In this document: positions 1-64,000 of the stretch, in pieces
Numbering within the stretch: the first letter of the stretch is position 1
How the letters are laid out: each line of letters begins with the position of its first letter
Virus record (IMG/VR): IMGVR_UViG_3300008954_000001
Reading direction: 5' to 3' (one strand)
Source of the DNA: a virus
Lineage: Duplodnaviria > Caudoviricetes
DNA: 64,000 nucleotides
Made by a program: the position numbers and the translations under genes
The notes under the pieces: generated by a model
Database searches by the model: none
What the model saw: the letters and a program-made list of their open reading frames with translations, nothing else
Told to the model about the DNA's origin: nothing

Positions 1-156
1 ACTACTGGGACAGTATCGAGGAGAACCACCCTGAAATCGGGATCGTTTTCCACCGTAAGCCTCTTTTCTGATTCGGGATAGCATCTGGATCAGATCGCTG
101 AGTAAGACTCGGAGTTGACCCCAACTTGGCAACAGAAGGGGATGTAGAATTAGGGG

Positions 157-183
157 GGGGGCTAATCTGAACCCTCGTCGGTA
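157..183 (+). promoter_or_regulatory. Class A repeated element GGGGG-CTAAT-N12-CGGTA (putative early/middle promoter), copy 1
   Basis: Exact motif and 12-nt spacer shared with copies at 507, 1399, 2336 and 17669. Confidence 0.6.
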
Positions 184-447
184 CTACAAGAGAATCGATA
201 TTTGAAAGTTTGTTTGTGGCACCTCCATGGCACCTTCCATGTGCCTGCAATAGCGAAGTCGTAAGCCTTGCCACTGCATCGAGCCTCCCTGAATAAGGGC
301 ACGGGCATTATTCGATGTGCATAGGGCCTCCACAATGGAACGGCAGGTAATCCCTGTCGTCAGACAAGCTGGTGGAAGCGAGTCTCATGTGGATACACAA
401 CTTTGGGTGAAAGAGTTAGGCGTGGCTCTTTATCCCAACCCCTCGAT

Positions 448-500
448 CCCCCCTCTCTGACCGTGATTCCGGCATGGTAAGAGAGGGGGGTTCTTTATTT
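448..500 (+). terminator. Rho-independent terminator
   Basis: CCCCCCTCTCT (448-458) pairs with AGAGAGGGGGG (480-490), the stem extends inward, and TTCTTTATTT follows. Confidence 0.65.
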
Positions 501-506
501 GGGGGA

Positions 507-533
507 GGGGGCTGATTAACCCCCTCATCGGTA
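507..533 (+). promoter_or_regulatory. Class A element, copy 2
   Basis: GGGGG-CTGAT-N12-CGGTA, directly after the terminator and upstream of ORF 696. Confidence 0.6.
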
Positions 534-593
534 ATCTAAGAGAACGGGACATAACTCCCAAAACTAAAGGAAAAAACACATGAACAGGATTTA

Positions 594-673
594 GGGAGCA
601 GGTGGGCTGCTTCCGGGTAAAAGCCAAGGTGCCTTCGGGTGCCGACCCCCAAGCCCTGAACGGTTCGCCGTTC
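594..673 (+). other. Structured 5' leader with three hairpins (two UUCG tetraloops)
   Basis: GGGAGCAG/CTGCTTCC (594-614), GGTGCC-TTCG-GGTGCC (628-643), GAACGG-TTCG-CCGTTC (658-673), upstream of the AAGGAGG RBS of ORF 696. Confidence 0.45.
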
Positions 674-695
674 TGGAAGTGATAAGGAGGACGCA

Positions 696-1025
696 ATGCG
701 TCGAGCAGCATTAGAGCGAGATCGCACTCTTCGAGAGTGGCGTAAACATAAGGCGATTCATATTCGTCATGCACAAGAGATGGGAGCATTTGCTCGTAAT
801 TGGGTTCCGGGAGTTTCTCCAGCGGATCTTGTTACTTGCCCTTGTGATCAGCAAGCGGGTCGTTTTCGTAAAGGTCAGCGTTGGCTTTCTAAAGGTGGTC
901 AGTATCATAATCCTCGTTCTTACGGTGAGCGCACTCGTCAAGAGGCTCGCTCAGATGCGGATTTTCGAGATCAGCTTCGTGAGTTAGCTTTTGACCCTGA
1001 CCCTTTTTCGGAGCTTTCAGTATGA
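696..1025 (+). CDS. Hypothetical basic protein (109 aa, CxC motif)
   Basis: ORF with strong AAGGAGG RBS. Confidence 0.7.
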   Translation: MRRAALERDRTLREWRKHKAIHIRHAQEMGAFARNWVPGVSPADLVTCPCDQQAGRFRKGQRWLSKGGQYHNPRSYGERTRQEARSDADFRDQLRELAFDPDPFSELSV

Positions 1026-1137
1026 CGGGTACTATGACGAAACGAGCGAAGGTTTTGAGAGACAAGATTCGGAGATTGGGCCGACAAAGCCTGACCCCTG
1101 AAGAACGCCAAGAGGCTGTTCAGATAGGACTAATTAG

Positions 1138-1407
1138 ATGACAGAGTGGTTTGACAGAGAGCCGGGAAGCCCCGTGGCACAAGGCAAAGATGACCCCACA
1201 ATGCTTTTAGTGGGCGGGAACAAGCCTGATTGGGTGCGTTTGCCTCGTGAGCTTGGAGGGGCCAAAGCGAAAGTTTTGGATATTCTTGCTGGTCCGTGTC
1301 CGAAATGCGATGGCGAGACCGTTAAACACTTTGTACTCGATCTCGATGTTGGGGTGGCCGAATGCCCCAAAGAAGGTTTTCTTTGGTATGCGACAAAGGG
1401 GGGCTAA
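1138..1407 (+). CDS. Hypothetical protein (89 aa, CPKC...C possible Zn ribbon)
   Basis: ORF in the local gene direction; protein-like composition. Confidence 0.65.
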   Translation: MTEWFDREPGSPVAQGKDDPTMLLVGGNKPDWVRLPRELGGAKAKVLDILAGPCPKCDGETVKHFVLDLDVGVAECPKEGFLWYATKGG

Positions 1408-1425
1408 TTTTTAGCCCTGTCGGTA
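1399..1425 (+). promoter_or_regulatory. Class A element, copy 3
   Basis: GGGGG-CTAAT-N12-CGGTA upstream of ORF 1447; includes a perfect GGGCTAA/TTAGCCC dyad (1401-1417). Confidence 0.6.
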
Positions 1426-1446
1426 GTCCAACCAAGAGGTGATAAA

Positions 1447-2349
1447 ATGACAGATACAGTTCGATATATTCTTGCTCCAAGTGCAGACCTTTCCAAGACG
1501 GTTGAGGCCGACATTACGGTTGAGGCCGAGTACGGTTCGTATGTTGCTCAAGGTCGTGTTTACACGGCAGCGCACCATCAGCCGGGAATGGAGCACCTTC
1601 CCGCACCGTGCAACGATCAGGAGATCCCTGCGTTGGATAGCGGTACGGTTCTGGTGAGCCATGTTGACCTTGATACCTTTGGTGGGTGTCTCCGAGCGTC
1701 AGGTGTGTTCGCTGGCTTGTTTGAGTCCAAGCACCAATCCTTTTGGGATCTGGCGCAGTTCGTGGACCTCAACGGCCCTCACAAGCTCTCCGAAAGTGGA
1801 GCGAGTGAAGAAGACCTGACTCGCTTGTACGCATTTTGGGCATGGAAGACGGCTCTCCCTCGGTTCAGCCGAGACGAGATCACGGATGTCACGGCCCATG
1901 TCATCGCCGCTGGTTCGGCGTTGGAGCACATTTTCGATGGTTCACAGACACACATTGACGCTGGTATCGCTATGCGAACGAGCGAAGCGGATCTGAACCG
2001 AGCAACCTTCGTTGGCACCTTCGCTGTAGAGGATGGCGGAACCATTTTGGTTCGTGCTACCAGCACCGAGAGGGGCTTTTGCAACCATTTGTACGCTGAC
2101 CCTACGGGCAAGGCTCATATGGCGGTAGCGGCTTGGAACAAGGACGATGGTGGTATCACGATCAGCCTTGCGGACGCTGTGGAAGGCGTGTCTTGCCGTC
2201 AGGTAATGCAGGATTTGTTTGGCCCCGAAGCGGGTGGTCACGATGGGATCGCAGGATCTCCCCGTGAGCAAGCGATGACGGAAGACCAGTTCTTTTCGAC
2301 CCAAATGGCTTTGAGCAAGGCTCTTAGCATGAAGGGGGGGCTACTTTAG
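1447..2349 (+). CDS. DHH-like phosphoesterase-fold protein (atypical motif order)
   Basis: AHH, SHVDLD and C-terminal GGHxxIAGS motifs resembling DHH/DHHA1; GAGGTG RBS. Confidence 0.45.
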   Translation: MTDTVRYILAPSADLSKTVEADITVEAEYGSYVAQGRVYTAAHHQPGMEHLPAPCNDQEIPALDSGTVLVSHVDLDTFGGCLRASGVFAGLFESKHQSFWDLAQFVDLNGPHKLSESGASEEDLTRLYAFWAWKTALPRFSRDEITDVTAHVIAAGSALEHIFDGSQTHIDAGIAMRTSEADLNRATFVGTFAVEDGGTILVRATSTERGFCNHLYADPTGKAHMAVAAWNKDDGGITISLADAVEGVSCRQVMQDLFGPEAGGHDGIAGSPREQAMTEDQFFSTQMALSKALSMKGGLL

Positions 2350-2362
2350 AACCCTGTCGGTA
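2336..2362 (+). promoter_or_regulatory. Class A element, copy 4
   Basis: GGGGG-CTACT-N12-CGGTA. Confidence 0.55.
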
Positions 2363-2413
2363 GATATGGTGTATGGGGAATGAGAGTTCCCGCTGTTCTT
2401 TTACAATCGAGTT

Positions 2414-2623
2414 TTGCTGATTCCGATGCTTGCATTGGATGAAGCGAATGACCCTTGCTGTCGGGTCATAAAACCTTCGTACCCTAAGCCGGGTCGTTGG
2501 CTCCTTCGGGAGATAGCCAGAACCCCGATTGGGAAAGTGGTCTTCGCAGGCCATGCCGCCCAATCTGTGAGGGGGGATGAGTTATGGGCTGTGGTAGGTC
2601 CGAGAGTCATCCAGTGGTTCTAA
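2414..2623 (+). CDS. Hypothetical protein (start uncertain)
   Basis: Short ORF downstream of a class A element. Confidence 0.35.
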   Translation: MLIPMLALDEANDPCCRVIKPSYPKPGRWLLREIARTPIGKVVFAGHAAQSVRGDELWAVVGPRVIQWF

Positions 2624-3138
2624 GCATGAGCCGATGTTCCACCATCGGAGTGCTGCGAAGGGCATCCTCGGACTTGCTGATTCACTGAGGAAACGGTTGC
2701 AGGGCAATCCAAAGACGAAAGTCTTGGGAAGGGGGTCGTTCCCCAGAATCGGACTGCCGAGTGCAGAAGCCTCTCTGGTTGTTGGAGCAATCTGACAATC
2801 GTCCCGAAAGGGGATAGCTGGCGATCTTCCCAAGAGGTCAAAGGTTGTCGTGTGGAGGAAGGGAGAAGTGTACAGCTTACCCTCCGAGACACAGAATGTA
2901 GGCGGCAGTATTGCTTGCTGTTCAGTGGTATGAAAGTGCCGAGAACAGGGAGGAACGCCGTGAACAGCTTTACTTTGCTGGTGTTCACACTCCTAACCCG
3001 GAAGGGGACAGGGCCAAAAGCCTTGGAGGTCACGGTTGGAGGCAAGCGCATGTGTGCTTGTTTGTCTCTTTTGGGCGGGTCATCCTTACAGGGTGGCCCG
3101 CCCTCCTTAATTTGTGGGGTACAGTAGTTGGAGGCAAC

Positions 3139-3420
3139 ATGAAGAATCCTAACCTCACAGAAACACAGCGAGAAATCGTCCGAGTGTGTGAAGATATCCA
3201 AGCGTTGCTTATCTCTAAGAACAAAAAGTACGGCAACTCTGCATTGGAACCTGTGCGGGTGTTCTCTAAATCCGATACCGCTGAACAGATTTGTGTTCGC
3301 ATTGACGATAAATTGTCTCGGATTTCCAAAGGGGCGGGTCTTCTTGCAACCGATGAAGATGTAATCAACGATTTGATCGGTTACCTCGTGTTACTAAAGA
3401 TCGCTATAAGTACGAAATAA
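3139..3420 (+). CDS. Nucleotide-modification-associated domain 1 / DUF1599-like helical protein
   Basis: KNKKYGNSAL...VRIDDKLSRI...DLIGYLVLL pattern; GGAGG RBS before ATG 3139 (ORF track extends to 2911). Confidence 0.65.
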   Translation: MKNPNLTETQREIVRVCEDIQALLISKNKKYGNSALEPVRVFSKSDTAEQICVRIDDKLSRISKGAGLLATDEDVINDLIGYLVLLKIAISTK

Positions 3421-3492
3421 GGTAACTGACAGGCCGAAACTCTCGTTTTCACGGCTATCGCTTAGGCTAACTGTGAGCCTAAGAGAATACAC

Positions 3493-3804
3493 GTGAGAGA
3501 CTTCAACCGACGAAAACTAAATCTTCGCAGAATACTCGCAACCGAGTTGTTGCAACGTGGAGTACCACCCGAAGAAGTTGCTCGGTTATGTAGGCCCACC
3601 GCCACAGAGATTCACAATCTCGACAAAGAAATCCATCGAGAGATGCAAGCCGATCAAATCGATGCGATTGATGCGGAATTTTGGGACGTGATCCACGATG
3701 AGGTGGAAGAGCCTAACCCGCTACTTTTCGAGCCTGTCGTCATGTTCATGCTCTTTGTTTTGCTCTTGGCTTTCACTTTGGGCGTATTCCTCGGCGGCCA
3801 CTGA
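3493..3804 (+). CDS. Hypothetical protein with C-terminal transmembrane helix
   Basis: ORF with hydrophobic C-terminus VVMFMLFVLLLAFTLGVFLGG. Confidence 0.6.
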   Translation: MRDFNRRKLNLRRILATELLQRGVPPEEVARLCRPTATEIHNLDKEIHREMQADQIDAIDAEFWDVIHDEVEEPNPLLFEPVVMFMLFVLLLAFTLGVFLGGH

Positions 3805-4074
3805 TTTATCAAAATAGAGAATTTTCTATCAGAACATAAAATATCTTATACCCCCCAACTAACAGTTGGGCCGGGATCAAAGGGGCTGATCTCACTTCCC
3901 CCCTTGTTTCGGGACATCCAAGATATAAACTTTCTGTAATTCAGTTCTTGAAACCCTTATCTAAACCAATACTGAAGCTATCACTTCCAGTAGTTACGTG
4001 GGCCGTTCAGCCCAACGACAGTATGCGATAGACACACACATGAGCAGACATAGTTTACAAAAACGGAATCTGTT

Positions 4075-4461
4075 GTGTCGAAGGATAAGCAATTACAACC
4101 GCTAAACTTTAGCGATTACATAGAGAAACGAGAAAAGTCTCGTGGTATCGAGGTGTACCGAAAGCAGCAAAGGCTGTGGGATCACCCCGAAACTCTCGAT
4201 GCAGAAATCATAGAGCTTGTTGCGGCGAAGGAAGCCAAGCAAGCGGAACCTTCGGTAGTGAACACCCAAAACATTCAGACCCAAAACATTCACTACCACC
4301 ACTACCACGACCCCGAACGGCCAAGGGCCATACGGACCCCTGAGCCTCAAAAGAAACCCAATCAAATCTCCGAAGGGGATGCCCTACTCTGGTTCTTCTC
4401 TCTCGTAGGGTCTGTTTTCCTTCTTGGGTTGCTTTTATCGGCACTCTTTTCGGGGAATTGA
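4075..4461 (+). CDS. Hypothetical protein with His-rich patch and C-terminal TM helix
   Basis: TQNIQTQNIHYHHYHD; hydrophobic C-terminus. Confidence 0.6.
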   Translation: MSKDKQLQPLNFSDYIEKREKSRGIEVYRKQQRLWDHPETLDAEIIELVAAKEAKQAEPSVVNTQNIQTQNIHYHHYHDPERPRAIRTPEPQKKPNQISEGDALLWFFSLVGSVFLLGLLLSALFSGN

Positions 4462-4810
4462 TTTGGAAAGGCGTATCAGCATAGCCCTAACGCTGCTGTT
4501 CGCTCTGAACGTCACAGATGCTTTACTTACAATTGTTTGGGTACGCCTTGGGTTAGCCAATGAAGCAAATCCTCTTATGGCTGTTTTGGTAACAGACCAC
4601 ACCGTACTTTTCGTATTGGCTAAAGTGTTCTTGGTGTTGGCCGGGTGCTTCCTTTTATGGCGTTTCCGAATACAACCTCTTGCACGACACCTACTGGCAG
4701 TCTGTGTGCTGGCTTATGCGCTTGTAGTAGCGATACACACCCATATGATCCTTCAACTGGATCAAGTCCCACTCCAAGAAATCCAACGCTGTATAGAAGC
4801 GGCCTACTGA
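4424..4810 (+). CDS. DUF5658-like multi-pass membrane protein (start uncertain)
   Basis: LNVTDALLT...EANPLM motif and several TM helices. Confidence 0.6.
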   Translation: MGCFYRHSFRGIDLERRISIALTLLFALNVTDALLTIVWVRLGLANEANPLMAVLVTDHTVLFVLAKVFLVLAGCFLLWRFRIQPLARHLLAVCVLAYALVVAIHTHMILQLDQVPLQEIQRCIEAAY

Positions 4811-7800
4811 ATAGTGGCCACGTCTTCGGGGGAGCACTCGACTTCATGGGGGTGCTCGGTTTGTGGGTGAGCAACAAAGGTAACGCCCATCTTCTCCACA
4901 AAACTTTGGAAGATGCTCATATGTTGGTCTTCCCAAACATGAACAACATCAAAGCCATGTTTGACATGGAGTTGGTGGATGACCTTCTTCTTATAGCTTG
5001 AAGTGTCGCCCCCTTTATTGAGGTACACCTCATCGAAGTTGAGTCCCGCACTCTTCAAGAGTTCTGGCACACGCCAACGGAACCTCCCGTCCATCCTACC
5101 CGTACAACAGATGGCCCAAACATTTGGGTTCCCTATGCTTCGTTTAGCTTCCGCTACGGTTTTACCATCCCACCATTCCTTACCTGGAGCGAGAGGAACA
5201 CACGGAGGACTTAGAGATAATTGGTTTCCCCACCACCCCTTTTGATCCCACCACGAAGGTTTATGTGGGGATCGAAACAACGTCCCATCGAAATCAAACA
5301 AGTGTAGTTCTTTTCGGCCACTGGCCCTTAGACGGCGGTTTACCACCTGTTCAACCATGCCGGGATCAAGAACCTCTCCTTGCCTCCTCGCCAGAAAACC
5401 CACCTGGCCTCTCAAAACCGGACCATTGATCTTTGTGTATCCTCGACCAAGTAATTTGTTGCTGTAGGCAGGGGAAACACCGTTCACCGCAACCGTAATA
5501 TGGGCGACACCCTTGTCTTGTCTTTGAATCCCTCGTGGTTGCACAACAACCGCTTGCCCGTGCTCGTCTGCGCCGTACCCAACCACTTTGAGTGCAATAC
5601 TGGCCCCGACAGGGAGATCCATGATTTCTTTATCGGTAGGCCCAAACTTGATGGTCATGTGGTGCGCTTTCACAGTTGGGTGAAGCGGCCCCACATTCTT
5701 TGTCCACCATCGCAGCAGTGCTTGAGAGTCAGACAAGAACACACCTGAGTACACAGCCTGACCAGCAGTTCTGCTAACGGCGAAGTTTTCGTATTCCCCT
5801 TTGATTACTTTCTCGAACCATTCCTTGTGCTCTTTAGGTAGGGTCTTGGTGGCTCGCATAGAAGCGGCTTCGCAGAGGTGCTCTTCGGCATCGGAAGCTG
5901 CGTAAATGGACGGAAACTTGAGTTTGTTCTCCGACTTCTTAAACCAGCCGAAGAGCGTCATTCGTTCTACTGTGCCTATCTCTTTCTTTGTGGCGATATC
6001 TACAAGATGGGCGGCTCCCCCATTACTCCCGTACTCGCTAACCATGACCTCTTTATTGTTGACCTGCATAGGCAACACTTCGCCCACTTCGGGCAACTTG
6101 GTTTCCACCCTCTTTGTGCTCAAGTCGGAATGGTATTGCCGCCACCTTTGCCAAATCGCCTTATCGAGAAACTTGTTCTTATAGCGATGGGTTAGTTCGT
6201 GGATCAGGTTTTGAACAGCACTGACTTCGGAGATGCCTTTACCACTGACCCGAAAGTAAACGGCATCTTTGGAAGGCATGTACCAAGCAGCCCAATTTGG
6301 TCTGCCGATCTTTCCAACGATGTACACATCCCCATAAAGGGTACGAGCAAACCTCGGCAACCCTGTTCCTCGCTTCGATTTTCGGACAGCCTTTTCAAGA
6401 ATCTGAGAGATCCGTGCTCTTTCCGCTTCGTCAGCACCAACCGTGTCGTGAACTGTGAATGGCCCAACTGTCCAAATGCCCCCACCTTCGCTGGATCTGT
6501 CTTTCCATTTGATACTATCAATCAGGAGGGGCCAACGCTTTTTGTTCGTCCGATACCACTTGTCATAACCTTGCCTTGGTCCTTTCCCCCTGCCGTACCG
6601 CACGGAAAAAAGCCTCGCAAGCATCTCAACACCTTTAGCCCTCCTTGCGGGGATCGCCTTCTTATCGATGACATGCTCAAGCCATTTCCGCCCGATTGCG
6701 TAAAACCTTTGCCACGCCATCCACAGTTCTGCCGTATTGCCCAACCCATGAGCTTCGTTGTAGTCGATGCGACTTTCAAACTCGTAGTAGGTCATCACAA
6801 GGGCCTCGGCCACCAGTGAAGGCGTAGCTTTTTTATCCCACTTCTCCATAACGGTGCCGTCATGGATGTAGGAGTCCTCCATCTTAGGGACAAGGTACTG
6901 TGAGCGTAGCGTTGAGGACTCGTGGCCTACGACTTCTGCGGTCGCTTCAAGGGCTTTCGTGAACTCGGCTTTGAGGATTTCGTCTTTCTCTTTTCGGTCA
7001 GTGGGGAGGGTCTTGCCCTTCTTACGCTGTTCTTTGAGTTGCCTGACCATCTCATCGTTGGCTCGGAATCCACGAATGTCTTTAGCGGTGATGTCGTACT
7101 TCTTTAGGTACTTGTTCACATCCTCTGCTTTGACAATACAATCGTCGCCTTCACACAGGACGGTATCTGTACCCGACTTGCCTTTGAGGGCTTTCTTCAA
7201 CGCTGAAACTGTTGCGTGGTCCGCAACAGTCTTCTTTTGGTCTACGCCTGACTTGCCTGTGTAAGTGAGGGTGGCTTTGCTGCCTGTGATTTTTACATGC
7301 TTGGCTTGAAGCGTGGTGACCCCGAAATGGCCTCGGTCTTTTACGGATTGGTCGTTGCCTACTCGCTCACAGGTTTCGTCCATCAGGGCGACTGCAAGGG
7401 CTGTCAAACGGACTTCGGGATCATCGGATTTGAGATCAGACTTGTACTGTTTCCGCAGGTCCAGGATGTTGCCTTTAAGTTTTTGAATCCGCTTCGCTTT
7501 TTCACGGTTGCGGTGGTCCACCTGTCCTTTGGAATACTCGTAGACGGTGGTCTTCCCAGACCCGTCAGCTTTATCCACCTGTTTCTTCTTCTTGAACTTG
7601 GCGGCTACTCGGCTGGCGGCTGCGTGAAACGTAGGCTGATAGTCAACTCTGGGCCATTTCACGAGGTTCAGGTCTTGATTGACCAACTCAAACTCATCTC
7701 CGACCTTGGGCTTAGGGTAAGACCAATACTGCTGTGCCATGAGTCCGGGGTGTCTCCCGATAGGCTCCAAGTCCTTCGGGTGGATACGCCTGATTTTGAA

Positions 7801-7932
7801 GACCACTTTATCAACGTAGTCGGGATCGGTGGGGTGTGTCTCGATCCTCAAAAGAGCAAGCTCGGAACCTTTCAAGGTCTTGAGGATCTGCCCCTTCCTG
7901 AAACCAGGGTTCGCATCGTATCGGGTGCTCAT
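4804..7932 (-). CDS. Multidomain protein: DNA topoisomerase IB + zincin-like HExxH domain + 2H phosphoesterase + HAD phosphatase
   Basis: TopIB pentad R190 (CERVGN), K227 (GKSG), R287 (DIR), H337, Y346; HELTH (578-582) with downstream YAASDAEEHLCE; 2H motifs HHMT and HITV; HAD motif FDFDGTLF followed by CCTGR. Confidence 0.8.
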   Translation of the reverse strand: MSTRYDANPGFRKGQILKTLKGSELALLRIETHPTDPDYVDKVVFKIRRIHPKDLEPIGRHPGLMAQQYWSYPKPKVGDEFELVNQDLNLVKWPRVDYQPTFHAAASRVAAKFKKKKQVDKADGSGKTTVYEYSKGQVDHRNREKAKRIQKLKGNILDLRKQYKSDLKSDDPEVRLTALAVALMDETCERVGNDQSVKDRGHFGVTTLQAKHVKITGSKATLTYTGKSGVDQKKTVADHATVSALKKALKGKSGTDTVLCEGDDCIVKAEDVNKYLKKYDITAKDIRGFRANDEMVRQLKEQRKKGKTLPTDRKEKDEILKAEFTKALEATAEVVGHESSTLRSQYLVPKMEDSYIHDGTVMEKWDKKATPSLVAEALVMTYYEFESRIDYNEAHGLGNTAELWMAWQRFYAIGRKWLEHVIDKKAIPARRAKGVEMLARLFSVRYGRGKGPRQGYDKWYRTNKKRWPLLIDSIKWKDRSSEGGGIWTVGPFTVHDTVGADEAERARISQILEKAVRKSKRGTGLPRFARTLYGDVYIVGKIGRPNWAAWYMPSKDAVYFRVSGKGISEVSAVQNLIHELTHRYKNKFLDKAIWQRWRQYHSDLSTKRVETKLPEVGEVLPMQVNNKEVMVSEYGSNGGAAHLVDIATKKEIGTVERMTLFGWFKKSENKLKFPSIYAASDAEEHLCEAASMRATKTLPKEHKEWFEKVIKGEYENFAVSRTAGQAVYSGVFLSDSQALLRWWTKNVGPLHPTVKAHHMTIKFGPTDKEIMDLPVGASIALKVVGYGADEHGQAVVVQPRGIQRQDKGVAHITVAVNGVSPAYSNKLLGRGYTKINGPVLRGQVGFLARRQGEVLDPGMVEQVVNRRLRASGRKELHLFDFDGTLFRSPHKPSWWDQKGWWGNQLSLSPPCVPLAPGKEWWDGKTVAEAKRSIGNPNVWAICCTGRMDGRFRWRVPELLKSAGLNFDEVYLNKGGDTSSYKKKVIHQLHVKHGFDVVHVWEDQHMSIFQSFVEKMGVTFVAHPQTEHPHEVECSPEDVATIQ

Positions 7933-8186
7933 TCTTGCTCCTCATGCCGAAACCAGACTCGGAACAGTTGAATGGCTTTCGTCTGCTTGCGCCCTTTGGG
8001 AATAGGGTCTACCAAGACAAGGGGGTTCCCTTTGGGGTCTTTGTCGAACCCAACAATCACACCAGCCTTGTTCTTGTATTTGCCGTACCACACCTGATCT
8101 CCCTCATTCAGCGTAAGCGTGAGGGCTTCTTTCTTCCGTGCGTACTTAGCAGCTACTCTGGCAGCCCAAGGGTTCTCTTTCATCAC
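7929..8186 (-). CDS. Small KOW/SH3-like basic protein with N-terminal RVAAKY tag
   Basis: LNEGDQVWYGKYKNKAGVIVG KOW-like strand pattern; coupled to both neighbours. Confidence 0.55.
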   Translation of the reverse strand: MMKENPWAARVAAKYARKKEALTLTLNEGDQVWYGKYKNKAGVIVGFDKDPKGNPLVLVDPIPKGRKQTKAIQLFRVWFRHEEQE

Positions 8187-10678
8187 ACGCCCTCGTGTTC
8201 GAGGATGGACTTGATTTCTTCTTGGGTCAGCCCCTTATCGAATTTTGCGTGGGCATACTCAACGATCTTGCCGACAAACTGTTCATAAAGTTCGTCGCTC
8301 TTGCCCTCTTTAGCGAGGCGGATCATGTCCTTGTCTTCAAGGATGGTATCGATTTCGGTAGAAGCAATCGTAGATACGGCGTTGACCATCCATTCCACAG
8401 CACTTCCAATACCCCCAAGAGCACCCGTCCCGTAGTTCCCCACAGCTTCAGCCATCGACCCACCCGCAAGCGTAGCTACATCCTGAGCGCCTTCAGCGTG
8501 GAGAAGCATCTTATCCCCTACCGCCGTGTACGCACCGATGCCGATATGGAGCGTAAGGGAGTTCAGAAAGGCTTTACCACCCACGGCGGCAAAGCCACCC
8601 GCAGTTGAAATGCCTCCGGTGGCAATACCGACACCTGTCGCTACTGCTATACCTCCCGCATAGATAGCGGAGCCGTATAGAACATCCCTCTCGCTGGCCT
8701 CTCCTTCACTACATTCAGTTTTGGAGCCTTCCGCATCACACCCCTTGGGCCATTTCTTCTTCTCGCTTGAAGGCACCCGCCCCTCTTTGATGCAATCCAT
8801 CAGAATCGTGGGTGTGTTGATAGCAACATTCCGAACTTCTCGAACGGTCGAGCCAGCCAGCTTTTTAACGATGTTTACAGGATTTGCGTGTTCCAGAATC
8901 TTCTTAGCAAGGCTTTTTGATTTCTTCTCGTCTGTGATCTGCGAAACGGCTTCTTGACCTTCCTTGGTCTGAATAGCTTTCGCTGTGGAGGCTGGCAGCT
9001 TCGTACCCTCAGGCACCCCCGCCGCTGACAAATGGGCTTTAGAAGGTGCGCTACCACCCCCAGAACCACCCCCGCTTTGGCTCTTTACCTTATGGTCACG
9101 CTCTTTGGCATTCGGGTGATCTCGCAGATGTTTCTTCATCGCCTCTTCGGTGGCGTGTTCCATCGCATAGCGATGAGCGACCTTTTGAGCCGAAAGTTTG
9201 AGTAAATAGCGTTCGGTTACTCGGTCTTGGCTGGTCTTGATCCCAGCTTCGGCAAGCTCATCTTCCAGTTCGTCGAGGATATCTTGCAAGGAAGTGGCTC
9301 CTGTGGGGGAACTTGACCCAACCTTCCCCATAGCTTTGTTCATAAATAGTTCCGGGTCGAAAGACAATGTGGGCCTCCCTTGCAATACAGCCCTTTCAAG
9401 AGAATCCTCTACTGAAGCTGTTGATAGGAAACGTAAAATAATCTCAGGATTGATATACGACTTACGAGTAGTATTCGCAGAGTCGTGAGACAAAGCGGCT
9501 TGCGCCACATCAATAGCCCTATTCAAAGTCTCCACAATCGCTTCCACCACCCTCTGTTTCAGGTCGGTTTTCGCTCCTGTGGAAAAGGCTTTAATCCGAT
9601 CAAACAAGGCGGCTTGTTCGTCTCGAAGCGCATCTAAAACAGCTTCCGTAGCCCGTAACTTCCTAAAGTCTGTGGGGGAAACGTCTTTGAACCGCTCTCG
9701 AAAGTAGCGTTGAAGGTCAGAGTAGGTGACTCGTTGGCCCTTGCTGGTAACGAAGATGAACTTACCGCCCTTAGCCTTGTCGGTTTGGGCTTTCAGGATC
9801 TTGATGATTTCAGCGTCCGTAAGGGAAGCGAAGTTATGGCCCCCCTTCTTGCCCAAGAATTCCAGTTCGGCAAAGTTGTCTCGGATGAATCTAACGTGCG
9901 ATGGGCCAAGCGTAATGGCCCCAAACGTCTCGATCTCAACCTTTTCTCCGTTCACCGTCTTAATGGCGGCATTTCCCTCTTTACCGGGTCGGATGCCTGT
10001 CTCCATCATGATCGCAGTAATCAGGGCGGAGAGCTTGATGACCTCATCCCCTGACTTTAGATCCCGCTTCACCTGCTTGGCGATCTGGTTGTAATCCCGA
10101 ATCAGGTTGTGCATTTTGTCGATCTTCTTCCCAAGCGTCAGGTGTTCGTTCTCGAACCGATCTGTGATCCCTTGAACTTGCCCGTTCTCATCGACATCTA
10201 CGACGATGTTATCGGGCAAGAAATCTCGAAGCTCGGTGGGAAGCACTTCCCGCATAGGGCCTTGGGCTTCGGCCATTGTGATCGCTTGAAAGCCCTTAAA
10301 GGCTTGTTTGTGGACTTCTACCAGAGCATCCCGAATAGTTTTACCTTTTGTAAGAACATCACGGGCTTGGTAGAGGATGGCTGACCGCCATGAGTAGGCT
10401 TTGGGGTGGTCGGCTTCCTTGCCGATATAGGTGTCTAAGTATTCGAGAAAGATGGGGTTATTCTTCACCAACTTGACGAAAGCTCTGGCCCTGCGAGAGA
10501 TCGACCCCTTATCCCGACCAGGGTGCTCCACTTTTGCGGAATCCGCATAGGGCTGGAGGGTTTTCAGGAGTTTCTTGAACTCCACCCCCGCCTTGCGGAC
10601 ATGCTTCTCCTGATCTTTTTTGTCTCGTTTGTACTGCCGAGACTCGTTAGTCGGTACTCTTGCCATTCGCTCTCTCAC
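8183..10678 (-). CDS. Second DNA topoisomerase IB fused to a Gly/Ala-rich hydrophobic C-terminal region
   Basis: Pentad R230 (GIRPG), K277 (GKKG), R339 (DFRK), H398, Y408 (SYINP). Confidence 0.75.
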   Translation of the reverse strand: MRERMARVPTNESRQYKRDKKDQEKHVRKAGVEFKKLLKTLQPYADSAKVEHPGRDKGSISRRARAFVKLVKNNPIFLEYLDTYIGKEADHPKAYSWRSAILYQARDVLTKGKTIRDALVEVHKQAFKGFQAITMAEAQGPMREVLPTELRDFLPDNIVVDVDENGQVQGITDRFENEHLTLGKKIDKMHNLIRDYNQIAKQVKRDLKSGDEVIKLSALITAIMMETGIRPGKEGNAAIKTVNGEKVEIETFGAITLGPSHVRFIRDNFAELEFLGKKGGHNFASLTDAEIIKILKAQTDKAKGGKFIFVTSKGQRVTYSDLQRYFRERFKDVSPTDFRKLRATEAVLDALRDEQAALFDRIKAFSTGAKTDLKQRVVEAIVETLNRAIDVAQAALSHDSANTTRKSYINPEIILRFLSTASVEDSLERAVLQGRPTLSFDPELFMNKAMGKVGSSSPTGATSLQDILDELEDELAEAGIKTSQDRVTERYLLKLSAQKVAHRYAMEHATEEAMKKHLRDHPNAKERDHKVKSQSGGGSGGGSAPSKAHLSAAGVPEGTKLPASTAKAIQTKEGQEAVSQITDEKKSKSLAKKILEHANPVNIVKKLAGSTVREVRNVAINTPTILMDCIKEGRVPSSEKKKWPKGCDAEGSKTECSEGEASERDVLYGSAIYAGGIAVATGVGIATGGISTAGGFAAVGGKAFLNSLTLHIGIGAYTAVGDKMLLHAEGAQDVATLAGGSMAEAVGNYGTGALGGIGSAVEWMVNAVSTIASTEIDTILEDKDMIRLAKEGKSDELYEQFVGKIVEYAHAKFDKGLTQEEIKSILEHEGV

Positions 10679-10803
10679 CGCTTACCCCAATAAAGGCACA
10701 CTACTCATAGAGTAGGATAAGAAATTTACCGAGATCCCATCCAACGGACTGTACCGATGAAGCGGGTATTGTGACCGTCTTACTTGGGATTGAGGAATAC
10801 ACC

Positions 10804-11004
10804 ATGATTTACTTAGTGCTCTACACAATGGCTGTTATTTGGGTCGTTGCGGGGCTTCTCTACGCTGACAATTACTTAGTACATAGCAAGACCGAAGTGG
10901 TTTTTGCCCCTCTTTTACTGGTCTTCACCACCTTCCAATTCATTTTGGAGCGTGGATACCGTCTTTATCAACGGGGAACACGATCTTATCTATTCAGCAG
11001 GTAG
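10804..11004 (+). CDS. Small membrane protein
   Basis: GAGGA RBS before ATG 10804; two hydrophobic segments. Confidence 0.55.
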   Translation: MIYLVLYTMAVIWVVAGLLYADNYLVHSKTEVVFAPLLLVFTTFQFILERGYRLYQRGTRSYLFSR

Positions 11005-11006
11005 CC

Positions 11007-11021
11007 GTTGGTTGCCCTATT
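11007..11021 (+). promoter_or_regulatory. Class B element GTT-GGTTG-CCCTATT (putative late promoter)
   Basis: Matches G[AGT]T-N5-CYYTAT consensus; upstream of ORF 11060. Confidence 0.45.
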
Positions 11022-11059
11022 GATCCACTAAAGCAACGGCTGCGGATCAAGGAGGCCCT

Positions 11060-11548
11060 ATGAGCTATTTAATGAACAAAAAGACCCGGTTTCGGCTTGG
11101 GGAGCTTGAAGATGCGGTAGAAGAACTCGCCTTCACACATACAATTTCGGCAGATCACGGGAGCAATCCCGACCAAATCGTGGTGTTTTCCTATAACGCT
11201 TCGGAGTTTCTTGGGGGGACAATGATTGTCTACCTCCGAGATGATGCCACGCCACCCAATACTGGCGTAGCTGAATACCTGTTCGTCAACGATCTTGCCT
11301 CCACACCCAATGCCGAAGCCAGCATAACAAAGGTCGATAAGCGGCATGTTAACGGAACCGCAGACCGAGGCACCACAGATCAACCTCTTAGTAATAACGC
11401 CGAAGCCCACATCGTAGATGGGGTCGTCAATCTGACGGTCGAACCTTCTAATATAGGTGCTCTCACCGCAGGTACGGTGCTGACAGGGGTTGCTTTAGTT
11501 ACCCCCATCCCGAACCTGTGGGAAATGGGCGGAGACCCTGGTGAGTGA
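11060..11548 (+). CDS. Hypothetical beta-rich acidic protein, possibly virion-associated
   Basis: AGGAGG RBS; class B element upstream. Confidence 0.6.
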   Translation: MSYLMNKKTRFRLGELEDAVEELAFTHTISADHGSNPDQIVVFSYNASEFLGGTMIVYLRDDATPPNTGVAEYLFVNDLASTPNAEASITKVDKRHVNGTADRGTTDQPLSNNAEAHIVDGVVNLTVEPSNIGALTAGTVLTGVALVTPIPNLWEMGGDPGE

Positions 11549-11550
11549 CC

Positions 11551-11793
11551 CTACTTGAACACTCGGTCTTTAGCTGTCTCGAACAACTGTGGAAGAAAGC
11601 TCTTTTTGAGGCGTAGAAGTCTCTCGAACTTCACCTTCTTACGAGCATCCACATAGAGTTGTGTAGGCTTCTTAATCTCGCCCTCAATAAGCTGATCCGA
11701 GAAATCATAGAACTTGGTACGCTCAGGGGGCTTCGCATAAGCATTGGTGTGGAAAAAGCTCAGAGCCAAGACCATCAGTAAACCCCTAATCAT
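11551..11793 (-). CDS. CglF/GltF-like small secreted protein (myxobacterial gliding-motility family)
   Basis: Signal peptide followed by YDFSDQLIEGEIKKP...YVDARKKVKFERLLRLKKSFLPQL, matching my recollection of the CglF DF-x-D-x-I-E-G-E-x-x-K-P...F-x-x-L-(I/L) signature. Confidence 0.55.
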   Translation of the reverse strand: MIRGLLMVLALSFFHTNAYAKPPERTKFYDFSDQLIEGEIKKPTQLYVDARKKVKFERLLRLKKSFLPQLFETAKDRVFK

Positions 11794-11962
11794 CGTCTGG
11801 CTCCTCTACCCAAGAGGAAAAGCTCAAACCAAGACCACAACATGCCATGCTGATTAGACCTAAAAGCATTAAGTCCGTATTCCCCATGGCGGTCGCTAAC
11901 CCAAACAGGGCTAAGTTCATGCCCAAAGCACCAACCACAAGATCCCTGAACAAGCGTCTCAT
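11786..11962 (-). CDS. Small two-helix membrane protein (58 aa; not in ORF track)
   Basis: Manual translation MRRLFRDLVVGALGMNLALFGLATAMGNTDLMLLGLISMACCGLGLSFSSWVEEPDDD; fills the gap between coupled neighbours. Confidence 0.55.
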   Translation of the reverse strand: MRRLFRDLVVGALGMNLALFGLATAMGNTDLMLLGLISMACCGLGLSFSSWVEEPDDD

Positions 11963-11965
11963 GGC

Positions 11966-12301
11966 TCAACCCTCTTTGTTCATGGCTTCCATCAACTTGA
12001 TAGCCATGAGCCACTGAAGCATCTTTTGAAGGTCCATTTCAGGGGACTCTTCAGTAGGCGTAGCGGCTTGGGTTCTAAGAGAGCACCAATCTTGGGTGGA
12101 CATTTGCGGGCCGTAAGCACCGCTTGAAAAATCGGCGGCCCCCATTTCGGCGGCCTTCGTGTCCCCACCCGAAGATGACGACCCCGTGTTTACAGCAGGG
12201 GTAGCTTCCGCACCCCCAACAGCGGCGGCTCCTGAACCAGCACTAACTGATCCGCCAGCGTTAGCTGCGCCTCCCGCTCCTCCAACTCCTCCAACATTCA
12301 T
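11966..12301 (-). CDS. Gly/Ala-rich low-complexity protein with amphipathic C-terminal helix
   Basis: ORF with AGAAGG RBS; C-terminus MDLQKMLQWLMAIKLMEAM. Confidence 0.55.
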   Translation of the reverse strand: MNVGGVGGAGGAANAGGSVSAGSGAAAVGGAEATPAVNTGSSSSGGDTKAAEMGAADFSSGAYGPQMSTQDWCSLRTQAATPTEESPEMDLQKMLQWLMAIKLMEAMNKEG

Positions 12302-12310
12302 AACCTTCTC

Positions 12311-12505
12311 TCACTTTGGTTTGTTCCATGGCTTTTTGCCCCAAGCGATGAGAAGTGCTTTACAAAGAGTCAAAACGATTCGATTGTGGTTGTGGAAGAT
12401 ATTCAACTGCTGTCTACCCGACAGCGACAACCATTCTCTTACTTGTTCTTCCGAAAGAGTTTCTGGGTCCCAGTTTGGTTCTTCAGATTTCTTTCGATAG
12501 GACAC
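12311..12505 (-). CDS. Hypothetical protein (likely GTG start at 12505; ORF track extends to 12598)
   Basis: AAGGTGAGG RBS before GTG. Confidence 0.45.
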   Translation of the reverse strand: MSYRKKSEEPNWDPETLSEEQVREWLSLSGRQQLNIFHNHNRIVLTLCKALLIAWGKKPWNKPK

Positions 12506-14763
12506 GACCTCACCTTTGGAAAACCCACATCGTTGGGATGAATACATTGTTGTGTAGGTAGGTGCAGCCACATTTCTTGTGTTTGGTGTGTACCGCACTG
12601 CGTTGGTTTATGTTTCAGTTTTGAGAGAGATTGAAACTGAAACACTCCAAAAGCAGCGGGAGAGAACCGCATAGTTCTATGAATAGGTAACAATAGGGGA
12701 TCAATCGAATAACTGTCCCATAACCAAGCCCCTTGCTGGGCATCTTCGCCACCACAAGCGGTTTCTTCAAGGATATCCATAAGGTTGTCGAACATCACTT
12801 GTGGGTTCGCAGTAAGCTGAAACCAAGACCCGCCAACGGAAACAGGCTCCCACCCAAGAGGGCCAATTTGCCCCCCACCACCCGATTTGCTGAAAGTGTA
12901 GATGGATAAATCATCCGCAGCGGCGGCCCACTCTTGGATAAGGGGTTGTGTTGTCATGGGGTTAAGAAAACTTTGGCCGTGTTCATCAGAGAAGATAATT
13001 ACGACGTGGTGAACATCCTCTCGCCAATTGATATGCCAGTTATCAATGCTGGGATCAGACCCCACTCCGAAGCCCCCCCAATTCAGTGGGGGTAGTGCGG
13101 GCACATCTCCAGGCTCAACCAGATTTCTAATGCTCAAAAGCAAAGCATCGTAAAGCATCTCGCTGCTCGTGGGTTCATCATCTACCGTCGCCAAATGCCC
13201 CAAGAACTGATTGAAGGGAACGAGATTGGTAGCCAAATGAAGAGTGTCATCGAAGTTTTGATCGATTGGCCCAACCACCAAACCCCATTGGACAACTTCT
13301 TGATCCGCATAATGGGTTGAAAACATACCCATCGCTTGCTGAACAGCATTGATTGTAGAGGACATGGAGCCAGAGGTGTCCACGATGAAGAGGACATCGG
13401 TGTCTTCTAAGACATTTTCAATGACTCCATCACAGTTGTCATCCTGACCTGTGCATAAGTCTTCTTCCAGCGGCGTAACTTCTCCCAGACACATGTCTTC
13501 AACGAAAAACTCGTCTACAAAGTTGCCCCACTGACCACTTACGCACAACATATCCCCAGGAGCGCAAACCCCAACATTCACGGTTCCTTCTGGCCCTGTG
13601 TAGCATTGGGCCATCAAATCCTCATCGATCAGTTCGTCGCAATCGTCATCAAAGTTGTTGCAAATCTCCTCCACAGGAGTCCCGCCTGTTGGGTCACACA
13701 CTTCGTTTGGTTCGGGCAACCAATGGCACATAGCAAAACATTGTGTCATTTGAGTTGTTACACAGTTTTCATCGGCGCACTCGCAGGACTTGAACCCTTG
13801 TCCACAAAGGAGCGGGTCTTCCATGCACGGGATCAAGAACCCGATCATTTCGGGCGGGCAAGCACAATCCAGCCCATCATCGATCAGCCCATTACAGTCG
13901 TCATCTAATCCGTTGCACTCTTCGGGCATCGGGGGCTGTGCGGTGCATCCTGTCCAAGCTCCCTCAATGCAAAATTCAACCCCTTGCTCACAGTCGGTTT
14001 CACACCCTTGAAGCAACTCTTCGTCTGTCAATGCGTCACAGTCGTTATCGAGGCCGTCACAAACCTCTGGGACGGGTAGAGGGGCATCGCAAAGGACTAA
14101 CTCGCCTTCGATGCAAAGAGCGTTTCCTGGCCCACACTCGGACTCACAGGGGTACTCCCCTTCGTCCACGACTCCATCGCAATCGTTATCTATCGCATCA
14201 CAGATTTCGACCTCACACGGAACACAAGGGCCAGCCATGATCTGCCCCTTCTCGCAGGTGAAGTCTTGAAGTCCTGTATATTCCTCCCCGTTCTCATCTA
14301 TGTCCGTGCAAGGGACATCTTCATTGACGATGATATCTGGGTTGGTGGGATCACACTCAAGCCAATTTTCACACTCTCCCATACTGACCACTTGCCATTG
14401 GCAGTCGGGGTCGTTGGCGAAAGCGGGGGTACAAGGCTCTCCGTTGGCATCGCAGACATCTAAAACCAAGGCTTGCATATAGAGGGCGGGATCGTCTCCG
14501 GGAGGGTGGCCGTCAGGGGTGCAAAAGAACATTTGGGTTTTCCAGCACTGCTGCTGGTATTCATATTCTTCCCCACAATGACAAGGTACGCCGCAGCATC
14601 CCGAATCCGCTTCCTCATCGGGGGTATCCGCATCTATGAAGGGAATGTCGGCATCTGAAGGGGTGGATATTCCCCGTTCAGGCACATCGGCTTCGTTCCC
14701 GCTTCTGTTTTCCGTACACCCGAAAACGGCCAATACCGCCAACAACCACAATGTTTTCTTCAC
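12439..14763 (-). CDS. Lipoprotein with Cys/Asp-rich CDxxDNDCDG repeats and a vWA domain
   Basis: Lipobox-like AVFGC; repeated CDAIDNDCDG/CDGLDNDCD/CNGLDDDCNG/CNNFDDDCD; vWA strand DVLFIVDTSGSMS with intact MIDAS DxSxS. Confidence 0.75.
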   Translation of the reverse strand: MKKTLWLLAVLAVFGCTENRSGNEADVPERGISTPSDADIPFIDADTPDEEADSGCCGVPCHCGEEYEYQQQCWKTQMFFCTPDGHPPGDDPALYMQALVLDVCDANGEPCTPAFANDPDCQWQVVSMGECENWLECDPTNPDIIVNEDVPCTDIDENGEEYTGLQDFTCEKGQIMAGPCVPCEVEICDAIDNDCDGVVDEGEYPCESECGPGNALCIEGELVLCDAPLPVPEVCDGLDNDCDALTDEELLQGCETDCEQGVEFCIEGAWTGCTAQPPMPEECNGLDDDCNGLIDDGLDCACPPEMIGFLIPCMEDPLLCGQGFKSCECADENCVTTQMTQCFAMCHWLPEPNEVCDPTGGTPVEEICNNFDDDCDELIDEDLMAQCYTGPEGTVNVGVCAPGDMLCVSGQWGNFVDEFFVEDMCLGEVTPLEEDLCTGQDDNCDGVIENVLEDTDVLFIVDTSGSMSSTINAVQQAMGMFSTHYADQEVVQWGLVVGPIDQNFDDTLHLATNLVPFNQFLGHLATVDDEPTSSEMLYDALLLSIRNLVEPGDVPALPPLNWGGFGVGSDPSIDNWHINWREDVHHVVIIFSDEHGQSFLNPMTTQPLIQEWAAAADDLSIYTFSKSGGGGQIGPLGWEPVSVGGSWFQLTANPQVMFDNLMDILEETACGGEDAQQGAWLWDSYSIDPLLLPIHRTMRFSPAAFGVFQFQSLSKLKHKPTQCGTHQTQEMWLHLPTQQCIHPNDVGFPKVRSCPIERNLKNQTGTQKLFRKNK

Positions 14764-14766
14764 AGC

Positions 14767-15078
14767 TTACCCCTTCTTCTTTGCTCCCTTACCCGAAGAT
14801 TTTTTCTGAAAGCCCGACACAAAAACTTGATGTAGCAACACCCCAAAGGTCTGGATGGTCTTGTGCTCCATCTCGGCTTCCGCAAAGTGATTGAGGGCTT
14901 CAATCACCTCATGCCAAAAAGTTTCCCAAGCAAGGGAATCGGAGAGGCTTTTGTCCAAGTAGATCGACATCTTGTCCAGATCCCACATTCCGTAGGCTTC
15001 GGAATGTTCTACAAGGTCTTGTTTCATAACGACCTTTATTTCATGGCCGCCAATTTGAATTTTGCTTGGGATTTCCAT
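14767..15078 (-). CDS. Small phage protein with HExxE (zincin-like) motif
   Basis: ETFWHEVIEAL; YGMWDLDKMSIYL. Confidence 0.55.
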   Translation of the reverse strand: MEIPSKIQIGGHEIKVVMKQDLVEHSEAYGMWDLDKMSIYLDKSLSDSLAWETFWHEVIEALNHFAEAEMEHKTIQTFGVLLHQVFVSGFQKKSSGKGAKKKG

Positions 15079-15080
15079 CT

Positions 15081-15890
15081 CTAATCTGCCTCTTTCTCCT
15101 TTGTAGGAGGACTTTTCATGGCCTTATCTTTGACAGATTCCATGACTGTCCGAATTCCTGCATAGGGGGGAGAAAAAGCGATATTCTCAAATCCGACCAG
15201 AGTGCCACTGGTGACTCCCACTAATTCACCGTTCTCATTAACGATGGGGGAACCAGAGCTACCGCTTTTTGTTGGGATTGTGTAAACGTCGTATGGGATC
15301 GGCACACCGCCCAAATCTGGGTTTGGTGGGGGGTATTCCGAAGTCGTTCCAGCACTCAAACCTTCCAGTATGGGCAGAAGGTCGGAGCCGAAGGTTCCTA
15401 AAGGAGCGGCCATGGCAAAGACTCTTTCGCCTCGCTTAGTGGGCCGTGGTGCCATTTCAAGGATGGCGGGAGGTCGCATACCTCTGATCTTTAGTACGCA
15501 AAGATCCAAACTCGGATAAATGTCTTCAACAGCCGCTTCGTAAGCGACACCGCCAAGAATCATTACTCGAACATAGGAACTGGTTTCGGGTTCAAAGAGT
15601 TCCCCATCAGGCCCTTGTAAGATAACTTTGTTCGGGGCACAGACATGGCCCGCCGTGATCCCCCATGAATCAAAACCATTTGTGGCGGCTATAAAACCAG
15701 AGCCAGAGAAGGAAGCCCGCCCAAGCTCCATGCACTGATCTCCCACACACGTAGAGAATACGACTCTCTTGATTACAAAGAGAAAGCTGTTGTGGGCGAA
15801 CTGAGAGGGGTTCATCCGAGCGGTGCGAGCACAGGATGTGGTTAAAATAAGCAGTAGCATGGTGCTGATTATTACAATTTGCCGTTTCAT
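15081..15890 (-). CDS. Trypsin-like (S1) serine protease, probable lipoprotein
   Basis: TAGHVC, DLC and GSSGSP catalytic motifs; LTTSC lipobox; ATG 15890 overlaps the upstream stop (ATGA). Confidence 0.8.
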   Translation of the reverse strand: MKRQIVIISTMLLLILTTSCARTARMNPSQFAHNSFLFVIKRVVFSTCVGDQCMELGRASFSGSGFIAATNGFDSWGITAGHVCAPNKVILQGPDGELFEPETSSYVRVMILGGVAYEAAVEDIYPSLDLCVLKIRGMRPPAILEMAPRPTKRGERVFAMAAPLGTFGSDLLPILEGLSAGTTSEYPPPNPDLGGVPIPYDVYTIPTKSGSSGSPIVNENGELVGVTSGTLVGFENIAFSPPYAGIRTVMESVKDKAMKSPPTKEKEAD

Positions 15891-17488
15891 TCTTCCCTCA
15901 CAGGGCAAAACATGGTCCCGATAGGACCGTCTTCGAGATCCACTAAAACACCCATCAAACCAGCTTCACTGGTGACGTAGCCTTTGCCCGAATGCCATGC
16001 GTCTGGCGAAGCAAGGGAGGGCAATAGATAGTGTCTAATGCCGCCGATTTCTTGGATGCGTTGATGATGTAGGTGGCCGCCAAAAGCGACGTGGTGCCGA
16101 GCTTTGCCCCAATCGGCCCGCCGTTCTTTTGCCATAATAGGCCCCAGGTCTTTGACCTTGGCCGTATCGCCATGTGTAAAACAAGCTAAGGTAGTGCCAA
16201 TAGACTGATACACACGCATCTGGTGGTTGCGAACCACCTCTACTCGATTGCTGCCCTCATATGCAGCGTGGAGATAAAGTAGGAGTGCGTGAGAGTTAGC
16301 CCGGTCATGGTTACCGGACATGAGCACAACTTTCACGGGAGCAACCTGTGAAAGAATATCGATATGCTCTCGTTGAAGTTCACAACCCGTCAAAAGAATC
16401 TCCAAAGCGGAGCCTTCCGAATCTTGGGGGGTGCCTTTCGTAGTCGCTTTCTCTGGCCCGATCCCATCAATGTGAAAGAAATCTGACCCTACGGCGACCG
16501 TAATACCTTGTGGTTGACCGGGTAATCGAGAGATCAAGTCTTCCGTACTTTGCATCAATCGTTTTCGGGCAATGGTTCGATTGTAATCGTGACCACTCTC
16601 TCCCGCCCATGAGTACATGCCCCAATGAAAATCTGTGGCTGAAGTGACTAACCAGTAAGGCTTATCCGCCCGATGGAGCTTCAACTTCGGGACCGTGTAC
16701 TCGGTGTGGAAATCTCCAACCCAACCTCGAATACGATTGAGAACTGTGGCCTCAAAATCCCACCAGCTTCGAGCGGCGGAGGCAGTCTCTCTGGCACCAA
16801 GCTCTTCCGTCTTGGTCGCCAAGGCTCCAAACTTTAGAGCTAAAGCGTCTTGCGCCAGTTCATCAACACCACGCTTTGCTACCTCTTCGGCTGAAAAGGG
16901 GGCTGAATCATGTGTGATCCCATGTGACTTAAGGTAGCCGACAACCCAGTTTCGAGGGAGGCCCGTGCGACGAGAGATCCCGTTCAGCGAAACAGGTTGT
17001 CCATCCCAATTTGAATACCAACGAAGAATAGAGCGATGGGCTTCACCAGATGTGGTTACCCATCCCTTTGCCTGTTGGATATATGTTTTGTAGGAGTCGC
17101 CCGCTTCGTCAAAGACATAGAGATTGTGCTCTACATCTATTGGCTCAAAGGCAAGGTCATCCGAGTTAGAGGCTTCTACCTCTAAGTCATCCTCTTCTAA
17201 TGTGTTATCGGACGAGGCTTGTAGGGCCTCGAAAAACCGGATCGTTGTTAAACGGTTCGGTTTGGTTGTTGGAGGGTTTGTATTTGGACCGCCCTCCTGC
17301 TTCACTCGTTTGATGCACAGGTCAACGTCCCATCGTTTCGGTTCGCTGCCCTCGGTCAGGGCCACTAACTGTATTAGGCCAGTACGACCTAATGGTACAG
17401 TGGCAACCTGATCTCCGTACTTCTCCCAGAGTAGGTCGGATCTTTCGCTCAAAGTAAAACCCCCATCCCGTAGCTTCGGGGTAGCCAA
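15887..17488 (-). CDS. Calcineurin-like metallophosphoesterase with N-terminal extension/HTH
   Basis: TDFHWG, GSDFFH, GNHD, HGD and GHLH motifs; TTG start uncertain. Confidence 0.75.
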   Translation of the reverse strand: MATPKLRDGGFTLSERSDLLWEKYGDQVATVPLGRTGLIQLVALTEGSEPKRWDVDLCIKRVKQEGGPNTNPPTTKPNRLTTIRFFEALQASSDNTLEEDDLEVEASNSDDLAFEPIDVEHNLYVFDEAGDSYKTYIQQAKGWVTTSGEAHRSILRWYSNWDGQPVSLNGISRRTGLPRNWVVGYLKSHGITHDSAPFSAEEVAKRGVDELAQDALALKFGALATKTEELGARETASAARSWWDFEATVLNRIRGWVGDFHTEYTVPKLKLHRADKPYWLVTSATDFHWGMYSWAGESGHDYNRTIARKRLMQSTEDLISRLPGQPQGITVAVGSDFFHIDGIGPEKATTKGTPQDSEGSALEILLTGCELQREHIDILSQVAPVKVVLMSGNHDRANSHALLLYLHAAYEGSNRVEVVRNHQMRVYQSIGTTLACFTHGDTAKVKDLGPIMAKERRADWGKARHHVAFGGHLHHQRIQEIGGIRHYLLPSLASPDAWHSGKGYVTSEAGLMGVLVDLEDGPIGTMFCPVREE

Positions 17489-17516
17489 ACTTGGTTATTC
17501 TCTGTGCTTGCTTTAG

Positions 17517-17572
17517 TTTGGCCGCCCAAAAAGGGGGGAGATGTTCATTTGGCCGCCCAAGGGGGGGAGATG
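17517..17572 (+). repeat. Imperfect tandem repeat TTTGGCCGCCCAA(A)nG6-7AGATG x2
   Basis: Copies at 17517-17543 and 17548-17572. Confidence 0.6.
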
Positions 17573-17602
17573 ACATGAAGCCACCGTTCATACACAGGGG
17601 AG

Positions 17603-17617
17603 CATAAAGGCCCTATC
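17603..17617 (-). promoter_or_regulatory. Class B element GAT-AGGGC-CTTTATG
   Basis: Consensus match; heads the minus-strand 17488-11551 gene run. Confidence 0.5.
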
Positions 17618-17668
17618 GAAACGAGGGTGGGGGCAGTACCCCCCAATCAACCCCCCTAAAGACTATCG

Positions 17669-17695
17669 GGGGGCTGATTTGTTATCGAAACGGTA
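17669..17695 (+). promoter_or_regulatory. Class A element, copy 5
   Basis: GGGGG-CTGAT-N12-CGGTA followed by AACT; divergent from the class B element at 17603. Confidence 0.6.
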
Positions 17696-17759
17696 AACTG
17701 GATAGTCCTCGAATTTGAGGATGGATAGCTCTTTGAAAAGGAGAAAAGGAGAAGATGGA

Positions 17760-18104
17760 ATGGAAAATAACCAGCAATTTTGGGAACTTTGGGGCAACTC
17801 AGAGGGCCAACGCTACTACAACTGCTCGAAATACAAGCGGATAGAAGGCTATACAGGAAACTCTTTGCATCGGTTTATTTTTGAGGATGAGGAAGGCATG
17901 AGGCTAAACGCTTGCTTTGAAGCGTATAAAACAAGCACTTCAGATGCTCCCATTATGGGGCTACGAATGCTTTCTCTAATCCGAGAAGATACGGGTGAGG
18001 CCGTAAAGGTTGCCCCCACTTTGCAACAGTCCTTGTTTGGATTGGCTTTGGCCGCTGTTGCAGAACAGGACAAAGAGATTTTGGAAAACCTACCTGCTTG
18101 GTGA
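17760..18104 (+). CDS. Hypothetical protein
   Basis: AGGAG RBS before in-frame ATG 17760. Confidence 0.65.
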   Translation: MENNQQFWELWGNSEGQRYYNCSKYKRIEGYTGNSLHRFIFEDEEGMRLNACFEAYKTSTSDAPIMGLRMLSLIREDTGEAVKVAPTLQQSLFGLALAAVAEQDKEILENLPAW

Positions 18105-18118
18105 CGGTATGATTCCCT

Positions 18119-18775
18119 ATGCGGGGACGACTTATCACAGTCTGTGGTTTGATTGGGTCTGGCAAATCCACTTTCACAAGGGATTTGGCGGATATACTCA
18201 AAGCTGTCCCATTAAGCGAACCTGCTGGTGATGAGCGCAACCCCTACCTTCCGCTGTTCTATGCGGATCGAAGGCGTTGGGCCTTCACCATGCAGACGCA
18301 CCTTCTCCAGCAACGGAGTGAAGTCCACTGTCGGGCGTTCGAGGAAATCGAACGAGGGCGAGATGTGGTGATGGACTCCTCAGTGTGGCAAGACATGGCC
18401 TACGCTGACATGCTGCACCGCATGGGGCATCTGAATAAGTATGAGTACGACACCTACCGAGCTTTGGCACGGATGGTAGGTCGAGAAGCTATGCCGCCCG
18501 ATGTTTGTGTTTTTCTCGAAGTGTCTGTCGAAGAGTGTTTCCAGCGAATCCAAACCCGAATGGGTGAGCAGGTTGAACGAACCTGTGAGGGCGGTATCGA
18601 CCTCAATTACCTTAGGCACCTAAAAGATGCCATTGGCCACAACATCAGCAAATTAGAGAACCGAGTTATGTTCCCTTGGGGTGACTATCTACCCTGCAAA
18701 GAGGAGCGAATGAGCCGTATCTCAAATCTTATGGTTCTCATTGAGGATGTCTGTCCTACCGTTTGCTTGCATTGA
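18119..18775 (+). CDS. Deoxynucleoside kinase (dNK family)
   Basis: P-loop GLIGSGKST, LSEP, WAFTMQTHLL, PDVCVFLEVS...QRIQTR. Confidence 0.85.
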   Translation: MRGRLITVCGLIGSGKSTFTRDLADILKAVPLSEPAGDERNPYLPLFYADRRRWAFTMQTHLLQQRSEVHCRAFEEIERGRDVVMDSSVWQDMAYADMLHRMGHLNKYEYDTYRALARMVGREAMPPDVCVFLEVSVEECFQRIQTRMGEQVERTCEGGIDLNYLRHLKDAIGHNISKLENRVMFPWGDYLPCKEERMSRISNLMVLIEDVCPTVCLH

Positions 18776-18984
18776 GGGGCAGTTTTTAACGGGGGTTTTA
18801 TTCGGGTTTGATTTTGATCGAACCACAAAAACTCAGAATAACTTTTAGACTTAAAGTTCCAAAGCTGGGATCAAATAACGGGCCGCACCCCCCGAAGTAG
18901 CGGTTAGAGCAAGGCTTTAGCTCGATCCCGCTTGGGATCAATTCCCCTCATTTTTGCACCTTCGCAGATTTTGCCCCTAAACCC

Positions 18985-19018
18985 TTTATGGGGGGTTGCG
19001 GCAGAAACCCCCCATAAA
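18985..19018. repeat. Perfect 13-bp inverted repeat
   Basis: TTTATGGGGGGTT-8 nt-AACCCCCCATAAA between convergent genes. Confidence 0.7.
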
Positions 19019-19066
19019 CAAAACAAAAGACCCCCGGCCCACTTATAGTAGGAAGGAGGTCTTTTT
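19017..19066 (-). terminator. Probable Rho-independent terminator for ORF 19086-20048
   Basis: On minus strand GACCTCC...GGGGGTC stem followed by TTTTGTTTTGTTT. Confidence 0.5.
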
Positions 19067-19085
19067 AGTTGTTGTGTTTAGGAAC

Positions 19086-20048
19086 TTACTTGTCGTCTTT
19101 TTCTTCGGGCGGGTCGTTGGAGAGAAGCACTTTGACTTCATCCTTCAACGCACTGTCCCAACCACCAGGACGACTGTTCATCTGACCCACATACAAGAGC
19201 TTCCCCTTGGTGGGGTTGATTGAAGTTGGTCGAGAACGCTGGTCACTTGAAAGCTGAAAGTAGAGTTCGCCTTTTTGACTGTAAGCGAAACGAGTCAAGC
19301 GACCTGTGTAATAGATGGCCTCTCGGTCCTCGCCCTTGGAGATACCTCGTTTGATGTACTGAGCAAAAGATTGCTGATCAGACATGCTCGGTGGATTAGA
19401 CCCACCTCGGAGATAGACACACTCAAGCACAAGACCGCTACGCTCCGAGCCAGAGGCCCCGATGCGAGCCATAGGAGTATGGCGATACATACCAGTAGAC
19501 TTACCTGTCTTCGTACCCTCAATCCGAACGGGAGAGCCAATCTTTGACCCGCTGGACTTATGGATTTGAACAAGGCAGCCGTCGCTTTCGACCTTGGTGA
19601 CTACGCCGTACTCTTCATGGTCGGCATAGTTGAACCTGTCGCAGATGTCTTGGTTAGCTTCTTCAGCACACTTGTACTTGTCGAACTTGACCATTTCACC
19701 AGCCCTGATCGGGCCTCGCTTACCCCCACCACTACCCTTGGGCTTAGGCTGGAGTGGAGCTTTACCGGAAAGCCGCTCAATAATCTGTTCGGTCTTACGC
19801 TCATCATACTTCTTGTTACGATCAACGACCCAAGCAACAAAGCGAGCCGTCTTTTCGTTGAAAGCGACCTTATCACCCTGCTCCCCACCAAACATGGCGG
19901 TCAGGATCTTCTCGGCTTGAATATCGTCGATATCCACATCAGCCAGATTGTTACTGGTAACAAGCGGGATAATGGTGTCCCGAATATCAGGGTTCTCATA
20001 GGCAAGACGAACAAGGTCTGCCCGCAATTCTTTTTCCGATTGGCTCAT
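19086..20048 (-). CDS. Hypothetical basic protein with N-terminal LRADLVRLAYENP motif; possible virion internal protein
   Basis: Long ORF; class B element upstream. Confidence 0.7.
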   Translation of the reverse strand: MSQSEKELRADLVRLAYENPDIRDTIIPLVTSNNLADVDIDDIQAEKILTAMFGGEQGDKVAFNEKTARFVAWVVDRNKKYDERKTEQIIERLSGKAPLQPKPKGSGGGKRGPIRAGEMVKFDKYKCAEEANQDICDRFNYADHEEYGVVTKVESDGCLVQIHKSSGSKIGSPVRIEGTKTGKSTGMYRHTPMARIGASGSERSGLVLECVYLRGGSNPPSMSDQQSFAQYIKRGISKGEDREAIYYTGRLTRFAYSQKGELYFQLSSDQRSRPTSINPTKGKLLYVGQMNSRPGGWDSALKDEVKVLLSNDPPEEKDDK

Positions 20049-20101
20049 TGGTTCACTCCTTGTGCGCTCGGCTCTGAACGTGTCGTTCGTATGGTGGAAG
20101 A

Positions 20102-20116
20102 TATAAAGCCCCTATC
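20102..20116 (-). promoter_or_regulatory. Class B element GAT-AGGGG-CTTTATA
   Basis: Consensus match upstream of ORF start 20048. Confidence 0.5.
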
Positions 20117-20348
20117 GAACGGGGTGGATGTCCCATGGGTAGAACCAACATAGTTCGTCTTCCAAATCCACCACGATCCGATTGTCTGAGCGATATACAT
20201 TTCCAACAGTGTCCTTTACGGTTCCTACTTTACCCGCATACTCCCCATTGATGACCCTAATGGTGTCCCCAATGAAGATTGTGTGAGATCGAGTGCCATG
20301 GAAACGAGCAAGACCAAACTTGGTATGTATAACCTCATCATCGGCCAT
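20112..20348 (-). CDS. KOW-motif small protein
   Basis: GDTIRVINGEYAGKVGTV. Confidence 0.65.
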   Translation of the reverse strand: MADDEVIHTKFGLARFHGTRSHTIFIGDTIRVINGEYAGKVGTVKDTVGNVYRSDNRIVVDLEDELCWFYPWDIHPVR

Positions 20349-20372
20349 TTACTCGCCCCTAAAACACTCCTT

Positions 20373-21077
20373 TTAGCTGCTGACTCCCTTAGAGCCGCCG
20401 CCGACAGTATTTCCGCTTGCAAGAGGAGGATGACCACTGTTGTTAGACCCCCGCCGAGTACCATCGCTGACATCCGAACCAAGAGCCGAAGCCGCATTGT
20501 TAGTCTGAAGCGGGGCTGAACGAACCGCCTGCTTGCCTGCCAGCCGTGATGCTGGAGGGGCGGGGTGGTGTTCTGTACCGTCTCGGAAAGCGGGAGTTGT
20601 GGGAAGGGTGCCTGTACTGGAAATCAGTTGATTCAAGGCACCGCCCATATCGGCGGTAGTTGAGCCGTAGTACCACAGCTTACGAGCCGTAAGCTCATCC
20701 ACAACCAAAGTCGTGTAGATGGACGACACATACCCTCCAACCTCACCTTCACCAGCGGTGATGGCAGCGGTGAACTGTGTGACAGCGGAGTCGCCCGCTT
20801 CAATGTCTTCCAGAAGCACATCGTCGATGTAGAAGTAGAGGCCCGTGGCAGTCATTGTGCCCATTGTGCCTTCACCGTCAGTATCGGTGTGCTCACCATC
20901 CACAGCGTCATCACTGATAAGCAGTGCTTCAGTTACGGAATCGCCAGAATGGTCAAAAGTGTAAGTGTATCCAGCCTTCAGATTGAAATCTGGGGCGGCA
21001 ACCGCATCCAGATCACCGTCCTGTAGGGTGAATTCGGGGGTGCCGTCGATTTCTACGACATAAGTTTTCGTACCCAT
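20373..21077 (-). CDS. Acidic beta-sandwich protein, probably virion-associated
   Basis: GYTYTFDHS and LWYYGSTTADMGG resemble a cupredoxin-like module of phage tail/baseplate proteins; AAGGAG RBS; class B element upstream. Confidence 0.55.
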   Translation of the reverse strand: MGTKTYVVEIDGTPEFTLQDGDLDAVAAPDFNLKAGYTYTFDHSGDSVTEALLISDDAVDGEHTDTDGEGTMGTMTATGLYFYIDDVLLEDIEAGDSAVTQFTAAITAGEGEVGGYVSSIYTTLVVDELTARKLWYYGSTTADMGGALNQLISSTGTLPTTPAFRDGTEHHPAPPASRLAGKQAVRSAPLQTNNAASALGSDVSDGTRRGSNNSGHPPLASGNTVGGGSKGVSS

Positions 21078-21136
21078 GGGAAAAGTCTCCTTGTTGGTTC
21101 AGTTACAGCCAAGGGTGGCTGCTAATAGTGAGAGGC

Positions 21137-21151
21137 AATAAAGAATCCACC
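21137..21151 (-). promoter_or_regulatory. Class B element GGT-GGATT-CTTTATT
   Basis: Consensus match in intergenic DNA upstream of 21077. Confidence 0.5.
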
Positions 21152-21347
21152 GAGATATGTCAGGTCAGGGCGAAACATTGGCGATGGCTACGGTCGAATT
21201 GGAACTCCGTTGCCCCTAAGAACGGGGTTTTTGTATGGATACGGAAAGTTTCGCCGTGGTCGATAAAACAGTAAACTTCAACCCCTAATGGGAGAGGGCC
21301 AATCGCAATAATGGTTCGCAAGACCTTCCCAGTCAGGTTTGTAAGCG

Positions 21348-22289
21348 TTAATGCCATCTTCGCCCTCGATATCGAGAGGCGACTTTGCGGGCGGTGTGTT
21401 TGAGGACTACGTTGGAAGCCCACATTCCGTAATCATCACGGGGGCCGTACTTGGCCTCATAGGGAATGTCATAGTCGGGGTCTTCATCTGGCGGCTCATA
21501 TCCTGGCTGATTCATTTCCCAAACATTCTCAAGATTCCGCCCTAAAAGAGCGAATGACCCATCCGAGTGTTCTTGGTGTATTTCCTCCAACTCGTCCATC
21601 TGCTTGTCCGTGTAGTCACGTCGTCGCACTTCGAGCCGATCCGCCATAGCGTTGTAGTCGGGCTTGGAGGGTTGTTTTTGAGGCCGCTCAGAGATGTTGT
21701 ACTTGCGGAACATCTTCTCTGCGAAAGCGATTTGCTTATCTGATGGCTGGCGAGTCTTAGCCCGTTTACCCACATCTTCGGCAAACCTCTGCACATAACT
21801 ATCGTTTGCGGCCTTCGCTGCGAGCCATAATTGACGGAGCCTTTCAAGAAACGTCTCATCTGAGGAATAACTTGAACCCGAACCGCCCGATTCCTGTTGT
21901 TTCGGCTCGGCTTCCTCACCACGCCCGATTCGGTCATAGAAATCAGGGTACTTTTGGTACACGCCTTCCCAATGCCGAACGCCAGCGAGCCAAGTCTTTT
22001 TCCAACCCTTTGTTCGCATAAAGGATTTGCGATCCTTTGCCTTCGCATTGAGAACCCGTCCCGTGATGCGACTGACAAGCGTGAGCTTCATGGAGGCTTT
22101 ACCAAGCCCTCGAACTTGGGAAGTCGCTCCAATAGAGGAGGAGAGCTTGATGGCCACGGAGTCACTGAGATGAATCAGATAGATCCCCGCAAACTTTTGA
22201 TCCCGTGACCAGTTCCTACCGAAGTTGCGGCGAAGCCACTCTTCTAACTCTTCACGAGAAATCTGAACATATCGATCACCAGCAGCCAT
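21348..22289 (-). CDS. Hypothetical protein with C-terminal KVASRY tag
   Basis: Long ORF coupled to the UvrD gene. Confidence 0.7.
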   Translation of the reverse strand: MAAGDRYVQISREELEEWLRRNFGRNWSRDQKFAGIYLIHLSDSVAIKLSSSIGATSQVRGLGKASMKLTLVSRITGRVLNAKAKDRKSFMRTKGWKKTWLAGVRHWEGVYQKYPDFYDRIGRGEEAEPKQQESGGSGSSYSSDETFLERLRQLWLAAKAANDSYVQRFAEDVGKRAKTRQPSDKQIAFAEKMFRKYNISERPQKQPSKPDYNAMADRLEVRRRDYTDKQMDELEEIHQEHSDGSFALLGRNLENVWEMNQPGYEPPDEDPDYDIPYEAKYGPRDDYGMWASNVVLKHTARKVASRYRGRRWH

Positions 22290-25200
22290 TATCTCACTCC
22301 AAGCTGTGGAATGAACTCACCGTAAGATTGGCTCAACTCGTATTCCCGCCACTCTTTTTCAGTAAGATTCTCGTTCTCATTCGAGGTGCGGATCAACTTC
22401 CACAACTCTCGCTCTCGTGTAGAGGCGGTACGGGCTTGGTCTGCATCCTCTTGCCAATCCTCTCGGCTTTCGTTGGGGATACAGCCCTCACTTACGAACT
22501 GTGATGGGCCAGCGGGCTTTCCAATATGGTTGACGGCTGGACAAAGTACCGTAACCGAGTCTCGACCACGGGTTAGAGCGACATAGGCCAAGCGACGTTC
22601 GCTTGCCATAGCGTCTTCATCCCCCATGGAGCGATTATGGGGGAACACCCCCGCAGCCATGGGAACCCACATATGTCGGGCTTCCAGCCCTTTCCATCCG
22701 TGGCAAGTATCAATCGTTACGGCGGGCTTATCAGCCTCATCGTCGTCGGGATCGTCTTTGAAGGTCTTGCCCTTACTGGCATCTTGAAGCTCTTGGATAT
22801 AGCCCAAAGCTGGTCCCATATCCTCGTATTCTTCGAGGAGGCCCATAAGCGGGGCAATCGGGGCCAAGGCAAGATTCTTAATGTCTTGTTCTGATACACC
22901 TGCTTCACCAGATTCTTCGTGAAGCATGTCCATCGCTTCGCCCGAACCCTTGGTTTTAGAAATCAAGGACTCCACAATGCTTTCGGCGGGCTTCCCTCGG
23001 AAACCTACGCCCTTGATGGACAAGATTTGCTCCAAAACCTCTTTTGGAGATCCCTCAAAGGATTGCACCTGAACCAAAGTGTCTACATAGGTTTTGACGT
23101 TCTTGTTGCGCCACTCGGAACGACCTTCGTAGATTTGGTTCCAACCGCCGTTTTTCAACCATTCAAGGTAGTTCATCCCACGAGCCTTCTTTTGAACCTC
23201 GCTATTGAACTTCTTATCCAAGTAGAACTTGGGGGTTTGGTAGGCTTTGAGCACAACGTCGTTGATTACTTTCTTGTCTGAAAGGTCGGCCCCAGCGAGC
23301 GTTAGCCACCCTGTTAGGGCTTTCGTGGTGGGGTCGGCAAAGAAGTTCATCTTGGAACGGAAAGGAATCCGTCGCTTGATCAACTCAAGCCCAAACGCTA
23401 ACGCCTCGGCGTTCGTTCGTACCGCCACCCCGAAACTTGGAGTATTTGGTTCGGACCAACCCTCGTTATCGATATGGGCTTGGATATCATCAGCACATCG
23501 GGAAGCGGCCTCTCCGTGATCCCCCACATTCACATATTCGATTACGCCCTCACCCCGTTTGGGGTCGGTGGAGCAAACCATCGGAATCTGTTTTTCGTTG
23601 TGGGAGATGAGCTTATTCGCCGCATCTACAATCGCTTTTCCTGAACGGAAGTTGGATGAGATCAGCTTGGTATCAAACGAGCCGCCCCGCATATCTGATT
23701 TCTCGGAATACTCATCTGGGGTTGCACCACGGAACTCATAGATCGCCTGCTTGTCGTCCCCAATAAAGGTAAACGTGTTGGCCGTCATAGAGCCGTCAGC
23801 TTTGTACTCTTGGGTAGCGGGATCAATCGCCCCCGCAATCAAACCAAATAGAAGATGTTGCAGCTTGTTGAGATCCTGAGCCTCATCCACCAAGACCCAC
23901 TTGTACTGAGCTTGAACCGTTGCCAAAGCCTTCGGATTTTCGATGAGTGCCTTGATGCACTCCAACTGCATGTCTGTGAAGTCTACTTTCCCTACGGCAT
24001 CGGGTTCATTGTCCTTGAGCCACATATATGCGCCGTAACAAGCAGCCATAACACTCTTGTCTTTTGCCCACGCCTCGGAAGGGGTCATTAAGTCTGAGCG
24101 ATAGTTACCAACCGCTAAGGCAACACGGCGAGCACCAATGGCTCGACCTTCCTCGTCTAAAAACTTACCGCCAATATTGAACCATTCGTTTGCTGGCTCT
24201 TTCCAATAATTGCCACCTTTGCGCTTGTTGTAGGCGGCAACCTTATAGTTAGGGTCTAATCGCCCACGGGTCAGGCTTCGCTTGTAGCGATCCTTGGAGA
24301 CCATCTTATTGATTAGGGCTTTTTCGGCGGGGCTAAGGCCCTCAACCGTAAGGGAGTCCAACCGACTTACTAATGGCGACAGGGCTTTCTCTTCGGAGTG
24401 CGCCCAACCATAGCCTTTATTGGCACCCCAAGCGGCTAACCCATAGAGTTGATCTACAACCTTACGGAGCACGGCATCTTCTTCGGAAGATGCGCCAGCG
24501 TCAGCCCCTTCGTCAGCATCCGAGATACTTACATTTCGATTCTGTGTTCCCAGCAGCCCTTCAAACATTCCTACGGGATCGGGTGGGGCCGGAGCGTTGT
24601 AGCTCGACATCTCCACCTGCTTCATAGCCATTTTGATGAGGTAGCTGCCTTCTAAGACCTGTGCTCGCTTGAACTTGGGTTTGATCTTCTTCAGGAGAGA
24701 GAACCCGATGCTGTGTGTGGTTCCGAAACCATCGTCACCACCATCTAAAATGGCGGCCCCACCGTACTTCAAAACCCTCTCTTTGAGTTCAGCAGCACTC
24801 TTTTTCGAGAACGAGGTAGCGATAACCTGTGAGGACTTACCGCCCTCTCGGTTGATAATGTCGATGACCTTGCCAGCAAGAACACGGGTCTTTCCCGATC
24901 CCGCTCCCGCAGCGATAAGGGACTTGCCCGTAACCATCATCGCATCTTCTTGTTCCTCGGTCATCATAAGCTGCTTGCCAATGTCCGTGGCGTGGCTCTG
25001 GTTCTCATAAATAATGGAACTGGCGGCACCTAAAGCGGCTTGCTCGTCATCAGACGATTGAGCCACTTTGACCAAAGTATCCATTTTGGTCGAGCGTTCG
25101 GCCTGAAGATTTCTGGATTCGTCTGACCCGCCGGGGAGAACTTTCAGTTTGCGATCAAGATCCTTGATCTCATTGGCGATGTTTTGAACTTCGCCAATGT

Positions 25201-25768
25201 CAGCAACCCGTTCTTCAGACGTGCCTCCAACACCCATGATATCGGCGGCCTTCTTGATCCACGCACGAGTAACCCGAAGCCCACCAATCGGGGGTAGGCC
25301 AGCGAGTTCTAAAATGGCTTCAGTCGGAGCACTTCCTTGAAGGTTGCCGATCCTTCGAGCGAGGGTGTTGGGCTTACCTGAACCAAAAAGCTCAACACGC
25401 AAATCCTGTCGGATCGACGCAAACTTGAACGCCATTTTGATAAATCTCGCTTGGCGCACAGCTTTCGATTCGGGGCTTCCCCCTTGGCGAGCACGAGTCA
25501 GCGGGGCTTTTAGGCGGCTCCCCCCTGGCTTGGTTTCGCAAATCGCTAAATGATCCACGGCCAAAAGAATCTCTTTTTTGAACCGCCGAATCAGTCGAAT
25601 AGCCTCTTGCCTAACTGGTCCAACCCCTTTGGGAGCCTCATCTTCATGAGAGGCTAACCACTCCAAAAAAGCGGATACGGCGACCATGTAGGCACACAAG
25701 TTGACTACTCGGCCCACATCCAAGGCTTTTGACTCTTTCTCGGCTTTGTCTTTCTTTGGCATACCCAT
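22289..25768 (-). CDS. uvrD: UvrD/Rep/PcrA-like SF1 helicase with N-terminal extension and internal insertion
   Basis: AGAGSGKT Walker A, TSFSKKSAAELKER, LVDEAQDL, GDDKQAIYEFRGA, NFRS, TCHGWKGLE, ERRLAYVALTRGR. Confidence 0.9.
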   Translation of the reverse strand: MGMPKKDKAEKESKALDVGRVVNLCAYMVAVSAFLEWLASHEDEAPKGVGPVRQEAIRLIRRFKKEILLAVDHLAICETKPGGSRLKAPLTRARQGGSPESKAVRQARFIKMAFKFASIRQDLRVELFGSGKPNTLARRIGNLQGSAPTEAILELAGLPPIGGLRVTRAWIKKAADIMGVGGTSEERVADIGEVQNIANEIKDLDRKLKVLPGGSDESRNLQAERSTKMDTLVKVAQSSDDEQAALGAASSIIYENQSHATDIGKQLMMTEEQEDAMMVTGKSLIAAGAGSGKTRVLAGKVIDIINREGGKSSQVIATSFSKKSAAELKERVLKYGGAAILDGGDDGFGTTHSIGFSLLKKIKPKFKRAQVLEGSYLIKMAMKQVEMSSYNAPAPPDPVGMFEGLLGTQNRNVSISDADEGADAGASSEEDAVLRKVVDQLYGLAAWGANKGYGWAHSEEKALSPLVSRLDSLTVEGLSPAEKALINKMVSKDRYKRSLTRGRLDPNYKVAAYNKRKGGNYWKEPANEWFNIGGKFLDEEGRAIGARRVALAVGNYRSDLMTPSEAWAKDKSVMAACYGAYMWLKDNEPDAVGKVDFTDMQLECIKALIENPKALATVQAQYKWVLVDEAQDLNKLQHLLFGLIAGAIDPATQEYKADGSMTANTFTFIGDDKQAIYEFRGATPDEYSEKSDMRGGSFDTKLISSNFRSGKAIVDAANKLISHNEKQIPMVCSTDPKRGEGVIEYVNVGDHGEAASRCADDIQAHIDNEGWSEPNTPSFGVAVRTNAEALAFGLELIKRRIPFRSKMNFFADPTTKALTGWLTLAGADLSDKKVINDVVLKAYQTPKFYLDKKFNSEVQKKARGMNYLEWLKNGGWNQIYEGRSEWRNKNVKTYVDTLVQVQSFEGSPKEVLEQILSIKGVGFRGKPAESIVESLISKTKGSGEAMDMLHEESGEAGVSEQDIKNLALAPIAPLMGLLEEYEDMGPALGYIQELQDASKGKTFKDDPDDDEADKPAVTIDTCHGWKGLEARHMWVPMAAGVFPHNRSMGDEDAMASERRLAYVALTRGRDSVTVLCPAVNHIGKPAGPSQFVSEGCIPNESREDWQEDADQARTASTRERELWKLIRTSNENENLTEKEWREYELSQSYGEFIPQLGVR

Positions 25769-25831
25769 TACTCCCGCCTAAAGGGGTTTCGATAGATCAC
25801 GACTATAGGGGGGAAAATGAGCCGTGGGGGA

Positions 25832-26458
25832 CTACGTCATCTTGGACTCGTCTATGATTACGCCGTCCTCTTTCGCTTTATCCACCGCTTTTTGAACTTG
25901 CTTTGCGGTGTCCTCTCGATTGGCCGCTTCCGCCTTACGGAGTTCTGTAAGAGCCAGCCGATCTTCAGAACCCATGCGAGTATTCCCAAGAAGGGTTAGC
26001 TCATGGGTGTCTTTGTCTACAAAGCGACTGGTCAAACCGATAGCCGAAGGCATGATCGCCTTGACGATTTTTGGGTCCATCGCCATCACTGCGATATCCC
26101 AAACCATGTCTAAATAGACCCCCGCAGCTACTTGTATCGGCTTGCCCCCATACATAGTGGTCTGTTTTTCCTTGAACAAAAGGATGCCTGAGCGTGTCCA
26201 CAACTCAAGATCAAACCAATGAACGGGAGTGGGGGCAGCGGGCTTGACGAAATCCATTCGCCACATCAGGGAAATCCGCAGATCCCCATAGATCACTCGT
26301 GGGTTGTCTACTCGACCCCACCCCTTGATATTAACAACCAACTCTTGTGCGTGTACCAAACGAGAAAAGGCTTCCTGTTCAGTTTCGGACATAGGGGTGT
26401 AGTTGCTATGCCGATTACCCCCGCCCCACCTATTCGTGCCTTTGTCTTTTTTACCCAT
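25832..26458 (-). CDS. Hypothetical protein (likely start ATG 26458; ORF track 26524)
   Basis: GAGG RBS; short overlap with the upstream stop. Confidence 0.65.
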   Translation of the reverse strand: MGKKDKGTNRWGGGNRHSNYTPMSETEQEAFSRLVHAQELVVNIKGWGRVDNPRVIYGDLRISLMWRMDFVKPAAPTPVHWFDLELWTRSGILLFKEKQTTMYGGKPIQVAAGVYLDMVWDIAVMAMDPKIVKAIMPSAIGLTSRFVDKDTHELTLLGNTRMGSEDRLALTELRKAEAANREDTAKQVQKAVDKAKEDGVIIDESKMT

Positions 26459-26882
26459 CTCGAACCTCACTTGATACCGTGACATAGCAGGCACGGAGGG
26501 GTTTTTGGGCTTGTGATGCCACATAAAAAGAGACCAGCCTATCCTTTAGGGGGAGCCGACCGTCTAATACTTCTGAACGATGGAGGTAATAACGCTCTCC
26601 CTCGTTGTCTTCAGCAAAGCCAAAACCCTTTTGTTCCGAAAACCACGAAACAAACCCGTGGATCGGCAAAGGGGAAGTAATACGTTCGCATTGACTCACC
26701 TTTTCGTCGATACACGTGACCTCCACCTCCTCCCCTACAATGGGGGGGACTGGGCTTTCTCCGACATAAGAGCCGGGGTCAAACGCAGATAGGTGGAAGA
26801 AGAGGCGTTCTTTGGAGCCATCGAGAGGGGAGAGAAACCCATACAGTTCTTTTGGGATGTACTTCTCCACAACCATCCGCAT
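26451..26882 (-). CDS. Tandem cold-shock-domain (OB-fold) protein
   Basis: Two RNP1/RNP2 sets: YGFL...LFFHLSAF and KGFGFA...YYLHRSEV. Confidence 0.75.
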   Translation of the reverse strand: MRMVVEKYIPKELYGFLSPLDGSKERLFFHLSAFDPGSYVGESPVPPIVGEEVEVTCIDEKVSQCERITSPLPIHGFVSWFSEQKGFGFAEDNEGERYYLHRSEVLDGRLPLKDRLVSFYVASQAQKPLRACYVTVSSEVRDG

Positions 26883-26883
26883 A

Positions 26884-27381
26884 CTAACCCTGAATTGAAT
26901 CTAAAATCTTCTGCTTCCCCCACCAACCCTTTACTTCCACCCCAAGAGAAACCGCAGCGGCGGTGAGTTCTTTCTTGGTGTTATCCAAAGAGAGGGTAGA
27001 CAAAGTTTCTTCGGTCGCAGAGGTATTGATCCCAAGATTTTCCGTAGGGGCGGCAGTTTCCGAGGTTTCTGTGGAAACGGTTTCGACGCTCAGATCACCA
27101 TTATTGTTAGAAGTCTCGGTTGAATGGTTATCCGTGTCAGAAACACTTTCCGTTGAAGTCGCCTCTGTGAAATCTTTGATCTCAAAGGCAACATTCTCAA
27201 CGATTTCTGCATCCACCGTAGACAATTCAACGGCAGTCACGCCCGCTGTGGCTGTCTTTACAGGCTTGGCTCGCACCACCCCTTTGAAAACCTTGCGCTT
27301 AACAGCATGATTAGTGTTGTGCCGAATTGACGAATCGACAATCGGCTTTGGGCCAGACATTTCTCGACGGGTCTTTTTCAT
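26884..27381 (-). CDS. Thr/Ser/Glu-rich low-complexity protein with small C-terminal helical (Rho-N/HeH-like) domain
   Basis: TKKELTAAAVSLGVEV...KQKILDSI C-terminus. Confidence 0.55.
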   Translation of the reverse strand: MKKTRREMSGPKPIVDSSIRHNTNHAVKRKVFKGVVRAKPVKTATAGVTAVELSTVDAEIVENVAFEIKDFTEATSTESVSDTDNHSTETSNNNGDLSVETVSTETSETAAPTENLGINTSATEETLSTLSLDNTKKELTAAAVSLGVEVKGWWGKQKILDSIQG

Positions 27382-27391
27382 GGTTATTCTC

Positions 27392-27790
27392 CTACTTCAA
27401 ACCTTGTGTAATCATACCCTTAGCGACAGAGACCAAAACCCCGCCAAACATATCTCCAACGATAGCCATAAAGTCTTTGAACTTAGACTTCTTCTCCGCC
27501 TCTACTTGATGGCAGTGTTCCATAACATCCGCTTGGAGACGTAAAGACAGCTTGGCGAACTCTGTGTTGTCGATAGGCTTACCTTCGATCAAGCCCCAAA
27601 CCAGTTCTTCGGCCTTTTTAATGCCAGCAACACCATAGTTATCAATGGTTTCGCCCAATACACCCAAGATAGTCGCTTGCCAATCTTCTTTGACTTCAAC
27701 CTTCGACATGGCTTTCGTGATCTCGTCCACAGCCTTTTGAGCACCGACAGAAACGATTTCACCTATATCTTCTTTTTTTGAGTCAGACAT
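27392..27790 (-). CDS. Hypothetical helical protein
   Basis: ORF coupled to 27790; GGAG RBS. Confidence 0.65.
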   Translation of the reverse strand: MSDSKKEDIGEIVSVGAQKAVDEITKAMSKVEVKEDWQATILGVLGETIDNYGVAGIKKAEELVWGLIEGKPIDNTEFAKLSLRLQADVMEHCHQVEAEKKSKFKDFMAIVGDMFGGVLVSVAKGMITQGLK

Positions 27791-28152
27791 TAGTCGCTCC
27801 CTTCAGCAAATCGGTCACACATCTCTTCCAAAGATGGGATCTTGGGTGCCTCGCCCTCAGGTTTCGGCTCACCTTTATTCAGATGCCGCCGCCATTGCAT
27901 GTGTCGCTCCCAACGAGCGGAGTGGACAGCCAGAACTTCAGCGGCTGAAGCGCAAAGCTCTGTGGTCCATTGTCGGTTTTCATCGCAAGCACAGTGGTTT
28001 TCTACCATGAGAGTAGTAACTCTCTGGTATTCCATCACAAAGGTATTCACGAAAATGTCTTCTTTATCGACTGTATCGGTCAATCGAACGCTTCGGGTAG
28101 CACAACTCGAAGCCATTACTGCGAGCAGAACTACGGCAAATAGTTTCTTCAT
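27790..28152 (-). CDS. Lipoprotein (MKKLFAVVLLAVMASSC)
   Basis: Signal peptide II/lipobox; GGAG RBS before ATG 28152. Confidence 0.65.
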   Translation of the reverse strand: MKKLFAVVLLAVMASSCATRSVRLTDTVDKEDIFVNTFVMEYQRVTTLMVENHCACDENRQWTTELCASAAEVLAVHSARWERHMQWRRHLNKGEPKPEGEAPKIPSLEEMCDRFAEGSD

Positions 28153-28220
28153 CGAAAATTCTCCCAAGGGCGATTGTTAAGGCACGTTACCCTTTAGGTC
28201 ACAATACCCCGTTAGTGATT

Positions 28221-28577
28221 TCACTTAATTGATTTGGACTCAATTTTCGCCAGTCTTACCGTTCTATCCACCCAAGACTGAGTGATCAGATAGACGCATT
28301 GAACTACGGTGCTGGCAAGAACCGTAACTAACATAAGGTCTTGTCCCACATAGCCATGGGACCAAGTGAAGATCATAAAGGCGAGCAAGCCTTTCCAAAG
28401 AAGATCCGACAAAAAATAGCTCAGGAACTTCTTTGACCGAAAAATAGACCTCTCATATTCCAGATAAGTAGGGGTAGGGGCTGGAACAGCGAGAGTTCGG
28501 GATTCTTTTGTAGGGGGTGAGGCGGTAGCAGCTTCGCTTTTGAACTGCCCTTTTTCTTTTTGTGTACCCTCTTTCAT
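28221..28577 (-). CDS. Two-TM membrane protein, holin-like
   Basis: Two hydrophobic helices and a basic C-terminus. Confidence 0.5.
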   Translation of the reverse strand: MKEGTQKEKGQFKSEAATASPPTKESRTLAVPAPTPTYLEYERSIFRSKKFLSYFLSDLLWKGLLAFMIFTWSHGYVGQDLMLVTVLASTVVQCVYLITQSWVDRTVRLAKIESKSIK

Positions 28578-28897
28578 GATTCCTCCCTTTGCTTTTTCAG
28601 CTTCCTCAATCTGGGGGTCATCGGAACACGGATACCTGAAGTGTTGACTTTACGTTGAGTGTAGTCCGTGACCTCTTGGGGATCGATGAACTGTTTCGCC
28701 TTCACCATGGGGTTCTTGGCGATCAGATCATCCAGATATGTTTGTCGATCCTCGGATAGGAGATGGAAAATCTCGTCGTACCCCGTTCTGGCATCCTTGT
28801 TCATAAGGATGAATTCCAGCACGTAAATGTCAGGCAGTGTCTCTAACAGACAATCCTTGCCGTCCATCCAGAAATTGTCAGGGGGGAAATCACTCAT
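28574..28897 (-). CDS. Hypothetical protein
   Basis: ORF with GGAGG-type RBS, coupled to 28577. Confidence 0.6.
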   Translation of the reverse strand: MSDFPPDNFWMDGKDCLLETLPDIYVLEFILMNKDARTGYDEIFHLLSEDRQTYLDDLIAKNPMVKAKQFIDPQEVTDYTQRKVNTSGIRVPMTPRLRKLKKQREES

Positions 28898-29006
28898 CCT
28901 TGGGCCTCCACCATCGGGAACTCTATAGGAGTTGAACCGTGACCAAAAACCAGTGGTCTCAGTAAAGAGGTAGAGTGCTCATGGACACAGCGAGGATGGT
29001 TTTCAC

Positions 29007-30605
29007 ATGGAATTGGAAGAGAGGGTTGAGAAGCTACGACAAATCCGTTTACGGAAGGATTTGAAGCTACGGAAGTCCAAGTACCTGAACGAGACTTTTC
29101 TGGACTACGGCGGCGATCCACACCCTCTGTCGCTACGGTACTACCAAGTTCAAGGGGTGCTGCACCTGTTGACCGTAAGTCGCTTCATCCTTGGGGATGG
29201 TACGGGATTAGGTAAAACCCTCCAAGCCATCGCAGCCCTCTGCTACATTTGGGACAAGAACCCTGATGTAAAGGTTTTAGTTCTCACGAATAAGAGTGCG
29301 GTTCCTCAATGGATTGGGGAGTTCGAGAAGTTCTCAACGGGTGTCCGTACTATCATGTGCAAAGGCACCCCCGCCCAACGCCAGAAAGCCTACAACGCTT
29401 TCGACGCAAGTACGGGTCCGACCGTCTTGGTGATGGGGTATCGGTCAGCCGTTCGGGATTTCCAACACCTCCAAAACGTCGAATGGGGCTGTGTCATCTA
29501 TGATGAGGCCAGTGCCTTTAAGAACCCTAAAACCCAAATCCATCAGGTATGTCGGCACCTTGCGGGCAATTCAGAGCGAACTTGGGGCCTAACCGCCACC
29601 TTGATCAAGAACCGCCTTGAAGAAGGGTGGGGGATCTATCAAGTCATCTGTCCGGGCCTGTTCCATTCGTCCAGAAACCGATTTCTCAACGAGTTTTGTG
29701 TCACCCGTATGCAACGAATTGGGGGTCGGAGACAGATCCCTATTGTGGTGGGCCACCGAAAGGATCAGATTGAGCGGTTCAAAGAGCTTATTGAGCCTTA
29801 CTTCATTGGACGACCGAAGCATGAGGTTGCTTCAGAACTGCCGCCCCTAACCTCCCGCATCGTCAAATTCGGCATGACCACAGCACAGGCTGTCCTCTAC
29901 CAAGAAGCCTTGGCTGGTTTGTTAGAGGTGCGAGATAAGGAAACGGGGGAGATGGAGGAAAAAGAGGTTTCCCAACTCACAGCGATTGTCTACTGCCAAC
30001 AGATTGTGAACCACCCTGAGTTGATCGGACATGAGGGAGACTCCTCCAAGCTCGATCAGCTACTTGATTTGGTTGTGGATGGGGATTTGGGAGAGGAAAA
30101 TGTCATTGTTTTCAGCCGCTTTCGGTCGATGATCGATATCATCATGGCGGAACTAAAGAAAAAGGGTGTTGGGGCGGTTCGTATCACTGGTTCGGAGGAT
30201 GAGGACCAAAGGCGGGAAGCGCAACTTGCGTTCCAGAACCCGAAGTCCGACACTCGGATTGTCTGTATTACTACGGCAGCGACTGAAGCTATCAACCTTC
30301 AGGCGGCCAGAGCGGTCGTGTTTTACGACACTCCTTGGAGTGCGGGAGACTACTTGCAAGCCTTGGGGCGTATGATTCGGATCGGCTCAGAGCACGATTC
30401 CGTGTACGCCTTCCATCTTGTATGTGAGGATTCTGTCGATGAGAGGATTCAAGAAGTGCGGCGAAATAAGATGAAATTGATTGAGTCCGTGATTGGAAAG
30501 CGGCTTAAGGGAGCCTCCGATGATTTCGAGGTATCCGCCAGTAACGAGATAGGGGATCTTTTTGCCGCCCTACAGCAAGACGCAAGGAACTTCCATGTCG
30601 GGTAG
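29007..30605 (+). CDS. SNF2-family (SF2) helicase/ATPase
   Basis: LGDGTGLGKT, IYDEAS, GLTAT, NVIVFSRF, EAINLQAA, WSAGDYLQALGRMIRIG. Confidence 0.9.
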   Translation: MELEERVEKLRQIRLRKDLKLRKSKYLNETFLDYGGDPHPLSLRYYQVQGVLHLLTVSRFILGDGTGLGKTLQAIAALCYIWDKNPDVKVLVLTNKSAVPQWIGEFEKFSTGVRTIMCKGTPAQRQKAYNAFDASTGPTVLVMGYRSAVRDFQHLQNVEWGCVIYDEASAFKNPKTQIHQVCRHLAGNSERTWGLTATLIKNRLEEGWGIYQVICPGLFHSSRNRFLNEFCVTRMQRIGGRRQIPIVVGHRKDQIERFKELIEPYFIGRPKHEVASELPPLTSRIVKFGMTTAQAVLYQEALAGLLEVRDKETGEMEEKEVSQLTAIVYCQQIVNHPELIGHEGDSSKLDQLLDLVVDGDLGEENVIVFSRFRSMIDIIMAELKKKGVGAVRITGSEDEDQRREAQLAFQNPKSDTRIVCITTAATEAINLQAARAVVFYDTPWSAGDYLQALGRMIRIGSEHDSVYAFHLVCEDSVDERIQEVRRNKMKLIESVIGKRLKGASDDFEVSASNEIGDLFAALQQDARNFHVG

Positions 30606-31392
30606 TGGGACCATCTACATGAGCGGGCAATCGGATTGCTCAAGGTGCCATGGTAGGGGTGTGGTGGCTATCGACACTTTCAGTGTGGTTCCTTGTGAAT
30701 GTACGGTGCTCCGCAGCCTTGTTCGGAATGTGGATCGAGGCTGGAAGGGGCTGATGGCCGCACCTAACCTCGAAGGTGGGTCTGTTTTATTGGAGCAAGC
30801 ACAAGACCAAGAGAACTGCTGGATTACTTCAGATCGCCCGACTTTACGGGTACATGCAAAGCACACCGCTTTGCGGATGGGTCCGAAATGGAAGTTCAAT
30901 GTTGTTACCGACGCTGAATTGATTACCGCATGGCTGGCAACCGCAGGTTTGGCTGGTATGAAGATGCTTGATCCTGATATCATGCTGGAAGCGGCTCCCG
31001 TATCCCTCCGTAAACTGACTCTGATTGATATGGTTGAGCCTCCCGACACCCTCATTGTGATTTTGGGGGTAAAAGCGGCACGAAACGTAGCGATGCCTGA
31101 AGTGTTGATGGAAACCATCTCCCTGCGGAAAGCGGCGGGTAAGCCGTTATGGTTGATTGACCAGCCTCAAAAACCCTTCCGTGAAGGCCATCGTGCTTGG
31201 TCACAAGAAGTCCGAGATGCCTTATCAGGGTTTCGAGTGGTACGGCTCGACTCTTTGGCTCAAGGGCAAATGGCTTCTTTAGACTCGTTATTGGAACAGC
31301 CTAAAACTAAAACAACAAGTAGTCGTCGTACCAGAAGTCTATCGGGGGGATCAGGTGGTACTCGAACCCTCAAGAATGGGGGCGATGAATGA
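30562..31392 (+). CDS. DnaC/DnaI-like helicase-loader-type protein with N-terminal Zn finger (degenerate ATPase; start uncertain)
   Basis: CSRCHGRG...CEC; AAA+-like strands (LIVILGVK, LWLID); position directly before the helicase; no canonical Walker A. Confidence 0.45.
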   Translation: MPPYSKTQGTSMSGSGTIYMSGQSDCSRCHGRGVVAIDTFSVVPCECTVLRSLVRNVDRGWKGLMAAPNLEGGSVLLEQAQDQENCWITSDRPTLRVHAKHTALRMGPKWKFNVVTDAELITAWLATAGLAGMKMLDPDIMLEAAPVSLRKLTLIDMVEPPDTLIVILGVKAARNVAMPEVLMETISLRKAAGKPLWLIDQPQKPFREGHRAWSQEVRDALSGFRVVRLDSLAQGQMASLDSLLEQPKTKTTSSRRTRSLSGGSGGTRTLKNGGDE

Positions 31393-32972
31393 AATACTTG
31401 ATCCGATCATCAATCGTAGTCGATCCGGCGCAAGACAGACCAGCGGAAGCCTTTAAGAACTGTCTTAAACTTGAAGAGTCTGGGGTTGCTTGCGATATCC
31501 CCGAAGAACAAAAGATTTGGGATTTTGTTCGAGACTTCTCTCGTAACCACGGCCATGCCCCCAAAGTCCAAACTGTCCGAGAACACTTCTTAGGGCAGCG
31601 GGACGAGGATACGATCAACCGTTTAGAGCATTTGGTAACGGTCACTCCAATCTATCGGGGAGACTTTGAGCGGCATACCGTACAAATCGCAGAACAACGA
31701 TCTGTTCTTGGGCTGACTAACCTGTGTAAGCAGGTCGCCCGCATCGCTAACGATGGTATGGAGATCAAGGACGGGAAAAAGCAATTCCGACTCCAAGGCT
31801 CCAAAGATGCCATCCGATTTCTTGTGGACAAGTCGCATGACTATGTGACTCCCGTCTTTGGCTCCCGTCTTTCAGGGGAAGTGACACGAGACGGGGAAGC
31901 TGTTCTCGCTGAATACTCACGAGTAGAAAGCGATCCTTATGCGGGGATTGGTGCCATGACAGGCATCCAGCAAATGGATCAAGCTGTTCAAGGTGCTCAA
32001 AAAGGAGAGTTGTGGACACATGCCGCATACACGGGGGGTCTAAAATCCACCCTTATGCTCAACTGGGCTTACAACCAAGCAGTGATCTACGGGGGTAGCT
32101 CCTTGATCTTCTCCTTGGAGATGCCCTACGCCCAATGCCGTCGCATCCTGTACGCCATGCACAGCCTAAACCCTGCTTTACGAGACAAGCGTATCGAATT
32201 GGGGATTGAAGCCAGCGATGGTCCTAACAGAGGTTTGAATTACGCCGACATCAAGCACGGCAAGCTGTCCCCAAACGGCAAGAAGTATTACTTCGATCAT
32301 GTCACCCCACACTTCGCTGATGGCCCAACGGTCGCCCTACCAACCGGAGAACCTATTGGTCACGGAAAGATCAATATCGAAGTGGCCGATCCCGACAAAT
32401 CGGATTTTACGGTAGCTGACCTACGCTCGAAAGCTGAACTGATCTACGCAGAGAACCCCTTTAGCGTGATCTTTGTAGACCACGCTGGCCTTATGGCCCC
32501 TCGGTATCGGAACAGTTCGCAAACTGAACGGACCAATGAGGTCATGCGGGATCTCAAACGACTTGCGATGAGTTTCAACCGTGGACAAGGGATCGCTGTT
32601 GTCGCCTTGTTTCAGATCAACCGCCAAGGTTTCAAGGAAGCCTGTAAGCGCAAAGAGAAGGGGTTGCCTCCTCTCTACACTCTTGCGGATCTTGCTTATG
32701 CTAACGAAGCTGAAAAGTCCTCGGATGTTGTCACCGCTTCATTCATTGACGCAGAGCTTCGGAATCAAGGGCAAGTGCTCTTCCAATGTCTCAAAACAAG
32801 AGACATGGAACCTTTCGACCCATTTTATTCGAGGGTAGAGTGGCCTTGTCGGAGAATCTTACATTGTGACGATATCCCCGACTTTGGTGTGGATGGTCGA
32901 GAAAGGATTGCCCAACAAGCAGAAGCCCTTTCCGATCAACAAGCCCTCATCGATCAAATGTTAGACCTTTAA
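31389..32972 (+). CDS. dnaB: DnaB-like SF4 replicative helicase
   Basis: GELWTHAAYTGGLKST (Walker A variant), FSLEM, IFVDH, LFQINR, EAEKSSDVV. Confidence 0.8.
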   Translation: MKYLIRSSIVVDPAQDRPAEAFKNCLKLEESGVACDIPEEQKIWDFVRDFSRNHGHAPKVQTVREHFLGQRDEDTINRLEHLVTVTPIYRGDFERHTVQIAEQRSVLGLTNLCKQVARIANDGMEIKDGKKQFRLQGSKDAIRFLVDKSHDYVTPVFGSRLSGEVTRDGEAVLAEYSRVESDPYAGIGAMTGIQQMDQAVQGAQKGELWTHAAYTGGLKSTLMLNWAYNQAVIYGGSSLIFSLEMPYAQCRRILYAMHSLNPALRDKRIELGIEASDGPNRGLNYADIKHGKLSPNGKKYYFDHVTPHFADGPTVALPTGEPIGHGKINIEVADPDKSDFTVADLRSKAELIYAENPFSVIFVDHAGLMAPRYRNSSQTERTNEVMRDLKRLAMSFNRGQGIAVVALFQINRQGFKEACKRKEKGLPPLYTLADLAYANEAEKSSDVVTASFIDAELRNQGQVLFQCLKTRDMEPFDPFYSRVEWPCRRILHCDDIPDFGVDGRERIAQQAEALSDQQALIDQMLDL

Positions 32973-32983
32973 GGCGGTGACAC

Positions 32984-33286
32984 ATGGATAGCGTAGAAAT
33001 TGGAACGGCAAATAAGAACCCTACAGTAAACATTGAACAACTTACCGAAGAGTTCGACACCCTAACATTCCTTGAACCCCGTGCCGATTTCGACCCCTGC
33101 ATTATCGGAGTGGTTCAACGAAACAACCAAGAACCTTCTTTGTGTTACGCCTATGAAAAGGTCATCCACGCTTTGAAAAGCATGGGCGGGATATCTGATG
33201 AAGAAGCTGAAGAGCACTTCTCCTTCAACATCATCGGAGCCTATGTGGGTAAGACCACCCCCTGCTTTCTATTTTCGGGGCAATAA
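32984..33286 (+). CDS. Conserved phage hypothetical protein
   Basis: DFDPCIIG...YAYEKVI...EAEEHFSFNIIGAYVG pattern common in phages (recalled, not searched). Confidence 0.65.
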   Translation: MDSVEIGTANKNPTVNIEQLTEEFDTLTFLEPRADFDPCIIGVVQRNNQEPSLCYAYEKVIHALKSMGGISDEEAEEHFSFNIIGAYVGKTTPCFLFSGQ

Positions 33287-33541
33287 ATGAGTAAGGCGGC
33301 TGAAACCTTTATCGACCAATTCACCCGCAAATTACTTGTCGATTGGGCGCACCATCAAATCACTGGTGGGGAAATAGGCAGTCCGCCCCCGTTAGAGGTG
33401 TGTGGCCCTCGCCAGTGCGCCTATGGCTACAAACCATACATCGAACACGCCATATCCAAAGGCTGGTTGTCGAAGGATGGGCAACGAGTTTTAGCAAGGG
33501 GTTTCTCTGTGGCTACTTCCGCTATCAAGCGAGGTAACTGA
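33287..33541 (+). CDS. Hypothetical protein
   Basis: Coupled ORF in the replication operon. Confidence 0.6.
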   Translation: MSKAAETFIDQFTRKLLVDWAHHQITGGEIGSPPPLEVCGPRQCAYGYKPYIEHAISKGWLSKDGQRVLARGFSVATSAIKRGN

Positions 33542-34122
33542 TGGGGAGAGCAAAAAAGAGGGCTGACCGAATTCGTGAAGAAGTGCCTCTGGATGCCGTT
33601 CTTGCTCGGTACGGCTACGATGTCATCGAGAAAAGCGACCGAGAGCAACAGTTCTCATGTGACCTTCATGGCGATGGATCAGACAATAAACCTTCGGCCC
33701 GATACTATCCCGACAGTTCGTCTTGGTATTGCTTCGCTTGCTCAAAGAGTCGGGATGCGATCTCGACAGTCATGTCTAAAGAAGGGAAGTCTTTCTCGGA
33801 AGCCTGTACCTCTTTAGAGAAAGACTACGGCCTCCCCGCCTTGCCTTGGGAAGAGGAAGATCGGCCACAACGGATCGACAGTGAGATCACTGTCTCCATG
33901 CCCCGCACCGCACAAGAGATCAGCGGGCACGTACTCAAAACCCTCAAAGCATTTTCAATCGGCAAAGATATTCCTCTCAATTCTCTCCTTCAATTGTGGG
34001 AAGCCCACGACAAGTTGGTTTTCCTTCATCAAGAAGGGCATTTGACGGAGGATCAAATCAAAGAAGGGATGGCTCGGATCGCTAAAACCGCCATGCGGGT
34101 AGCACGAGAGCAGACCCTATAA
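33541..34122 (+). CDS. Stand-alone CHC2 zinc-finger (DnaG primase Zn-binding domain) protein
   Basis: FSCDLHG...KPSA...WYCFAC...DAISTV; no TOPRIM domain. Confidence 0.8.
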   Translation: MGRAKKRADRIREEVPLDAVLARYGYDVIEKSDREQQFSCDLHGDGSDNKPSARYYPDSSSWYCFACSKSRDAISTVMSKEGKSFSEACTSLEKDYGLPALPWEEEDRPQRIDSEITVSMPRTAQEISGHVLKTLKAFSIGKDIPLNSLLQLWEAHDKLVFLHQEGHLTEDQIKEGMARIAKTAMRVAREQTL

Positions 34123-34131
34123 GGAGCAACA

Positions 34132-34176
34132 ATGAAGACAGTTACCCCACTTTCAGACAATAAATGCGGCAACTAA
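34132..34176 (+). pseudogene. 14-codon relic resembling the start of an array module (MKTVT...)
   Basis: AAGGAG RBS; ATGAAGACAGTTAC resembles module 4 start ATGAAGACGATTAC; its stop abuts module 1 ATG. Confidence 0.35.
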
Positions 34177-34764
34177 ATGAAGGTTGTCCATCTGGCCCGA
34201 AAACCCTTCAAAGGGACCGTAGCCCTCAATGTCCTTACCCATGGGGCGGGAGGGTTGAATATCAACGCTTCTCGTATCCGAGACGGGTCTGAAACTAATG
34301 AGGCCCCCCCTGAGTACATCCCCAACTATGAAAACGAAGTGTTCGGTAGTGGGATGGGTGGTGGAGCTTGGGCAAATACAAGCGGGCGGTGGCCAGCCAA
34401 CCTGATCTTTCAGCATCTTGAAGGCTGTGTTTGCAAAGGAACTAAAAAGGTAAAAGGGATCGCTGGTGGCTCTCATTCAGGGGTTGAGCACACTCATGCG
34501 GTTGGGGCAAAGCTCAAACGGCACGGGATTACTCGCCATAACGATTCTGACGGAAACGAAACCGTAGCCAATTGGGTCTGTGTAGAGGGTTGTCCAATAC
34601 CTGTCTTAGACAACCAAAGTGGGATCGTGCCTACGGGATCGTGGAACCGACAAAAAGACGGGGCGCACCCTTTCGGAAATGCCGCTGGAAGCGAATACAA
34701 TAACTGGAAGGTTGTAGATGAGCCTGAAGGTGGGGCCTCTCGCTTCTTTAAGGCGGTGAAATGA
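34177..34764 (+). CDS. Array module 1: stand-alone methyltransferase-insert-like protein (ARKP...GRWP...HxxxC...CxxxCP...GGASRFFK)
   Basis: Conserved blocks shared with five neighbours; no DPPY or FxGxG motifs. Confidence 0.75.
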   Translation: MKVVHLARKPFKGTVALNVLTHGAGGLNINASRIRDGSETNEAPPEYIPNYENEVFGSGMGGGAWANTSGRWPANLIFQHLEGCVCKGTKKVKGIAGGSHSGVEHTHAVGAKLKRHGITRHNDSDGNETVANWVCVEGCPIPVLDNQSGIVPTGSWNRQKDGAHPFGNAAGSEYNNWKVVDEPEGGASRFFKAVK

Positions 34765-35435
34765 AAGTTATCACTCTTGCTCGCAAGCCTTTTAGTGGAA
34801 CGGTTGCTCACAATATGCTTACGCATGGGTGTGGTGGACTCAACATAAACAAGTGTCGAGTAGGGGCTTCGGAGAGCGACGATTACGGACGCAGCGTAAC
34901 GAATAGTGATGGCACCATAAACGCCCATGGGGGTTTCAGTGGGAAAGCCTTCAAAATCAATGAAAGAGATGAGGAATACGCCAGCAACTACGCCCATACT
35001 TCAGGTCGATGGCCCTCTAATCTGATCTTTCAACACTGTGAAGATTGTCGGTGTGAAGGAATCAAGAAAGTAAAAGGGATTGCCGGAGGCTCAGAGCGAG
35101 TCTCATCTCCCCGATGGCGGCCATGTCCCAACTTCCGGTCCCATTCAGGGGTGGCGCAAACACATGAGGTTGGCGCAAAGCTCAAACGCCACCGTATCGC
35201 TCGCCACAATGATCCCGAAGGCAACGAAACGGTTGCTGATTGGGTCTGTGTTGAGGATTGCCCCATCAAGACTTTAGACGAACAGAGCATCGCTGGCGGT
35301 ATGCACAGTGCGGGGTCTTCTCGAAAGGCTTCACGTTCTGCTGGAAAGACAGGCATGTTTCCGATGGACGGGGACGGTCACCGTTTCGGAGATACTGGGG
35401 GTGCCTCAAGGTTCTTCAAACAGGTGAAGCCGTGA
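34761..35435 (+). CDS. Array module 2
   Basis: Same blocks; ATGA overlap with module 1. Confidence 0.75.
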   Translation: MKVITLARKPFSGTVAHNMLTHGCGGLNINKCRVGASESDDYGRSVTNSDGTINAHGGFSGKAFKINERDEEYASNYAHTSGRWPSNLIFQHCEDCRCEGIKKVKGIAGGSERVSSPRWRPCPNFRSHSGVAQTHEVGAKLKRHRIARHNDPEGNETVADWVCVEDCPIKTLDEQSIAGGMHSAGSSRKASRSAGKTGMFPMDGDGHRFGDTGGASRFFKQVKP

Positions 35436-36082
35436 AAGTTATTACTCTGGCTCGAAAGCCCCTTCAGGAAAGCACCATCACTTCCAATGTCCTGACACAC
35501 GGAGCGGGGGGCCTAAACATCGGTGCATGTCGGCTTTCTACTTCAGATAGCCTCAACGGTGGGGCTTACGCTGTGAACCCAACCCATCGGGCGGGTCAGG
35601 ATATGTGGACCCGTGATCGTAAAGGTGACACCAACTGTTTCAAACGGGGTGGGGCGGGCCATTACGAGCAACCTACGGGCCGCTGGCCAGCTAATCTGAT
35701 CTTTCAACACTTCGCTGAATGTAGATGCGAGGGGGTCAAGAAGGTAAAAAGCCACCCGCACTTAGGGCAAAAGAATCCAGAACTCACCAAGCAGTACAAA
35801 GGCGGTGTTTTCGGGGGCGGCGGGATAACCCCCGCTGGAGGTTATGCAGATGTTGATGGCAATGAAACTATAGCAAATTGGGTTTGTGCGGCTGGTTGTC
35901 CAATACCTGCTTTAGACAACCAAAGCGGTGTCTCGATTTCTTCGGGAGGTCGAATCGGCAACGCTCAAGGGATTTATACTAATCAAGGTCGAACAGGGTG
36001 GGGTACGGGCCATGAGGCTGGCGATCCCGGTTTCGGAGATGAGGGCGGGGCATCACGTTACTTCAAGGCAGTAAAGCCATGA
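35432..36082 (+). CDS. Array module 3 (GTG start; ORF track 35258)
   Basis: Same blocks; GTGA overlap. Confidence 0.75.
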   Translation: MKVITLARKPLQESTITSNVLTHGAGGLNIGACRLSTSDSLNGGAYAVNPTHRAGQDMWTRDRKGDTNCFKRGGAGHYEQPTGRWPANLIFQHFAECRCEGVKKVKSHPHLGQKNPELTKQYKGGVFGGGGITPAGGYADVDGNETIANWVCAAGCPIPALDNQSGVSISSGGRIGNAQGIYTNQGRTGWGTGHEAGDPGFGDEGGASRYFKAVKP

Positions 36083-36723
36083 AGACGATTACTCTTGCTC
36101 GAAAACCGTTTGATGGGACCGTAGCCCACAACATGCTTACGCATGGGTGTGGGGGTTTGAATATCAATACTTGTCGGATCACCTTAGAACCCAACAGTCG
36201 GTTGACCAAAGGCGGCTCATACTCAGGAAACCGTACAGGGAGTAACGCTTCCTCTATGTTCAACGGAGGAAACGGGAAGGTGGAATACACCCCACCCCCC
36301 GGAAGATGGCCCGCTAACTTAATCCTCCAACACCTTGAAGGGTGTAGGCGGGATGGGGTTAAGAAAGTCAAACCTTCCAATGGGTCAGGAAGAGCGGGTG
36401 CGGGGGCATCTGGATTCCAAACTTCCTACGTGGGGGGAGATTCTAAGGCAACAGGATTTACGGGCGGTTCTGTGGAAGAGGATGGCAAAGAAACCGTAGC
36501 CAATTGGATCTGTGAAGACGGCTGTCCCGTAAAAGCCTTGGATGAGCAAAGCGGGGTTTCTAAGTCTTCGGGAGGGCGTACCGCTAATATCTCCACCACC
36601 TCTACTATTTATGGAGGGGGCAAAGGATTAGGGCAAGACTTGACCGCTGATTCAGTGCGTGGAGATCCGGGTTTCGGAGACACGGGTGGGGCTTCCCGCT
36701 TCTACAAGCAGGTGGTCCGATGA
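36079..36723 (+). CDS. Array module 4
   Basis: Same blocks; ATGA overlap. Confidence 0.75.
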   Translation: MKTITLARKPFDGTVAHNMLTHGCGGLNINTCRITLEPNSRLTKGGSYSGNRTGSNASSMFNGGNGKVEYTPPPGRWPANLILQHLEGCRRDGVKKVKPSNGSGRAGAGASGFQTSYVGGDSKATGFTGGSVEEDGKETVANWICEDGCPVKALDEQSGVSKSSGGRTANISTTSTIYGGGKGLGQDLTADSVRGDPGFGDTGGASRFYKQVVR

Positions 36724-37334
36724 AAGTAATCACACTGGCTCGGAAACCATTTGAAGGCACGGTCGCCAATAATGTTCTTACACGGGGTTGTGGTGGGATC
36801 AATATCGATGGTGCTCGCATCGCCGCCCCAAATGAAACGATTACGACCCACACGAAATCTAACGAAGCCGCCAAAGGTAAAGGCATCTTTGGAGCTTATG
36901 GTGGGTTCAAGACTCACCAGACTCCGGGTCAAAAGCTCGGACGGTTCCCCTCGAACACCATCTTTCAGCATCGCCCTGAATGTGTCTGTTTAGGCGCACA
37001 GAGGGTCGCTGGCCGAAGCTCTTGTAAAACCTCAAGTCTTGGGCAGGGGCGTAATGTCCCCGTCACCAGTGGTATCTACGGAGCCAAAAACAGCTTTATT
37101 GGTGTGGCCCATGTGGATGCCGATGGCACAGAAATCATCAATGCGTGGGAATGTGTAGATGGTTGTCCTGTGAAAGCGTTGGACGATCAAAGTGGTGTTC
37201 TCACCAGTGGGAAGATGGCCCAAGAGGTGAAGGGCAACCAGTTCAATGTCTACGGTAAAATGTACGACCGCTATGTCGAAACCCATGGGGATTCAGGTGG
37301 AGCCTCCCGCTTCTTTAAGCAGGTGAAACCATGA
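36720..37334 (+). CDS. Array module 5
   Basis: Same blocks (GRFP variant); ATGA overlap. Confidence 0.75.
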   Translation: MKVITLARKPFEGTVANNVLTRGCGGINIDGARIAAPNETITTHTKSNEAAKGKGIFGAYGGFKTHQTPGQKLGRFPSNTIFQHRPECVCLGAQRVAGRSSCKTSSLGQGRNVPVTSGIYGAKNSFIGVAHVDADGTEIINAWECVDGCPVKALDDQSGVLTSGKMAQEVKGNQFNVYGKMYDRYVETHGDSGGASRFFKQVKP

Positions 37335-37966
37335 AGGTGCTCACGTTGGCTCGCAAACCCTTCAAGGGGACCGTAGCCCACAATATGCTTACGCATGGTT
37401 GTGGTGGGATCAACATAAAGGCATCAAGAGTGGGTTCTGAACAGGTTTCGACCCACAGCCGTGGATCAAATCAAGCATTCCCCAAACGGCCAACTGAAAC
37501 CACTGTGGAGGAGTCGGGGCGTAAAGCCCGTCAAGACATATTGGATCACGCTCCCCGAACGGGAAGATGGCCCACCAACCTCATACTAAGTCATCTCGAC
37601 GGGTGTAGAATCGAAGGCACTCGCAAGGTCAAATGCAGCAATCCCACAAGGGCTGACGGGACCATCCGAACAGGTGACAATGAGATATACGGGAAAAGAG
37701 ACGACGTTCCCTTGTCGAACACCAACTACGCAGACGAGAGCGGTATGGAAGAGACTCCTAACTGGGTTTGTGTTGAAGGTTGCCCTGTAAAAGCCTTGGA
37801 CGAACAGAGTGGGGTTTCGCAAAGCCCGTCTACATACACCCGTTCCGTCGCCTCTGGCAATTTAATGGTGTGGGGGGAAGGAGTGGGAGATAAGGCTGGA
37901 GTGGAGTCTCTTAACTATGGTGACAGCGGAGGGGCTTCCCGTTTTTTCAAACAGGTGAAGCCGTGA
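37331..37966 (+). CDS. Array module 6
   Basis: Same blocks; ATGA overlap. Confidence 0.75.
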   Translation: MKVLTLARKPFKGTVAHNMLTHGCGGINIKASRVGSEQVSTHSRGSNQAFPKRPTETTVEESGRKARQDILDHAPRTGRWPTNLILSHLDGCRIEGTRKVKCSNPTRADGTIRTGDNEIYGKRDDVPLSNTNYADESGMEETPNWVCVEGCPVKALDEQSGVSQSPSTYTRSVASGNLMVWGEGVGDKAGVESLNYGDSGGASRFFKQVKP

Positions 37967-38400
37967 GGGGGTTGGTTAGGTATCAACTCAAAGACCCGAC
38001 ATGGGGGGAGTTCACAGTTTTTAGACCGATCCCAAAAGACGGGGATCTTTGGGGCTGTCTCACCTCCCTAAAAGGCACCGAATGGGAGAAAATGATCCCC
38101 GTTGTTTCGGGGGAAAACCTATCCCATGCCCTACACGGGTATATCGCCCCCCTGCTGAAAGAAATCGGGCCAGAGCCACGGTTGTTGGCGAAGCAGGTAG
38201 GCCAGAAACAAGGCCGCTGTGCGCTCTATAAAACCTGTGTGGCCGCCGAACCCAGTTGCCTTCCCGCTGGACCCCCACCTGATTGTTATGAAGCCCCTAT
38301 GGAAGATTATGGAGCTTCTTTTGCCGCCACAACCGTTGTTTTGTGCTGGAAAACAGGGGGTTGGGTGGTTGTCGTGGGGGAGGGTGAATTTTCGATTTGA
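37963..38400 (+). CDS. Hypothetical Cys-containing protein
   Basis: GTGA-coupled to module 6; C-x4-C-x6-C-x7-C cluster. Confidence 0.65.
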   Translation: MRGLVRYQLKDPTWGEFTVFRPIPKDGDLWGCLTSLKGTEWEKMIPVVSGENLSHALHGYIAPLLKEIGPEPRLLAKQVGQKQGRCALYKTCVAAEPSCLPAGPPPDCYEAPMEDYGASFAATTVVLCWKTGGWVVVVGEGEFSI

Positions 38401-38427
38401 GGGGGCCGTTTGCCTTCCATTTCAGTA
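38401..38427 (+). promoter_or_regulatory. Degenerate class A element GGGGG-CCGTT-N12-CAGTA
   Basis: Same spacing as the five class A copies; followed by CAAT; upstream of the polymerase gene. Confidence 0.35.
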
Positions 38428-38461
38428 CAATTTGTAGAGAAAGCGAGGAGTAGAAGTAAAA

Positions 38462-41161
38462 ATGTCCTTTTTCGAGCAGTTATATGACTCTGTAAGGCCA
38501 GAAATTGAGCAACATCCGTGGATGACACAATGCACAATGACTCTGGTAACCACTGAAGCACAGCTAAAGGCGTGTGTGGATCAGTGTATTGCGGCGGGGT
38601 TGTACGCCTTGGATTTGGAGACCACGGGGCTGGATAGCCGAGTTTTTGACGGGGAAACCCGTGCGAAGATCGTAGGTTTTTGTCTCTCTCCTGATGAAAA
38701 TACGGGGTTTTATATCCCTGTACGACACCACAAGGGGGTCAATATCCCTTGGACGGTAGCCCACCGTGAGATGTCCCGATTGGGGGCTTCTGATGCCGTC
38801 GCCATTTTCCACAACGCTAAGTTTGACCAAGAGTTTTTGGAGTTCACTGGACTCGGATCGATTGGTGATTGGGATGACCCAAAGCGGTGGCACGATACGT
38901 TAATCATGGCGTATATCCGAAACCAGAAGGCCCGCCAAAAGGGGCTGAAGTTTCTGAGTAAGTCAGAGCTTGATTGTGAAATGATTGAGTTGCCTGACCT
39001 ATTTGGACCTGCCCATAAAGGCGACTTGGACTTTTCCTTGCTCGATTCGGCATGGGAACCCTGTCTTTGGTATGCCGCAGCCGACGCTATTTGCACCTTT
39101 AGGCTATTCAAGCACCTTGCTAAAGAGCTTGAAAGGCCGATTGAGGGCATTGCCCCCCTTTCGGGCATCTACACCATCGAAAAACTGGCTTTGACTGCGA
39201 CACGGTGGATGGAGCGGTGCCGCATCCAAATCGACCAAAGCAAAGCAAAGGAACTGATTCGTATCGGCCAAAAAGAGTGGTGGGAGTCTGTTTCCGATGT
39301 GTACAACTCAGCCCAAGACACTTTGGGGCGGGATGTGCGTCCTGCATGGGTCAAGTTGTTAGCTGGCGACCTTAAAAGTGGCCTGTCTTTTGACCCCGAC
39401 GAAGTAAGCCCTTCTTATATGGATCGGGTAAAGGAAGCTCGAAGCCATGCGAGGCGTATGAAGATGGATGCCGATGGTGTTGTCACAAAAGAAGTGACCT
39501 CATTGACATCAGATAAGAGCGAATCGGTGAACTTCCCTTTAGTGTACGACATTCTATCGGGGGATCAGCTTGGTAAGCTCTTTCGTGAACTGAAGGTTCC
39601 AGGGCTTCGGGCTACCGAAAAGTCAGGCCAAGTGAAGACCAGCAAAGATGAATTGGATCGAGTTGTTGAAGAGGCTGGCGAACGGTTCCCCTATATGGCG
39701 AAGATCAAGCGGTTCCGAGAGGTATCGAAGGCTCTATCGACCTATTTGATTTCCATGGTCGAGGACGCTGCTCCAGATGGATCGCTGAAAGCTAATTTCA
39801 ATGGTTTGCGTACAGACACGGGTCGCTTTTCGGCCCCTGTATCCAAACGCCCTAAAGTAGATGGTGGTTGTCGTGTGCCTTGGCAGGGGATGCCTTCGGG
39901 CTACGACCCCAACCGCCCCGAATGTTTGAAACGCTTGCGTGAATGTATTGTTGGGCGAGGCAATCGAGTTTTGATTGCCATCGACTACGCAGGGGTTGAG
40001 CTTCGTATCGCAACGAATCTTTCACTCGAACCCAAGTGGGCGAACGAGTATTTCCGTTGCGCCGATTGTGAGAAGAAGTTCGATAAAGGGGATGGAAAAG
40101 TCACCCCCTCTGCACCACCCCCGTTCTGTCCGAAATGTGGTTCAGATAAGATTGGGGATCTCCATAGCTTGACCACCATTATGTTGTATGGCGATGCCAT
40201 CAGGAAAGACAAGAAGGCATTCAAAGCCAAGCGACAGATTGGGAAGCAAACCAACTTCCTACTCTGTTACGGCGGTGGGCCTAATGCCCTTGTGCAACAG
40301 ATTGGTTTGGATCGGAGTGAGGCCGAACGGGTCAAGAGCACCTTCGACAAGCAATACCCCGCCTTGCGGAATTGGTGGGACCGCCAACACCGTTTTGGTC
40401 GCAAGTATGCGTTTGTATGCACGGCGTTCGGTCGTCGCTGTCCTGTACCTGACATCAACATGCCGAGATACGACAAGAAAACGGGTCGGCGTAACGGTTC
40501 TTTCATTTCCAAAGCTGAACGAAATGCGGTGAACGCTCCAGTACAAGGGACGTCTGCCGATATAACTAAGATGGCTATGGGCCTAATCTACCGCCACGCC
40601 AAAAAGAACGGCTGGTTGGATCGTATGGGAATGGTAATCACGATGCACGACGAACTTGTTTTCGATGTAGAGCCTTCGTTGGTGAAGGAATTCCTCGATG
40701 TCGTGCCTCGGATCATGTCCTCTAATAAGATGGTTCGTAGCCGAAAGTGGCCTATCCCCCTTACCGTAGACATTGAGATGGGTAAGGATTGGACGGTCCC
40801 TTACAATATTACCGAAATCCAAGAAACGAAAAAGGTTCCCGATGGGTTGAGGGATCTTCTTGGTGATTATGTGGATGACCTTATTGCGGACACCCCCACA
40901 GTTGAGGCACCTACCGATGCCCCACCTAAAACGAACGGGAAGTTCCAATATGAAATTAGTGGTCCACTTACAGTTCAGTTAGCGATCCGATTGGCGAAAG
41001 CCATTGAAGCTGCCCGTTCCCCTACGGGGAAGATTCTGAGTTTAGGAGGACCACACGGGGCAGTAGTAGCTAAACGTGCCTTTCAAGGCCGTCCCCCCCG
41101 TATTAATACGGAGGTTTTTATGAGTCTCGTTGGAGATTCAAAAGGAGAATATGATGAGTAG
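38462..41161 (+). CDS. polA: Family A DNA polymerase with 3'-5' exonuclease
   Basis: Exo ALDLETTG, FHNAKFD, YAAADA; TDTGRFS; motif A IDYAGVELR; motif B RQIGKQTNFLLCYG; motif C MHDELV. Confidence 0.92.
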   Translation: MSFFEQLYDSVRPEIEQHPWMTQCTMTLVTTEAQLKACVDQCIAAGLYALDLETTGLDSRVFDGETRAKIVGFCLSPDENTGFYIPVRHHKGVNIPWTVAHREMSRLGASDAVAIFHNAKFDQEFLEFTGLGSIGDWDDPKRWHDTLIMAYIRNQKARQKGLKFLSKSELDCEMIELPDLFGPAHKGDLDFSLLDSAWEPCLWYAAADAICTFRLFKHLAKELERPIEGIAPLSGIYTIEKLALTATRWMERCRIQIDQSKAKELIRIGQKEWWESVSDVYNSAQDTLGRDVRPAWVKLLAGDLKSGLSFDPDEVSPSYMDRVKEARSHARRMKMDADGVVTKEVTSLTSDKSESVNFPLVYDILSGDQLGKLFRELKVPGLRATEKSGQVKTSKDELDRVVEEAGERFPYMAKIKRFREVSKALSTYLISMVEDAAPDGSLKANFNGLRTDTGRFSAPVSKRPKVDGGCRVPWQGMPSGYDPNRPECLKRLRECIVGRGNRVLIAIDYAGVELRIATNLSLEPKWANEYFRCADCEKKFDKGDGKVTPSAPPPFCPKCGSDKIGDLHSLTTIMLYGDAIRKDKKAFKAKRQIGKQTNFLLCYGGGPNALVQQIGLDRSEAERVKSTFDKQYPALRNWWDRQHRFGRKYAFVCTAFGRRCPVPDINMPRYDKKTGRRNGSFISKAERNAVNAPVQGTSADITKMAMGLIYRHAKKNGWLDRMGMVITMHDELVFDVEPSLVKEFLDVVPRIMSSNKMVRSRKWPIPLTVDIEMGKDWTVPYNITEIQETKKVPDGLRDLLGDYVDDLIADTPTVEAPTDAPPKTNGKFQYEISGPLTVQLAIRLAKAIEAARSPTGKILSLGGPHGAVVAKRAFQGRPPRINTEVFMSLVGDSKGEYDE

Positions 41162-41486
41162 TACAGAAAACAATCCAGAAAACATTGAGGAAATCCTCAA
41201 ACTATGGGCACCGACCGTGATCAACATGGTTGAGCGGCAAGCTCGTACAGACTTTCTGCTAACTCTGCTCGAAGAACACGGGTTCTTTCCAAAAGGCTTC
41301 AATGAACTGGGAGATATTATCTTGGATAAGCTCCGCACACATGGCGATATTGAAGCAGTCCGAGAGGAAGCCCTGAAAACAAAGGTAATCCCTTGGGATT
41401 ATGCTCAAAAAGTCGGAAGGCTTAAAACTAAGATGCACAAGACCGATGCGGGTATCGCCAGCATCGCCCGACGACTCCTTCTATAA
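41130..41486 (+). CDS. Hypothetical protein (start probably about 41151-41154)
   Basis: AAGGAG RBS near 41142. Confidence 0.6.
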   Translation: MEIQKENMMSSTENNPENIEEILKLWAPTVINMVERQARTDFLLTLLEEHGFFPKGFNELGDIILDKLRTHGDIEAVREEALKTKVIPWDYAQKVGRLKTKMHKTDAGIASIARRLLL

Positions 41487-41530
41487 AACCTCCTTGGTAG
41501 GCATGGGTATTATGAACCCAAGGAGTTTCG

Positions 41531-42286
41531 ATGAAGAAGGACTTGTTCAATGAGTGCTTTGATGAACGCTTGCCCCCGGCTGCGTTCAAACAAGTCTTTT
41601 GCGGCCATTGTCGGAACCCAACCTGCTCTTTAGCAGGTTGGGCCGCTGACCAATTTGGTGCTCGAAACGCTATCCAAGAAGAGCGTCTCTACAACCCAAA
41701 TGTCGCCCACCCTGACGACCCTCGATATGGTCGCCTAAAAGAACAGGACTTCCCTTCTCTCTTCCATAAAGCAGTCCGTTTAGAAATAGCGGATCGTAGA
41801 GGGGATTGGAGCCTTCCTGAGTCTAATGTGGTTCTGGCTCCAATTGATCCCGAACCAGCCTCTTCAGAATCACAAGACTTAGTGAAGGAAGCTGTTCTTT
41901 CCCTAAAGAGGGAAAACAACCCTGAAACGATTTCTGATGAGGTTATAGATCGGGGTTCCTCGGATACGCCTGAGAGCGAACTCCGGGATCAAGAGGATCA
42001 AGATCAGGTCACCCCCCCTGAAATTCCCCCCGAACAGCCAGAGCAAAATCTGGCATCGAAAACAGAAAAAACCGAAAAAAGTTTGGAGGCTTCTGCGAAA
42101 GCCTCCGTTGAACGCCACCAACACCCGAATCAAAAAAATACGGATTTTGAAGAAGGTTTGATGTTGGAGGGGGCTTCGGAATTTCCTTCTGACGAAAAAA
42201 CTAAGCAGCAACGAGTTCAGGACTCTTGGAAGCCCTCCAAAGTGATCGAACCTGGCTCCACCGTGAATATGGGAAAAAAGAAATGA
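41531..42286 (+). CDS. Hypothetical protein with N-terminal CxxC-x4-C and acidic low-complexity C-half
   Basis: FCGHCRNPTC; AAGGAG RBS. Confidence 0.7.
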   Translation: MKKDLFNECFDERLPPAAFKQVFCGHCRNPTCSLAGWAADQFGARNAIQEERLYNPNVAHPDDPRYGRLKEQDFPSLFHKAVRLEIADRRGDWSLPESNVVLAPIDPEPASSESQDLVKEAVLSLKRENNPETISDEVIDRGSSDTPESELRDQEDQDQVTPPEIPPEQPEQNLASKTEKTEKSLEASAKASVERHQHPNQKNTDFEEGLMLEGASEFPSDEKTKQQRVQDSWKPSKVIEPGSTVNMGKKK

Positions 42287-43290
42287 GCAAAGCCGAAGAA
42301 GATAAATTAGAAGAACGCTTGGGCGAGATCGCCCGCAAACTTTACGAAGACTCTCCCGAACTCCAAGAAATCATCGATAAGGTGAACAGTGGGGAGTTGG
42401 ACGAGTCCGAGGCTATGGCTCAAATGATGCGGTCTGTGTCTGAAAACGCCGAATTGGAAACCAGCCTCACTACGTTTGCGAAAGAGGAAATGGCAAACAT
42501 TGAAAGCGACCTAAAGGCCCAAAACCCCGCTCTCTTTCAGGCGGCCTCTGGACTTCCAAAGCTCGACCCTATGTTTGAAGCCCGCCTTTATGAGCGTATT
42601 CAATTCGATGAGGACGCTCCTGAGTTACGGGTCGGCCCCCTCCCCCCAGGAGTGAAGCCCGCCGTTCCCGTTCTAAATGCTTCTCCGAACCCTGTGGCCC
42701 TTGGCGCAGCCTTGAAGAACGCTTCAACCGAAATGGATGCAGAAATCGCTGCCCTCCTCGAAACCGGGGGGCAACGAGAAACCGCCCTCACCAAAACAGG
42801 ACACTCCAACCTTCCCCAACCCACGGGGTATCAGCCAGGGGCTTTGCCTACTTTGGTGAATGTTGCCGTACCCTCTGGAGCCGCTTTAGCCTTATTCACC
42901 GTGCCAGAAAACCAAGAGTTGGCTTGGTCCGCCGCTGTGACCACTCAAGGGCGGCGTAGTGCTTCAATGACTATCCAACGCCTAATCACGGAGCATTTAG
43001 GTCGAGTTGGCTTTGATGTGAAAAGCCGTAACATGGTGAAATCAACCGAAGGTATCCTCGCAAAAGCTACATGGACCTTCTCTATTGCGGGGTCGGGTGC
43101 TGAATCCACCCAAAGCAACTTCAGCCCCGTGTCTAATGCCGCCGCAGCGATTGCTAACGAAATCGCCAATAACTTCACGGGTTCAGACGGTATGGTGGAT
43201 ATATCTACCCCATTATGGTTCGAGATAACCACTGTCGATCTTATTGATGAGCGACAGGTTGGATGGGCCGCACTTGTACGGAGTCGATGA
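42283..43290 (+). CDS. Hypothetical protein
   Basis: ATGA-coupled start at 42283. Confidence 0.7.
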   Translation: MSKAEEDKLEERLGEIARKLYEDSPELQEIIDKVNSGELDESEAMAQMMRSVSENAELETSLTTFAKEEMANIESDLKAQNPALFQAASGLPKLDPMFEARLYERIQFDEDAPELRVGPLPPGVKPAVPVLNASPNPVALGAALKNASTEMDAEIAALLETGGQRETALTKTGHSNLPQPTGYQPGALPTLVNVAVPSGAALALFTVPENQELAWSAAVTTQGRRSASMTIQRLITEHLGRVGFDVKSRNMVKSTEGILAKATWTFSIAGSGAESTQSNFSPVSNAAAAIANEIANNFTGSDGMVDISTPLWFEITTVDLIDERQVGWAALVRSR

Positions 43291-43610
43291 TGGCTAAAGG
43301 AACCCCAAGCGAAATCGCCGCAGCTTGTTGCGAGCTTCAAGATGCCAGAATGCGATCTGCCCAAGACGGCTATTGGAGGGTTGTTTTGACCCCCAACAAT
43401 ACAATTGGAAAGATTCTAAAGAAGACTCTTTCTGCTTGTGGAGGTGGCTCAGGCCGAACGGAAACTTTCACCAATCGAGGAAAAGTATCCGTCACCTCAG
43501 ACCCAATACCTTTTGGCGACCCTGACGCAATCCTTATCCGTGTAGGTTGGTGGGGAAACCCCCCTTATGAAGCAGCCGAAACATGGCAAACTCACTGTAA
43601 AGGCACCTGA
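43287..43610 (+). CDS. Hypothetical protein
   Basis: ATGA-coupled start at 43287. Confidence 0.6.
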   Translation: MMAKGTPSEIAAACCELQDARMRSAQDGYWRVVLTPNNTIGKILKKTLSACGGGSGRTETFTNRGKVSVTSDPIPFGDPDAILIRVGWWGNPPYEAAETWQTHCKGT

Positions 43611-43612
43611 AA

Positions 43613-44038
43613 ATGGCTGATAGGTTGTGGACCGTTTTGATTAAAGGCGGAGCGGAGGTATCATTTAAGGGGCAAGGGTCAATCCAACACCATGACGGAA
43701 CTCGCAGTATCTGGAAAATTCGAGGTACGAGAGCCGCCGTTGATGAAGTTTTGGCTACGGCTCAAAGTATCGGGTGTTTTGTGGAAGTGTTTGAAGGCAG
43801 TCAAACTGAAGAACAACAAGCTATTCGGAACAATCTGTTAGGGGTTCAACGAGAAGGCTTTGTGTTCCAGACCGAGAAATGCCCCGAATGTTATTGGTTC
43901 GATCCCCTTACCAAAAACAACTGTGGGCATACCGATTGGCCACTCGAAACCATAGCCGCTTCACGCCAATTCCATGAGAAGGCCCGGTTGGACCAAAGCT
44001 CGTGTCCTCTCAATGGTTCGCCTATTGAGCAGGTATAG
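43613..44038 (+). CDS. Hypothetical protein with Cys cluster (CPEC...C...C)
   Basis: Contiguous ORF. Confidence 0.6.
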   Translation: MADRLWTVLIKGGAEVSFKGQGSIQHHDGTRSIWKIRGTRAAVDEVLATAQSIGCFVEVFEGSQTEEQQAIRNNLLGVQREGFVFQTEKCPECYWFDPLTKNNCGHTDWPLETIAASRQFHEKARLDQSSCPLNGSPIEQV

Positions 44039-44061
44039 CGACAGCCTGAGGGAGAATTCCT

Positions 44062-44400
44062 ATGAATAAGACCTTACTTTTGATGGCCCTTTTAGGGTTC
44101 GGCACCCCCGCATTAGCGGAAGATGCTGTGCCTAAGAATGAGGCCCTGCACCCCACTACGGAAGGGACAGCGGTCGTGTACCCTGTGTTCTACGCTGTGG
44201 AATTTTCCGTTGATGGGTACTCGGTTGTGCATCCCAAAAAAGTTGACGGATCGTACACAACTCCCGTGAAGCCTAAAGCTGCACCCCTTCCCCACTCAAA
44301 AGAAGTGCTAAATGTGCTTCCTATCCAAATCTCGCCCAAAATCTTTCTGAGCAGACTTACAAAAGTCATTGATGATCAGCTTGATACACCTAAGCCCTGA
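44062..44400 (+). CDS. Secreted hypothetical protein
   Basis: Signal peptide MNKTLLLMALLGFGTPALA; GAGGGAG RBS. Confidence 0.6.
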   Translation: MNKTLLLMALLGFGTPALAEDAVPKNEALHPTTEGTAVVYPVFYAVEFSVDGYSVVHPKKVDGSYTTPVKPKAAPLPHSKEVLNVLPIQISPKIFLSRLTKVIDDQLDTPKP

Positions 44401-44442
44401 CCTTTCCCCTACGATCTTTCGTATAAGAGGGGGAGGGCAGAA

Positions 44443-45105
44443 ATGGCCAGAAAGAGAAAAGACCAACGCTTCGTTGTAGATGACGCTGTAGAGCAACAGG
44501 TCTTCTCTCTCTTGGGCGATCAAAGTAAGCAAGCCCAAACCCTTATCGAGCTTCGGGAAGCCCTTACAACGCAAGTGGAGCGGGTTTCTGAGGCTTTAGA
44601 AGCTATCTCTACCGACCTCTTGGCCCAAACCGTTGCCCTTGGCACAGGGAGGCGGGGGGAAGCTCGCTTTGAAGTCGATCCAGATGGGAAATTGGTTCTG
44701 GTTGTATCCTATGGTGGGGAAGCTCTCGATCCACTAAATCGAGGGGACTTGAAGCCAGCTTGGATCAAACGAAATGATCGAAAGCCTCGCCAAAGCGTAG
44801 AACCCCCCAAAGCCGTAGAACCCCCCAAAAAGAAGAAGGGGTTCATCAAGACCGCACCCGCCATCTCCAAACCCACTCCTGTCACTCCTGTCACTTCAAA
44901 TATGGATGACTTAGATGATCTCTTGGTGGGTTTTGGAGAGGACGAACTCACCGAAACGGTAAGTGCGGAAGTACCTGAAGCCTACACGCCCCCTGCCCGA
45001 TCTCGCCTACGGCGGATACCAGGGCAAAAGGTAACGAAGTCAAAAGGTAACGGAAAAGGGTCTCTTTCGAGTTTATTGTCTTTAGACAAAGAAAACGAGG
45101 ACTGA
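44443..45105 (+). CDS. Hypothetical protein with coiled-coil N-part and Pro/Lys-rich tail
   Basis: GGAGG RBS; xVEPPK and PVT repeats. Confidence 0.65.
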   Translation: MARKRKDQRFVVDDAVEQQVFSLLGDQSKQAQTLIELREALTTQVERVSEALEAISTDLLAQTVALGTGRRGEARFEVDPDGKLVLVVSYGGEALDPLNRGDLKPAWIKRNDRKPRQSVEPPKAVEPPKKKKGFIKTAPAISKPTPVTPVTSNMDDLDDLLVGFGEDELTETVSAEVPEAYTPPARSRLRRIPGQKVTKSKGNGKGSLSSLLSLDKENED

Positions 45106-45153
45106 CCCTTACGGGGCAATCCTCGTTTCATAAGCTCTTTTGAGAAGCGTCTG

Positions 45154-45711
45154 TTAGCCAGCGAAAGTAAGCTGAAGCGTACAACCCTGACCACCACCGT
45201 TGTCCGACCATGTGCAAGTAAGCACATCATCAGCAGACAGGTCGGCGGCTTCGTCTTCGAGAGTCAGTTCGCCCAAGCCAGTGACAGCAGCACCGTCAGC
45301 AGCCGTGACCATATCGTCTCCATCGGAGTTCTGAATGGTCATCGTAGCACCAGCATCGGAAGCACCAGAGGTGACAATGCTTGCACCAACGAGCTTGCCC
45401 AACGCTCCAATCGCAACGACATCCGCATCAGCCAAGACCACTGAAAGGGTCTGACCAACGGAATCGCCACGCTCGAAGGTAGCGGAAGCGAAACCAGCAG
45501 AAATCGCAGAGCGAATCACGCCAGACTCGAAGCTACGAGCAACGTCAGCGGTGTAAACAAGGTCGCTGGTTCCACTTTCGGGAACATACACGGCACCAGC
45601 CTTGCTGTTCTCGTGAATGGGGCCATCGGTGGCATCATTTACATCAGAAATAAGAAGGGAACCGTCGCTTGCGCCAAGGTGGGTTACCCGAATGAACAAT
45701 CCTTCAGCCAT
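45154..45711 (-). CDS. Acidic Ala/Gly-rich probable virion protein, paralog B
   Basis: Starts MAEGLFIRV; shares DVARSFESG with the upstream paralog. Confidence 0.65.
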   Translation of the reverse strand: MAEGLFIRVTHLGASDGSLLISDVNDATDGPIHENSKAGAVYVPESGTSDLVYTADVARSFESGVIRSAISAGFASATFERGDSVGQTLSVVLADADVVAIGALGKLVGASIVTSGASDAGATMTIQNSDGDDMVTAADGAAVTGLGELTLEDEAADLSADDVLTCTWSDNGGGQGCTLQLTFAG

Positions 45712-45735
45712 GATATTTCTCCTTAGATAGACTGT

Positions 45736-46314
45736 TTAGGCATCCGCACCAGCGAATGTGAGTTGAACCGTCGCCCGTTGAATGGCGGCGGCGGAAACAA
45801 GAGTGATAGTAAGAACTTCGTCGGCGGCTACATCAGCGGCTTCGTCGGCCAGCGTCAAGTCTGACAGGCCGTCGAGGGCTGCGACATCGGCGGCCACATT
45901 TCCATCCAACACTCCACCAGCCGAGGCACCTTCGACGTTGATGGTTGCGGGATCGTTAAGTGCGCCAGAAGAGATGATTTTCACGCTTACGATTTTGCCG
46001 AGAGCGGCGGCTACTTGAGCCGTTCCGTGGGCTACGACAACTGCGATAGTCTCGCCAGCCGAATCGCCTCGCAAGAACTCTGCCGTAAGCGTACCTGCGT
46101 CAATCATTCCTCGAAGGCATCCGCTTTCAAAGCTGCGAGCAACATCGCCTGAATAAGCAACATCCACTGAACCGCCACCCGGAACATAAAGAGCACCGGA
46201 TCGAGTCAACCCGTGTTGGGGACCGTCCGTTGCATCGTAACAATCGTCAAGCAAAACGGAGGGAGTGGTACTCGCCGCTGCGTTGCTGACTCTGATAAAT
46301 AATCCTTCAGCCAT
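45736..46314 (-). CDS. Acidic Ala/Gly-rich probable virion protein, paralog A
   Basis: Starts MAEGLFIRV; class B element upstream. Confidence 0.65.
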   Translation of the reverse strand: MAEGLFIRVSNAAASTTPSVLLDDCYDATDGPQHGLTRSGALYVPGGGSVDVAYSGDVARSFESGCLRGMIDAGTLTAEFLRGDSAGETIAVVVAHGTAQVAAALGKIVSVKIISSGALNDPATINVEGASAGGVLDGNVAADVAALDGLSDLTLADEAADVAADEVLTITLVSAAAIQRATVQLTFAGADA

Positions 46315-46390
46315 TTTTCCTATCTCCTAATCGAGAGGTTCAGTTTCAATTTACCCCCGACAGGAGGTGCCTCATTCTACTTGTGGGGAC

Positions 46391-46405
46391 TATAAAGGCT
46401 CTAAC
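46391..46405 (-). promoter_or_regulatory. Class B element GTT-AGAGC-CTTTATA
   Basis: Intergenic consensus match upstream of 46314. Confidence 0.5.
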
Positions 46406-46466
46406 GGGAGCAAAGGACATAAATCCCCTCCAATCTTCCACCCTTCTACAAATATAGAGGGGGTAT

Positions 46467-47492
46467 CTAAACGAAAACGCCATTGAATTGCTGAGTGCAT
46501 CGCACGAAAGTCGTGCATTTGCTCAACTGTTTGAGCGTGGGGGCACCTACATAGGTACAGGTAGAACGGACTCCGCCGAGAATGTTTTTTATAGTGTCAT
46601 CTACGGACCCTCGAAAAGGAACCTCAACGAGCCGCCCCTCTGAGGATCGGTAGTCAGCTATCCCTCCATGGTGTTTGTCCATGGCGGCATCTGAACTCAT
46701 ACCGTAGAACTGAACATTGGATTCACCGTTCTTCTCAACCACGGTGCCGCCCCCTTCTGTGTGGCCAGCAAACATGCCACCGAGCATGACGAAATCAGCC
46801 CCCGCAGCGAAGGCTTTGGCTACATCTCCTGGGCAGGTACACCCGCCATCGGCAATAACGTGGCCCCCAAGCCCGTGAGCGGCATCCGCACACTCGATCA
46901 CGGCACTAAGCTGTGGATACCCCACCCCCGTCTGAATACGGGTTGTACAGACCGATCCTGGGCCAATACCGACCTTTACGATGTCGGCCCCGCTCATAAT
47001 CAGTTCTTGGGTCATGTCGGCTGTTACGACATTTCCAGCAATAATAGTGACATGGGGACATTTCTCTCGAACCTGTCGCACGAAATCAACGAAATGTTCG
47101 GAATACCCGTTCGCAATATCGATACAGACAAACCGAAGGCATTGTCGGGTAAGGAGCTTTTCAGTCTTTTCCCAGTCAGCCCTTCCTGTTCCTGTACTGA
47201 TGGCGATCCTGTCGGGATCAACCATCTCCGCATAAAGATCCCAATCCCGATGACCGTAATGCTTCGCTATACAGGTGAACAGGCCCCGTTCCGCTAAGGC
47301 GTGGTGCATGTTGAATGTACCCACCCCATCCATATTGGCGGCCATGATCGGGATACCGCTCCATGATTTCTGGCTGTGCTTAAATGTGTAGGTCCGAAAT
47401 AGATCCACCTCTTTTCGAGAGCGAAGAGTGCTCCGCTTAGGGCGGATCAGGACATCTTTGTAGTCGAGCTTGAGGTCGCTTTCGATTCGCAT
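46467..47492 (-). CDS. guaC: GMP reductase
   Basis: [81 protein letters not shown]; likely ATG at 47492. Confidence 0.95.
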
Positions 47493-47530
47493 AGGCCATC
47501 TCTTGGCAAGGCTAATCAAACTCTACCCAC

Positions 47531-47561
47531 AAAAAAGCCACCCTCGGAAGGATGGCTTTTT
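47531..47561 (-). terminator. Rho-independent terminator (possibly bidirectional)
   Basis: Minus strand GCCATCCT-TCCG-AGGGTGGC followed by T6. Confidence 0.7.
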
Positions 47562-47584
47562 CAGGGTCGGGTATTTAGAGCAGA

Positions 47585-48211
47585 TTAAGCAGCCGCTTCG
47601 TCTGCTGTGGTGTCTTTCTTCTTCAAGACATGCTTGAACATCGATTCCCACAATGCGATTGCACTCGCACCTGACAGGAAGGCGGTGTACAGGGCTTCGC
47701 CCCAATGCACTGAGCCAAAAGCGAGGGAAGTTCCAAGAGAACTCACACAAGCCAAGCCCATCGTAACCCAAGGCACGGCGTTCTTAGGTAGAAATCCAAG
47801 AAGAGAGAAGGTCTTCGATCCAAAAGAGATGTTGAAGCGGCCAACCCATACGAAAAGCATGATGATCAAGCCAGCCAGAACGCCTTTGCCTTCTGCCGAA
47901 CCCTTATGCTTCCCGTCTTGGACATGGTTGAAAATCTGTTGAACCAGATTGAACCCTTCAGCGATCTCAAATTCACCCTCCTTAGGGGCATCTGCTGTTG
48001 GAGCCGTAGTTCCCTCAACGACCGCCTTGACGACTTCTTCGGTGGCTTCCTTCGCCTCCTTTGCGTCTGCCTCTTCACCAGAGGCTTTATCGGCATCATT
48101 GGCCACATCCGTAAGGGAGGGGCGTTCGCCGGGTACTGGCTCTTGTGCCATTGTGGGATTTGCGAAACATGCGAGAGCTACCACCAAGGCAGCGTGTTTT
48201 AGGAATTTCAT
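47585..48211 (-). CDS. Signal peptide + acidic linker + multi-TM membrane protein (holin-like C-half)
   Basis: N-terminal signal peptide; three to four hydrophobic helices. Confidence 0.55.
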   Translation of the reverse strand: MKFLKHAALVVALACFANPTMAQEPVPGERPSLTDVANDADKASGEEADAKEAKEATEEVVKAVVEGTTAPTADAPKEGEFEIAEGFNLVQQIFNHVQDGKHKGSAEGKGVLAGLIIMLFVWVGRFNISFGSKTFSLLGFLPKNAVPWVTMGLACVSSLGTSLAFGSVHWGEALYTAFLSGASAIALWESMFKHVLKKKDTTADEAAA

Positions 48212-48213
48212 CG

Positions 48214-48471
48214 TTAGTCTCCTTTTCGAGTCTTATTCGTTCCAATTGCCCAAGGTGTAGCATCCTCAGGGATTGCACCCGGTAATACTACCCTTCCCTC
48301 AAGGGCATAATCCTTTCCGCCCGCAATTTCATCTAACCGCTTTTTTACGGCGGCTCGTTGCTGTTCGGAAAGAGCAGGGTTCAATAAGGCTCGCCTCAAT
48401 GACTTGCGCCACCTTTCTACGTGGGGAGACTTCTTTTTTGGGGAGATTTCTTTTGAGCTAATTCGGTGCAT
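48214..48471 (-). CDS. Small basic hypothetical protein
   Basis: Coupled to 48471; GAGG RBS. Confidence 0.55.
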   Translation of the reverse strand: MHRISSKEISPKKKSPHVERWRKSLRRALLNPALSEQQRAAVKKRLDEIAGGKDYALEGRVVLPGAIPEDATPWAIGTNKTRKGD

Positions 48472-51400
48472 TATTCGTCCTCTCCCGGATAAGCGAGTGG
48501 GGGCATATGCGGGTCAGGTAGATCCCGTCTACGAGCTTTGTGCATCGGACGACCGTCAATACGGTATCGATCTGCTGCCGCATACCCTTCACCGAACCCT
48601 GTGGGGGAAATCTCCCCGCTCAAAGTAATTCCCTCTTGTAAGGTCTTGCCGTTACTGAGGACTCCATAAGTAACAATGAGGAGTTGGATCTCATCTCCGT
48701 CAGAACGCTTTTTCCCCACATGGGCGTTGGAAAAGGCATGTTCGTAGAAGTTCCTGACCAATATGGCCTTACATGCGAGGGCACCGCCCTTCATCATGGG
48801 ATCAAGAGATTTTGGCATCGAATCAGCTACCCAATCGATTGGGCCTCCTGGCTGATCCCCCGATAAGTTGAATACCGCCCCGCCGCCTCGATGGAGACGG
48901 AACTTCTTAACACCCGTATCCTCTGTGAAACCTTGGTAAGGGGCGTATTTGTTGATTGCCCCATCACTCATTGCGATTAACTCACCCGGCGCACCGAAAA
49001 ATCGTGTGTACTCTTGTCCGTTTGCTGCCAAAGGCAAAACATTCTGAACAGGGCGGATCGCTGATGTGCTGGTACGGAAAGCCGTAGCATTGTCTCCCAG
49101 CGGGTTTTCGCAAATGAAATCGGAGTCTTGAAGTAGGATTCCCAACGGCAATCGCTCGGTCATACCCGTCAGTCGAAGTTGGCTTTCTCCCAACCCTGCA
49201 TTGACAGGAATATCCATACCGCCAGCGAAGTTCGCCGCCGTAATGTGCTTAGGGTACTGCGTATTGTCGGTCGGAACTCGAATCGAAATGATTTGGTGCG
49301 CCATCGGAGAGTCTACATCGTGTACCCAATCAGGCCCAAACCCAACCTCAACACGCATTTGATTACCGATAGCTCCCGACTGTAGGGCTTCCAAAGTAAG
49401 GACATGCGAACCGTCCCAAGAACGGTTCCTTCCTCGACCACTGGTATCTAATGCCGATTGAAGTTCGGGATGGTGGCTAATCAGCATCCAAATGCTTTCC
49501 AAGGTGTTGTTCCAATTCTGGAACTCCGTACCCGTAGAATGCACTTTGAATTCGTTTGGACCCCATGGGCCAGCTTCCCAGTCAGCCTTTCCTGTAAAGG
49601 TAACTCGGCCCCCGTCCAAACGAGTAATCGTAATTTGGAAATCATGGAGAGCGGCCAACTGTTCAGGACTAATCCCAAAACGAAGCTCCGCTTGCGCCCG
49701 TGAAGGGTTCGTAATCTGCCCTTCCGTGTAGGCCCGTGATTGTACGTGCCACCGCCGAAAATGAACCGTCGCTTGATCTTCCGTGGGAACACGGATTGAA
49801 GAACCCGATGTTGGCTCAACTACGCCCACATCAAGTGCGGTGCCAGGGTATAACTTCCCTGCGATCTTGCCCGTTCCCATTGTCGTATAGAAATCCAAGC
49901 TGGCAAGGACTTCAAACCCACGAGGGTTCGGACGCTGAACCAGCAGGTTTCCATCTTCATCGAACTGTTTGATCGATTTAGATAGTTGATGGGTCTTTAG
50001 GAGACTTAGGCTTCCATACCGCTGTTGGTAATCATGCCTGTCAATAGAGTCTCCCGAATGGGTCATAAAAGGATCACCTTGATAGGGTGTCCGTGAGTAT
50101 GCGTTGTAGCCCGCATCGTTCTTGTTGGGGGCCGCTGGAACAACCATTTCCACATCAGCAAACTCGGCCTCTCCGAGAGACGCAAGGTCTTGGGGAACGC
50201 CTGAGTGTTTACGAGCAAGCACATAGTTATTCTTGTTGATAAACCCACGAGCAAAGCCGAACACCACACATTCAACAACATAGTCGAAATCATCAAAAGA
50301 ATGGCCGTCCCAATTCTCTGACAAGGTATGGTCAATGGCCTCACTTGGAATAATGTAGGTGTGGTCGTCTTCGTTGCCTGTGATACTCCCACCGTAAGTA
50401 CAAGTTGTCTCATCGTACTCGTACCCACCACCCTGTCGGATAAAGAGAGTCTGCTTGTCGGCATCTGTCTTTAGCAGGTTGGTTGGGGGGTTCTTAATCG
50501 GATTGATCCGAGCCAAATCCCCCGTAGCGTCAAACCCACCAGGAACATCGTCCTGTTGGTGCGCCTCGAATTCTTGTCGTTCGTAAACACCATACAAGCG
50601 AGCGATCCCGTAGTTCGGAGGAAGTTCAATACCTCGCATCCCGTAGCCGAGATCCGAAGAAATCACTTCGGGGAGGTAAACTTTCCTCGCCCCAATCGTC
50701 GGAGAAGCCGTCTGAGCGATCTGATTGCGAACACCATAAATGGTGTCTGTCTGAAACAATATCGGGGTTACTTGCTCATCTGTTGTAGAACCCTCGTTGT
50801 CCTCTCCGCCGATAATTGCGAATACATCTTCCGTCTCATTGGTGGAGTCCACGAAGAGATGGTTGATCCCAGACATGAAGGGGTCGTTGTCACCCACTCG
50901 CACATGGTACGGAATGTCCTGCCGCCCAAACTTCGGCATAACCTCTGGCGGAAGGGCAAAGCCCAACACCATGTTGGAGGTCCAAATATGTGCGGGATCT
51001 CGCAAGCTGTCTTTTGACAGCCCATGTGAATAAGTCTTTTCACCAATCAAAGAAGGGTCGGCTTCAGTTTCGTGTGTCCGAAGCGTCATTGTACGCCGTT
51101 GGAAAGGCCGCCAAATAACTGTCTTTGATCCGTGATCTACGAAAAGCTCGCACTCACGGTCCTGCTCAGACCGAAGAACAACTCGGCCACCATAATGAGG
51201 GGCCTCTGGAGCATTCCAACCCAAAGCAGGCAAATGGTTCCAAAGCTGAACGTGTGTCGGGCGATAATGCCGTTCTGTTTCAGGGAAAGAGGTGGCTCCG
51301 TTCCACTCAACATCAATTTCATTGATGTCGTTCCGAAGATAACTGGTCCCACCGTCCACAACCGCTACCCGCTCAATCTGATCGGGAACCCGTGTTGAAC

Positions 51401-54179
51401 CGCCCCTGGAAGGGCTGTACATAACGGAGCTTGTTAGGATTATGTTGGACTGAACAGGCTGTACTGGGGCGTTGGAGGAGCCAACATTGTCTACATGCCA
51501 CGGTAAGTCTTGCCCAATCCTGCCCTCAATATCATTCAACACAACACAAGCGGCTGAAACATTGTCGGAGCCTGAACCATCTTCTACGTGTGTGAACTGA
51601 GTTCGGATTTCAGCGGAAACCTTAAATTCGGCATTGTCCTCAATCCAATGGAACCCCGGCCCGTCGATGCTCCAGTCCCAGTCAGCACTCAAAGGAACCA
51701 CCGCAACGGAAGTGCTGTTTGCACAATCGTAATCTGTATAGCCAGTGTCTTTCCCCGCACCAATAATCTTGAAGGCCCCGTTATTCTGAGAGCCGCCATT
51801 ACTAACGTCTCCCCAAAGGACCAAATAAAGCTCACTGCTTTGTCCCGTGGAGTCTTGTCCATCGGCGGTCAAGAGACCGTAAAGGGTGTGTTCTCCCCGT
51901 AGTAGTGGCTGACCCACCTTATGAGGGTCATTCTCAATGGCCCCTTCATCGTCTAATGAGTGAAACAAGCCCGCATCATCAAAATCGATCCCAAGGTCCA
52001 CTTGGTAGAATTGACGCTCTGAACCGTCGTCTGCGGGATTCCTGAAAACAAGGGATGAGACAAGGCCCTCGGCAGAAGCCCCCGGCCAAGCAACGCCACC
52101 AAGAACAATAAAGGGGGTTTCAAACTTATGGTTACGCCATGGGAAAAACGGTCCTGGATGAGAATCCAGAATGGTTTGGCCCGTTTCGGTCTCAACCGTG
52201 GTCAATTCTCCGGGAGCGGCGGGTAGATGGATAGATTCGTCTTGGAAACGGATTGTCCATGGATATTGGTTTCCGTTCATAGGGTCTACTTGTGGATACC
52301 CCGCCTTCCAAAACTCCCGTGGCGATACAAACCTAACGCCTCGAACTTTTCCATTTCGGAAAGTTTGTCGGACTCCGCTACTGCCGTCCTGTCCTCCAAG
52401 GTGGAGGAAAATGACGCTTCCGTTGTTCCATCCAAGCGTCCCTTCACCATGCGCTTGCTTATTCATAAAGCCGGTGGGTCGAAGTTTTGCCTCAATCTCC
52501 CAGTTCAAACCTTCATCAAAAGTTGTGGAGGTGAACTGGTCTCCGTTTGTGCCGCCAAGAGTCGGCTCGAAGTCCAAGATAGCTGTCAGATTAGATTGGA
52601 TGACAGCGGCATCTGACCAAGTGGTTCTGACCCCATCGGGACCGTCAATGATTTCTACGTGGTCAGGGAAGTTCTCGCCCACGGGTGGGTCAAGGGCCGT
52701 CATATAATCCACATGATGGATCGTAGGGCCTTGGCACTCGTTTTCGGCGGCTCCCGCTTTCCAAGTTGTCCGTAGATCCCCACGGGCGAGGGCTGCGACA
52801 TTGTGGATAAGTAGCCGTTCGTAGTCCCAATCCCCGAAATTGATCCCACGGCGGAGATCTAAAACATCTCGTTCGGTGACTTGATCCGCATACAAACCAT
52901 CGGGCCGTACCCCATGTAGTTTGATCTTGGTCCCAGCGGGCCATCTGCGGGCCATGGTTCCACCACGCCCTCGGCTCGTAATCGTGAGCTTACTATTGCT
53001 GGTATCTGCGTTCGTGTATTGGACGAATTCTCTGTCGTTCCCTTCTCCAAACACCAAGAAGCGAGATTGTGGGTCATCCGATCCCGCTATAAAGAATAGG
53101 TAAGGGTCATCTAAACCACTACCAAGCAAATCCTCCACATCGATTTCGGCAGGGATCTCGGTCCCATCTTCATCAACCGCCCCAATATCAGGCGTGATTT
53201 CTGCGTGTAGGGTGCATTGAGTTAGAGGTACAGACCCATCTGGCGGGTTGGGTAAATAAGCCGCACCAGGAGTTCGTTCGGGCGCACCATTTTGGTTCGG
53301 CTCCGACTCATCGGGCATGATCGCTTTGTAGGGGTTTCCGTTTCGCCTGAACACGGCGCAAATCGGAATAGCGTAAACATACCCATCAATGGCCCCCAAA
53401 CCGTTATCGGGGTCGCCATCGCCCGCCCGCCATAAAGAGGGGTCGCCCATTTCCATTCGCATGTTCGAGAAATGGTGAGCCGCAGGGCTGTCTACTGGAG
53501 CATCGGCGGCACCTTGCGCCAAAATGTTCGGATCTTCAAACCCATCTGGATAAGCATCTAAAGCCGTGCCAGAGCCGTGTCCGTGTCCGTGTCCGTGAAC
53601 TCTAATGCGATATTGAAGCTGAACTCGTTCGGTGGTCTCAATGCCGATTGAGGGGTCTTGTAGGTCATCCTCAATGTTCACGCCTTGATGTTGGGTGTTA
53701 CCCCACTTATAGATTTCAGCCGCATTTGGCTTATTTTCTTCGGAAGGGTTCGGGGCTACGAGGCACCGCCACACCTCCAAAAAGACAAAATCAATGCGGG
53801 AATCGGTATTTGGGGGCGGCCAAAGTCGAATAATATTCTCTAAGGACTCGGAATCTACTCCAGCAACAGGGATAACCATCCCATCTACAACCGCATACAT
53901 ATGCGGTGCGCTCTCATCCGCTACTGTCTGACCGAAATGAAAGTGGTTTGCCCACAGGGGGTTAAACTTGTAGTCATCTGCGGATCTGGTTGGGTCAAGA
54001 AAGAATCCCGAATGAGCTTGGGATCGCACGGTCTGGCGTAGGGCCTCGAACTCCACTTGGCTCATGAGGTTTAACTCACTGTCCAGCGGAGGCTTACCCG
54101 ACTGCCAGACAACGGCGGAAAACTGTCGGGCCAGTGCCGACAGGGTGCGTGTTACGCCATTTCCGAAGTCTTCAGCCAT
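48471..54179 (-). CDS. Very large (1902 aa) virion structural protein, baseplate/tail-associated
   Basis: N-terminal RQFSAVVWQSGKPPLDSELN and FVFLEVWR...DDL.DP.IG.ETTERVQLQYRIRV resemble baseplate/tail N-terminal domains; class B element upstream. Confidence 0.6.
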   Translation of the reverse strand: MAEDFGNGVTRTLSALARQFSAVVWQSGKPPLDSELNLMSQVEFEALRQTVRSQAHSGFFLDPTRSADDYKFNPLWANHFHFGQTVADESAPHMYAVVDGMVIPVAGVDSESLENIIRLWPPPNTDSRIDFVFLEVWRCLVAPNPSEENKPNAAEIYKWGNTQHQGVNIEDDLQDPSIGIETTERVQLQYRIRVHGHGHGHGSGTALDAYPDGFEDPNILAQGAADAPVDSPAAHHFSNMRMEMGDPSLWRAGDGDPDNGLGAIDGYVYAIPICAVFRRNGNPYKAIMPDESEPNQNGAPERTPGAAYLPNPPDGSVPLTQCTLHAEITPDIGAVDEDGTEIPAEIDVEDLLGSGLDDPYLFFIAGSDDPQSRFLVFGEGNDREFVQYTNADTSNSKLTITSRGRGGTMARRWPAGTKIKLHGVRPDGLYADQVTERDVLDLRRGINFGDWDYERLLIHNVAALARGDLRTTWKAGAAENECQGPTIHHVDYMTALDPPVGENFPDHVEIIDGPDGVRTTWSDAAVIQSNLTAILDFEPTLGGTNGDQFTSTTFDEGLNWEIEAKLRPTGFMNKQAHGEGTLGWNNGSVIFLHLGGQDGSSGVRQTFRNGKVRGVRFVSPREFWKAGYPQVDPMNGNQYPWTIRFQDESIHLPAAPGELTTVETETGQTILDSHPGPFFPWRNHKFETPFIVLGGVAWPGASAEGLVSSLVFRNPADDGSERQFYQVDLGIDFDDAGLFHSLDDEGAIENDPHKVGQPLLRGEHTLYGLLTADGQDSTGQSSELYLVLWGDVSNGGSQNNGAFKIIGAGKDTGYTDYDCANSTSVAVVPLSADWDWSIDGPGFHWIEDNAEFKVSAEIRTQFTHVEDGSGSDNVSAACVVLNDIEGRIGQDLPWHVDNVGSSNAPVQPVQSNIILTSSVMYSPSRGGSTRVPDQIERVAVVDGGTSYLRNDINEIDVEWNGATSFPETERHYRPTHVQLWNHLPALGWNAPEAPHYGGRVVLRSEQDRECELFVDHGSKTVIWRPFQRRTMTLRTHETEADPSLIGEKTYSHGLSKDSLRDPAHIWTSNMVLGFALPPEVMPKFGRQDIPYHVRVGDNDPFMSGINHLFVDSTNETEDVFAIIGGEDNEGSTTDEQVTPILFQTDTIYGVRNQIAQTASPTIGARKVYLPEVISSDLGYGMRGIELPPNYGIARLYGVYERQEFEAHQQDDVPGGFDATGDLARINPIKNPPTNLLKTDADKQTLFIRQGGGYEYDETTCTYGGSITGNEDDHTYIIPSEAIDHTLSENWDGHSFDDFDYVVECVVFGFARGFINKNNYVLARKHSGVPQDLASLGEAEFADVEMVVPAAPNKNDAGYNAYSRTPYQGDPFMTHSGDSIDRHDYQQRYGSLSLLKTHQLSKSIKQFDEDGNLLVQRPNPRGFEVLASLDFYTTMGTGKIAGKLYPGTALDVGVVEPTSGSSIRVPTEDQATVHFRRWHVQSRAYTEGQITNPSRAQAELRFGISPEQLAALHDFQITITRLDGGRVTFTGKADWEAGPWGPNEFKVHSTGTEFQNWNNTLESIWMLISHHPELQSALDTSGRGRNRSWDGSHVLTLEALQSGAIGNQMRVEVGFGPDWVHDVDSPMAHQIISIRVPTDNTQYPKHITAANFAGGMDIPVNAGLGESQLRLTGMTERLPLGILLQDSDFICENPLGDNATAFRTSTSAIRPVQNVLPLAANGQEYTRFFGAPGELIAMSDGAINKYAPYQGFTEDTGVKKFRLHRGGGAVFNLSGDQPGGPIDWVADSMPKSLDPMMKGGALACKAILVRNFYEHAFSNAHVGKKRSDGDEIQLLIVTYGVLSNGKTLQEGITLSGEISPTGFGEGYAAADRYRIDGRPMHKARRRDLPDPHMPPLAYPGEDE

Positions 54180-54247
54180 GTTTTATATCCCCGTCATTCT
54201 CTGTTCATACTCTACACACATGACGTGTGTACCTACACGGGCGGGAG

Positions 54248-54262
54248 TATAAGGGGACAACC
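54248..54262 (-). promoter_or_regulatory. Class B element GGT-TGTCC-CCTTATA
   Basis: Intergenic consensus match upstream of 54179. Confidence 0.5.
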
Positions 54263-54287
54263 GATTACGGCCATTCAACGGACACCG

Positions 54288-55076
54288 TTAGAACATGATT
54301 GCCCAACCGAGAATTCTATACTTCTGATCCGTGCGGTTGAGAAAGGCAAGACGTAGTTTAGAGGCGGGTTCACAAAAAGCGATGGGTTCAAGCCGATGTA
54401 CTTTGAAATAAGCGGCCCCATCATTCACCGATAGAAGGACATCCAAGCCGTCAGGTTCTTGCTCAATAAAATTGAATACTCGCAAAGCTGGCTCATTCGT
54501 GCCTGCTTGGAAACCAAAATCCGTCATAATATCTTCTGTGGTGTCGATAGTAGTGATCAACCACCACACCATGAACTCATCGGCCCCACAATCATCGACA
54601 AAAGGAGCAATATCCAAGGTGTCTGTGATGAGGAGGCCCGGACGAGGAGGGTCTACGGTGTTGTTTTGTGGGAGTACGAGCGTTGATCCCGCCGCATTAC
54701 CCTCTTGTGGGCCAGGAACACGGCCAAGCTGCGCTCTGGACTTGTGGGCCAGCATAGGAGGGCCAACCTCGGTCAAGCCCGCCCCTAAGTCATAGTCTTC
54801 CACATCTTCGGGAAGGATATTGGGGCTGTAAACAATGTTCCCGTACATAGGGTATTGAGCCAACAAGCCTTCAAAGGCTTGAAACACAAGAGATTCGGGA
54901 GCATACGGGTTGGCTAAATCATCTGAGATGACCTTCGCCCCCGGCTCAATGTCGAGATCAGATCCTTCTGGCACGGGCAGAAGGTATCGCCCATTCACAA
55001 GCATCTGCTCACCAAGTTCGGGGGATTTCCCAACTTCGATTAGCTTATTGTCTGTGTAATTGACGATAACTTTCAT
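54288..55076 (-). CDS. Hypothetical acidic protein, probably virion-associated
   Basis: Long ORF between giant structural genes. Confidence 0.65.
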   Translation of the reverse strand: MKVIVNYTDNKLIEVGKSPELGEQMLVNGRYLLPVPEGSDLDIEPGAKVISDDLANPYAPESLVFQAFEGLLAQYPMYGNIVYSPNILPEDVEDYDLGAGLTEVGPPMLAHKSRAQLGRVPGPQEGNAAGSTLVLPQNNTVDPPRPGLLITDTLDIAPFVDDCGADEFMVWWLITTIDTTEDIMTDFGFQAGTNEPALRVFNFIEQEPDGLDVLLSVNDGAAYFKVHRLEPIAFCEPASKLRLAFLNRTDQKYRILGWAIMF

Positions 55077-55501
55077 TTTGACCCCCCCGTAGCGTATCGA
55101 TAGGCCACCTCTCTGGCGAAATTATCGACATTTTCTCGATACAGGGAAATGGCCCCATCTCGTTCTTGGGCAACGAGCTTTTCAATCGCCCTTGGGTCAT
55201 TACTAAAGGCTCGACCTCTTCCAGAGGTGGCGACTTTTGTATCTGCGGTCCATTTGATCTCGCCTTCGGGGTCTACAAAGCCGAGAACGGTGTAAGAAAT
55301 CGCCCCTTCTTCGTAAGGCTCCTGAAAGCTCACTGAACAAAATCCAGACCCAACTCGGATGTGGGGCTTGCTGCGGTATTTACGCCCAAAATGCTTACCC
55401 CAATACTCACACTCAATCTTGAGAGCATTAACCGGGGCGGCCAACTTCCAACGAGAGGCTACTTTCCGAGCTTGATGTCTTTTCAATATTTTCGGGATCA
55501 T
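55073..55501 (-). CDS. Basic hypothetical protein with KVASRW and EVAYRY tags (likely ATG 55501)
   Basis: GAGGAAGG RBS; ORF track extends to 55528. Confidence 0.6.
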   Translation of the reverse strand: MIPKILKRHQARKVASRWKLAAPVNALKIECEYWGKHFGRKYRSKPHIRVGSGFCSVSFQEPYEEGAISYTVLGFVDPEGEIKWTADTKVATSGRGRAFSNDPRAIEKLVAQERDGAISLYRENVDNFAREVAYRYATGGSK

Positions 55502-55502
55502 T

Positions 55503-58500
55503 TTAGCCTTCCTCATCTCCAAGGACATTCACATCAGTTGTCCATGCTGTGCCATCAGCGGTTTCCACATCAAAACTCAACTTGATATTACCGACCCAAG
55601 CTCCCGCACCAAGGGTGCCTTGCAGATTTCCACCTAAAGAGTTGTTGTTCGACGCATTGCCGGGACCTACGGCTACTTCAAGGTAAACCCTTGCTCCCGG
55701 AGGTAGCATTGATCCCGATGCGGCGGGGATACCGTAGCGTTCAAGGATTAACTCAAGCCAGTTACCCACCCGCATTTGTCGAAGCATCTCTGAACTCTCG
55801 ATAGGAACCGCTTCAAGGGTTTCGAGTTGACGACCATACCTACCAACTCGGAGGCGAGGATCGTTGTAATCAAGTTTTGGATTACCGGGTTGCTCAGTTG
55901 CCTTTCTGGGATGAATAGGCAACCTTGCCAAGAGACCTGACCCAACCTCTCCCATTGGCTCATGGTAAAAATCACCAACGGGAGTAAGCGCAATCGTGAA
56001 CCCGTGTGGGCATGAGTAGCCCGCTTCCAGGTTAGACTCGGCATAACTACCTGCTTCCGCTGTCGGAGGCGGGGGCATCGTTCCTGAGTGGGCCACAGTA
56101 AGACCCGTAAGGGTCGCCGCTGACAAAGACTGTGGATAGAAACCGGAGAACGCTTTCCCGTGAGGAATCAAACCACTTGTAAAGGCAGACCGTAGTCCCC
56201 CACCCGTCCTTGACTGTCGTGGGAAAACAGATGCTTGTACCCGACTGTACTTCGCATGACTAAAGACACCATCCAATTCTGTGGCATCATCTTTCCAACG
56301 AGCGAAGTCCATCCCGCCCCAAAGTACGGGGTTATAGGAGTTCACAAACAGGCCCTTATTAGCGTCCTGCATGTGAGCGGGAATGGCGAGCCAAAGGTCG
56401 GGAATATCCCACGAATGTAAGTGACCACTCAATCCCATCGAACCTGACCCCGCAAGGGTATTAGGGTCAAAGTAACTGAGGTCGTCTGGTCTTTCTGAAG
56501 CTGTGCCGAACCCGTACTCATAGAAACCACCAGACCAATCGGGCGTAGGGTTCCTGACGGGAGCGTTAAACTCATAGCTCTTCCTTGCGACTATGCTTGG
56601 TTTCGGACCAACCGTCACAAAGCGTTCCATGGTGTTTGGCATCATGTCACCAGCTTCACGGTTGCAATACAAAGGTACTACAATCGTTCCGCCGGGGAAT
56701 CTTTGTTGATGTGGGTCGTGCCTTGTCAGGCTGTTTGAATTGTGGGTGGTCGAAGCTGTGGGAGCACGGCCACCAAACGGGAACCCGCTGTTTCCTGAGG
56801 ATTTCGCAAAGTCGCTGCCATCATTGGCATCCCAAACTCGTGCTTGCGATCCTGGGATCTCCAAAATCAAGTTGAAGGCCATATACTGAGGGTCTAAAAC
56901 ATCGGCCCCCATCGCAGTGTTGGTTTCTAACGATGGTAGATAGCCGGGGGTTTCCCAAGGACGACGATCTCCACCAAGACCCGATGTTGCCGCTGGGTCA
57001 TTACCCCATACTCCGAAGTTCACCCAAAGACGGTTGAGTCGAACGCCTCGTGGTGCTCGCCCCGGATGTGGGCTGTTCAACCCTGATCCTGGAGCAATCG
57101 CTTGCGTAAAGGCTTCCGTCAAATCCACCTTCAAGGTTGGGGGTGGGTGATCCGCACCCGGCCCATTGGAAGCCCAAGCGGGCTGGTATAACTGCCACCA
57201 CTCACCTGCGGGCGACCACATATAAGTAGAGTCAATCGGAGTTAGCCATTCGGGGTTCGGAGCGGACCAACCTCCAAGTCCAAGCAGCCCCTCCATAAAC
57301 ACCTCTAAAACCAGCTTCAGAATATCCATCAGCTTTTCAATGAAAGCGACGACCAACCAAACCAGTTCGTAGATGATGTTTTCCAATACCAAGAGCTTCG
57401 CATACGCAATTTCAATTGCTTGGTCGGCGGAGATTGTTGTGCTCTCGAAGGCGTTAAGCAAGAACTCAAGAGTGTTACCCCCGTGGATCACAGCAGCGGC
57501 TTCGGCGGCCACCTGAGCCGCTTTATTTGCAAGGTCATTACTGATATCCGTAGCCCATCTGCTCGCCACATCGAGCATTGACGAATAGCAATAATCATCC
57601 AAAGCTGGGGACTCGAATTGTCCCAACATCGCTGGAAATACAAAATCCCAATCGCCCAAGGCGTACATATCGGCACTATGGTCAATCCAATCTGTATGCT
57701 TGAACTTATTCTTTAAGCGATTGAAGTCATTCTCGGCCAAGGCTTGTGCGGTGGTTGCGTCTGCCAGTTGGTCATTAAGAAGAGTAATCTGATCGTTGAG
57801 GAGCGTAAGATGCTCCATGAGTTCGAGCTTTTCTTGCTCCTTCTCCATTTTGTCTGCAAGCATCATGTTACGCACATGGACATGCTTTTGCAGATCCTGT
57901 TGGTGAGCCTTTCGATCCTGTAACAGAGTCCACACAGTCATGTCGTTAGCGTAGTGGTCAGCTTCGTGGTCGCTGTTCCAATCGTAGTTCGTCTGAAGGT
58001 CATCCTCGATTGCTTGAATCATGGTTTCGAGATTATCGATAATGGTGTCTTCTGCGGCGATCAGAGTAGCGAGGTTAGCAAGAATCGTGTCGATAGCAGA
58101 GATCTGAGCCGTTACTGTACTTGCGTCGGCAGTTGTCGCCGTAAGCTCTGCGGTAATCTGGAAAACGAGCTTCGTCGCCGCAACCAAATCCTCATCCGCT
58201 TTCTTTAGATAAAGCTCAAGAGCATCTTTCTTGGTCTTAAGATAGTCGATCCAAGATAGGACTTCTTGTTTGTCGCCTTTTAGATCCTCTAATTCGGCCA
58301 CTAAAATGTGGTAGTTGGCACTGACGGGATCTGCCAGACAAGCCTTTAGTAGTTGATCTGCGACAATAAGGTTGAAGAATTCAGTCAGTAGTTGGAGAAG
58401 AGCGGCGGCCAAATCCATTAAGGCCGTCAGCATCGGGCCAACAATCATGGCTACAATGTCGCCTACGAGCTGAATCATTTCAGCGGCGAGGATGGCTCCC

Positions 58501-61500
58501 TCCGCAGCCACTTCAGCGAGAACATTGGCAATCGGCTTCATGTCGAAGTTGGCATTATTGATCTCAACTCGACTGTCGTAATACCCCCCTGTTGGAGATA
58601 TGTAGCCCTTACTTTGAGTAATGATCTTTTCCAGCACGTTCATGCTGTCGAATCGGGTCATGTCCGTCCGACTGACAAGCTGCCAAGGCTCCATGGCAAA
58701 CGAGGTTTCGGGGGCAGTGAGCGTTCCAGGCATCCCGATAGCGAGACCGGGGCCTACACCTTGCGGCCCTTGTACTGAACCAGTACTGAGTTCGGAGCGG
58801 CCACGACTCATGACAGTCGAGGATTTTGCGCTCGAAGGAGAGACCGTAATGATCTTTTCACGGGCGATTGGCTGGAGGGCGTAGCGAACTGGGAAATGCA
58901 CCCCGCCTGTTTCACCCAATACCGAAGGTTCGTCCGTATCAGGCCAGCTTCCATGCACTCCCAAGGGGGCATACATGATAGGCCGACTAAATCCCGTGTC
59001 GTCACCCTTTACGGTTGCGGCGAGATACCTGTTGTTACTGAATTCTGGGAAGAAGGTTTCGCAATCCCCACCAAGAAGCAATTTGGTCGTGGTAGGACAA
59101 CGATTGATTCGGAAGATATCTGTTCGGAGATCAAGTCGCCCTTTATTCTTTTGGACATCCAACGCTCGCTGATGGCCCGAAGTCCATGTCGAGTCGATCT
59201 GCATCTCGGTGGTTTGCCCTGCGATCCGTTGAGAATCAAGGATACTGCCGAAACGGTGAATGTGGGGCCGAGTGAGATGTACATAGGAACCCGCATTTTC
59301 TTCTGAAAGCGGGTGTGAAAATACCCAACGCAACCCTCGTGCGGCACTCTGTACGGGCATTAGCGGGAAAACAAGATCGGTGTCTTCAGTGGTGTTCGGG
59401 TTGTAGATACCCGCCGGGTCTTGGCTCAAGTACCCAATATACGGCATGGGGAGAGCATTGTTTCGATCTCCAACTGACCGATCCACACCACAAGAATGAC
59501 CAATATCTTTCGAGAACCCGACAACATGCGGCCCGTCATAAACATCATAAGAGATAGACTCTGGGGACGTGTACGGCAGATAAGGGGCTAAGGCTCCCGT
59601 GGGTACGCCCACTTGAGCCACATCCCTTCGTGTGCGCCAATGGACTTGGAAGCAAGCAGACCCGCCTACAACTCGGTCATAAACAGGGTAGGACTCGCTC
59701 AGTCCAATCGATTCCAGTGCCGCTAAGTCGTAGTGGGCCGATAGAACATCTCCCTTTACGTTCCACACTACGAACCCATTTCCAGCGTTGATGCCGGGGA
59801 ATACCGTTTCTAAAAAGAGCACCCCATTAGATTCGGACCTACCATTCAGGAAATTAGCCGCAAGCTCACTGGTGAGAGCTACGGGTGCCGCCGTTGGCCA
59901 ATCGGTGTTGTCACCACAGACACCAGCCAAGACCATATCTGCCTTGCTGATTGAAGTTGAAAACAGAAGGGGGTTCTGACCAAATCCGTCAAAAGCACCG
60001 CCATAGGGGGCTGGCTGGTTTACCTCTCCCGCTAAGTGGAAGTTTAGGTACAGGTTGTCATAAGACGGCAACAACCATTCTTGATCCCCGTGGACTACCG
60101 GGGTACTGCGCCGACACAAGCCAAAGTGACCCATTTGATCGCCACAGTTAGTGTGGCGATCTGAAATACTCGATACATACGGAGCACGAGGACGCAGCGG
60201 GAACCAACCCGTATGGTCATCAGAACGAGTTCCTTTAGGCTTCATAGACAACGGCACTCGTTGGGAGTCGTCGCAGTTGTACTTTCTGAGAAGGGCTACG
60301 GATTTTACCTTTGCGGTATGTTCGGGGTGGACATAAAGACCACGACCATCTCGCAAATCTGCTCGGTCAACTACCTGCCAATCCTCAACCACATCGATGA
60401 TTGTGTACCAACCAGTGTGTGCATAGGTGTGGGTGCCGCAAACATACAACATGCGACCCACATCGCCTTCCCCTGTTTCGGGGGAGGGGGCAACAAACCT
60501 GTGGTTCAAGTCGTAAAAGACAGCATCCCCTTGAAGTGCCGTTTTTACCCAATAATCTCCAGTTCGACCTGTCTCAAATCGCCAATAAGCAGGCTCGGAC
60601 AACCCTCCTGAAACACCTCTTGGCCCCAACACTGGAACAAACTCAACATTAGGGGTGATCCTCATGTTGTGGCCAGAAAGAGGTCGTCGGACGAATCGCC
60701 TGTCTACTCGATCCCCAAAACCGTTCGCAAGACCCTTCTCGGAGAAAGGCTCTCGATCCACATCGGGATCGAAGTTCTCAGAAATATCGTAGACCACTTC
60801 AGGTGCGGCATACCGTATAAAGGGCGTTAGGGGATCAATCGGATTGAAGTATGGGACTTTCCGAACACTCTGAGCAACCAAAGAGCCGTTCGTCGGTGAA
60901 CGAACACCGTCTCCCAAGATACCTAAACTGGTACTTGCGTTTTTCAAGTTCTGGAAGCGGCCTGTCGCACCCACAGTGTAGAAGGTGCCGTTTGTGGTGT
61001 CTTCTACCACCATCCCATCCAGCAACCGCATCTGCACTAATGCGGTATCCTTATTGAAAAAACCGGGATCTTCACGACTAATCGCATGTCGGTAGGCTTG
61101 TGAGATCGCTCCAGGTTGACCGAAGTGTGTGTAGTGACCTCGGTCGAAAATACTAAGACACGGGGCGTTGGTGTTCGCCGGGTTGGAAAACTGACCCGCC
61201 CCGAATACGGAATCCGCTTGGAAAACCGCCGAAGCATTGAACCCGAAGGGGGAGATATCCAAGCGAGCGTTCGGGAGAGTGGCGGATGGTGGTAGACCGC
61301 CTACACCGTCTTCAACATAGATCGAACTGATTGTTGCGTTGACAAACTCATAAAGAGGAATGTCAGTCGGGGTGATACCGCCGCCAGATGCGTGTTTCGT
61401 GGGGTCTCCCATAAGGTTCTGGTTGGCTCGGAATTCACCTCTACCTGTTGGGCCTTGTGGGAGAAGTAAAACTTCTCCTTGGACAGGAATCCCCATCCCG

Positions 61501-64000
61501 GCGATGCCAGAACGATTGTGACTCCCTACACGAGATTTGCGATACGGGTTCATCCCCGTTGCATCGAGAGATCGGAAGGCCCTTTCGTAAACTGCCGTAC
61601 CTGGGGTACGGAAGACCAGACCAGAGCTAATATGGGGGAACAGCGTATCGCTGATCCCTAAGCCCAAGCTCTTTTGGATCGCACGAGACTTAAATTCTCG
61701 TGAACCACTGTAATTTCCGTGGATAACACTTATCCCTGCCGTACTGCCCGACGCTGCTGTGTAAACAGTCAGCATATCAAGGGCCATGTTGCCGCTTACT
61801 GCGGGGCCAGAGTACACTTGTGAAGCGGCTTCGGCGGCCAGCATGTTTGCAGCCAAACCTTGAGCCGCCCAAGGGCTTTCAAAAACAATGCGACCTTGAG
61901 GATTAGCCACAGACAGTTCCCCATGGAACTCTGCGGTATTGAAGGTAGAGGGTAGCTCCACTCCAACATCAGCGGGTTTCAAGCCATTGTAGAAAGGCCA
62001 TGCCCCTCGTCCCCAAACCGTCATTTGGCCGATGCTTTCGACCTGTCGGGATCGGGGCGTTGCTCGGAAAGCGGTTGCTTGAACTAAGCCCAAACCACCA
62101 TCCATAATAACGCCGGGACCAAGCCGTCTTGGGTATCCAAGATGGTTGACCCGCCCTGTTTCGGGGTCTACTACAAACTCGCCTTTAGCGTTGTCGCTTG
62201 CAGCCCCATCCAGCAGTCCAGCGGAATCCGCCAGCACCACCATCCTTGCAGAAAAGGGAACTGTTTGAACATTGTATTCTTCATCTTCGCCCATAAACGC
62301 TGCATCGTTTACCGCAAAGAAAGCTCGACTGAAGTGCTGTCCGAAACGCCCAACTTGGTCGTGAACCCCTAAAAGCTCACAGCCAGTTTGCTCGAACAAC
62401 GGTGCATTACCGGAGTCCGCCGCATAACCTTCAGTATTATGGGAAGCGGGGTGTTGATAGCTCGCAAGGAGTGGGATCAATTCAGCCGATAGGGAGGACT
62501 TTCCAGCCACAAGCTGCGGATCAAGCGTCAGGCCCCGCAAAGACATCGGAGCACCTGTTGGAGACCCACCGGGGTCTACGACATCCGCTGTCATAATCGC
62601 ATGAGCACCTAAACGGTCTCGGAAAACGCCCCAAAATAGTCCGTCGCCCGCCAGTTGCCAATCATCTCCGATTGGTGACGGTGTTACCGGAGCGAAGGAA
62701 CTGAGTTTAGCGGGCTTGAAATCATCAAGATTCTTTCTCTTAAAGCCCTCAATCCGAATCAAAAGGGTTGCCACCACTTGTGATTCACGCTGACGACCGG
62801 GGCTTAAAGCGTCATCCCGTCCAGAAGGCCGACCTAAAGGCTGGTGCATGTTGGGGGCATCTGAAAGCGGTCGAGTATTCGTAAGCACCGGAGCGGATAC
62901 AATACGGAATAAGCCTGTGGACCATTTCTCAGAATTAGTTCCAAAACTGGGCGGGGAAATCTTCGTGTTTGAAGTAATCGGCTCATCCGACAACCGTAGA
63001 TAAGAACCAACCAAAGAAGGCATCAAAATCGGCGGCTGAGAGGCCAATCCCATTTGGCCTACATGATAACCAAGCTGACCCGTACTTAAAGCGGCGTGGC
63101 CTGCGGCGGAAATGCCCGTAACAGGGTCGCCCAACCAATCCGCAACCCAATCCCCGCCCGCTGCCCCTCGTAAGGCCAATAGGTCTGCGCCTGTCAAAGC
63201 GATTTGAATCGTAGTTTCCTGAATCACCACCCCATCAGGAGCTAATGTCGTTAGCTTACTTGGAAGGTGACCTGCGGAAACATCGAATCGCCCCGAAATT
63301 TCTCCGCCGCTTCGAGGAAATGCTGTCGCATACCGAGAGCGAAGGGGGCGAACATTTCGCAACCAGAGGTGAGCATCACCACTGATTCGGATACCACCAA
63401 CACCACCAACACGAGGAGCCTCATTAGAAATTCCGTGGGTGCTGGCTACCGCTGTGTTCTTTCGTTTACGGTCGGTCCAATAACCTTGAGTGTCTAAGCC
63501 GCCATCACTGGAAAGTACGGAGGCTGTCGTTTTGAAAGAGGCTTTCGCCATCCCACCCAAAGTGGTTGTGAAGGCACCAGCTTCTAAGTACACCGAGGAC
63601 TGACTAAAATCTTGTGGTGCAAGAGAGTCCGGGCGGTAGCCGTGAATAACATTGTGAAGGGCAAGGCCCGTAGGTTCTAATGCCCCCATTGAAGAGAACA
63701 AGGAAACCCTGCCCGCCCCAACCAATACGGAAGAAGGAGTGGTGGATGTCCCACCAGATAGCCCCTGATCTTTGACAGAAACATCCATGTTCCTGTTGTG
63801 GACCAGATGGGCTACGGCGGCATGTGTGCCGCCCAAGGGAGAAGGAACAATAGAAACACTTGTTGTCAGCGTCCCCCACAAAGACCCGAAGGAAGATAAG
63901 GGGAGAACTTGATCAGGACTCGTAATCGCTGTGGGGTCGAACCCCGCCGTGACACCAGCACCCCTTACAAGAGAAGTGCTGTTACGAGGACCAGCTAAAA
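55503..64000 (-). CDS. Giant virion-type protein (>2830 aa), 5'-truncated by the window edge; contains a long helical insert
   Basis: The frame has no stop between 63881 and 64000, so the true start lies outside the window; Gly/Pro/aromatic beta-rich composition. Confidence 0.75.
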   Translation of the reverse strand, partial: LAGPRNSTSLVRGAGVTAGFDPTAITSPDQVLPLSSFGSLWGTLTTSVSIVPSPLGGTHAAVAHLVHNRNMDVSVKDQGLSGGTSTTPSSVLVGAGRVSLFSSMGALEPTGLALHNVIHGYRPDSLAPQDFSQSSVYLEAGAFTTTLGGMAKASFKTTASVLSSDGGLDTQGYWTDRKRKNTAVASTHGISNEAPRVGGVGGIRISGDAHLWLRNVRPLRSRYATAFPRSGGEISGRFDVSAGHLPSKLTTLAPDGVVIQETTIQIALTGADLLALRGAAGGDWVADWLGDPVTGISAAGHAALSTGQLGYHVGQMGLASQPPILMPSLVGSYLRLSDEPITSNTKISPPSFGTNSEKWSTGLFRIVSAPVLTNTRPLSDAPNMHQPLGRPSGRDDALSPGRQRESQVVATLLIRIEGFKRKNLDDFKPAKLSSFAPVTPSPIGDDWQLAGDGLFWGVFRDRLGAHAIMTADVVDPGGSPTGAPMSLRGLTLDPQLVAGKSSLSAELIPLLASYQHPASHNTEGYAADSGNAPLFEQTGCELLGVHDQVGRFGQHFSRAFFAVNDAAFMGEDEEYNVQTVPFSARMVVLADSAGLLDGAASDNAKGEFVVDPETGRVNHLGYPRRLGPGVIMDGGLGLVQATAFRATPRSRQVESIGQMTVWGRGAWPFYNGLKPADVGVELPSTFNTAEFHGELSVANPQGRIVFESPWAAQGLAANMLAAEAASQVYSGPAVSGNMALDMLTVYTAASGSTAGISVIHGNYSGSREFKSRAIQKSLGLGISDTLFPHISSGLVFRTPGTAVYERAFRSLDATGMNPYRKSRVGSHNRSGIAGMGIPVQGEVLLLPQGPTGRGEFRANQNLMGDPTKHASGGGITPTDIPLYEFVNATISSIYVEDGVGGLPPSATLPNARLDISPFGFNASAVFQADSVFGAGQFSNPANTNAPCLSIFDRGHYTHFGQPGAISQAYRHAISREDPGFFNKDTALVQMRLLDGMVVEDTTNGTFYTVGATGRFQNLKNASTSLGILGDGVRSPTNGSLVAQSVRKVPYFNPIDPLTPFIRYAAPEVVYDISENFDPDVDREPFSEKGLANGFGDRVDRRFVRRPLSGHNMRITPNVEFVPVLGPRGVSGGLSEPAYWRFETGRTGDYWVKTALQGDAVFYDLNHRFVAPSPETGEGDVGRMLYVCGTHTYAHTGWYTIIDVVEDWQVVDRADLRDGRGLYVHPEHTAKVKSVALLRKYNCDDSQRVPLSMKPKGTRSDDHTGWFPLRPRAPYVSSISDRHTNCGDQMGHFGLCRRSTPVVHGDQEWLLPSYDNLYLNFHLAGEVNQPAPYGGAFDGFGQNPLLFSTSISKADMVLAGVCGDNTDWPTAAPVALTSELAANFLNGRSESNGVLFLETVFPGINAGNGFVVWNVKGDVLSAHYDLAALESIGLSESYPVYDRVVGGSACFQVHWRTRRDVAQVGVPTGALAPYLPYTSPESISYDVYDGPHVVGFSKDIGHSCGVDRSVGDRNNALPMPYIGYLSQDPAGIYNPNTTEDTDLVFPLMPVQSAARGLRWVFSHPLSEENAGSYVHLTRPHIHRFGSILDSQRIAGQTTEMQIDSTWTSGHQRALDVQKNKGRLDLRTDIFRINRCPTTTKLLLGGDCETFFPEFSNNRYLAATVKGDDTGFSRPIMYAPLGVHGSWPDTDEPSVLGETGGVHFPVRYALQPIAREKIITVSPSSAKSSTVMSRGRSELSTGSVQGPQGVGPGLAIGMPGTLTAPETSFAMEPWQLVSRTDMTRFDSMNVLEKIITQSKGYISPTGGYYDSRVEINNANFDMKPIANVLAEVAAEGAILAAEMIQLVGDIVAMIVGPMLTALMDLAAALLQLLTEFFNLIVADQLLKACLADPVSANYHILVAELEDLKGDKQEVLSWIDYLKTKKDALELYLKKADEDLVAATKLVFQITAELTATTADASTVTAQISAIDTILANLATLIAAEDTIIDNLETMIQAIEDDLQTNYDWNSDHEADHYANDMTVWTLLQDRKAHQQDLQKHVHVRNMMLADKMEKEQEKLELMEHLTLLNDQITLLNDQLADATTAQALAENDFNRLKNKFKHTDWIDHSADMYALGDWDFVFPAMLGQFESPALDDYCYSSMLDVASRWATDISNDLANKAAQVAAEAAAVIHGGNTLEFLLNAFESTTISADQAIEIAYAKLLVLENIIYELVWLVVAFIEKLMDILKLVLEVFMEGLLGLGGWSAPNPEWLTPIDSTYMWSPAGEWWQLYQPAWASNGPGADHPPPTLKVDLTEAFTQAIAPGSGLNSPHPGRAPRGVRLNRLWVNFGVWGNDPAATSGLGGDRRPWETPGYLPSLETNTAMGADVLDPQYMAFNLILEIPGSQARVWDANDGSDFAKSSGNSGFPFGGRAPTASTTHNSNSLTRHDPHQQRFPGGTIVVPLYCNREAGDMMPNTMERFVTVGPKPSIVARKSYEFNAPVRNPTPDWSGGFYEYGFGTASERPDDLSYFDPNTLAGSGSMGLSGHLHSWDIPDLWLAIPAHMQDANKGLFVNSYNPVLWGGMDFARWKDDATELDGVFSHAKYSRVQASVFPRQSRTGGGLRSAFTSGLIPHGKAFSGFYPQSLSAATLTGLTVAHSGTMPPPPTAEAGSYAESNLEAGYSCPHGFTIALTPVGDFYHEPMGEVGSGLLARLPIHPRKATEQPGNPKLDYNDPRLRVGRYGRQLETLEAVPIESSEMLRQMRVGNWLELILERYGIPAASGSMLPPGARVYLEVAVGPGNASNNNSLGGNLQGTLGAGAWVGNIKLSFDVETADGTAWTTDVNVLGDEEG

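Follow-up and report, generated by a model that had tools for sequence, protein, structure and literature searches.

Polyvalent proteins of phages and conjugative elements, in which several unrelated enzymatic domains are carried by one polypeptide, were described by Iyer, Burroughs, Anand, de Souza and Aravind in 2017 (PMC5512222). Recurrent 2H domains, ART-PolyVal, LPD1 and InPase domains and extensive shuffling are among their features, together with a hub protease that was tied to anthrax lethal factor (4dv8) by HHpred (PMC5512222). Their 2H domains were argued to be more likely degraders of signaling nucleotides or RNases, because they were not seen with RNA ligases (PMC5512222). Besides, the jumbo phages PaBG, Lu11, phiRSL1, Motura and NCTB encode a phage-specific type IB topoisomerase (TopIB), listed under DNA-topology functions (PMC7824862), and a two-step scheme, in which a 2H enzyme is followed by a "Swiss-army-knife" HAD phosphatase, has been put forward for jumbo phages (PMC7824862 section 3.4.9).

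The protein considered here, P0001, contains four catalytic modules in a single chain, namely a TopIB, a zincin metallopeptidase, a 2H phosphodiesterase and a HAD phosphatase, with every key residue kept. It is encoded in a window (the whole 64,000-nucleotide stretch of DNA that was analyzed) from an IMG/VR virus record of a huge, uncultured, marine phage, and the same protein is also present on a 323-kb contig. As the original prediction had it, positions 4804-7932 of the minus strand form one uninterrupted open reading frame of 1042 aa with an ATG start, and the residues it named (R190, K227, R287, H337, Y346, HELTH 578-582, HMT 758-760, HIT 811-813, DFDGT 880-884) all lie where it placed them. 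Its four domain calls are likewise correct, by Pfam for TopIB and HAD and by predicted structures for the zincin, 2H and HAD modules (Table 1). P0001 is probably a string of independently folding and independently mobile enzymes of this huge marine phage, and there is a reasonable likelihood that it belongs to the phage-type polyvalent proteins as understood by Iyer et al., acting early in infection and most likely carried or delivered by the virion. A TopIB-led subfamily is absent from the description of these proteins, since the word "topoisomerase" appears there once, in the title of a cited Toprim paper (PMC5512222).

Table 1. Features of P0001 and of its adjacent genes (coordinates refer to the window).
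Feature	Coordinates	Strand	Basis
N-terminal module, aa 1-100	7633..7932	(-)	movable module in relatives
Portable tag peptide S-R-V-A-A-K-F at aa 107-113, directly ahead of the TopIB module	7594..7614	(-)	motif count
Type IB topoisomerase module, aa 106-369; pentad R190 K227 R287 H337 Y346	6826..7617	(-)	Pfam, alignment
Lethal-factor-like zincin (polyvalent-type metallopeptidase), aa 406-710; H578 E579 H582, Y677, E684	5803..6717	(-)	predicted structure
2H cyclic phosphodiesterase (CNPase / tRNA-ligase CPD-like), aa 717-848; H758xT, H811xT	5389..5784	(-)	predicted structure
Helix of low confidence between 2H and HAD (linker), aa 857-870 (..VEQVVNRRLRAS..)	5323..5364	(-)	model helix 146-159, pLDDT about 49-58
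HAD phosphatase (T4 Pnkp phosphatase-like, Pfam HAD_SAK_1), aa 873-1039; D880 D882 T884 T944 K981 E1001 D1002	4816..5316	(-)	Pfam, predicted structure
84/85-aa gene overlapping both neighbors by 4 nt; tag RVAAKY and small domain	7929..8186	(-)	sequence
Divergent second TopIB protein of 831 aa, with tags at aa 486 and 499 and a C-terminus that is hydrophobic and rich in Gly	8183..10678	(-)	Pfam

The TopIB module is recognized by Pfam Topoisom_I (PF01028) at aa 140-341 (E 1.6e-26, 93.5 bits against a curated cut-off of 23.7), and the TopIB profile reached 96.2 bits in the genome search. In the alignment with the Deinococcus radiodurans enzyme 2f4q (E 3.6e-12), H337 and Y346 face its Asn and Tyr; the catalytic pentad Arg-Lys-Arg-His/Asn-Tyr is complete and, judging from the sequence, the topoisomerase is apparently active. 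Pentad and catalytic-domain fold family are shared with the D. radiodurans and vaccinia enzymes, as well as with the phage-specific TopIB of PaBG, Lu11, phiRSL1, Motura and NCTB. However, the N-terminal DNA-binding domain seems shortened compared to that of D. radiodurans TopIB, since the match to 2f4q starts at its residue 68, opposite aa 121 of P0001. Unlike in bacteria and poxviruses, the module, which ends at a conserved border (...DGTV...K-K-A), is preceded by a peptide tag and forms part of a multi-enzyme chain. Its gene is in tandem with that of a second, divergent TopIB (Pfam Topoisom_I, E 2.9e-14), in which R, K, R, H and Y are kept in the alignment to P0001. The vaccinia (poxvirus) TopIB is encapsidated and, like it, the module of P0001 may relax the very long DNA of the phage on entry, in early transcription or in replication.

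The zincin part gives no significant Pfam match and was assigned from its predicted structure (pLDDT 95.3), for which every structural match is a zincin. The best ones are anthrax lethal factor (M34), with a Z of 9.8 over 189 aligned residues, which lies near the background range quoted for the tool, and the ATLF-like PPEP-2 (Z 9.1). With lethal factor and PPEP it has in common the HExxH motif (HELTH, from H578) followed at the same spacing by the lethal-factor-type Tyr-x6-Glu (Y677, E684), Glu serving as third ligand, and H578, E579, H582, Y677 and E684 are invariant in 49 of 49 zincin sequences. Weak profile matches to the C-terminal helix of lethal factor were also obtained (E 0.11, not significant), and the lethal-factor sequence YGRTNEAEFFAEAF resembles the YAASDAEEHLCEA motif seen here. 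The P0001 zincin nevertheless differs from lethal factor and PPEP by its N-terminal region of three helices and by the insertion of a beta-sheet, and belongs to a family of its own, which comprises at least 455 representative clusters (E<=0.001) and for which there is no Pfam model. Members of this family, to which peptidase-like proteins of phages PaBG and Motura are matched, range from 233 to about 3500 aa, often as stand-alone proteins of about 350 aa and with up to four copies per protein. As the best match is lethal factor, just as reported by Iyer et al., the module fits their hub, a role that proteases of this type play in the polyvalent proteins of phages.

The parallel originally drawn between this module and the DNA-protein-crosslink proteases Wss1/SPRTN is not a specific one. 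Both have the zincin fold with HExxH, but Wss1 (Z 8.1 and 7.1) falls behind lethal factor and PPEP-2, at the level of generic zincins; no third His is invariant, the family-wide invariant residues being H, E, H and R and then, far downstream, G, Y and E; and no SprT-like Pfam match was found in P0001. With these features and the Glu third ligand, the module shows no particular likeness to Wss1/SPRTN. Preferential association with TopIB is lacking as well, since in 128 of 142 representative clusters the zincin is found with no detected TopIB and, conversely, 96 of the 116 TopIB-bearing relatives of the first search have no zincin (local profiles in both cases).

The comparison with relatives argues for modules that move independently. 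More than 100 proteins have the same TopIB module, about 50-76% identical, beside partners that vary in kind and order, and TopIB (TOP), zincin (MPT), HAD and 2H follow each other as HAD-TOP, TOP-MPT, MPT-TOP, HAD-TOP-MPT, TOP-HAD-MPT or MPT-MPT-HAD-2H-TOP. P0002, whose TopIB module is 99% identical to that of P0001, is yet devoid of exactly the zincin cassette (aa 371-724, with junctions ...DKKA/TPSL and ...SRTA/GQAV). The original prediction held the modules to be functionally coupled and had named domain shuffling among homologs as the observation that would speak against it; such shuffling is, to a large extent, what the permuted order and the loss of the cassette amount to. P0001 is probably a shuffled modular polyvalent effector for early infection, not a dedicated kit for the repair of its own DNA-protein adducts. 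Pfam domains that were built from polyvalent proteins (LPD1, InPase and ART-PolyVal) are carried by relatives with the TopIB or the zincin module, whereas P0001 itself has no LPD, ART-PolyVal, InPase or MPTase-PolyVal match in Pfam. Other enzymes found in relatives are Fe/Mn SOD, PAP2, PolyA_pol/CCA-type, RNA_ligase, cREC, GNAT, HD and PRTase domains, and inteins occur too. Within such a chain, the zincin might release working pieces from the polyprotein, or from other tagged proteins, by cleavage, or alternatively attack host proteins.

A further feature of the family is a portable R-V-A-x-R-Y tag, with 275 matches in 119 relatives vs 42 in shuffled sequences (145 vs 38 in a second enrichment count). 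The matches cluster at protein termini and module borders, only 9 of the 145 falling inside recognizable domains, and many stand-alone zincins are tagged at one end. The tag also marks other proteins of this phage, with 8 matches vs 2.45 expected in the 152-kb record. Its position at module borders and its presence on other phage proteins hint at a role in capsid loading, and more generally these tags, possibly along with the K-x-A borders, may serve as address or processing marks. The genes of P0001, of the 84-aa protein and of the second TopIB overlap by 4 nt, and both neighbors are modules that are fused in other phages, the small module of the 84-aa gene lying inside about 29 other proteins of the network. 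This arrangement recurs in L003-L006 and L008.

The genomic context leaves some room, albeit limited, for an unpackaged cytoplasmic enzyme of replication and repair, in which TopIB would assist in replicating and transcribing the huge genome, the remaining modules would be metabolic add-ons and the tag would dock to a non-capsid target. Phage TopIB is classified under DNA topology, as mentioned above, the operon neighbors are replication and repair genes (SbcD-like exonuclease, UvrD-like helicase, SNF2 helicase and PolA), and no head gene came up among the scanned neighbors, the scan covering a minority of the open reading frames of the 152-kb record; in this respect P0001 seems to depart from the polyvalent proteins of Iyer et al., which are encoded with head genes. 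This reading is unlikely, however: the family network holds the injected-polyvalent hallmarks ART-PolyVal, LPD1 and InPase, a tag at the termini and module borders of unrelated proteins resembles an address label, and the TopIB gene of the cultured jumbo relative Xanthomonas phage PhiXhv-15 belongs to a co-oriented block, in which it precedes the head-tail connector gene by 2.7 kb.

Regarding the C-terminal half of the putative virion-delivered protein, the 2H and HAD modules were modeled together (pLDDT 87.7). For the 2H module, the superposition with CNPase covers 130 residues at Z 12.8 and rmsd 2.6 (Foldseek probability 1.00), and H758-M-T and H811-I-T are both kept in 8 of 8 sequences. In Pfam this part has no significant match, with PF08302 alone appearing at E 0.029 (14.3 bits vs a cut-off of 23); the same PF08302 (tRNA_lig_CPD) is carried by the relative P0264 in precomputed annotation. 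The HAD module matches HAD_SAK_1 (PF10307) at aa 896-1015 (E 8.8e-12, 45.7 bits vs a cut-off of 25.6) and PHROG 415, a polynucleotide kinase, and its fold is closest to the 3'-phosphatase of T4 Pnkp (Z 14.0, rmsd 2.5, 130 residues) and to Pnkp1 of the Pnkp1/Rnl/Hen1 complex (Z 13.4), mammalian PNKP phosphatase following at Z 8.7. HAD motifs I-IV are conserved: all 23 aligned rows have D880, D882, T884 and K981, while T944, E1001 and D1002 are kept in 22 rows among those aligned at these columns. All catalytic motifs of the two modules are kept and the folds superpose, although identity to the solved structures is only 14-15%. Differences are nonetheless apparent: the chain has neither a 5'-kinase nor a ligase and, compared to CNPase and Trl1 CPD, the 2H module is compact, measuring about 130 aa in total and separating its HxT motifs by 53 residues.

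Since the HAD module is nearest to T4 Pnkp/Pnkp1 and the 2H module to CNPase and tRNA-ligase CPD, an RNA-repair reading suggests itself, and it is further supported by relatives in which the same modules are fused to RNA ligase (P0040) or to CCA-type nucleotidyltransferases (P0016, P0020, P0265, P0127, P0133), an association that sets them apart from the polyvalent proteins of Iyer et al. Healing of RNA 2',3'-cyclic-phosphate ends, offered as an alternative in the original prediction, is therefore the best-supported role of the C-terminal half. The 2H enzyme would open the 2',3'-cyclic phosphate ends that metal-independent host nucleases leave on tRNA or other RNA, and the HAD phosphatase would then strip the remaining phosphate. 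The two would thus form a 3'-side end-healing pair, kinase and ligase, or RtcB, being supplied elsewhere; neither RNA ligase nor RtcB was found in the 152-kb record, which represents about 36% of the genome. The absence of a kinase and a ligase from P0001, and the failure to find them in this record, would also be consistent with the 2H-HAD pair destroying host immune nucleotides (2'-5'-linked or 2',3'-cyclic-phosphate messengers of CBASS, type III CRISPR or similar systems) within a polyvalent protein. Such a role was preferred by Iyer et al. for polyvalent 2H domains (PMC5512222), free 2',3'-cyclic nucleotides are substrates of CNPase, to which the structure is closest, and the cREC and InPase domains of relatives act on nucleotides. 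This counter-signaling function nevertheless appears quite improbable, as the nearest HAD structures are polynucleotide 3'-phosphatases of RNA-repair enzymes, the modules are fused to RNA ligase and CCA-type tRNA nucleotidyltransferases in relatives, and the 2H of P0264 matches the fungal tRNA-ligase CPD family.

Another question is whether the RNA-end healing pair and TopIB are united by more than shuffling. Vaccinia TopIB and yeast Top1 generate 2',3'-cyclic phosphate at ribonucleotides, so that incision by TopIB at a DNA-embedded ribonucleotide (or in RNA) could yield a 2',3'-cyclic phosphate and a 5'-OH, which 2H would open and HAD dephosphorylate to restore a 3'-OH end. If true, this non-accidental union would constitute a virus-borne, TopIB-initiated pathway of ribonucleotide-nick or RNA-end repair, delivered as tagged capsid cargo. 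TopIB indeed recurs with HAD_SAK_1 and with two 2H subfamilies, that of P0001 and PF13563 (P0081, P0084, P0086, P0087 and others), HAD is directly N-terminal to TopIB in 21 relatives, and in the zincin-seeded sample it is more frequent with TopIB than without (3/14 vs 5/128, Fisher p 0.03, a statistic that ignores shared ancestry). Given this modest enrichment, TopIB and HAD may be functionally coupled to some degree. Chemical coupling of the three modules, as well as their delivery as one pathway, is however highly doubtful, because neither HAD nor 2H was found in 74 of 119 TopIB relatives (local profiles), the partners include the plainly unrelated SOD, PAP2 and GNAT, and the HAD enrichment is weak. 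Finally, the self-contained kit of the original prediction, in which the zincin would degrade the protein of trapped TopIB-DNA adducts and a phosphodiesterase and a HAD 3'-phosphatase would clean the DNA end, is scarcely credible: four activities in one chain, the PNKP-like HAD fold and the presence of Wss1 among the zincin matches would suit it, but the zincin is of lethal-factor/PPEP type and mostly apart from TopIB, the near-identical P0002 has none, the Pfam scan of the whole of P0001 gave no Tdp1-like domain, and cleavage of 3'-phosphotyrosyl bonds is not known for 2H enzymes.

Mobility is also seen in other parts of the locus. The N-terminal module (aa 1-100), for which neither a Pfam match nor a lead in the protein atlas was obtained, recurs as a movable unit in P0006-P0010 and P0012 at 51-56% identity and is replaced by an unrelated N-terminus in P0002. 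In the same way, the N-terminal 180 aa of the 831-aa TopIB protein recur in P0063, P0166, P0172 and P0158. The helix sequence VEQVVNRRLRAS in the linker between 2H and HAD seems to be a degenerate tag-like sequence.

P0001, the 1042-aa multi-enzyme protein, is encoded by a single open frame of 1042 codons, and the residues highlighted by the original prediction are all present at the positions it had given them: R190, K227, R287, H337 and Y346, HELTH at 578-582, and the motifs H758-M-T, H811-I-T and D880-F-D-G-T. Pfam recognizes Topoisom_I at aa 140-341 (E 1.6e-26) and HAD_SAK_1 at aa 896-1015 (E 8.8e-12), both well over the cut-off, the latter family being described there as "HAD domain family 1 in Swiss Army Knife RNA repair proteins", while PHROGs places aa 871-1031 in a polynucleotide-kinase family. 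The TopIB part aligns with the Deinococcus radiodurans enzyme of solved structure (E 3.6e-12), and poxviral and eukaryotic enzymes align with it as well. No significant match was obtained in Pfam, NCBIfam or PHROGs for aa 1-135, 365-560 and 540-720, nor did a protein-atlas search with aa 1-105 give a usable result. Two candidate matches, to DUF2161 (19.8 bits, under the cut-off) and to the TipC immunity family (14 bits), lie inside another domain and were taken as chance. The module borders listed in the table were drawn from profiles built on relatives. As judged from these profiles, the motifs and the predicted structures, P0001 is shown to combine four apparently intact catalytic modules that are independently mobile in evolution.

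Features of the window and of related phage loci, with module borders within P0001
Feature	Position	Strand	Remark
P0001 frame	4804-7932	-	single open frame
TopIB module	aa 106-369 of P0001		border from profiles of relatives
Zincin module	aa 406-710 of P0001		border from profiles of relatives
2H module	aa 717-848 of P0001		border from profiles of relatives
HAD module	aa 873-1039 of P0001		border from profiles of relatives
84-aa gene	7929-8186	-	tag and small domain; overlaps both TopIB genes by 4 nt
Second, divergent TopIB (831 aa)	8183-10678	-	Pfam E 2.9e-14, pentad kept
Conserved block, window	12439-17488	-
Conserved block, L003/L004	445-5494
Conserved block, L007	16535-21245
Tagged ORF	21348-22289	-	tag motif
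Tagged ORF	55073-55528	-	tag motif
Giant ORF (1902 aa)	48471-54179	-	no Pfam or PHROG match
Giant ORF (at least 2792 aa)	55503-63881	-	no Pfam or PHROG match
Patatin-like and AcrVA2-like genes, L008	4858-8194		Tara contig

This mobility is apparent from the relatives of P0001. A word-seeded search retrieved 147 proteins of 570-1800 residues, and among the best 120 of these the TopIB module is common to nearly all, mostly at 50-76% identity, accompanied by HAD_SAK_1 in at least 34 proteins, by PF13563 (a 2H family other than that of P0001) in at least 15, by PAP2 in at least 14 and by Fe/Mn superoxide dismutase (SOD) in at least five. Further TopIB partners are a PolyA_pol/CCA-type nucleotidyltransferase, RNA ligase, InPase, LPD1, cREC, DUF5661, DUF4258, GNAT and HD; among relatives retrieved with the zincin, the accompanying domains are ART-PolyVal, PRTase, PolyA_pol, inteins and TopIB. 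Of these, the Pfam families LPD1, InPase and ART-PolyVal were defined on polyvalent proteins, the multi-domain effectors of phages and conjugative elements (Iyer et al. 2017, PMC5512222). In the closest relatives (P0004, P0005, P0007, P0009 and P0012; loci L007 and L008), SOD and the PAP2 phosphatase are fused to TopIB-zincin chains, and SOD as possible virion cargo is unusual.

The order of the modules is permuted as well. When TopIB (TOP) and zincin metallopeptidase (MPT) orders were counted in a TopIB-seeded and a zincin-seeded set, HAD-TOP occurred 21 times, TOP-MPT 13 times in the first set and once in the second, and MPT-TOP four and nine times, next to HAD-TOP-MPT, TOP-HAD-MPT, HAD-MPT-TOP and MPT-MPT-HAD-2H-TOP; the order TOP-MPT-2H-HAD was found in P0001 only, among the relatives compared. 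A natural experiment in modularity is provided by P0002, a near-identical relative (99% identity in the TopIB module, 93% in the 2H module, 80% over the whole C-terminal half of 2H and HAD) with a different N-terminal module, in which the chain reads ...MEKWDKKA directly followed by GQAVYSGVFL..., whereas P0001 has 354 more residues, the protease cassette, between ...DKKA and ...SRTA (junctions at aa 370/371 and 724/725). In most relatives, the TopIB module ends with ...DGTV-x5-6-K-[KT]-A, beyond which the sequence diverges. Judging from their sequence, these TopIB ends and the cassette borders D-K-K-A and S-R-T-A may be processing sites. A conserved charged linker, T-K-T-D-A-E-R-E-D-E-A...K-P-x-P-K-K-K-P-P-R-H-D-L-R, directly follows many TopIB modules (P0022-P0026, P0076, P0081-P0087 and others).

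The zincin module turned out to represent a large family in its own right, with 455 representative clusters at E <= 0.001, occurring either as stand-alone proteins of about 350 residues or as part of giant proteins that reach about 3500 residues. In an alignment of 49 members, H-E-x-x-H-R, one Tyr and one Glu are invariant, and the AlphaFold2 model built on this alignment (pLDDT 95.3) has zincins without exception as structural neighbours: anthrax lethal factor comes first (Z 9.8 over 189 residues), followed by the Pro-Pro endopeptidase PPEP-2 (Z 9.1) and then by aminopeptidases level with Wss1 at Z 8.1. In Foldseek alone the matches were weak, none against the PDB reaching E <= 0.001, and a PDB sequence search with the zincin profile gave nothing better than E 0.11, a match that falls on the C-terminal helix of lethal factor. 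Since the Y677-x6-E684 spacing of P0001 equals what we take to be that of the tyrosine and the third zinc ligand of lethal factor, the module is, on its sequence and predicted fold, assigned to the gluzincins of the lethal-factor kind and not to the SprT/Wss1 type: in the latter the third ligand is a His, whereas Glu E684 appears to take the corresponding role in P0001. The peptidase-like proteins of phages PaBG and Motura also match the zincin model, both phages being listed as jumbo phages that have a phage-specific TopIB (PMC7824862). A zincin metallopeptidase was described as the commonest hub domain of polyvalent proteins and was linked to lethal factor (4dv8) by HHpred (Iyer et al. 2017, PMC5512222).

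As for the C-terminal half, the predicted structure of aa 712-1042 (pLDDT 87.7) superposes on the CNPase catalytic domain over model residues 9-141 (Z 12.8, rmsd 2.6, 130 residues), while model residues 161-316 superpose on the 3'-phosphatase of T4 Pnkp (Z 14.0) and, both at Z 13.4, on T4 PNK and on Pnkp1 from the Pnkp1/Rnl/Hen1 RNA-repair complex. The 2H and HAD active-site residues are kept in all relatives aligned there, except for one or two HAD rows at 4 of the 7 HAD columns. The 2H module would open 2',3'-cyclic phosphates, after which the resulting phosphate would be taken off by the Pnkp-like HAD module, a two-step healing that has been described for jumbo phages (PMC7824862). Kinase and ligase are absent from this scheme in P0001, and RNA ligase or CCA-adding modules are present in the chains of relatives; searches of the 152-kb record, which covers about 36% of the genome, detected neither RNA_ligase nor RtcB, and the window holds no tRNA genes. 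In the same chain, TopIB would relax the long phage genome at entry or in early transcription or replication, and the zincin would process P0001 itself or further proteins, in line with the proposal made for polyvalent proteins (Iyer et al. 2017, PMC5512222).

A looser coupling of the modules than that of the original prediction is possible, though unlikely. TopIB makes 2',3'-cyclic-phosphate nicks at ribonucleotides, and 2H and HAD could possibly heal those nicks. The recurrence with TopIB of two distinct 2H subfamilies and of HAD (3/14 vs 5/128, p 0.03, a statistic that ignores shared ancestry) is in line with such a coupling, but most TopIB relatives have neither 2H nor HAD. The original prediction of a kit resolving TopIB-DNA adducts does not hold, because the zincin is apparently of the lethal-factor and not the SprT/Wss1 kind, zincin and TopIB occur independently of each other, and the Pfam scan of the whole protein showed no Tdp1-like domain.

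Healing of RNA ends within a polyvalent protein is the reading favoured here. Two genes next to P0001 belong to the same module network. Upstream of P0001 stands the 84-aa gene and then the 831-aa second TopIB gene, each with a 4-nt overlap. The 84-aa protein matches no Pfam family, and copies of its module, 39-60% identical, are fused within about 29 other large proteins. Counterparts of the second TopIB's first 180 residues are present in P0063, P0166, P0172 and P0158, and in P0063 this segment immediately precedes the TopIB part. By sequence comparison, the 84-aa protein and the second TopIB are modules of P0001's own network. The C-terminal end of the second TopIB is Gly-rich and hydrophobic, resembles the N-terminus of the 2756-aa protein P0129, and could be a membrane-active or ejection-related part. 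One related phage has the TopIB-2 gene right ahead of a TopIB-zincin-SOD gene, and another retains the 84-aa gene.

These proteins also share a short, strongly enriched portable tag (consensus S-A-x-R-V-A-[AS]-[RK]-[YFW]-[LK]), with 275 matches in 119 relatives vs 42 in shuffles, and 145 vs 38 in the zincin set, where just 9 of the 145 lie inside recognizable domains. It is found at extreme N-termini, right before TopIB, some 325 residues further on and some 13 residues short of C-termini; in this phage it marks termini and module borders of proteins that are otherwise unrelated, it is spread over hundreds of metagenomic relatives, and its carriers include stand-alone zincins. In P0001 it reads SRVAAKF (aa 107-113). 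The 152-kb record holds eight tags vs 2.45 expected, six near a protein terminus, one right before the P0001 TopIB module and one mid-protein, their carriers being P0001, the 84-aa protein, the second TopIB (twice, RVAxRY at aa 486 and 499) and four unassigned proteins; neither the other tagged ORFs nor two adjoining ORFs match anything in Pfam. The tag was also seen at loci L009 and L010. Together with the K-[KT]-A borders, the tags would be consistent with marks for addressing or processing capsid cargo, and modules bearing them would be loaded into the head. The cultured Xanthomonas jumbo phage PhiXhv-15 has a TopIB gene (28% identity) 2.7 kb upstream of its head-tail connector gene, both within a single block of genes of the same orientation. 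No head gene was seen among the scanned neighbours of P0001, and in the consulted text of the PaBG virion proteome paper neither TopIB nor the peptidase is named among the 14 proteins identified.

Polyvalent proteins as a kind are already known. A TopIB-led subfamily that has RNA-repair partners and carries RVAxRY tags does not figure in Iyer et al. 2017 (PMC5512222), whose only use of "topoisomerase" is in the reference list, within the title of a cited Toprim paper; nor did literature searches on phage, capsid-borne or polyvalent type IB topoisomerases turn up a description of the P0001 architecture. The polyvalent concept is thereby widened to a large TopIB-led subfamily, of which one search gave more than 100 clusters, seen in uncultured phage DNA including several contigs over 200 kb and linked to RNA-end-repair enzymes, and the tag may let virion cargo be predicted from sequence. 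If packaging is true, the genome of some huge phages would enter the cell accompanied by a DNA swivel and a kit for RNA repair, in parallel to poxviruses.

The window is part of a 152.5-kb IMG/VR record estimated to be 36% complete; an identical P0001 protein is encoded on aquatic metagenome contigs as long as 323 kb, a Tara Oceans assembly is the source of the relative P0005, and within the deposited phage collection a 485-kb uncultured phage matches best. Neighbour genes of P0001 encode an SbcD-like exonuclease, a trypsin-like protease, UvrD-like and SNF2 helicases and PolA. A block encoding a 774-aa protein with MopE-like metal-binding motifs, the trypsin-like protease and the SbcD-like exonuclease is conserved near the TopIB operon in related phages. 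Finally, at L008 the TopIB polyprotein gene is preceded, at a distance of a few kb, by genes for a patatin-like protein and for an AcrVA2-like (PF26125) protein of 502 aa.

Follow-up and report, generated by a model that had tools for sequence, protein, structure and literature searches.

The window (the whole stretch of 64,000 nucleotides analysed here) belongs to an uncultured phage of about 323 kb and encodes a series of otherwise unrelated proteins which carry the same short peptide, approximately A-x-R/K-V-A-x-R/K-aromatic. This peptide, tag A, takes the form A-x-[RK]-V-A-x-[RK]-[YFW] in this genome and recurs in many huge-phage relatives, where the clade consensus is [SA]-[AP]-[SA]-[RK]-V-A-x-R-[YFWH]-L-x-A. 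An earlier sequence-only reading of the window had listed seven copies, all of which were located in the ORFs and at the residues it gave. Two further copies lie outside the window in the same genome (G000 21017-21460 and G000 5856-6617). The features of the window are as follows.

4804..7932, minus strand: polyvalent-type fusion protein of 1042 aa (the 4804 protein), analysed with Pfam and by BLAST against 149 homologues
5323..5349, minus strand: QVVNRRLRA, aa 862-870 of the 4804 protein, at the 2H/HAD junction; found by eye, below the HMM threshold
7594..7611, minus strand: tag A RVAAKF, aa 108-113 of the 4804 protein, at the junction of the N-terminal module and TopIB
8142..8159, minus strand: tag A RVAAKY, aa 10-15, at the N-terminus of the 85-aa 7929-8186 protein
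9074..9151, minus strand: module C TEEAMKKHLRDHPNAKERDHKV, just after the tag A pair and ahead of a Gly/Ser linker in the 8183-10678 protein
9167..9184, minus strand: tag A KVAHRY, aa 499-504 of the 8183-10678 protein, ~100 aa past the TopIB domain
9206..9223, minus strand: loose tag A RVTERY, aa 486-491 of the 831-aa TopIB-like 8183-10678 protein; HMM score 17.2
19959..20030, minus strand: module B ELRADLVRLAYENPDIRDTIIPLV, at the N-terminus of the 320-aa 19086-20048 protein
21369..21386, minus strand: tag A KVASRY, 6 residues from the C-terminus of the 313-aa 21348-22289 protein
55094..55111, minus strand: loose tag A EVAYRY, 6 residues from the C-terminus of the 55073-55528 protein
55448..55465, minus strand: tag A KVASRW, aa 22-27, near the N-terminus of the 151-aa 55073-55528 protein

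The 4804 protein combines at least two unrelated enzymatic domains, TopIB and HAD_SAK_1 by Pfam, with two more homology modules. Its N-terminal module (aa 3-110) is followed in turn by tag A, TopIB (Pfam 140-341), an HExxH module (~385-713), a 2H-like module (~720-857) and HAD_SAK_1 (896-1015). The junctions that had been named from the sequence alone (~367, 721 and 862-870) agree with independent BLAST module boundaries, and the N-terminal module as defined by BLAST stops at aa 110. In the AF2 model the RVAAKF stretch has a pLDDT of ~52, against >87 in the TopIB fold which begins directly after it, giving no support to the tag as an integral part of that fold. A tag is present at the equivalent position in 58-72 of the 149 TopIB homologues. 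The HExxH module contains the motif HELTH (aa 578-582) and matched no Pfam or PHROG peptidase model at E<0.01. At the 2H/HAD junction the V, R, L and A of QVVNRRLRA agree with the clade consensus RVAxR[YFWH]LxA; the agreement is not significant, and the stretch may at best be a degenerate copy of tag A. A related-locus search of IMG/VR with the 4804 protein alone found no relative.

Among the other carriers, the 7929-8186 protein is predicted by AF2 to consist of a helix (residues 6-18), a linker and a five-strand SH3/KOW-like beta-barrel, for which a Foldseek search of the PDB returned generic KOW/Tudor/PWWP-like barrels only, at E 0.02 or worse. Its RVAAKY tag is kept in 19 of 21 homologues. 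Self-association through the tag was considered using a complex prediction with four copies of the protein; the confident interface is limited to residues 19-82, so the model lends no support to tag-tag contacts. The L017 orthologue of the 8183-10678 protein has KVAERH at the position equivalent to KVAHRY. KVASRW is identical in the one homologue of the 55073-55528 protein (74% identity), for which a single-protein locus search in IMG/VR gave no relative and tblastn against phage records gave nothing. Pfam and PHROGs likewise returned nothing for the small tagged proteins, a 1902-aa protein, a 4346-aa protein and most tagged proteins of LR745208, a 485-kb relative.

The frequency of tag A was assessed in 147 ORFs (49,232 aa) from 152 kb of this genome, using 400 within-protein shuffles. 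The strict motif [RK]VA.[RK][YFW] occurs 6 times against 0.24 expected, the loose motif 8 times against 0.70, and the extended motif A.[RKE]VA.[RK][YFW] 6 times against 0.03, an excess over composition of 25-fold to 200-fold; for none of the three forms did any of the 400 shuffles match the observed count. The Ala at -2, which is independent of the motif, is present in 6 of 8 copies. Since the copies are encoded by differing codons, conservation resides in the peptide, and a DNA-level repeat or recombination joint is ruled out as its origin. A hidden domain common to the tagged proteins is also ruled out, as their likeness is confined to the 9-15 residues of the tag, the TopIB domain of the 4804 and 8183 proteins aside.

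The excess extends to relatives. In LR745208, VA.[RK][YFW]L is found 9 times against 0.64 expected, with reversed and scrambled controls flat, and 50 non-redundant IMG/VR loci hold 65 tags against 3.1 expected (reversed control 1 against 3.3), 24 of them outside the anchor gene. TopIB-bearing relatives of the 4804 protein with a polyvalent architecture number at least 571. TopIB homologues also occur in cultured jumbo phages of Xanthomonas, Erwinia and Rhizobium; these align solely past the tag, and searches of cultured-phage records found no cultured relative bearing tag A. A full-text literature search found no description of the peptide.

The placement of the tag at termini or domain boundaries, proposed from the sequence alone, is borne out. 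Of the nine tags in this genome, six are no more than 30 aa away from a terminus (binomial p = 0.0016); three copies are N-terminal, three C-terminal and three internal. LR745208 has the same preference (p = 0.0035). In the TopIB set there are 12 N-terminal, 9 C-terminal and ~40 internal tags. Away from the TopIB module, a homology-module end is found within 15 aa of 64% of 55 tags, compared with 34% of random positions (0/1000). AF2 models tag A as a short helix of moderate to low confidence, detached from the folded domains. Orthologues keep the tag down to 45% identity, whilst the residues preceding it vary. Short, tethered or disordered, conserved against variable flanks and portable between unrelated proteins, tag A has the properties of a SLiM, which supports the idea that it addresses or docks its carriers as a portable motif peculiar to the clade. 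The peptide is real, conserved, independent of position and found at module ends.

What the tag docks to is suggested by the company it keeps. In LR745208 it is found at the N-terminus of an ART-PolyVal protein, behind a 2H phosphoesterase, and twice in a HAD-tag-TopIB-tag gene which lies between the portal gene (phrog_16240, 1e-33) and scaffold-like and head-protease genes (phrog_18299, 2e-10). Ten of the 50 IMG/VR loci have the order portal, giant TopIB+SH3-like protein, scaffold-like protein, 193-aa family and protease, and in these the portal-to-protease interval holds all 8 HMM-level tags; a head gene lies within 10 kb in 20 of the 50. Against a role in the head, the tagged genes of LR745208 are scattered across the genome and those of the window lie apart from the head module. 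Two aspects of the relatives give a head-cargo direction real, if indirect, support: they tag enzymes typical of injected 'polyvalent' proteins (ART-PolyVal, 2H, HAD, TopIB), and they encode the tagged TopIB/SH3-like protein between portal and prohead protease, although gene position beside the portal amounts to guilt by association. Tag A is best regarded as a docking tag, most likely one that loads enzymes such as TopIB into the phage head, and that it serves as a position-independent address for head cargo has, in our estimate, a slightly better than even chance of being correct. A basic amphipathic helix on a flexible tether, able to sit at either end of a protein or where two domains meet, would dock to one conserved receptor of the assembling head, be it the scaffold or core, the capsid interior or the portal. 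Proteins bearing the tag would in this way end up inside the procapsid and be delivered along with the DNA; the cargo encoded in this window would comprise the two TopIB fusions, the small SH3-like protein and small orphan proteins. That the receptor is a head component, and that the cargo is packaged and ejected, we infer from context only.

Several other explanations have to be weighed. The probability of chance recurrence of a motif picked post hoc is negligible: the motif was defined after being seen, and RVTERY and EVAYRY needed a loosened pattern, but no shuffle reaches the count, the Ala at -2 recurs independently, and the excess was replicated in an independent genome and in the 50 IMG/VR loci with flat reversed controls. 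It is very improbable that the tag lacks a dedicated reader and is a favoured helix, either one serving as a cap or linker or an amphipathic one that binds membranes or nucleic acids, tolerated at module borders and spread by domain shuffling. The tag is indeed short, basic and amphipathic, sits on flexible linkers and occurs where modules join. However, in 70 copies position 3 is R in 67 and position 4 is aromatic or His in all 70 (V and A are invariant by anchoring of the copies, so that these two columns carry the information); a passive linker would not be expected to be so specific. Moreover, single-domain proteins sharing 45-78% identity retain the tag at their very ends, and the differing codons speak against a DNA-level joint. 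Cleavage had been the second half of the sequence-only reading, in which 'basic-x-Ala linkers' formed a code for splitting polyproteins. That the tag or its basic-x-Ala core is cut by a prohead, HExxH or trypsin-like protease, freeing single domains, is improbable. In its favour, tags sit at module ends; KKA (367-369) of the 4804 protein is the conserved end of the TopIB module (L-D-K-x-A/G in 39/49), in a low-pLDDT stretch beyond which sequences diverge; the protein has its own HExxH module; a Trypsin_2 peptidase is encoded upstream in the same orientation (15081-15908); and autoproteolytic processing of polyvalent proteins was proposed by Iyer et al. (PMC5512222). For half of the tags of this genome and LR745208, however, a natural terminus is no more than 30 aa away, and a cut there would free nothing useful. 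Nor is every junction labelled: a polyvalent protein bears only 1-3 tags, and in 63 of the 149 none scores above threshold. Neither a Glu nor any other cleavage-type residue is conserved after it, position +6 being E in 18 of 70 relatives' copies and in none of this genome's. Outside the TopIB end, L[DN]K.[AG] occurs no more often than chance predicts (14 copies, 17.5 expected), other module ends show no excess of it, and RTA(721) of the 4804 protein has no support as a junction motif. The basic-x-Ala linker thus fails as a general junction code, and the cleavage code lacks support.

A further alternative, which we consider unlikely, is that the docking partner is a non-capsid hub, whether DNA-bound, replisome-associated or another intracellular assembly, which would gather DNA and RNA enzymes at the phage nucleic acid. 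Many carriers act on nucleic acids (TopIB, 2H, HAD_SAK). Furthermore, the 21348-22289 gene overlaps the stop of the UvrD-like helicase gene 22289-25768, and its family lies directly downstream of such a helicase in both this genome and LR745208. Thirteen of 27 homologues end in tag A and the remainder, including the LR745208 orthologue, have an NGxPAxxLF tail at the same C-terminal position; replication-module proteins of LR745208 end in similar LF-type tails. This alternation fits a swap between docking hubs which need not be capsid-related, and together with the helicase adjacency it speaks for a non-capsid hub. The tail swap offers a specific instance in which to ask if the reader belongs to the capsid or to another hub. 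Occurrence on replication genes had been named beforehand as evidence against packaging; the 21348 protein beside the helicase is in part such a case. Against a replisome hub, none of the replication-module proteins at 29-45 kb of the window carries the tag; neither ART-PolyVal nor the L019 fusion of TopIB to SOD, PAP2 and PolyA_pol (nucleotidyltransferase) is a replisome part, and the giant TopIB/SH3 gene lies between portal and protease in many relatives. As a phage-nucleus import signal the tag is weakly disfavoured, since searches of LR745208 and G000 for a chimallin homologue were negative (phiKZ gp054 as query; blastp, phmmer and tblastn gave nothing better than E = 0.02 at the sequence level).

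The head-cargo reading has parallels in known systems. The capsid-targeting sequence (CTS) of the T4 internal proteins IPI-III and Alt is strictly N-terminal, comprises ~10 residues and is removed by the gp21 protease after Glu (L/I-x-E). Like tag A, it is a short peptide common to unrelated proteins; it loads the prohead for co-injection, as is proposed for tag A. Alt is an ADP-ribosyltransferase, and a relative here has tag A on an ART-PolyVal domain. Unlike the CTS, tag A shows no cleavage signature in the copies compared, bears no sequence likeness to it, and occurs at N-termini, C-termini and internal junctions, with three of nine copies N-terminal in this genome. In the Dar system of phage P1, DarB has an N-terminal packaging signal and loading depends on DarA and Hdf; large enzymes including a methylase-helicase are injected and protect the DNA. 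P1 thus loads large enzymes into the head by a terminal signal, although there is no sequence relation to tag A, and we know of no P1 motif common to many proteins. Encapsulin cargo-loading peptides and the C-terminal helix-turn-helix of P22 scaffolding protein are short, terminal, often basic and dock inside an HK97-fold shell; the likeness to tag A is one of principle, with no sequence similarity, and internal copies are unusual in those systems.

Polyvalent proteins join disparate enzymatic domains (zincin-like peptidase, 2H, ART and others) in one large chain; they are encoded near portal and terminase genes, and their packaging and injection have been proposed (PMC5512222). The 4804 protein and its TopIB-bearing relatives have such a fusion architecture, and the head-gene context is seen in LR745208 and 10-20 of the 50 IMG/VR loci but not in this window, whose proteins matched no polyvalent-specific Pfam model at E<0.01. 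TopIB is not among the polyvalent domains which the text of that paper describes ('topoisomerase' appears once in the main text, 'TopoIB' and 'linker' never), nor does the paper mention a common junction or terminal peptide; counting TopIB and RNA-repair modules as candidate injected cargo would add to its catalogue. If the tag labels head cargo, it would offer a sequence-only way to list the proteins which huge phages inject with their DNA, that is, first-strike counter-defence enzymes in a clade with no cultured member, and it would account for the way in which giant polyvalent proteins are built up and broken apart over evolutionary time. It is attractive to consider that a short label working at either end or inside a protein could also serve as a handle for loading foreign proteins into phage capsids.

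The short motifs noted alongside the tag in the 19086 and 8183 ORFs are real and recurrent; they are, however, two separate modules, B and C, rather than variants of tag A. Module C (clade consensus ELDxYLKxHPxADxxxHxV) has six strong copies in TopIB polyvalent proteins and two in G000 10685-13279. Module B (TLRSKLIRLAHENPxLRxxLLPLLK, helix-Pro-helix) has 8 copies in LR745208 and three more in G000 10685-13279; among the phage records searched it was found in LR745208 only, at 11 places, with none in cultured phages. We tentatively suggest, at somewhat less than even chance, that a large uncultured clade of huge phages uses a position-independent peptide address code of at least three modules (tag A RVAxRY-L, B helix-Pro-helix and C YLKxHPxAD). 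This code would be read by a conserved head protein and would load changeable enzymes (TopIB, RNA-repair 2H/HAD, ADP-ribosyltransferase, SOD, nucleotidyltransferase) into the capsid for co-injection, the fusing and splitting of tagged genes giving rise to giant polyvalent proteins. In form, module B resembles a two-helix docking unit of the encapsulin/P22 type.

Tag A, a short peptide of the approximate form [RK]VAx[RK][YFW], is a real, conserved and portable element found on otherwise unrelated proteins of this phage. Every copy listed in the sequence-only reading was found in the ORF and at the residues assigned to it. Proteins are named here by the start of their ORF in the window.

Copies of tag A in the window
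7594-7611: RVAAKF, residues 108-113 of the 1042-aa protein 4804-7932
8142-8159: RVAAKY, residues 10-15 of the 85-aa protein 7929-8186
9206-9223: RVTERY, residues 486-491 of the 831-aa protein 8183-10678
9167-9184: KVAHRY, residues 499-504 of the 831-aa protein 8183-10678
21369-21386: KVASRY, residues 302-307 of the 313-aa protein 21348-22289
55448-55465: KVASRW, residues 22-27 of the 151-aa protein 55073-55528
55094-55111: EVAYRY, residues 140-145 of the 151-aa protein 55073-55528

These copies far exceed chance. In 147 ORFs called greedily (49,232 aa) and compared with 400 within-protein shuffles, [RK]VA.[RK][YFW] was observed 6 times against an expectation of 0.24, the looser pattern originally proposed 8 times against 0.70, and A.[RKE]VA.[RK][YFW] 6 times against 0.03; for each of the three patterns, none of the 400 shuffles equalled the observed count. 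The alanine at position -2 formed no part of the original pattern and thus links the copies to one another independently. A profile made from them scores the copies at 17-23 bits, one further at 10 bits, and the background at 1 bit or less. The codons of the tag vary between copies, so that conservation lies at the level of the peptide and does not reflect a DNA repeat. The likeness between carriers is limited to the 9-15 residues of the tag, except for the TopIB domain common to the 4804 and 8183 proteins (E = 1e-13). Within the 152.5 kb covered of the ~323-kb genome (G000, of which the window is 44349-108348), two extra copies were found, one close to the C-terminal end of a 147-aa protein and the other, a His variant, at the start of a 253-aa protein. 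Of the nine copies, six are no more than 30 residues from a terminus (p = 0.0016). A series of ~200-aa tandem paralogues at window 34177-37966 (+) all end in the superficially tag-like GGASR[FY][FY]K, and these ends score as background in the tag profile.

The tag recurs in related phages. The sole related record in the phage collection was LR745208.1, an unannotated 485-kb sequence from an uncultured phage. Counted over the whole record, VA.[RK][YFW] occurs 22 times (7.1 expected) and VA.[RK][YFW]L nine times (0.64 expected), with reversed, scrambled and Leu/Ile-substituted control motifs at expectation; around 20 of its proteins carry the tag, which there reads [RK]-V-A-x-R-[FYWH]-L. A second set comprised 50 non-redundant IMG/VR loci, 0.94 Mb in all, each with a homologue of the 85-aa protein as its anchor; the contigs they come from reach 619 kb. 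In this set [RK]VA.[RK][YFWH] occurs 65 times where 3.1 would be expected; the reversed pattern, as control, gives 1 against 3.3. Of the tag copies, 24 lie beyond the anchor gene. Amongst 21 homologues of the 85-aa protein the N-terminal tag is kept in 19, down to ~45% identity; the sequence ahead of the tag is variable, and the spacing between tag and domain is constant. The 151-aa protein has a single homologue (74% identical), in which both tags are identical, whilst an 8183 orthologue on a metagenome contig carries KVAERH in the equivalent place. No description of tag A, or of the peptides termed modules B and C, was found in a full-text literature search.

Many of the carriers are multidomain proteins built around TopIB. 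The tag and TopIB segment of the 4804 protein, used as query in an exhaustive profile search, returned 571 cluster representatives with E below 1e-30, proteins of 318-3381 residues in which the TopIB module takes nearly any position. Among the best 149 homologues, 58-72 have the canonical tag at the N-terminal edge of this module (RVAAKYKxKKEVPKADGxG), and there are ~61 other tags (12 N-terminal, 9 C-terminal, the remainder internal). Tags elsewhere in the homologues yield the logo [SA]-[AP]-[SA]-R-V-A-x-R-[YHWF]-L-[EAQ]-A; for 64% of those away from TopIB (n = 55), the nearest end of a non-TopIB BLAST module is no more than 15 residues off, compared with 34% of random positions (0/1000). Homologues carry one to three tags, or none above threshold (63 of the 149), and so the tag does not mark every junction.

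The 4804 protein (4804-7932, -) begins with an N-terminal domain and the tag, continues with TopIB (Pfam 1.6e-26) and an HExxH-containing module, and then has a 2H-like module and HAD_SAK_1 (8.8e-12). The 8183 protein has a second TopIB-like domain; after it come two tags, then module C, and then a Gly/Ser linker that leads to a glycine-rich hydrophobic region. This region, at residues 660-790 (window ~8183-8700, -), includes a long Gly/Ala/Ile-rich stretch of glycine-zipper type, which looks like the membrane-inserting segments of some ejection proteins. In LR745208 the modules are distributed differently: HAD and TopIB share a single 508-aa protein (HAD, tag, TopIB, C-terminal tag), the 2H phosphoesterase is a protein of its own with a tag after it, and a 283-aa protein has a tag at its N-terminus followed by ART-PolyVal. 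The TopIB protein of L019, a Tara Oceans contig, also has SOD, PAP2 and PolyA_pol domains (7425-12971); adjoining its gene are an AcrVA2-like gene (PF26125; 4269-5612, -), a patatin-like gene and the gene of a PG_binding-containing amidase, a neighbourhood that looks like counter-defence. Polyvalent proteins, which have been proposed to be packaged and injected, have the same architecture as the tag carriers, although the paper that describes them does not list TopIB among their domains and reports no shared peptide (Iyer et al. 2017, PMC5512222). Upstream of the TopIB gene cluster in this genome, on the same strand, lie genes for a Trypsin_2-type serine peptidase (15081-15908, -; 3.3e-15) and an Mre11/SbcD-like exonuclease (15887-17488, -; phrog_704, 6e-55).

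An AlphaFold2 model of the 85-aa protein (7929-8186, -), made with the family alignment, places the tag in a helix (residues 6-18, pLDDT 66-69) joined by a linker to a confident five-stranded SH3/KOW-like barrel; the family has invariant GKYKNK and PKGRK, and a fold search with the model returned generic barrels only. For TopIB, the model gives the tag stretch a pLDDT of ~52, and the confident fold starts directly after it with a beta-hairpin. As the tag lies outside the folds in both models, it is predicted to be a tethered helix that is part of neither domain. Complex prediction with four copies of the 85-aa protein gave a score of 0.48, the best of three controls reaching 0.00. Of proteins solved as one-chain pairs, 20 of 30 attain the score mark, and of those solved as a single chain, 1 of 23; these counts apply only roughly here because our own alignment was supplied and four copies were modelled. 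Contact agreement between runs was at least 51%, with a partner pLDDT of 57 or more. Residues 19-82, that is linker and barrel, form the confident interface; tag residues are not named in it, which is evidence neither way about the tag. The model supports, rather than shows, self-association of the protein via its barrel and linker. The same SH3-like domain is part of the giant TopIB protein in many relatives.

The location of the tagged genes in relatives bears on what the tag may do. In LR745208 the large terminase gene is followed by the portal (phrog_16240, 1e-33). Between the portal and the head maturation protease (phrog_18299, 2e-10) come, in this order, genes for a protein of 134 aa, the tagged HAD-TopIB fusion, an acidic scaffold-like protein of 211 aa, a tagged protein of 193 aa, a homing-endonuclease-like protein and a 221-aa paralogue of the scaffold-like one. 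Portal and protease are both in view in 10 of the 50 IMG/VR loci, where the order is portal, a giant TopIB and SH3-like protein (1700-3100 aa), the scaffold-like gene, the 193-aa family and the protease; all eight profile-level tags of these ten loci fall between portal and protease. At least one head gene lies within 10 kb in 20 of the 50 loci. In this genome the modules of the giant protein are divided among the adjacent genes 8183, 7929 and 4804, with the tags retained; these genes lie apart from the head module, which falls beyond the 152.5 kb covered. Near the head module of LR745208 there is also a 1229-aa protein (392525-396214; 525-4214 (-) in its segment L009) with a C-terminal LDLF tail and a LAGLIDADG homing-endonuclease insert at residues 396-583, which looks like an intein.

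The sequence-only reading took the tags, together with basic-x-Ala linkers, for an addressing or cleavage code. The addressing half is the better supported, and on balance we lean towards the tag marking cargo for the head, mainly because of its position between portal and protease in relatives, a form of guilt by association. That tag A instead docks its carriers to some other hub is rather unlikely, and the case for it comes from the 21348 gene (21348-22289, -), whose ORF overlaps the stop codon of the gene for a UvrD-like helicase (Pfam 3.8e-41), a pairing also present in LR745208. The C-terminus of this family is tag A in 13 of 27 homologues (P0179-P0205) and NGxPAxxLF in the others, the LR745208 orthologue included. 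Similar D-L-F tails end several replication-module proteins of LR745208, and these we take to resemble clamp- or SSB-type docking tails. The exchange of tag A for another tail at the same position would represent a natural docking-tail swap; it fits a portable docking peptide, whatever its receptor. Against a replication hub, however, the replication module of this genome (window 29-45 kb) contains no tag A. A phage-nucleus import signal also appears unlikely on sequence grounds, since no chimallin homologue was found in LR745208 or G000.

Cleavage at the tag or at domain junctions is a weak and distinctly improbable reading. The junctions originally assigned to the 4804 protein do match independently determined module boundaries (~367-385, 712-725 and 854-876), and the Trypsin_2 peptidase and the HExxH module could carry out processing, but nothing ties either to the tag. 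Among the residues that follow the tag, none of cleavage type is conserved, and natural termini account for half of the tag positions in this genome and LR745208. For the basic-x-Ala linkers, what survives is the end of the TopIB module, where L-D-K-x-A/G is conserved in 39 of 49 diverse homologues; KKA at residues 367-369 of the 4804 protein (window 6826-6834, -) is that end. Sequences diverge directly past it, and the model has a low-confidence stretch there. This end is a reasonable candidate for a linear motif specific to the module and may be a processing site. Beyond it, however, L[DN]K.[AG] is at chance level (14 against 17.5 expected) and other module ends are not enriched, whilst [RK].A has nine sites in the 4804 protein, with two of the three junction windows containing one (marginal).

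Short motifs in the 19086 and 8183 proteins, once considered related to tag A, are indeed recurrent peptides, but constitute separate modules distinct from it. Module B (consensus TLRSKLIRLAHENPxLRxxLLPLLK) is a helix-Pro-helix peptide of 25-29 aa on unrelated proteins. There are eight copies in LR745208 (segments L001-L010), three in one 864-aa protein of this genome (G000 10685-13279, -) and one, LRADLVRLAYENP, at the N-terminus of the 19086 protein (window 19959-20030, -); the module is absent from cultured phage records. Module C (consensus ELDxYLKxHPxADxxxHxV), represented in the 8183 protein by EEAMKKHLRDHP (window 9074-9151, -), comprises ~25 aa with two conserved His and precedes Gly/Ser linkers, and at least six strong copies occur in TopIB polyvalent proteins. 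It follows tag A in the 8183 protein and module B twice in the 864-aa protein, so that A and B hold equivalent places before C.

A further recurrent element is intergenic: a G-run and CT(G/A)ATTT, then, ~10-20 bases on, CGGTAA (for example GGGGGGCTGATTTG...GTCGGTAAA). It is found at window 1408-1446 and 17600-17714, at G000 16900-17000 and in other regions, and may be one of the promoter classes proposed in the sequence-only reading. Upstream of the 8183 gene lies CGGTAAAT.

What the first reader, a model, noticed from the sequence alone, without database searches (positions are those of the whole stretch)
11551..15890. Co-transcribed envelope-remodelling cassette: protease lipoprotein, zincin-like protein, vWA lipoprotein, membrane peptide and CglF-like protein
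Seen: seven contiguous minus-strand genes with gaps of 0-10 nt or overlaps, downstream of one class B element, including an intact trypsin-like lipoprotein. Inference: a phage system that edits the host surface or motility machinery, for example by shedding or replacing adhesins or receptors to block superinfection, or by steering infected cells in a swarm. I am not aware of a described phage module of this kind.
Basis: inference. Interest (0 to 1): 0.7.

Follow-up and report, generated by a model that had tools for sequence, protein, structure and literature searches.

The report
Phage-borne gliding-machine part plus lipoproteins
A giant marine phage that probably infects myxobacteria carries its own copy of GltF, a small connector of the host's gliding-motility machine, beside genes for an integrin-like surface lipoprotein and a lipid-anchored protease, so it may tamper with how infected cells move or stick, though no effect has been tested.

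Summary
The gene array is real. Seven minus-strand ORFs (11551-15890) are separated by 2-9 nt or overlap. The same tight array also takes in the upstream exonuclease-like gene (4-nt ATGA overlap), and co-transcription is untested.

The strongest result concerns the 80-aa "CglF-like" gene. It is a true GltF/CglF homolog (NCBIfam E 5e-11) and is 45-77% identical to GltF genes in gltC-D-E-F clusters of uncultured Myxococcota. Its consensus cannot be told apart from the cellular one. It is predicted to dock into GltC (ipSAE 0.88, best control 0.00).

The 774-aa lipoprotein belongs to a phage-specific family (437 IMG/VR stretches). It has a lipid anchor, a Cys/Asp-rich stalk and an integrin-beta-like vWA head. 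That layout resembles CglD, but it is not a CglD or CglB family member. The protease is an HtrA-like S1 lipoprotein without a PDZ domain.

The "zincin-like" protein is cytoplasmic, has HExxE rather than HExxH, and travels with the exonuclease gene.

In relatives, vWA, protease (18/24 long records) and GltF (12/24) share genomes but are usually scattered. Only close relatives keep the cassette.

First-stage notes flagged GltF-like genes in two other phage genomes.

The parts
17489..17714 (.). Divergent intergenic region. It is the only non-coding DNA upstream of the array. It holds a tandem ~31-nt motif (17517-17576, minus strand) just before the exonuclease start, and a + strand GGGGGCTRATTT element (17669-17680) that faces the divergent genes.
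15887..17488 (-). 533-aa metallophosphoesterase, an SbcD/Mre11-like 'DNA repair exonuclease'. It is the first gene of the tight array, and its stop overlaps the protease start (ATGA).
   Evidence: phrog_704 E 6e-55 and Metallophos_2. Overlap read. It is the most conserved upstream neighbour of the vWA gene and is 36% identical to the 413-aa protein of L179.
15081..15890 (-). 269-aa lipoprotein serine protease. It has an HtrA-like S1C protease domain and no PDZ domain.
   Evidence: Trypsin_2 E 3e-15. HtrA2/HtrA1/MarP-like chains in PDB, E 1e-8. The H82/D129/S212 triad and lipobox-type N-termini are conserved in 21-23 of 23 phage homologs.
14767..15078 (-). 103-aa cytoplasmic mini-zincin-fold protein with an invariant HEVxE...H...H pattern (not HExxH).
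   Evidence: phrog_1233 E 2e-11. Atlas structure neighbours are ImmA/IrrE- and SprT-like, TM 0.74-0.85. Family alignment. It lies next to exonuclease homologs in L008, L178 and L179 and is absent from L001.
12439..14763 (-). 774-aa lipoprotein. The parts in order are: lipobox (VFGC), a disordered tether (17-60), a Cys/Asp-rich beta-hairpin stalk (~61-445; 47 Cys, 24% D+E, four C[DN]xxD[DN]DC[DN] motifs), an integrin-beta-like vWA head with an invariant DxSxS (450-672), and a disordered tail. The last ~29 aa extend beyond where homologs stop and overlap the next gene.
12311..12505 (-). ~64-aa conserved small protein with no export signal and unknown function. The start is placed by homology at GTG 12505 and overlaps the vWA ORF tail by 67 nt.
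   Evidence: Homologs in 8 loci. L001 has a called 63-aa gene 10 nt after its vWA stop.
11966..12301 (-). 111-aa protein with a Gly/Ala/Ser-rich disordered N-half, a conserved QMSTQDF motif and a C-terminal amphipathic helix. No signal peptide, unknown function.
   Evidence: Homologs in 7 loci, twice directly upstream of GltF. No family match.
11786..11962 (-). 58-aa peptide with two transmembrane segments. It overlaps the GltF start by 8 nt.
   Evidence: Homologs in 4 loci. None in the 80 Myxococcota glt loci.
11551..11793 (-). 80-aa GltF/CglF homolog with a Sec signal peptide (cleavage after AYA) and a 55-aa mature region.
   Evidence: NF033764 E 4.6e-11, positions 34-85 of 88. 45-77% identity to GltF of Myxococcota MAGs, which lie in gltC-D-E-F clusters. 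Consensus identical to the cellular one. Predicted docking to GltC.

Best explanation
The window belongs to a jumbo phage known only from marine metagenomes. Its host is most likely an aquatic member of the Myxococcota.

The stretch is a lineage-specific juxtaposition of accessory genes whose products go to the host envelope. They sit inside an early/middle operon that begins with an SbcD-like exonuclease gene.

The one component with a clear reading is a host-derived GltF. After Sec export, its conserved strand (about residues 27-44) and C-terminal helix (about 58-80) should plug into the host Glt (or Nfs-type) trans-envelope machine exactly as the host's own GltF does. GltF bridges GltC of the outer-membrane platform to GltG and GltD.

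I lean about 55:45 to the reading that the phage supplies a working, probably short-lived connector. This would keep or take over the machine while host gene expression fails, like cyanophage psbA. The alternative is that an excess of this two-sided linker jams the machine.

The 774-aa lipoprotein is a phage-specific adhesin-like protein: lipid anchor, tether, Cys-rich calcium-type stalk and MIDAS vWA head. It is probably placed in or on the outer membrane. The lipid-anchored S1 protease probably trims or sheds envelope proteins or processes the adhesin.

Shown: homology, export signals, fold, distribution, predicted GltC docking. Inferred: host, localisation, any joint action, direction of the effect.

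The 103-aa HExxE protein most likely belongs with the exonuclease, not with the envelope set.
For: Phage identity:
- Replication genes surround the stretch.
- The source is an IMG/VR virus record, 36% complete.
- An identical cassette sits on contigs of 282-324 kb.

GltF:
- The NCBIfam CglF model matches at E 4.6e-11.
- 109 stretches in GTDB genomes encode relatives. Nearly all are Myxococcota MAGs, with 45-77% identity among the 80 kept.
- These cellular genes follow GltC-like (2e-57), GltD-like and GltE-like (4e-27) genes. One of them scores 37.7 bits on the same model, against 42.6 for the phage copy. A GltC homolog lies upstream in 49 loci.
- In a tree, phage copies are scattered among cellular ones, and starred branches force at least 3 switches.
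- Phage and cellular consensus sequences agree at every highly conserved position across residues 25-80.
- Complex model of phage GltF 21-80 with a Myxococcota GltC: ipSAE 0.88 in three runs, best of 3 controls 0.00. That mark was reached by 58 of 80 solved complexes and 2 of 110 mismatched pairs (roughly applicable, since my own alignments were used). Runs share at least 82% of contacts and the partner's pLDDT is at least 65. Contacts are GltF 27-36 and 58-80 against GltC 219-404, including invariant R333, E364 and W367. This is the mode published for M. xanthus, with the C-terminal helix in the GltC crevice (PMC11761067).
- GltF is needed for gliding and for GltD clusters (PMC3169522).

vWA lipoprotein:
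- The lipobox is conserved across 24 homologs.
- The vWA model has pLDDT 92. Its best PDB matches are integrin beta I-like domains and adhesin vWA domains.
- The full-length model gives tether, stalk, head and tail.
- 437 IMG/VR stretches encode relatives.

Protease.

Linkage:
- Six of the seven genes are kept in order in L001/L002 at 35-59% identity.
- Elsewhere the protease or GltF lies 1-3 genes from the vWA gene, on either side of it.
- The protease is in 18 of 24 long vWA-bearing records and GltF in 12 of 24.
Against: - There are no expression data, and no experiment exists on any member.
- The host is inferred, not shown. The phage has about 51% GC, while the GltF-bearing MAG loci have a median of 64% (range 48-72%).
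- The GltF score is below the NCBIfam equivalog cut-off (42.6 against 90).
- The GltC used for docking is a stand-in from a MAG, not the true host's.
- The MAG clusters could be Nfs-like (sporulation) or some other Glt-type machine rather than a gliding motor. A DEAH helicase gene follows gltF there, not gltG.
- In most relatives the three genes are scattered over tens of kb. Protease presence does not track GltF presence (10 of 12 records with GltF, 8 of 12 without).
- The vWA protein has no NCBIfam CglD or CglB match. Its vWA domain gave only MIDAS-stretch matches in 301 Myxococcota genomes, apart from one.
- The most conserved neighbour of the vWA gene is an exonuclease gene, which suggests inherited synteny rather than function.
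Confidence: 0.5

Rival explanations
1. Superinfection exclusion or receptor masking is the selected function. The phage uses a Glt-associated surface structure or another outer-membrane protein as its receptor. After infection, excess GltF uncouples the outer-membrane platform from the motor. The vWA lipoprotein binds and masks the receptor, as T5 Llp does with FhuA. The protease sheds exposed adhesins or receptors, so later phages cannot adsorb and progeny are not lost on infected cells or debris.
For: - Two lipoproteins and a periplasmic protein are made from a non-structural region.
- MIDAS vWA domains are protein-binding modules.
- In M. xanthus, CglB is shed by proteolysis when the Glt outer-membrane platform is disturbed (PMC9946355).
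- A two-sided linker in excess can separate its two partners. GltF contacts GltC and GltG in the published model (PMC11761067).
- From my own knowledge: phages that use type IV pili encode inhibitors of pilus function, such as Tip and Aqs1.
Against: - No receptor is known.
- Phage GltF shows no phage-specific changes that would mark an inhibitor.
- The three genes are not linked in most relatives.
- CglB shedding in M. xanthus was EDTA-sensitive, which points to a metalloprotease rather than a serine protease (PMC9946355).
Confidence: 0.2
2. There is no joint function. The genes are independent accessory genes (morons) that have piled up in a variable slot next to the exonuclease gene. Each acts alone or is nearly neutral. 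The cassette look comes from the compact packing of phage genomes.
For: - Gene content around the vWA gene differs from locus to locus.
- GltF and the protease are often more than 10 kb from the vWA gene.
- The 103-aa gene is present in the window and L008 but absent in L001.
- Protease presence does not depend on GltF presence.
- Exonuclease, 103-aa and MopE-vWA genes are kept in order even in an unrelated small phage contig, which points to inherited order.
Against: - GltF or the protease turns up immediately beside the vWA gene in several different arrangements, upstream in some lineages and downstream in others. Pure drift would seldom recreate that.
- All three are under strong purifying selection, and all three products go to the same compartment.
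Confidence: 0.25
3. The exported proteins serve lysis or egress. The protease and the lipoprotein loosen the outer membrane, slime or matrix at the end of infection, and GltF is incidental.
For: Spanins and some lysis accessory proteins are lipoproteins (my own knowledge). The protease is envelope-targeted.
Against: - No holin, endolysin or spanin-like genes lie in the array.
- The array sits among replication and nucleotide-metabolism genes.
- A 774-aa Cys-rich vWA protein does not resemble any known lysis factor.
Confidence: 0.05

Closest known systems
GltF (= CglF) of the Myxococcus xanthus Agl-Glt gliding machinery (NCBIfam NF033764; PMC3169522, PMC11761067, bioRxiv 10.1101/2023.10.19.562135)
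   Same: It is a small Sec-exported protein. The whole conserved mature region aligns (model positions 34-85 of 88), and the consensus matches that of cellular GltF. It is predicted to put its C-terminal helix into the GltC TPR crevice.
   Different: It is encoded by a phage, outside any glt cluster. It scores below the equivalog cut-off, as do cluster-embedded GltF genes of aquatic Myxococcota. Its role in motility is untested.
CglD, and more loosely CglB: cell-surface vWA lipoprotein adhesins of the M. xanthus gliding apparatus (bioRxiv 10.1101/2023.10.19.562135; PMC9946355)
   Same: It is a lipoprotein. It has an N-terminal acidic region with DxDxD-type, calcium-style repeats and many cysteines, then a MIDAS vWA domain whose best structural matches are integrin beta I-like domains.
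   Different: There is no sequence match to the NCBIfam CglD model. It is shorter (774 aa against 1130 aa). Its repeats are MopE-type Cys-flanked motifs rather than COMP/TSP3 repeats. The family is essentially phage-specific. Surface exposure and contact with Glt are unknown.
HtrA/DegP/MarP-type S1C serine proteases
   Same: It has the chymotrypsin fold, an intact His-Asp-Ser triad and an envelope location.
   Different: It has no PDZ domain, is anchored by a lipobox, and has about 250-290 aa.
Host-derived auxiliary genes for fast-turnover machine parts, such as cyanophage psbA (my own knowledge, not tested here)
   Same: The phage copy is under host-like sequence constraint and appears to have been exchanged with hosts several times.
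   Different: The product is a structural connector of an envelope motor, not a metabolic or photosynthetic protein. Turnover of GltF is unknown.
Phage proteins that shut down a surface motility organelle or mask a receptor: Tip and Aqs1 against type IV pili, T5 Llp, lambdoid Cor (my own knowledge, not tested here)
   Same: These are phage-encoded envelope-directed proteins, made during infection, that act on host surface machinery.
   Different: Those are phage inventions that inhibit. Here the key protein is a faithful copy of a host component. No exclusion phenotype is known.
ImmA/IrrE- and SprT-like mini-zincins of phages (for the 103-aa protein)
   Same: Size and predicted fold agree (Atlas TM 0.74-0.85).
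   Different: The family has an invariant HExxE in place of HExxH. It is cytoplasmic and its neighbour is an SbcD-like exonuclease gene.

Membership tests
GltF/CglF (NF033764) | Match to the curated model above its equivalog cut-off (90 bits) | tested here: not met
   42.6 bits, E 4.6e-11, positions 34-85 of 88. A GltF embedded in the gltC-D-E-F cluster of a Myxococcota MAG scores only 37.7 bits, so the cut-off is tuned to Myxococcus-like sequences.
GltF/CglF (NF033764) | Small exported protein with an N-terminal Sec signal peptide | tested here: met
   Read from the sequence: a hydrophobic N-terminus ending in AYA, then the mature peptide. No signal-peptide predictor was available.
GltF/CglF (NF033764) | Encoded in a glt cluster, after gltE | tested here: not met
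   The phage gene lies in a phage operon, and no other glt gene is in the 152-kb record. Its cellular homologs do meet this feature.
GltF/CglF (NF033764) | C-terminal helix binds the GltC crevice | tested here: met
   Prediction only. ipSAE 0.88, best control 0.00. The mark was reached by 58 of 80 solved complexes and 2 of 110 mismatched pairs. At least 82% of contacts are shared and the partner's pLDDT is at least 65. The GltC is a stand-in from a MAG.
GltF/CglF (NF033764) | Strand pairs with the TonB-C domain of GltG; required for gliding | not tested
   The strand region (FYDF...GE..KP) is fully conserved.
CglD (NF033765) / CglB gliding adhesins | Sequence match to the family model | tested here: not met
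   No NCBIfam hit at E <= 0.1 for the 774-aa protein. The library does hold a CglD model.
CglD (NF033765) / CglB gliding adhesins | Outer-membrane lipoprotein with a MIDAS vWA domain and Cys-rich or calcium-type repeats | tested here: met
   Lipobox conserved in homologs. Invariant DxSxS and a vWA fold with pLDDT 92. 47 Cys and four DxDxD-type motifs in the N-half. MopE motif E 2.6e-7.
CglD (NF033765) / CglB gliding adhesins | Surface exposure and association with the Glt outer-membrane platform | not testable with these tools
   Needs fractionation, protease accessibility and co-purification.
HtrA/DegP family | S1C protease domain with a His-Asp-Ser triad | tested here: met
HtrA/DegP family | One or two C-terminal PDZ domains | tested here: not met
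   The protein has 269 aa and no PDZ match. File it only as a Trypsin_2-type S1 protease.
Zincin metallopeptidases (ImmA/IrrE, SprT-like) | HExxH zinc-binding motif | tested here: not met
   HEVxE is invariant in 12 homologs, with further invariant His at positions 12, 72 and 83. Only the fold is alike.

The most novel reading that the evidence does not exclude
Jumbo phages of aquatic Myxococcota rewire the host's focal-adhesion gliding machine during infection. They supply their own fully host-like GltF connector, which they have repeatedly swapped with hosts. Together with it they deploy a phage-specific integrin-like lipoprotein adhesin and a lipid-anchored protease. The infected cell's adhesion and movement then serve the phage, for example by holding the cell on a particle or prey patch, or by changing what it sticks to. 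This would be a viral module for behavioural control built around a bacterial focal-adhesion complex.
Probability: 0.25. Interest if true: 0.85.

Novelty: new variant of a known kind. Interest (0 to 1): 0.62.

Why it matters
Phages are known to carry host-derived auxiliary genes and envelope-directed morons. I found no phage in GenBank (INPHARED) and no paper in the searched library with a structural component of the Agl-Glt gliding or focal-adhesion machine.

A host-like GltF in about half of a large, uncultured group of marine phages does three things:
- It gives a concrete host assignment to that group.
- It suggests that Glt-type machines matter during infection of planktonic or particle-attached Myxococcota.
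- It offers a small, easily expressed probe of GltC-GltF-GltG coupling that can be tested directly in M. xanthus.

The MopE-vWA lipoprotein family (hundreds of viral contigs, function unknown) is a second target. It is an integrin-like adhesin architecture that seems to have been kept by viruses.

Tried and rejected
- DNA search of 11000-18000 against GenBank phages found no match. tblastn of the vWA and GltF proteins against the same collection found no match.
- A scan of viral contigs with the single vWA protein found nothing. An alignment was needed.
- The promoter and terminator scan gave counts at or below chance.
- The 'class B element' could not be identified. Repeat and pattern searches gave only a + strand element and a local tandem motif.
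- The vWA domain as a single sequence found nothing in five Myxococcota genomes. As a profile it gave only MIDAS-stretch hits in 110 of 301 genomes, plus one real homolog.
- The 64-aa, 111-aa and 58-aa proteins have no Pfam, NCBIfam, PHROG or PADLOC match. They have no homolog in the 80 Myxococcota glt loci. The Atlas search for the 111-aa protein gave nothing at 0.9 or above.
- PADLOC gave no defence-system match apart from generic protease similarity.
- ORFs from the 80 cellular glt loci were searched against the phage record. Only GltF matched, apart from two weak repeat or protease hits.
- I considered that the vWA tail and the 64-aa ORF might be joined by a frameshift. I rejected this because relatives have a separate 63-aa gene right after the vWA stop.
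Full report
**What the DNA is.** The window is part of a single 152.5-kb IMG/VR virus record rated 36% complete. Around the finding lie two topoisomerase IB-like genes, a UvrD helicase, a deoxynucleoside kinase, DnaB-like and other helicases, a primase and a family A DNA polymerase. The proteins of the cassette occur letter for letter on metagenome contigs of 282 and 324 kb. The phage is therefore a jumbo phage and the record is a fragment. No GenBank phage resembles the region at DNA or protein level.

**The observation.** Seven minus-strand ORFs fill 11551-15890, and their junctions are +2, +3, -67, +9, +3 and -8 nt. The fourth gene is easy to miss. The 774-aa ORF runs about 29 codons beyond the point where its homologs stop. 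It thereby overlaps a ~64-aa ORF (12311-12505), whose homolog in a related 258-kb contig is a separately called 63-aa gene starting 10 nt after the vWA stop. All seven ORFs have protein-level relatives in divergent contigs, so they are real genes.

Two parts of the observation do not hold as written.
- The protease ATG overlaps the stop codon of the upstream 533-aa SbcD/Mre11-like phosphoesterase gene (ATGA; phrog_704 E 6e-55). The tight array therefore begins at 17488.
- The only repeated element I could find in the upstream intergenic region (GGGGGCTRATTT at 17669-17680; six copies in the window against 0.8 expected) is on the + strand and faces the divergent genes.

Co-transcription is inferred from spacing alone. 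No RNA run was listed, and the promoter and terminator scan was at chance.

**The GltF homolog.** The 80-aa product has a Sec-type signal peptide and a 55-aa mature part. It matches the NCBIfam model 'adventurous gliding motility protein CglF' at E 4.6e-11 over model positions 34-85 of 88, below the equivalog cut-off. CglF is GltF (bioRxiv 10.1101/2023.10.19.562135).

- A scan of one genome per GTDB species found 109 stretches encoding relatives. The 80 kept are 45-77% identical, and nearly all come from Myxococcota MAGs, many on contigs of hundreds of kb.
- In those genomes the gene follows GltC-like (E 2e-57), large TPR GltD-like and GltE-like (E 4e-27) genes. One such cellular GltF scores 37.7 bits on the same model, less than the phage copy. 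A GltC homolog lies upstream in 49 of the loci. The cellular relatives are thus cluster-embedded GltF genes, and the phage protein is as good a GltF as they are.
- ORFs from these 80 loci matched nothing else in the phage record except two weak hits.
- In a maximum-likelihood tree the 15 phage sequences are scattered among 93 cellular ones, and well-supported branches force at least three switches. The alignment is short, so details are unsafe.
- Column by column, phage and cellular consensus agree at every highly conserved position across residues 25-80. I see no sign of an inhibitor-type variant.

**Predicted docking.** I modelled phage GltF (residues 21-80, alignment A2) with GltC of the MAG whose GltF is closest to the phage's (alignment A4).
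- The score was 0.88 in three runs, and the best of three controls was 0.00. That mark was reached by 58 of 80 solved complexes and 2 of 110 mismatched pairs. These counts hold only roughly because my own alignments were used.
- Runs share at least 82% of contacts, and the partner's pLDDT is at least 65.
- The contacts are GltF 27-36 and 58-80 against GltC 219-404. They include residues that are invariant in 32 GltC sequences: R333, E364 and W367.

This is the arrangement proposed from AlphaFold models for M. xanthus. There the GltF C-terminal helix sits in a GltC crevice and a GltF strand pairs with the GltG TonB-C domain, so that GltF bridges the outer-membrane platform to GltD and GltG (PMC11761067). 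I know of no solved structure of this pair, so the pass is unlikely to come from memory. It is still a prediction with a stand-in partner.

**The vWA lipoprotein.** The 774-aa protein starts with a lipobox that is conserved in all aligned homologs.
- The full-length model gives a disordered tether (17-60), a run of small beta-hairpin modules (about 61-445, pLDDT 70-89), a vWA domain (450-672) and a disordered tail.
- The stalk holds 47 of the 52 cysteines. It is 24% Asp+Glu and 1% Lys+Arg, and it carries four Cys-flanked DxDxD-type motifs (Pfam MopE motif E 2.6e-7).
- Folded alone, the vWA domain has pLDDT 92. Its best PDB matches are integrin beta I-like domains and adhesin vWA domains such as LapA and PTMP1 (Foldseek E about 1e-7, TM 0.5-0.6). 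DxSxS is invariant.
- The layout (lipoprotein, calcium-type repeats, Cys-rich part, beta-integrin-like vWA) is that described for the gliding adhesin CglD (bioRxiv 10.1101/2023.10.19.562135). CglB is also a Cys-rich vWA lipoprotein (PMC9946355). But the protein matches no NCBIfam model, and that library does contain CglD.
- A profile of the vWA domain found only short MIDAS-stretch matches in 110 of 301 Myxococcota genomes, plus one true homolog with the same architecture next to dapD.
- The nearest ESM Atlas clusters are all viral. 437 IMG/VR stretches encode relatives, and the best 80 all span the vWA domain.

It is a phage family that works like an adhesin of the CglD/CglB kind. It is not a member of either family.

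**The protease.** It is an S1C, HtrA-like protease domain without PDZ (Trypsin_2 E 3e-15; HtrA2, HtrA1 and MarP-like chains E about 1e-8). Triad and lipobox-type N-termini are conserved in the phage homologs.

**The 103-aa protein.** It has a mini-zincin fold by Atlas structure neighbours (ImmA/IrrE, SprT-like; TM 0.74-0.85). Its family has an invariant HEVxE, not HExxH, and no signal peptide. Its steady neighbour is the exonuclease gene. The order exonuclease, 103-aa gene, MopE-vWA lipoprotein recurs on a 34-kb contig of a quite different phage. There the exonuclease is 36% identical (E 9e-82) and a 388-aa lipoprotein has MopE repeats and DxSxS (E 8e-25). Another contig has the exonuclease and the 103-aa gene without the vWA gene. 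I therefore place this gene with the exonuclease, not with the envelope set.

**Do the genes travel together?**
- In the closest divergent relative (L001/L002, 258 kb) the order is exonuclease, protease, vWA, 63-aa, 106-aa, 56-aa, GltF. This order is kept at 35-59% identity, without the 103-aa gene.
- Among 85 loci with up to 10 kb of flank, the protease lies within reach in 22 and GltF in 14-15. Positions differ: the protease is directly upstream or 1-2 genes downstream or 6-10 kb away on the other strand, and GltF is 1-3 genes upstream or downstream.
- In 24 long vWA-bearing virus records, the protease is present in 18 (6 of the 7 that are at least 90% complete) and GltF in 12 (4 of 7). Both are often tens of kb from the vWA gene. 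The protease is found in 10 of 12 records with GltF and 8 of 12 without.

The three genes are common members of one phage group's accessory set and are repeatedly found side by side. The seven-gene cassette itself is specific to this lineage.

**Mechanism.** What is shown: homology and host-like constraint of GltF, export signals, folds, distribution, and a predicted GltC interface. What is inferred: the host (Myxococcota, from GltF phylogeny, MopE-type repeats and one cellular homolog), the location of the lipoproteins, and any joint action.

My best reading is that the phage plugs its own GltF into the host's Glt-type trans-envelope machine. I lean slightly to supply of a working connector, because the copy is complete and cannot be told from host copies. 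It also seems to track host lineages. Jamming by an excess of a two-sided linker fits the same facts.

The adhesin-like lipoprotein and the protease would change the infected cell's surface. Whether the gain is exclusion of other phages, altered adhesion or something else is open. The MAG clusters might be Nfs-like or serve a function other than gliding.

**Other checks and earlier notes.** There were no defence-system matches. The three small proteins have no homolog in the cellular glt loci. A recent preprint on myxophage auxiliary genes does not mention Glt components.

Earlier first-stage notes of this scan flagged GltF-like genes in two other phage genomes. Another described merged glt clusters lacking gltG in a cellular genome, which agrees with what I saw.

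Noticed in passing
window 12439-12505: The vWA ORF runs about 29 codons past the point where homologs stop (after the conserved QQCIHPxD motif). It overlaps the start of the next gene by 67 nt. In relatives the two genes are separated by about 10 nt.
   Followed up: partly
L179:4757-7459 (34-kb metagenome contig), also L178: A quite different, smaller phage keeps the order SbcD-like exonuclease (413 aa), HExxE mini-zincin (99 aa) and a 388-aa MopE-vWA lipoprotein. The link between exonuclease and mini-zincin is the most stable one.
   Followed up: partly
window 17517-17576 (minus strand): Two tandem copies of a ~31-nt motif (C-run, then TTGGGCGGCCAAA) lie directly upstream of the exonuclease start. 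They may be an operator or promoter element, and the motif is not repeated elsewhere in the window in full.
   Followed up: partly
window 157, 507, 1399, 2336, 17669 (+ strand) and 46792-46803 (- strand): The element GGGGGCTRATTT has six copies against 0.8 expected. The + strand copies lie shortly before + strand genes.
   Followed up: partly
window 27790-28167 (-), window 47585-48211 (-), and G000:C1:35743-36240 (-): These are further candidate exported proteins of the phage: a 125-aa lipobox protein, a 208-aa protein with a signal peptide and a 165-aa lipobox protein. They were found with a simple pattern only.
   Followed up: no
L095:7923-9194, L103:7926-9226, L127 and L135 (Myxococcota MAG loci): Some cellular glt clusters carry two GltF paralogs in tandem. 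In two loci they bracket a ~200-240-aa membrane protein. In L100 and L098 a DEAH-box helicase gene follows gltF, not gltG.
   Followed up: partly
L172:118-1788 (G009:C131): This is the only clear cellular homolog of the phage MopE-vWA protein among 301 Myxococcota genomes. It has 556 aa and lies next to dapD. It may mark the source lineage or a transfer from a phage.
   Followed up: partly
contigs behind L086/L087: The same phage is assembled as contigs of 282 and 324 kb in other samples, so the 152.5-kb record is about half of a jumbo genome.
   Followed up: no
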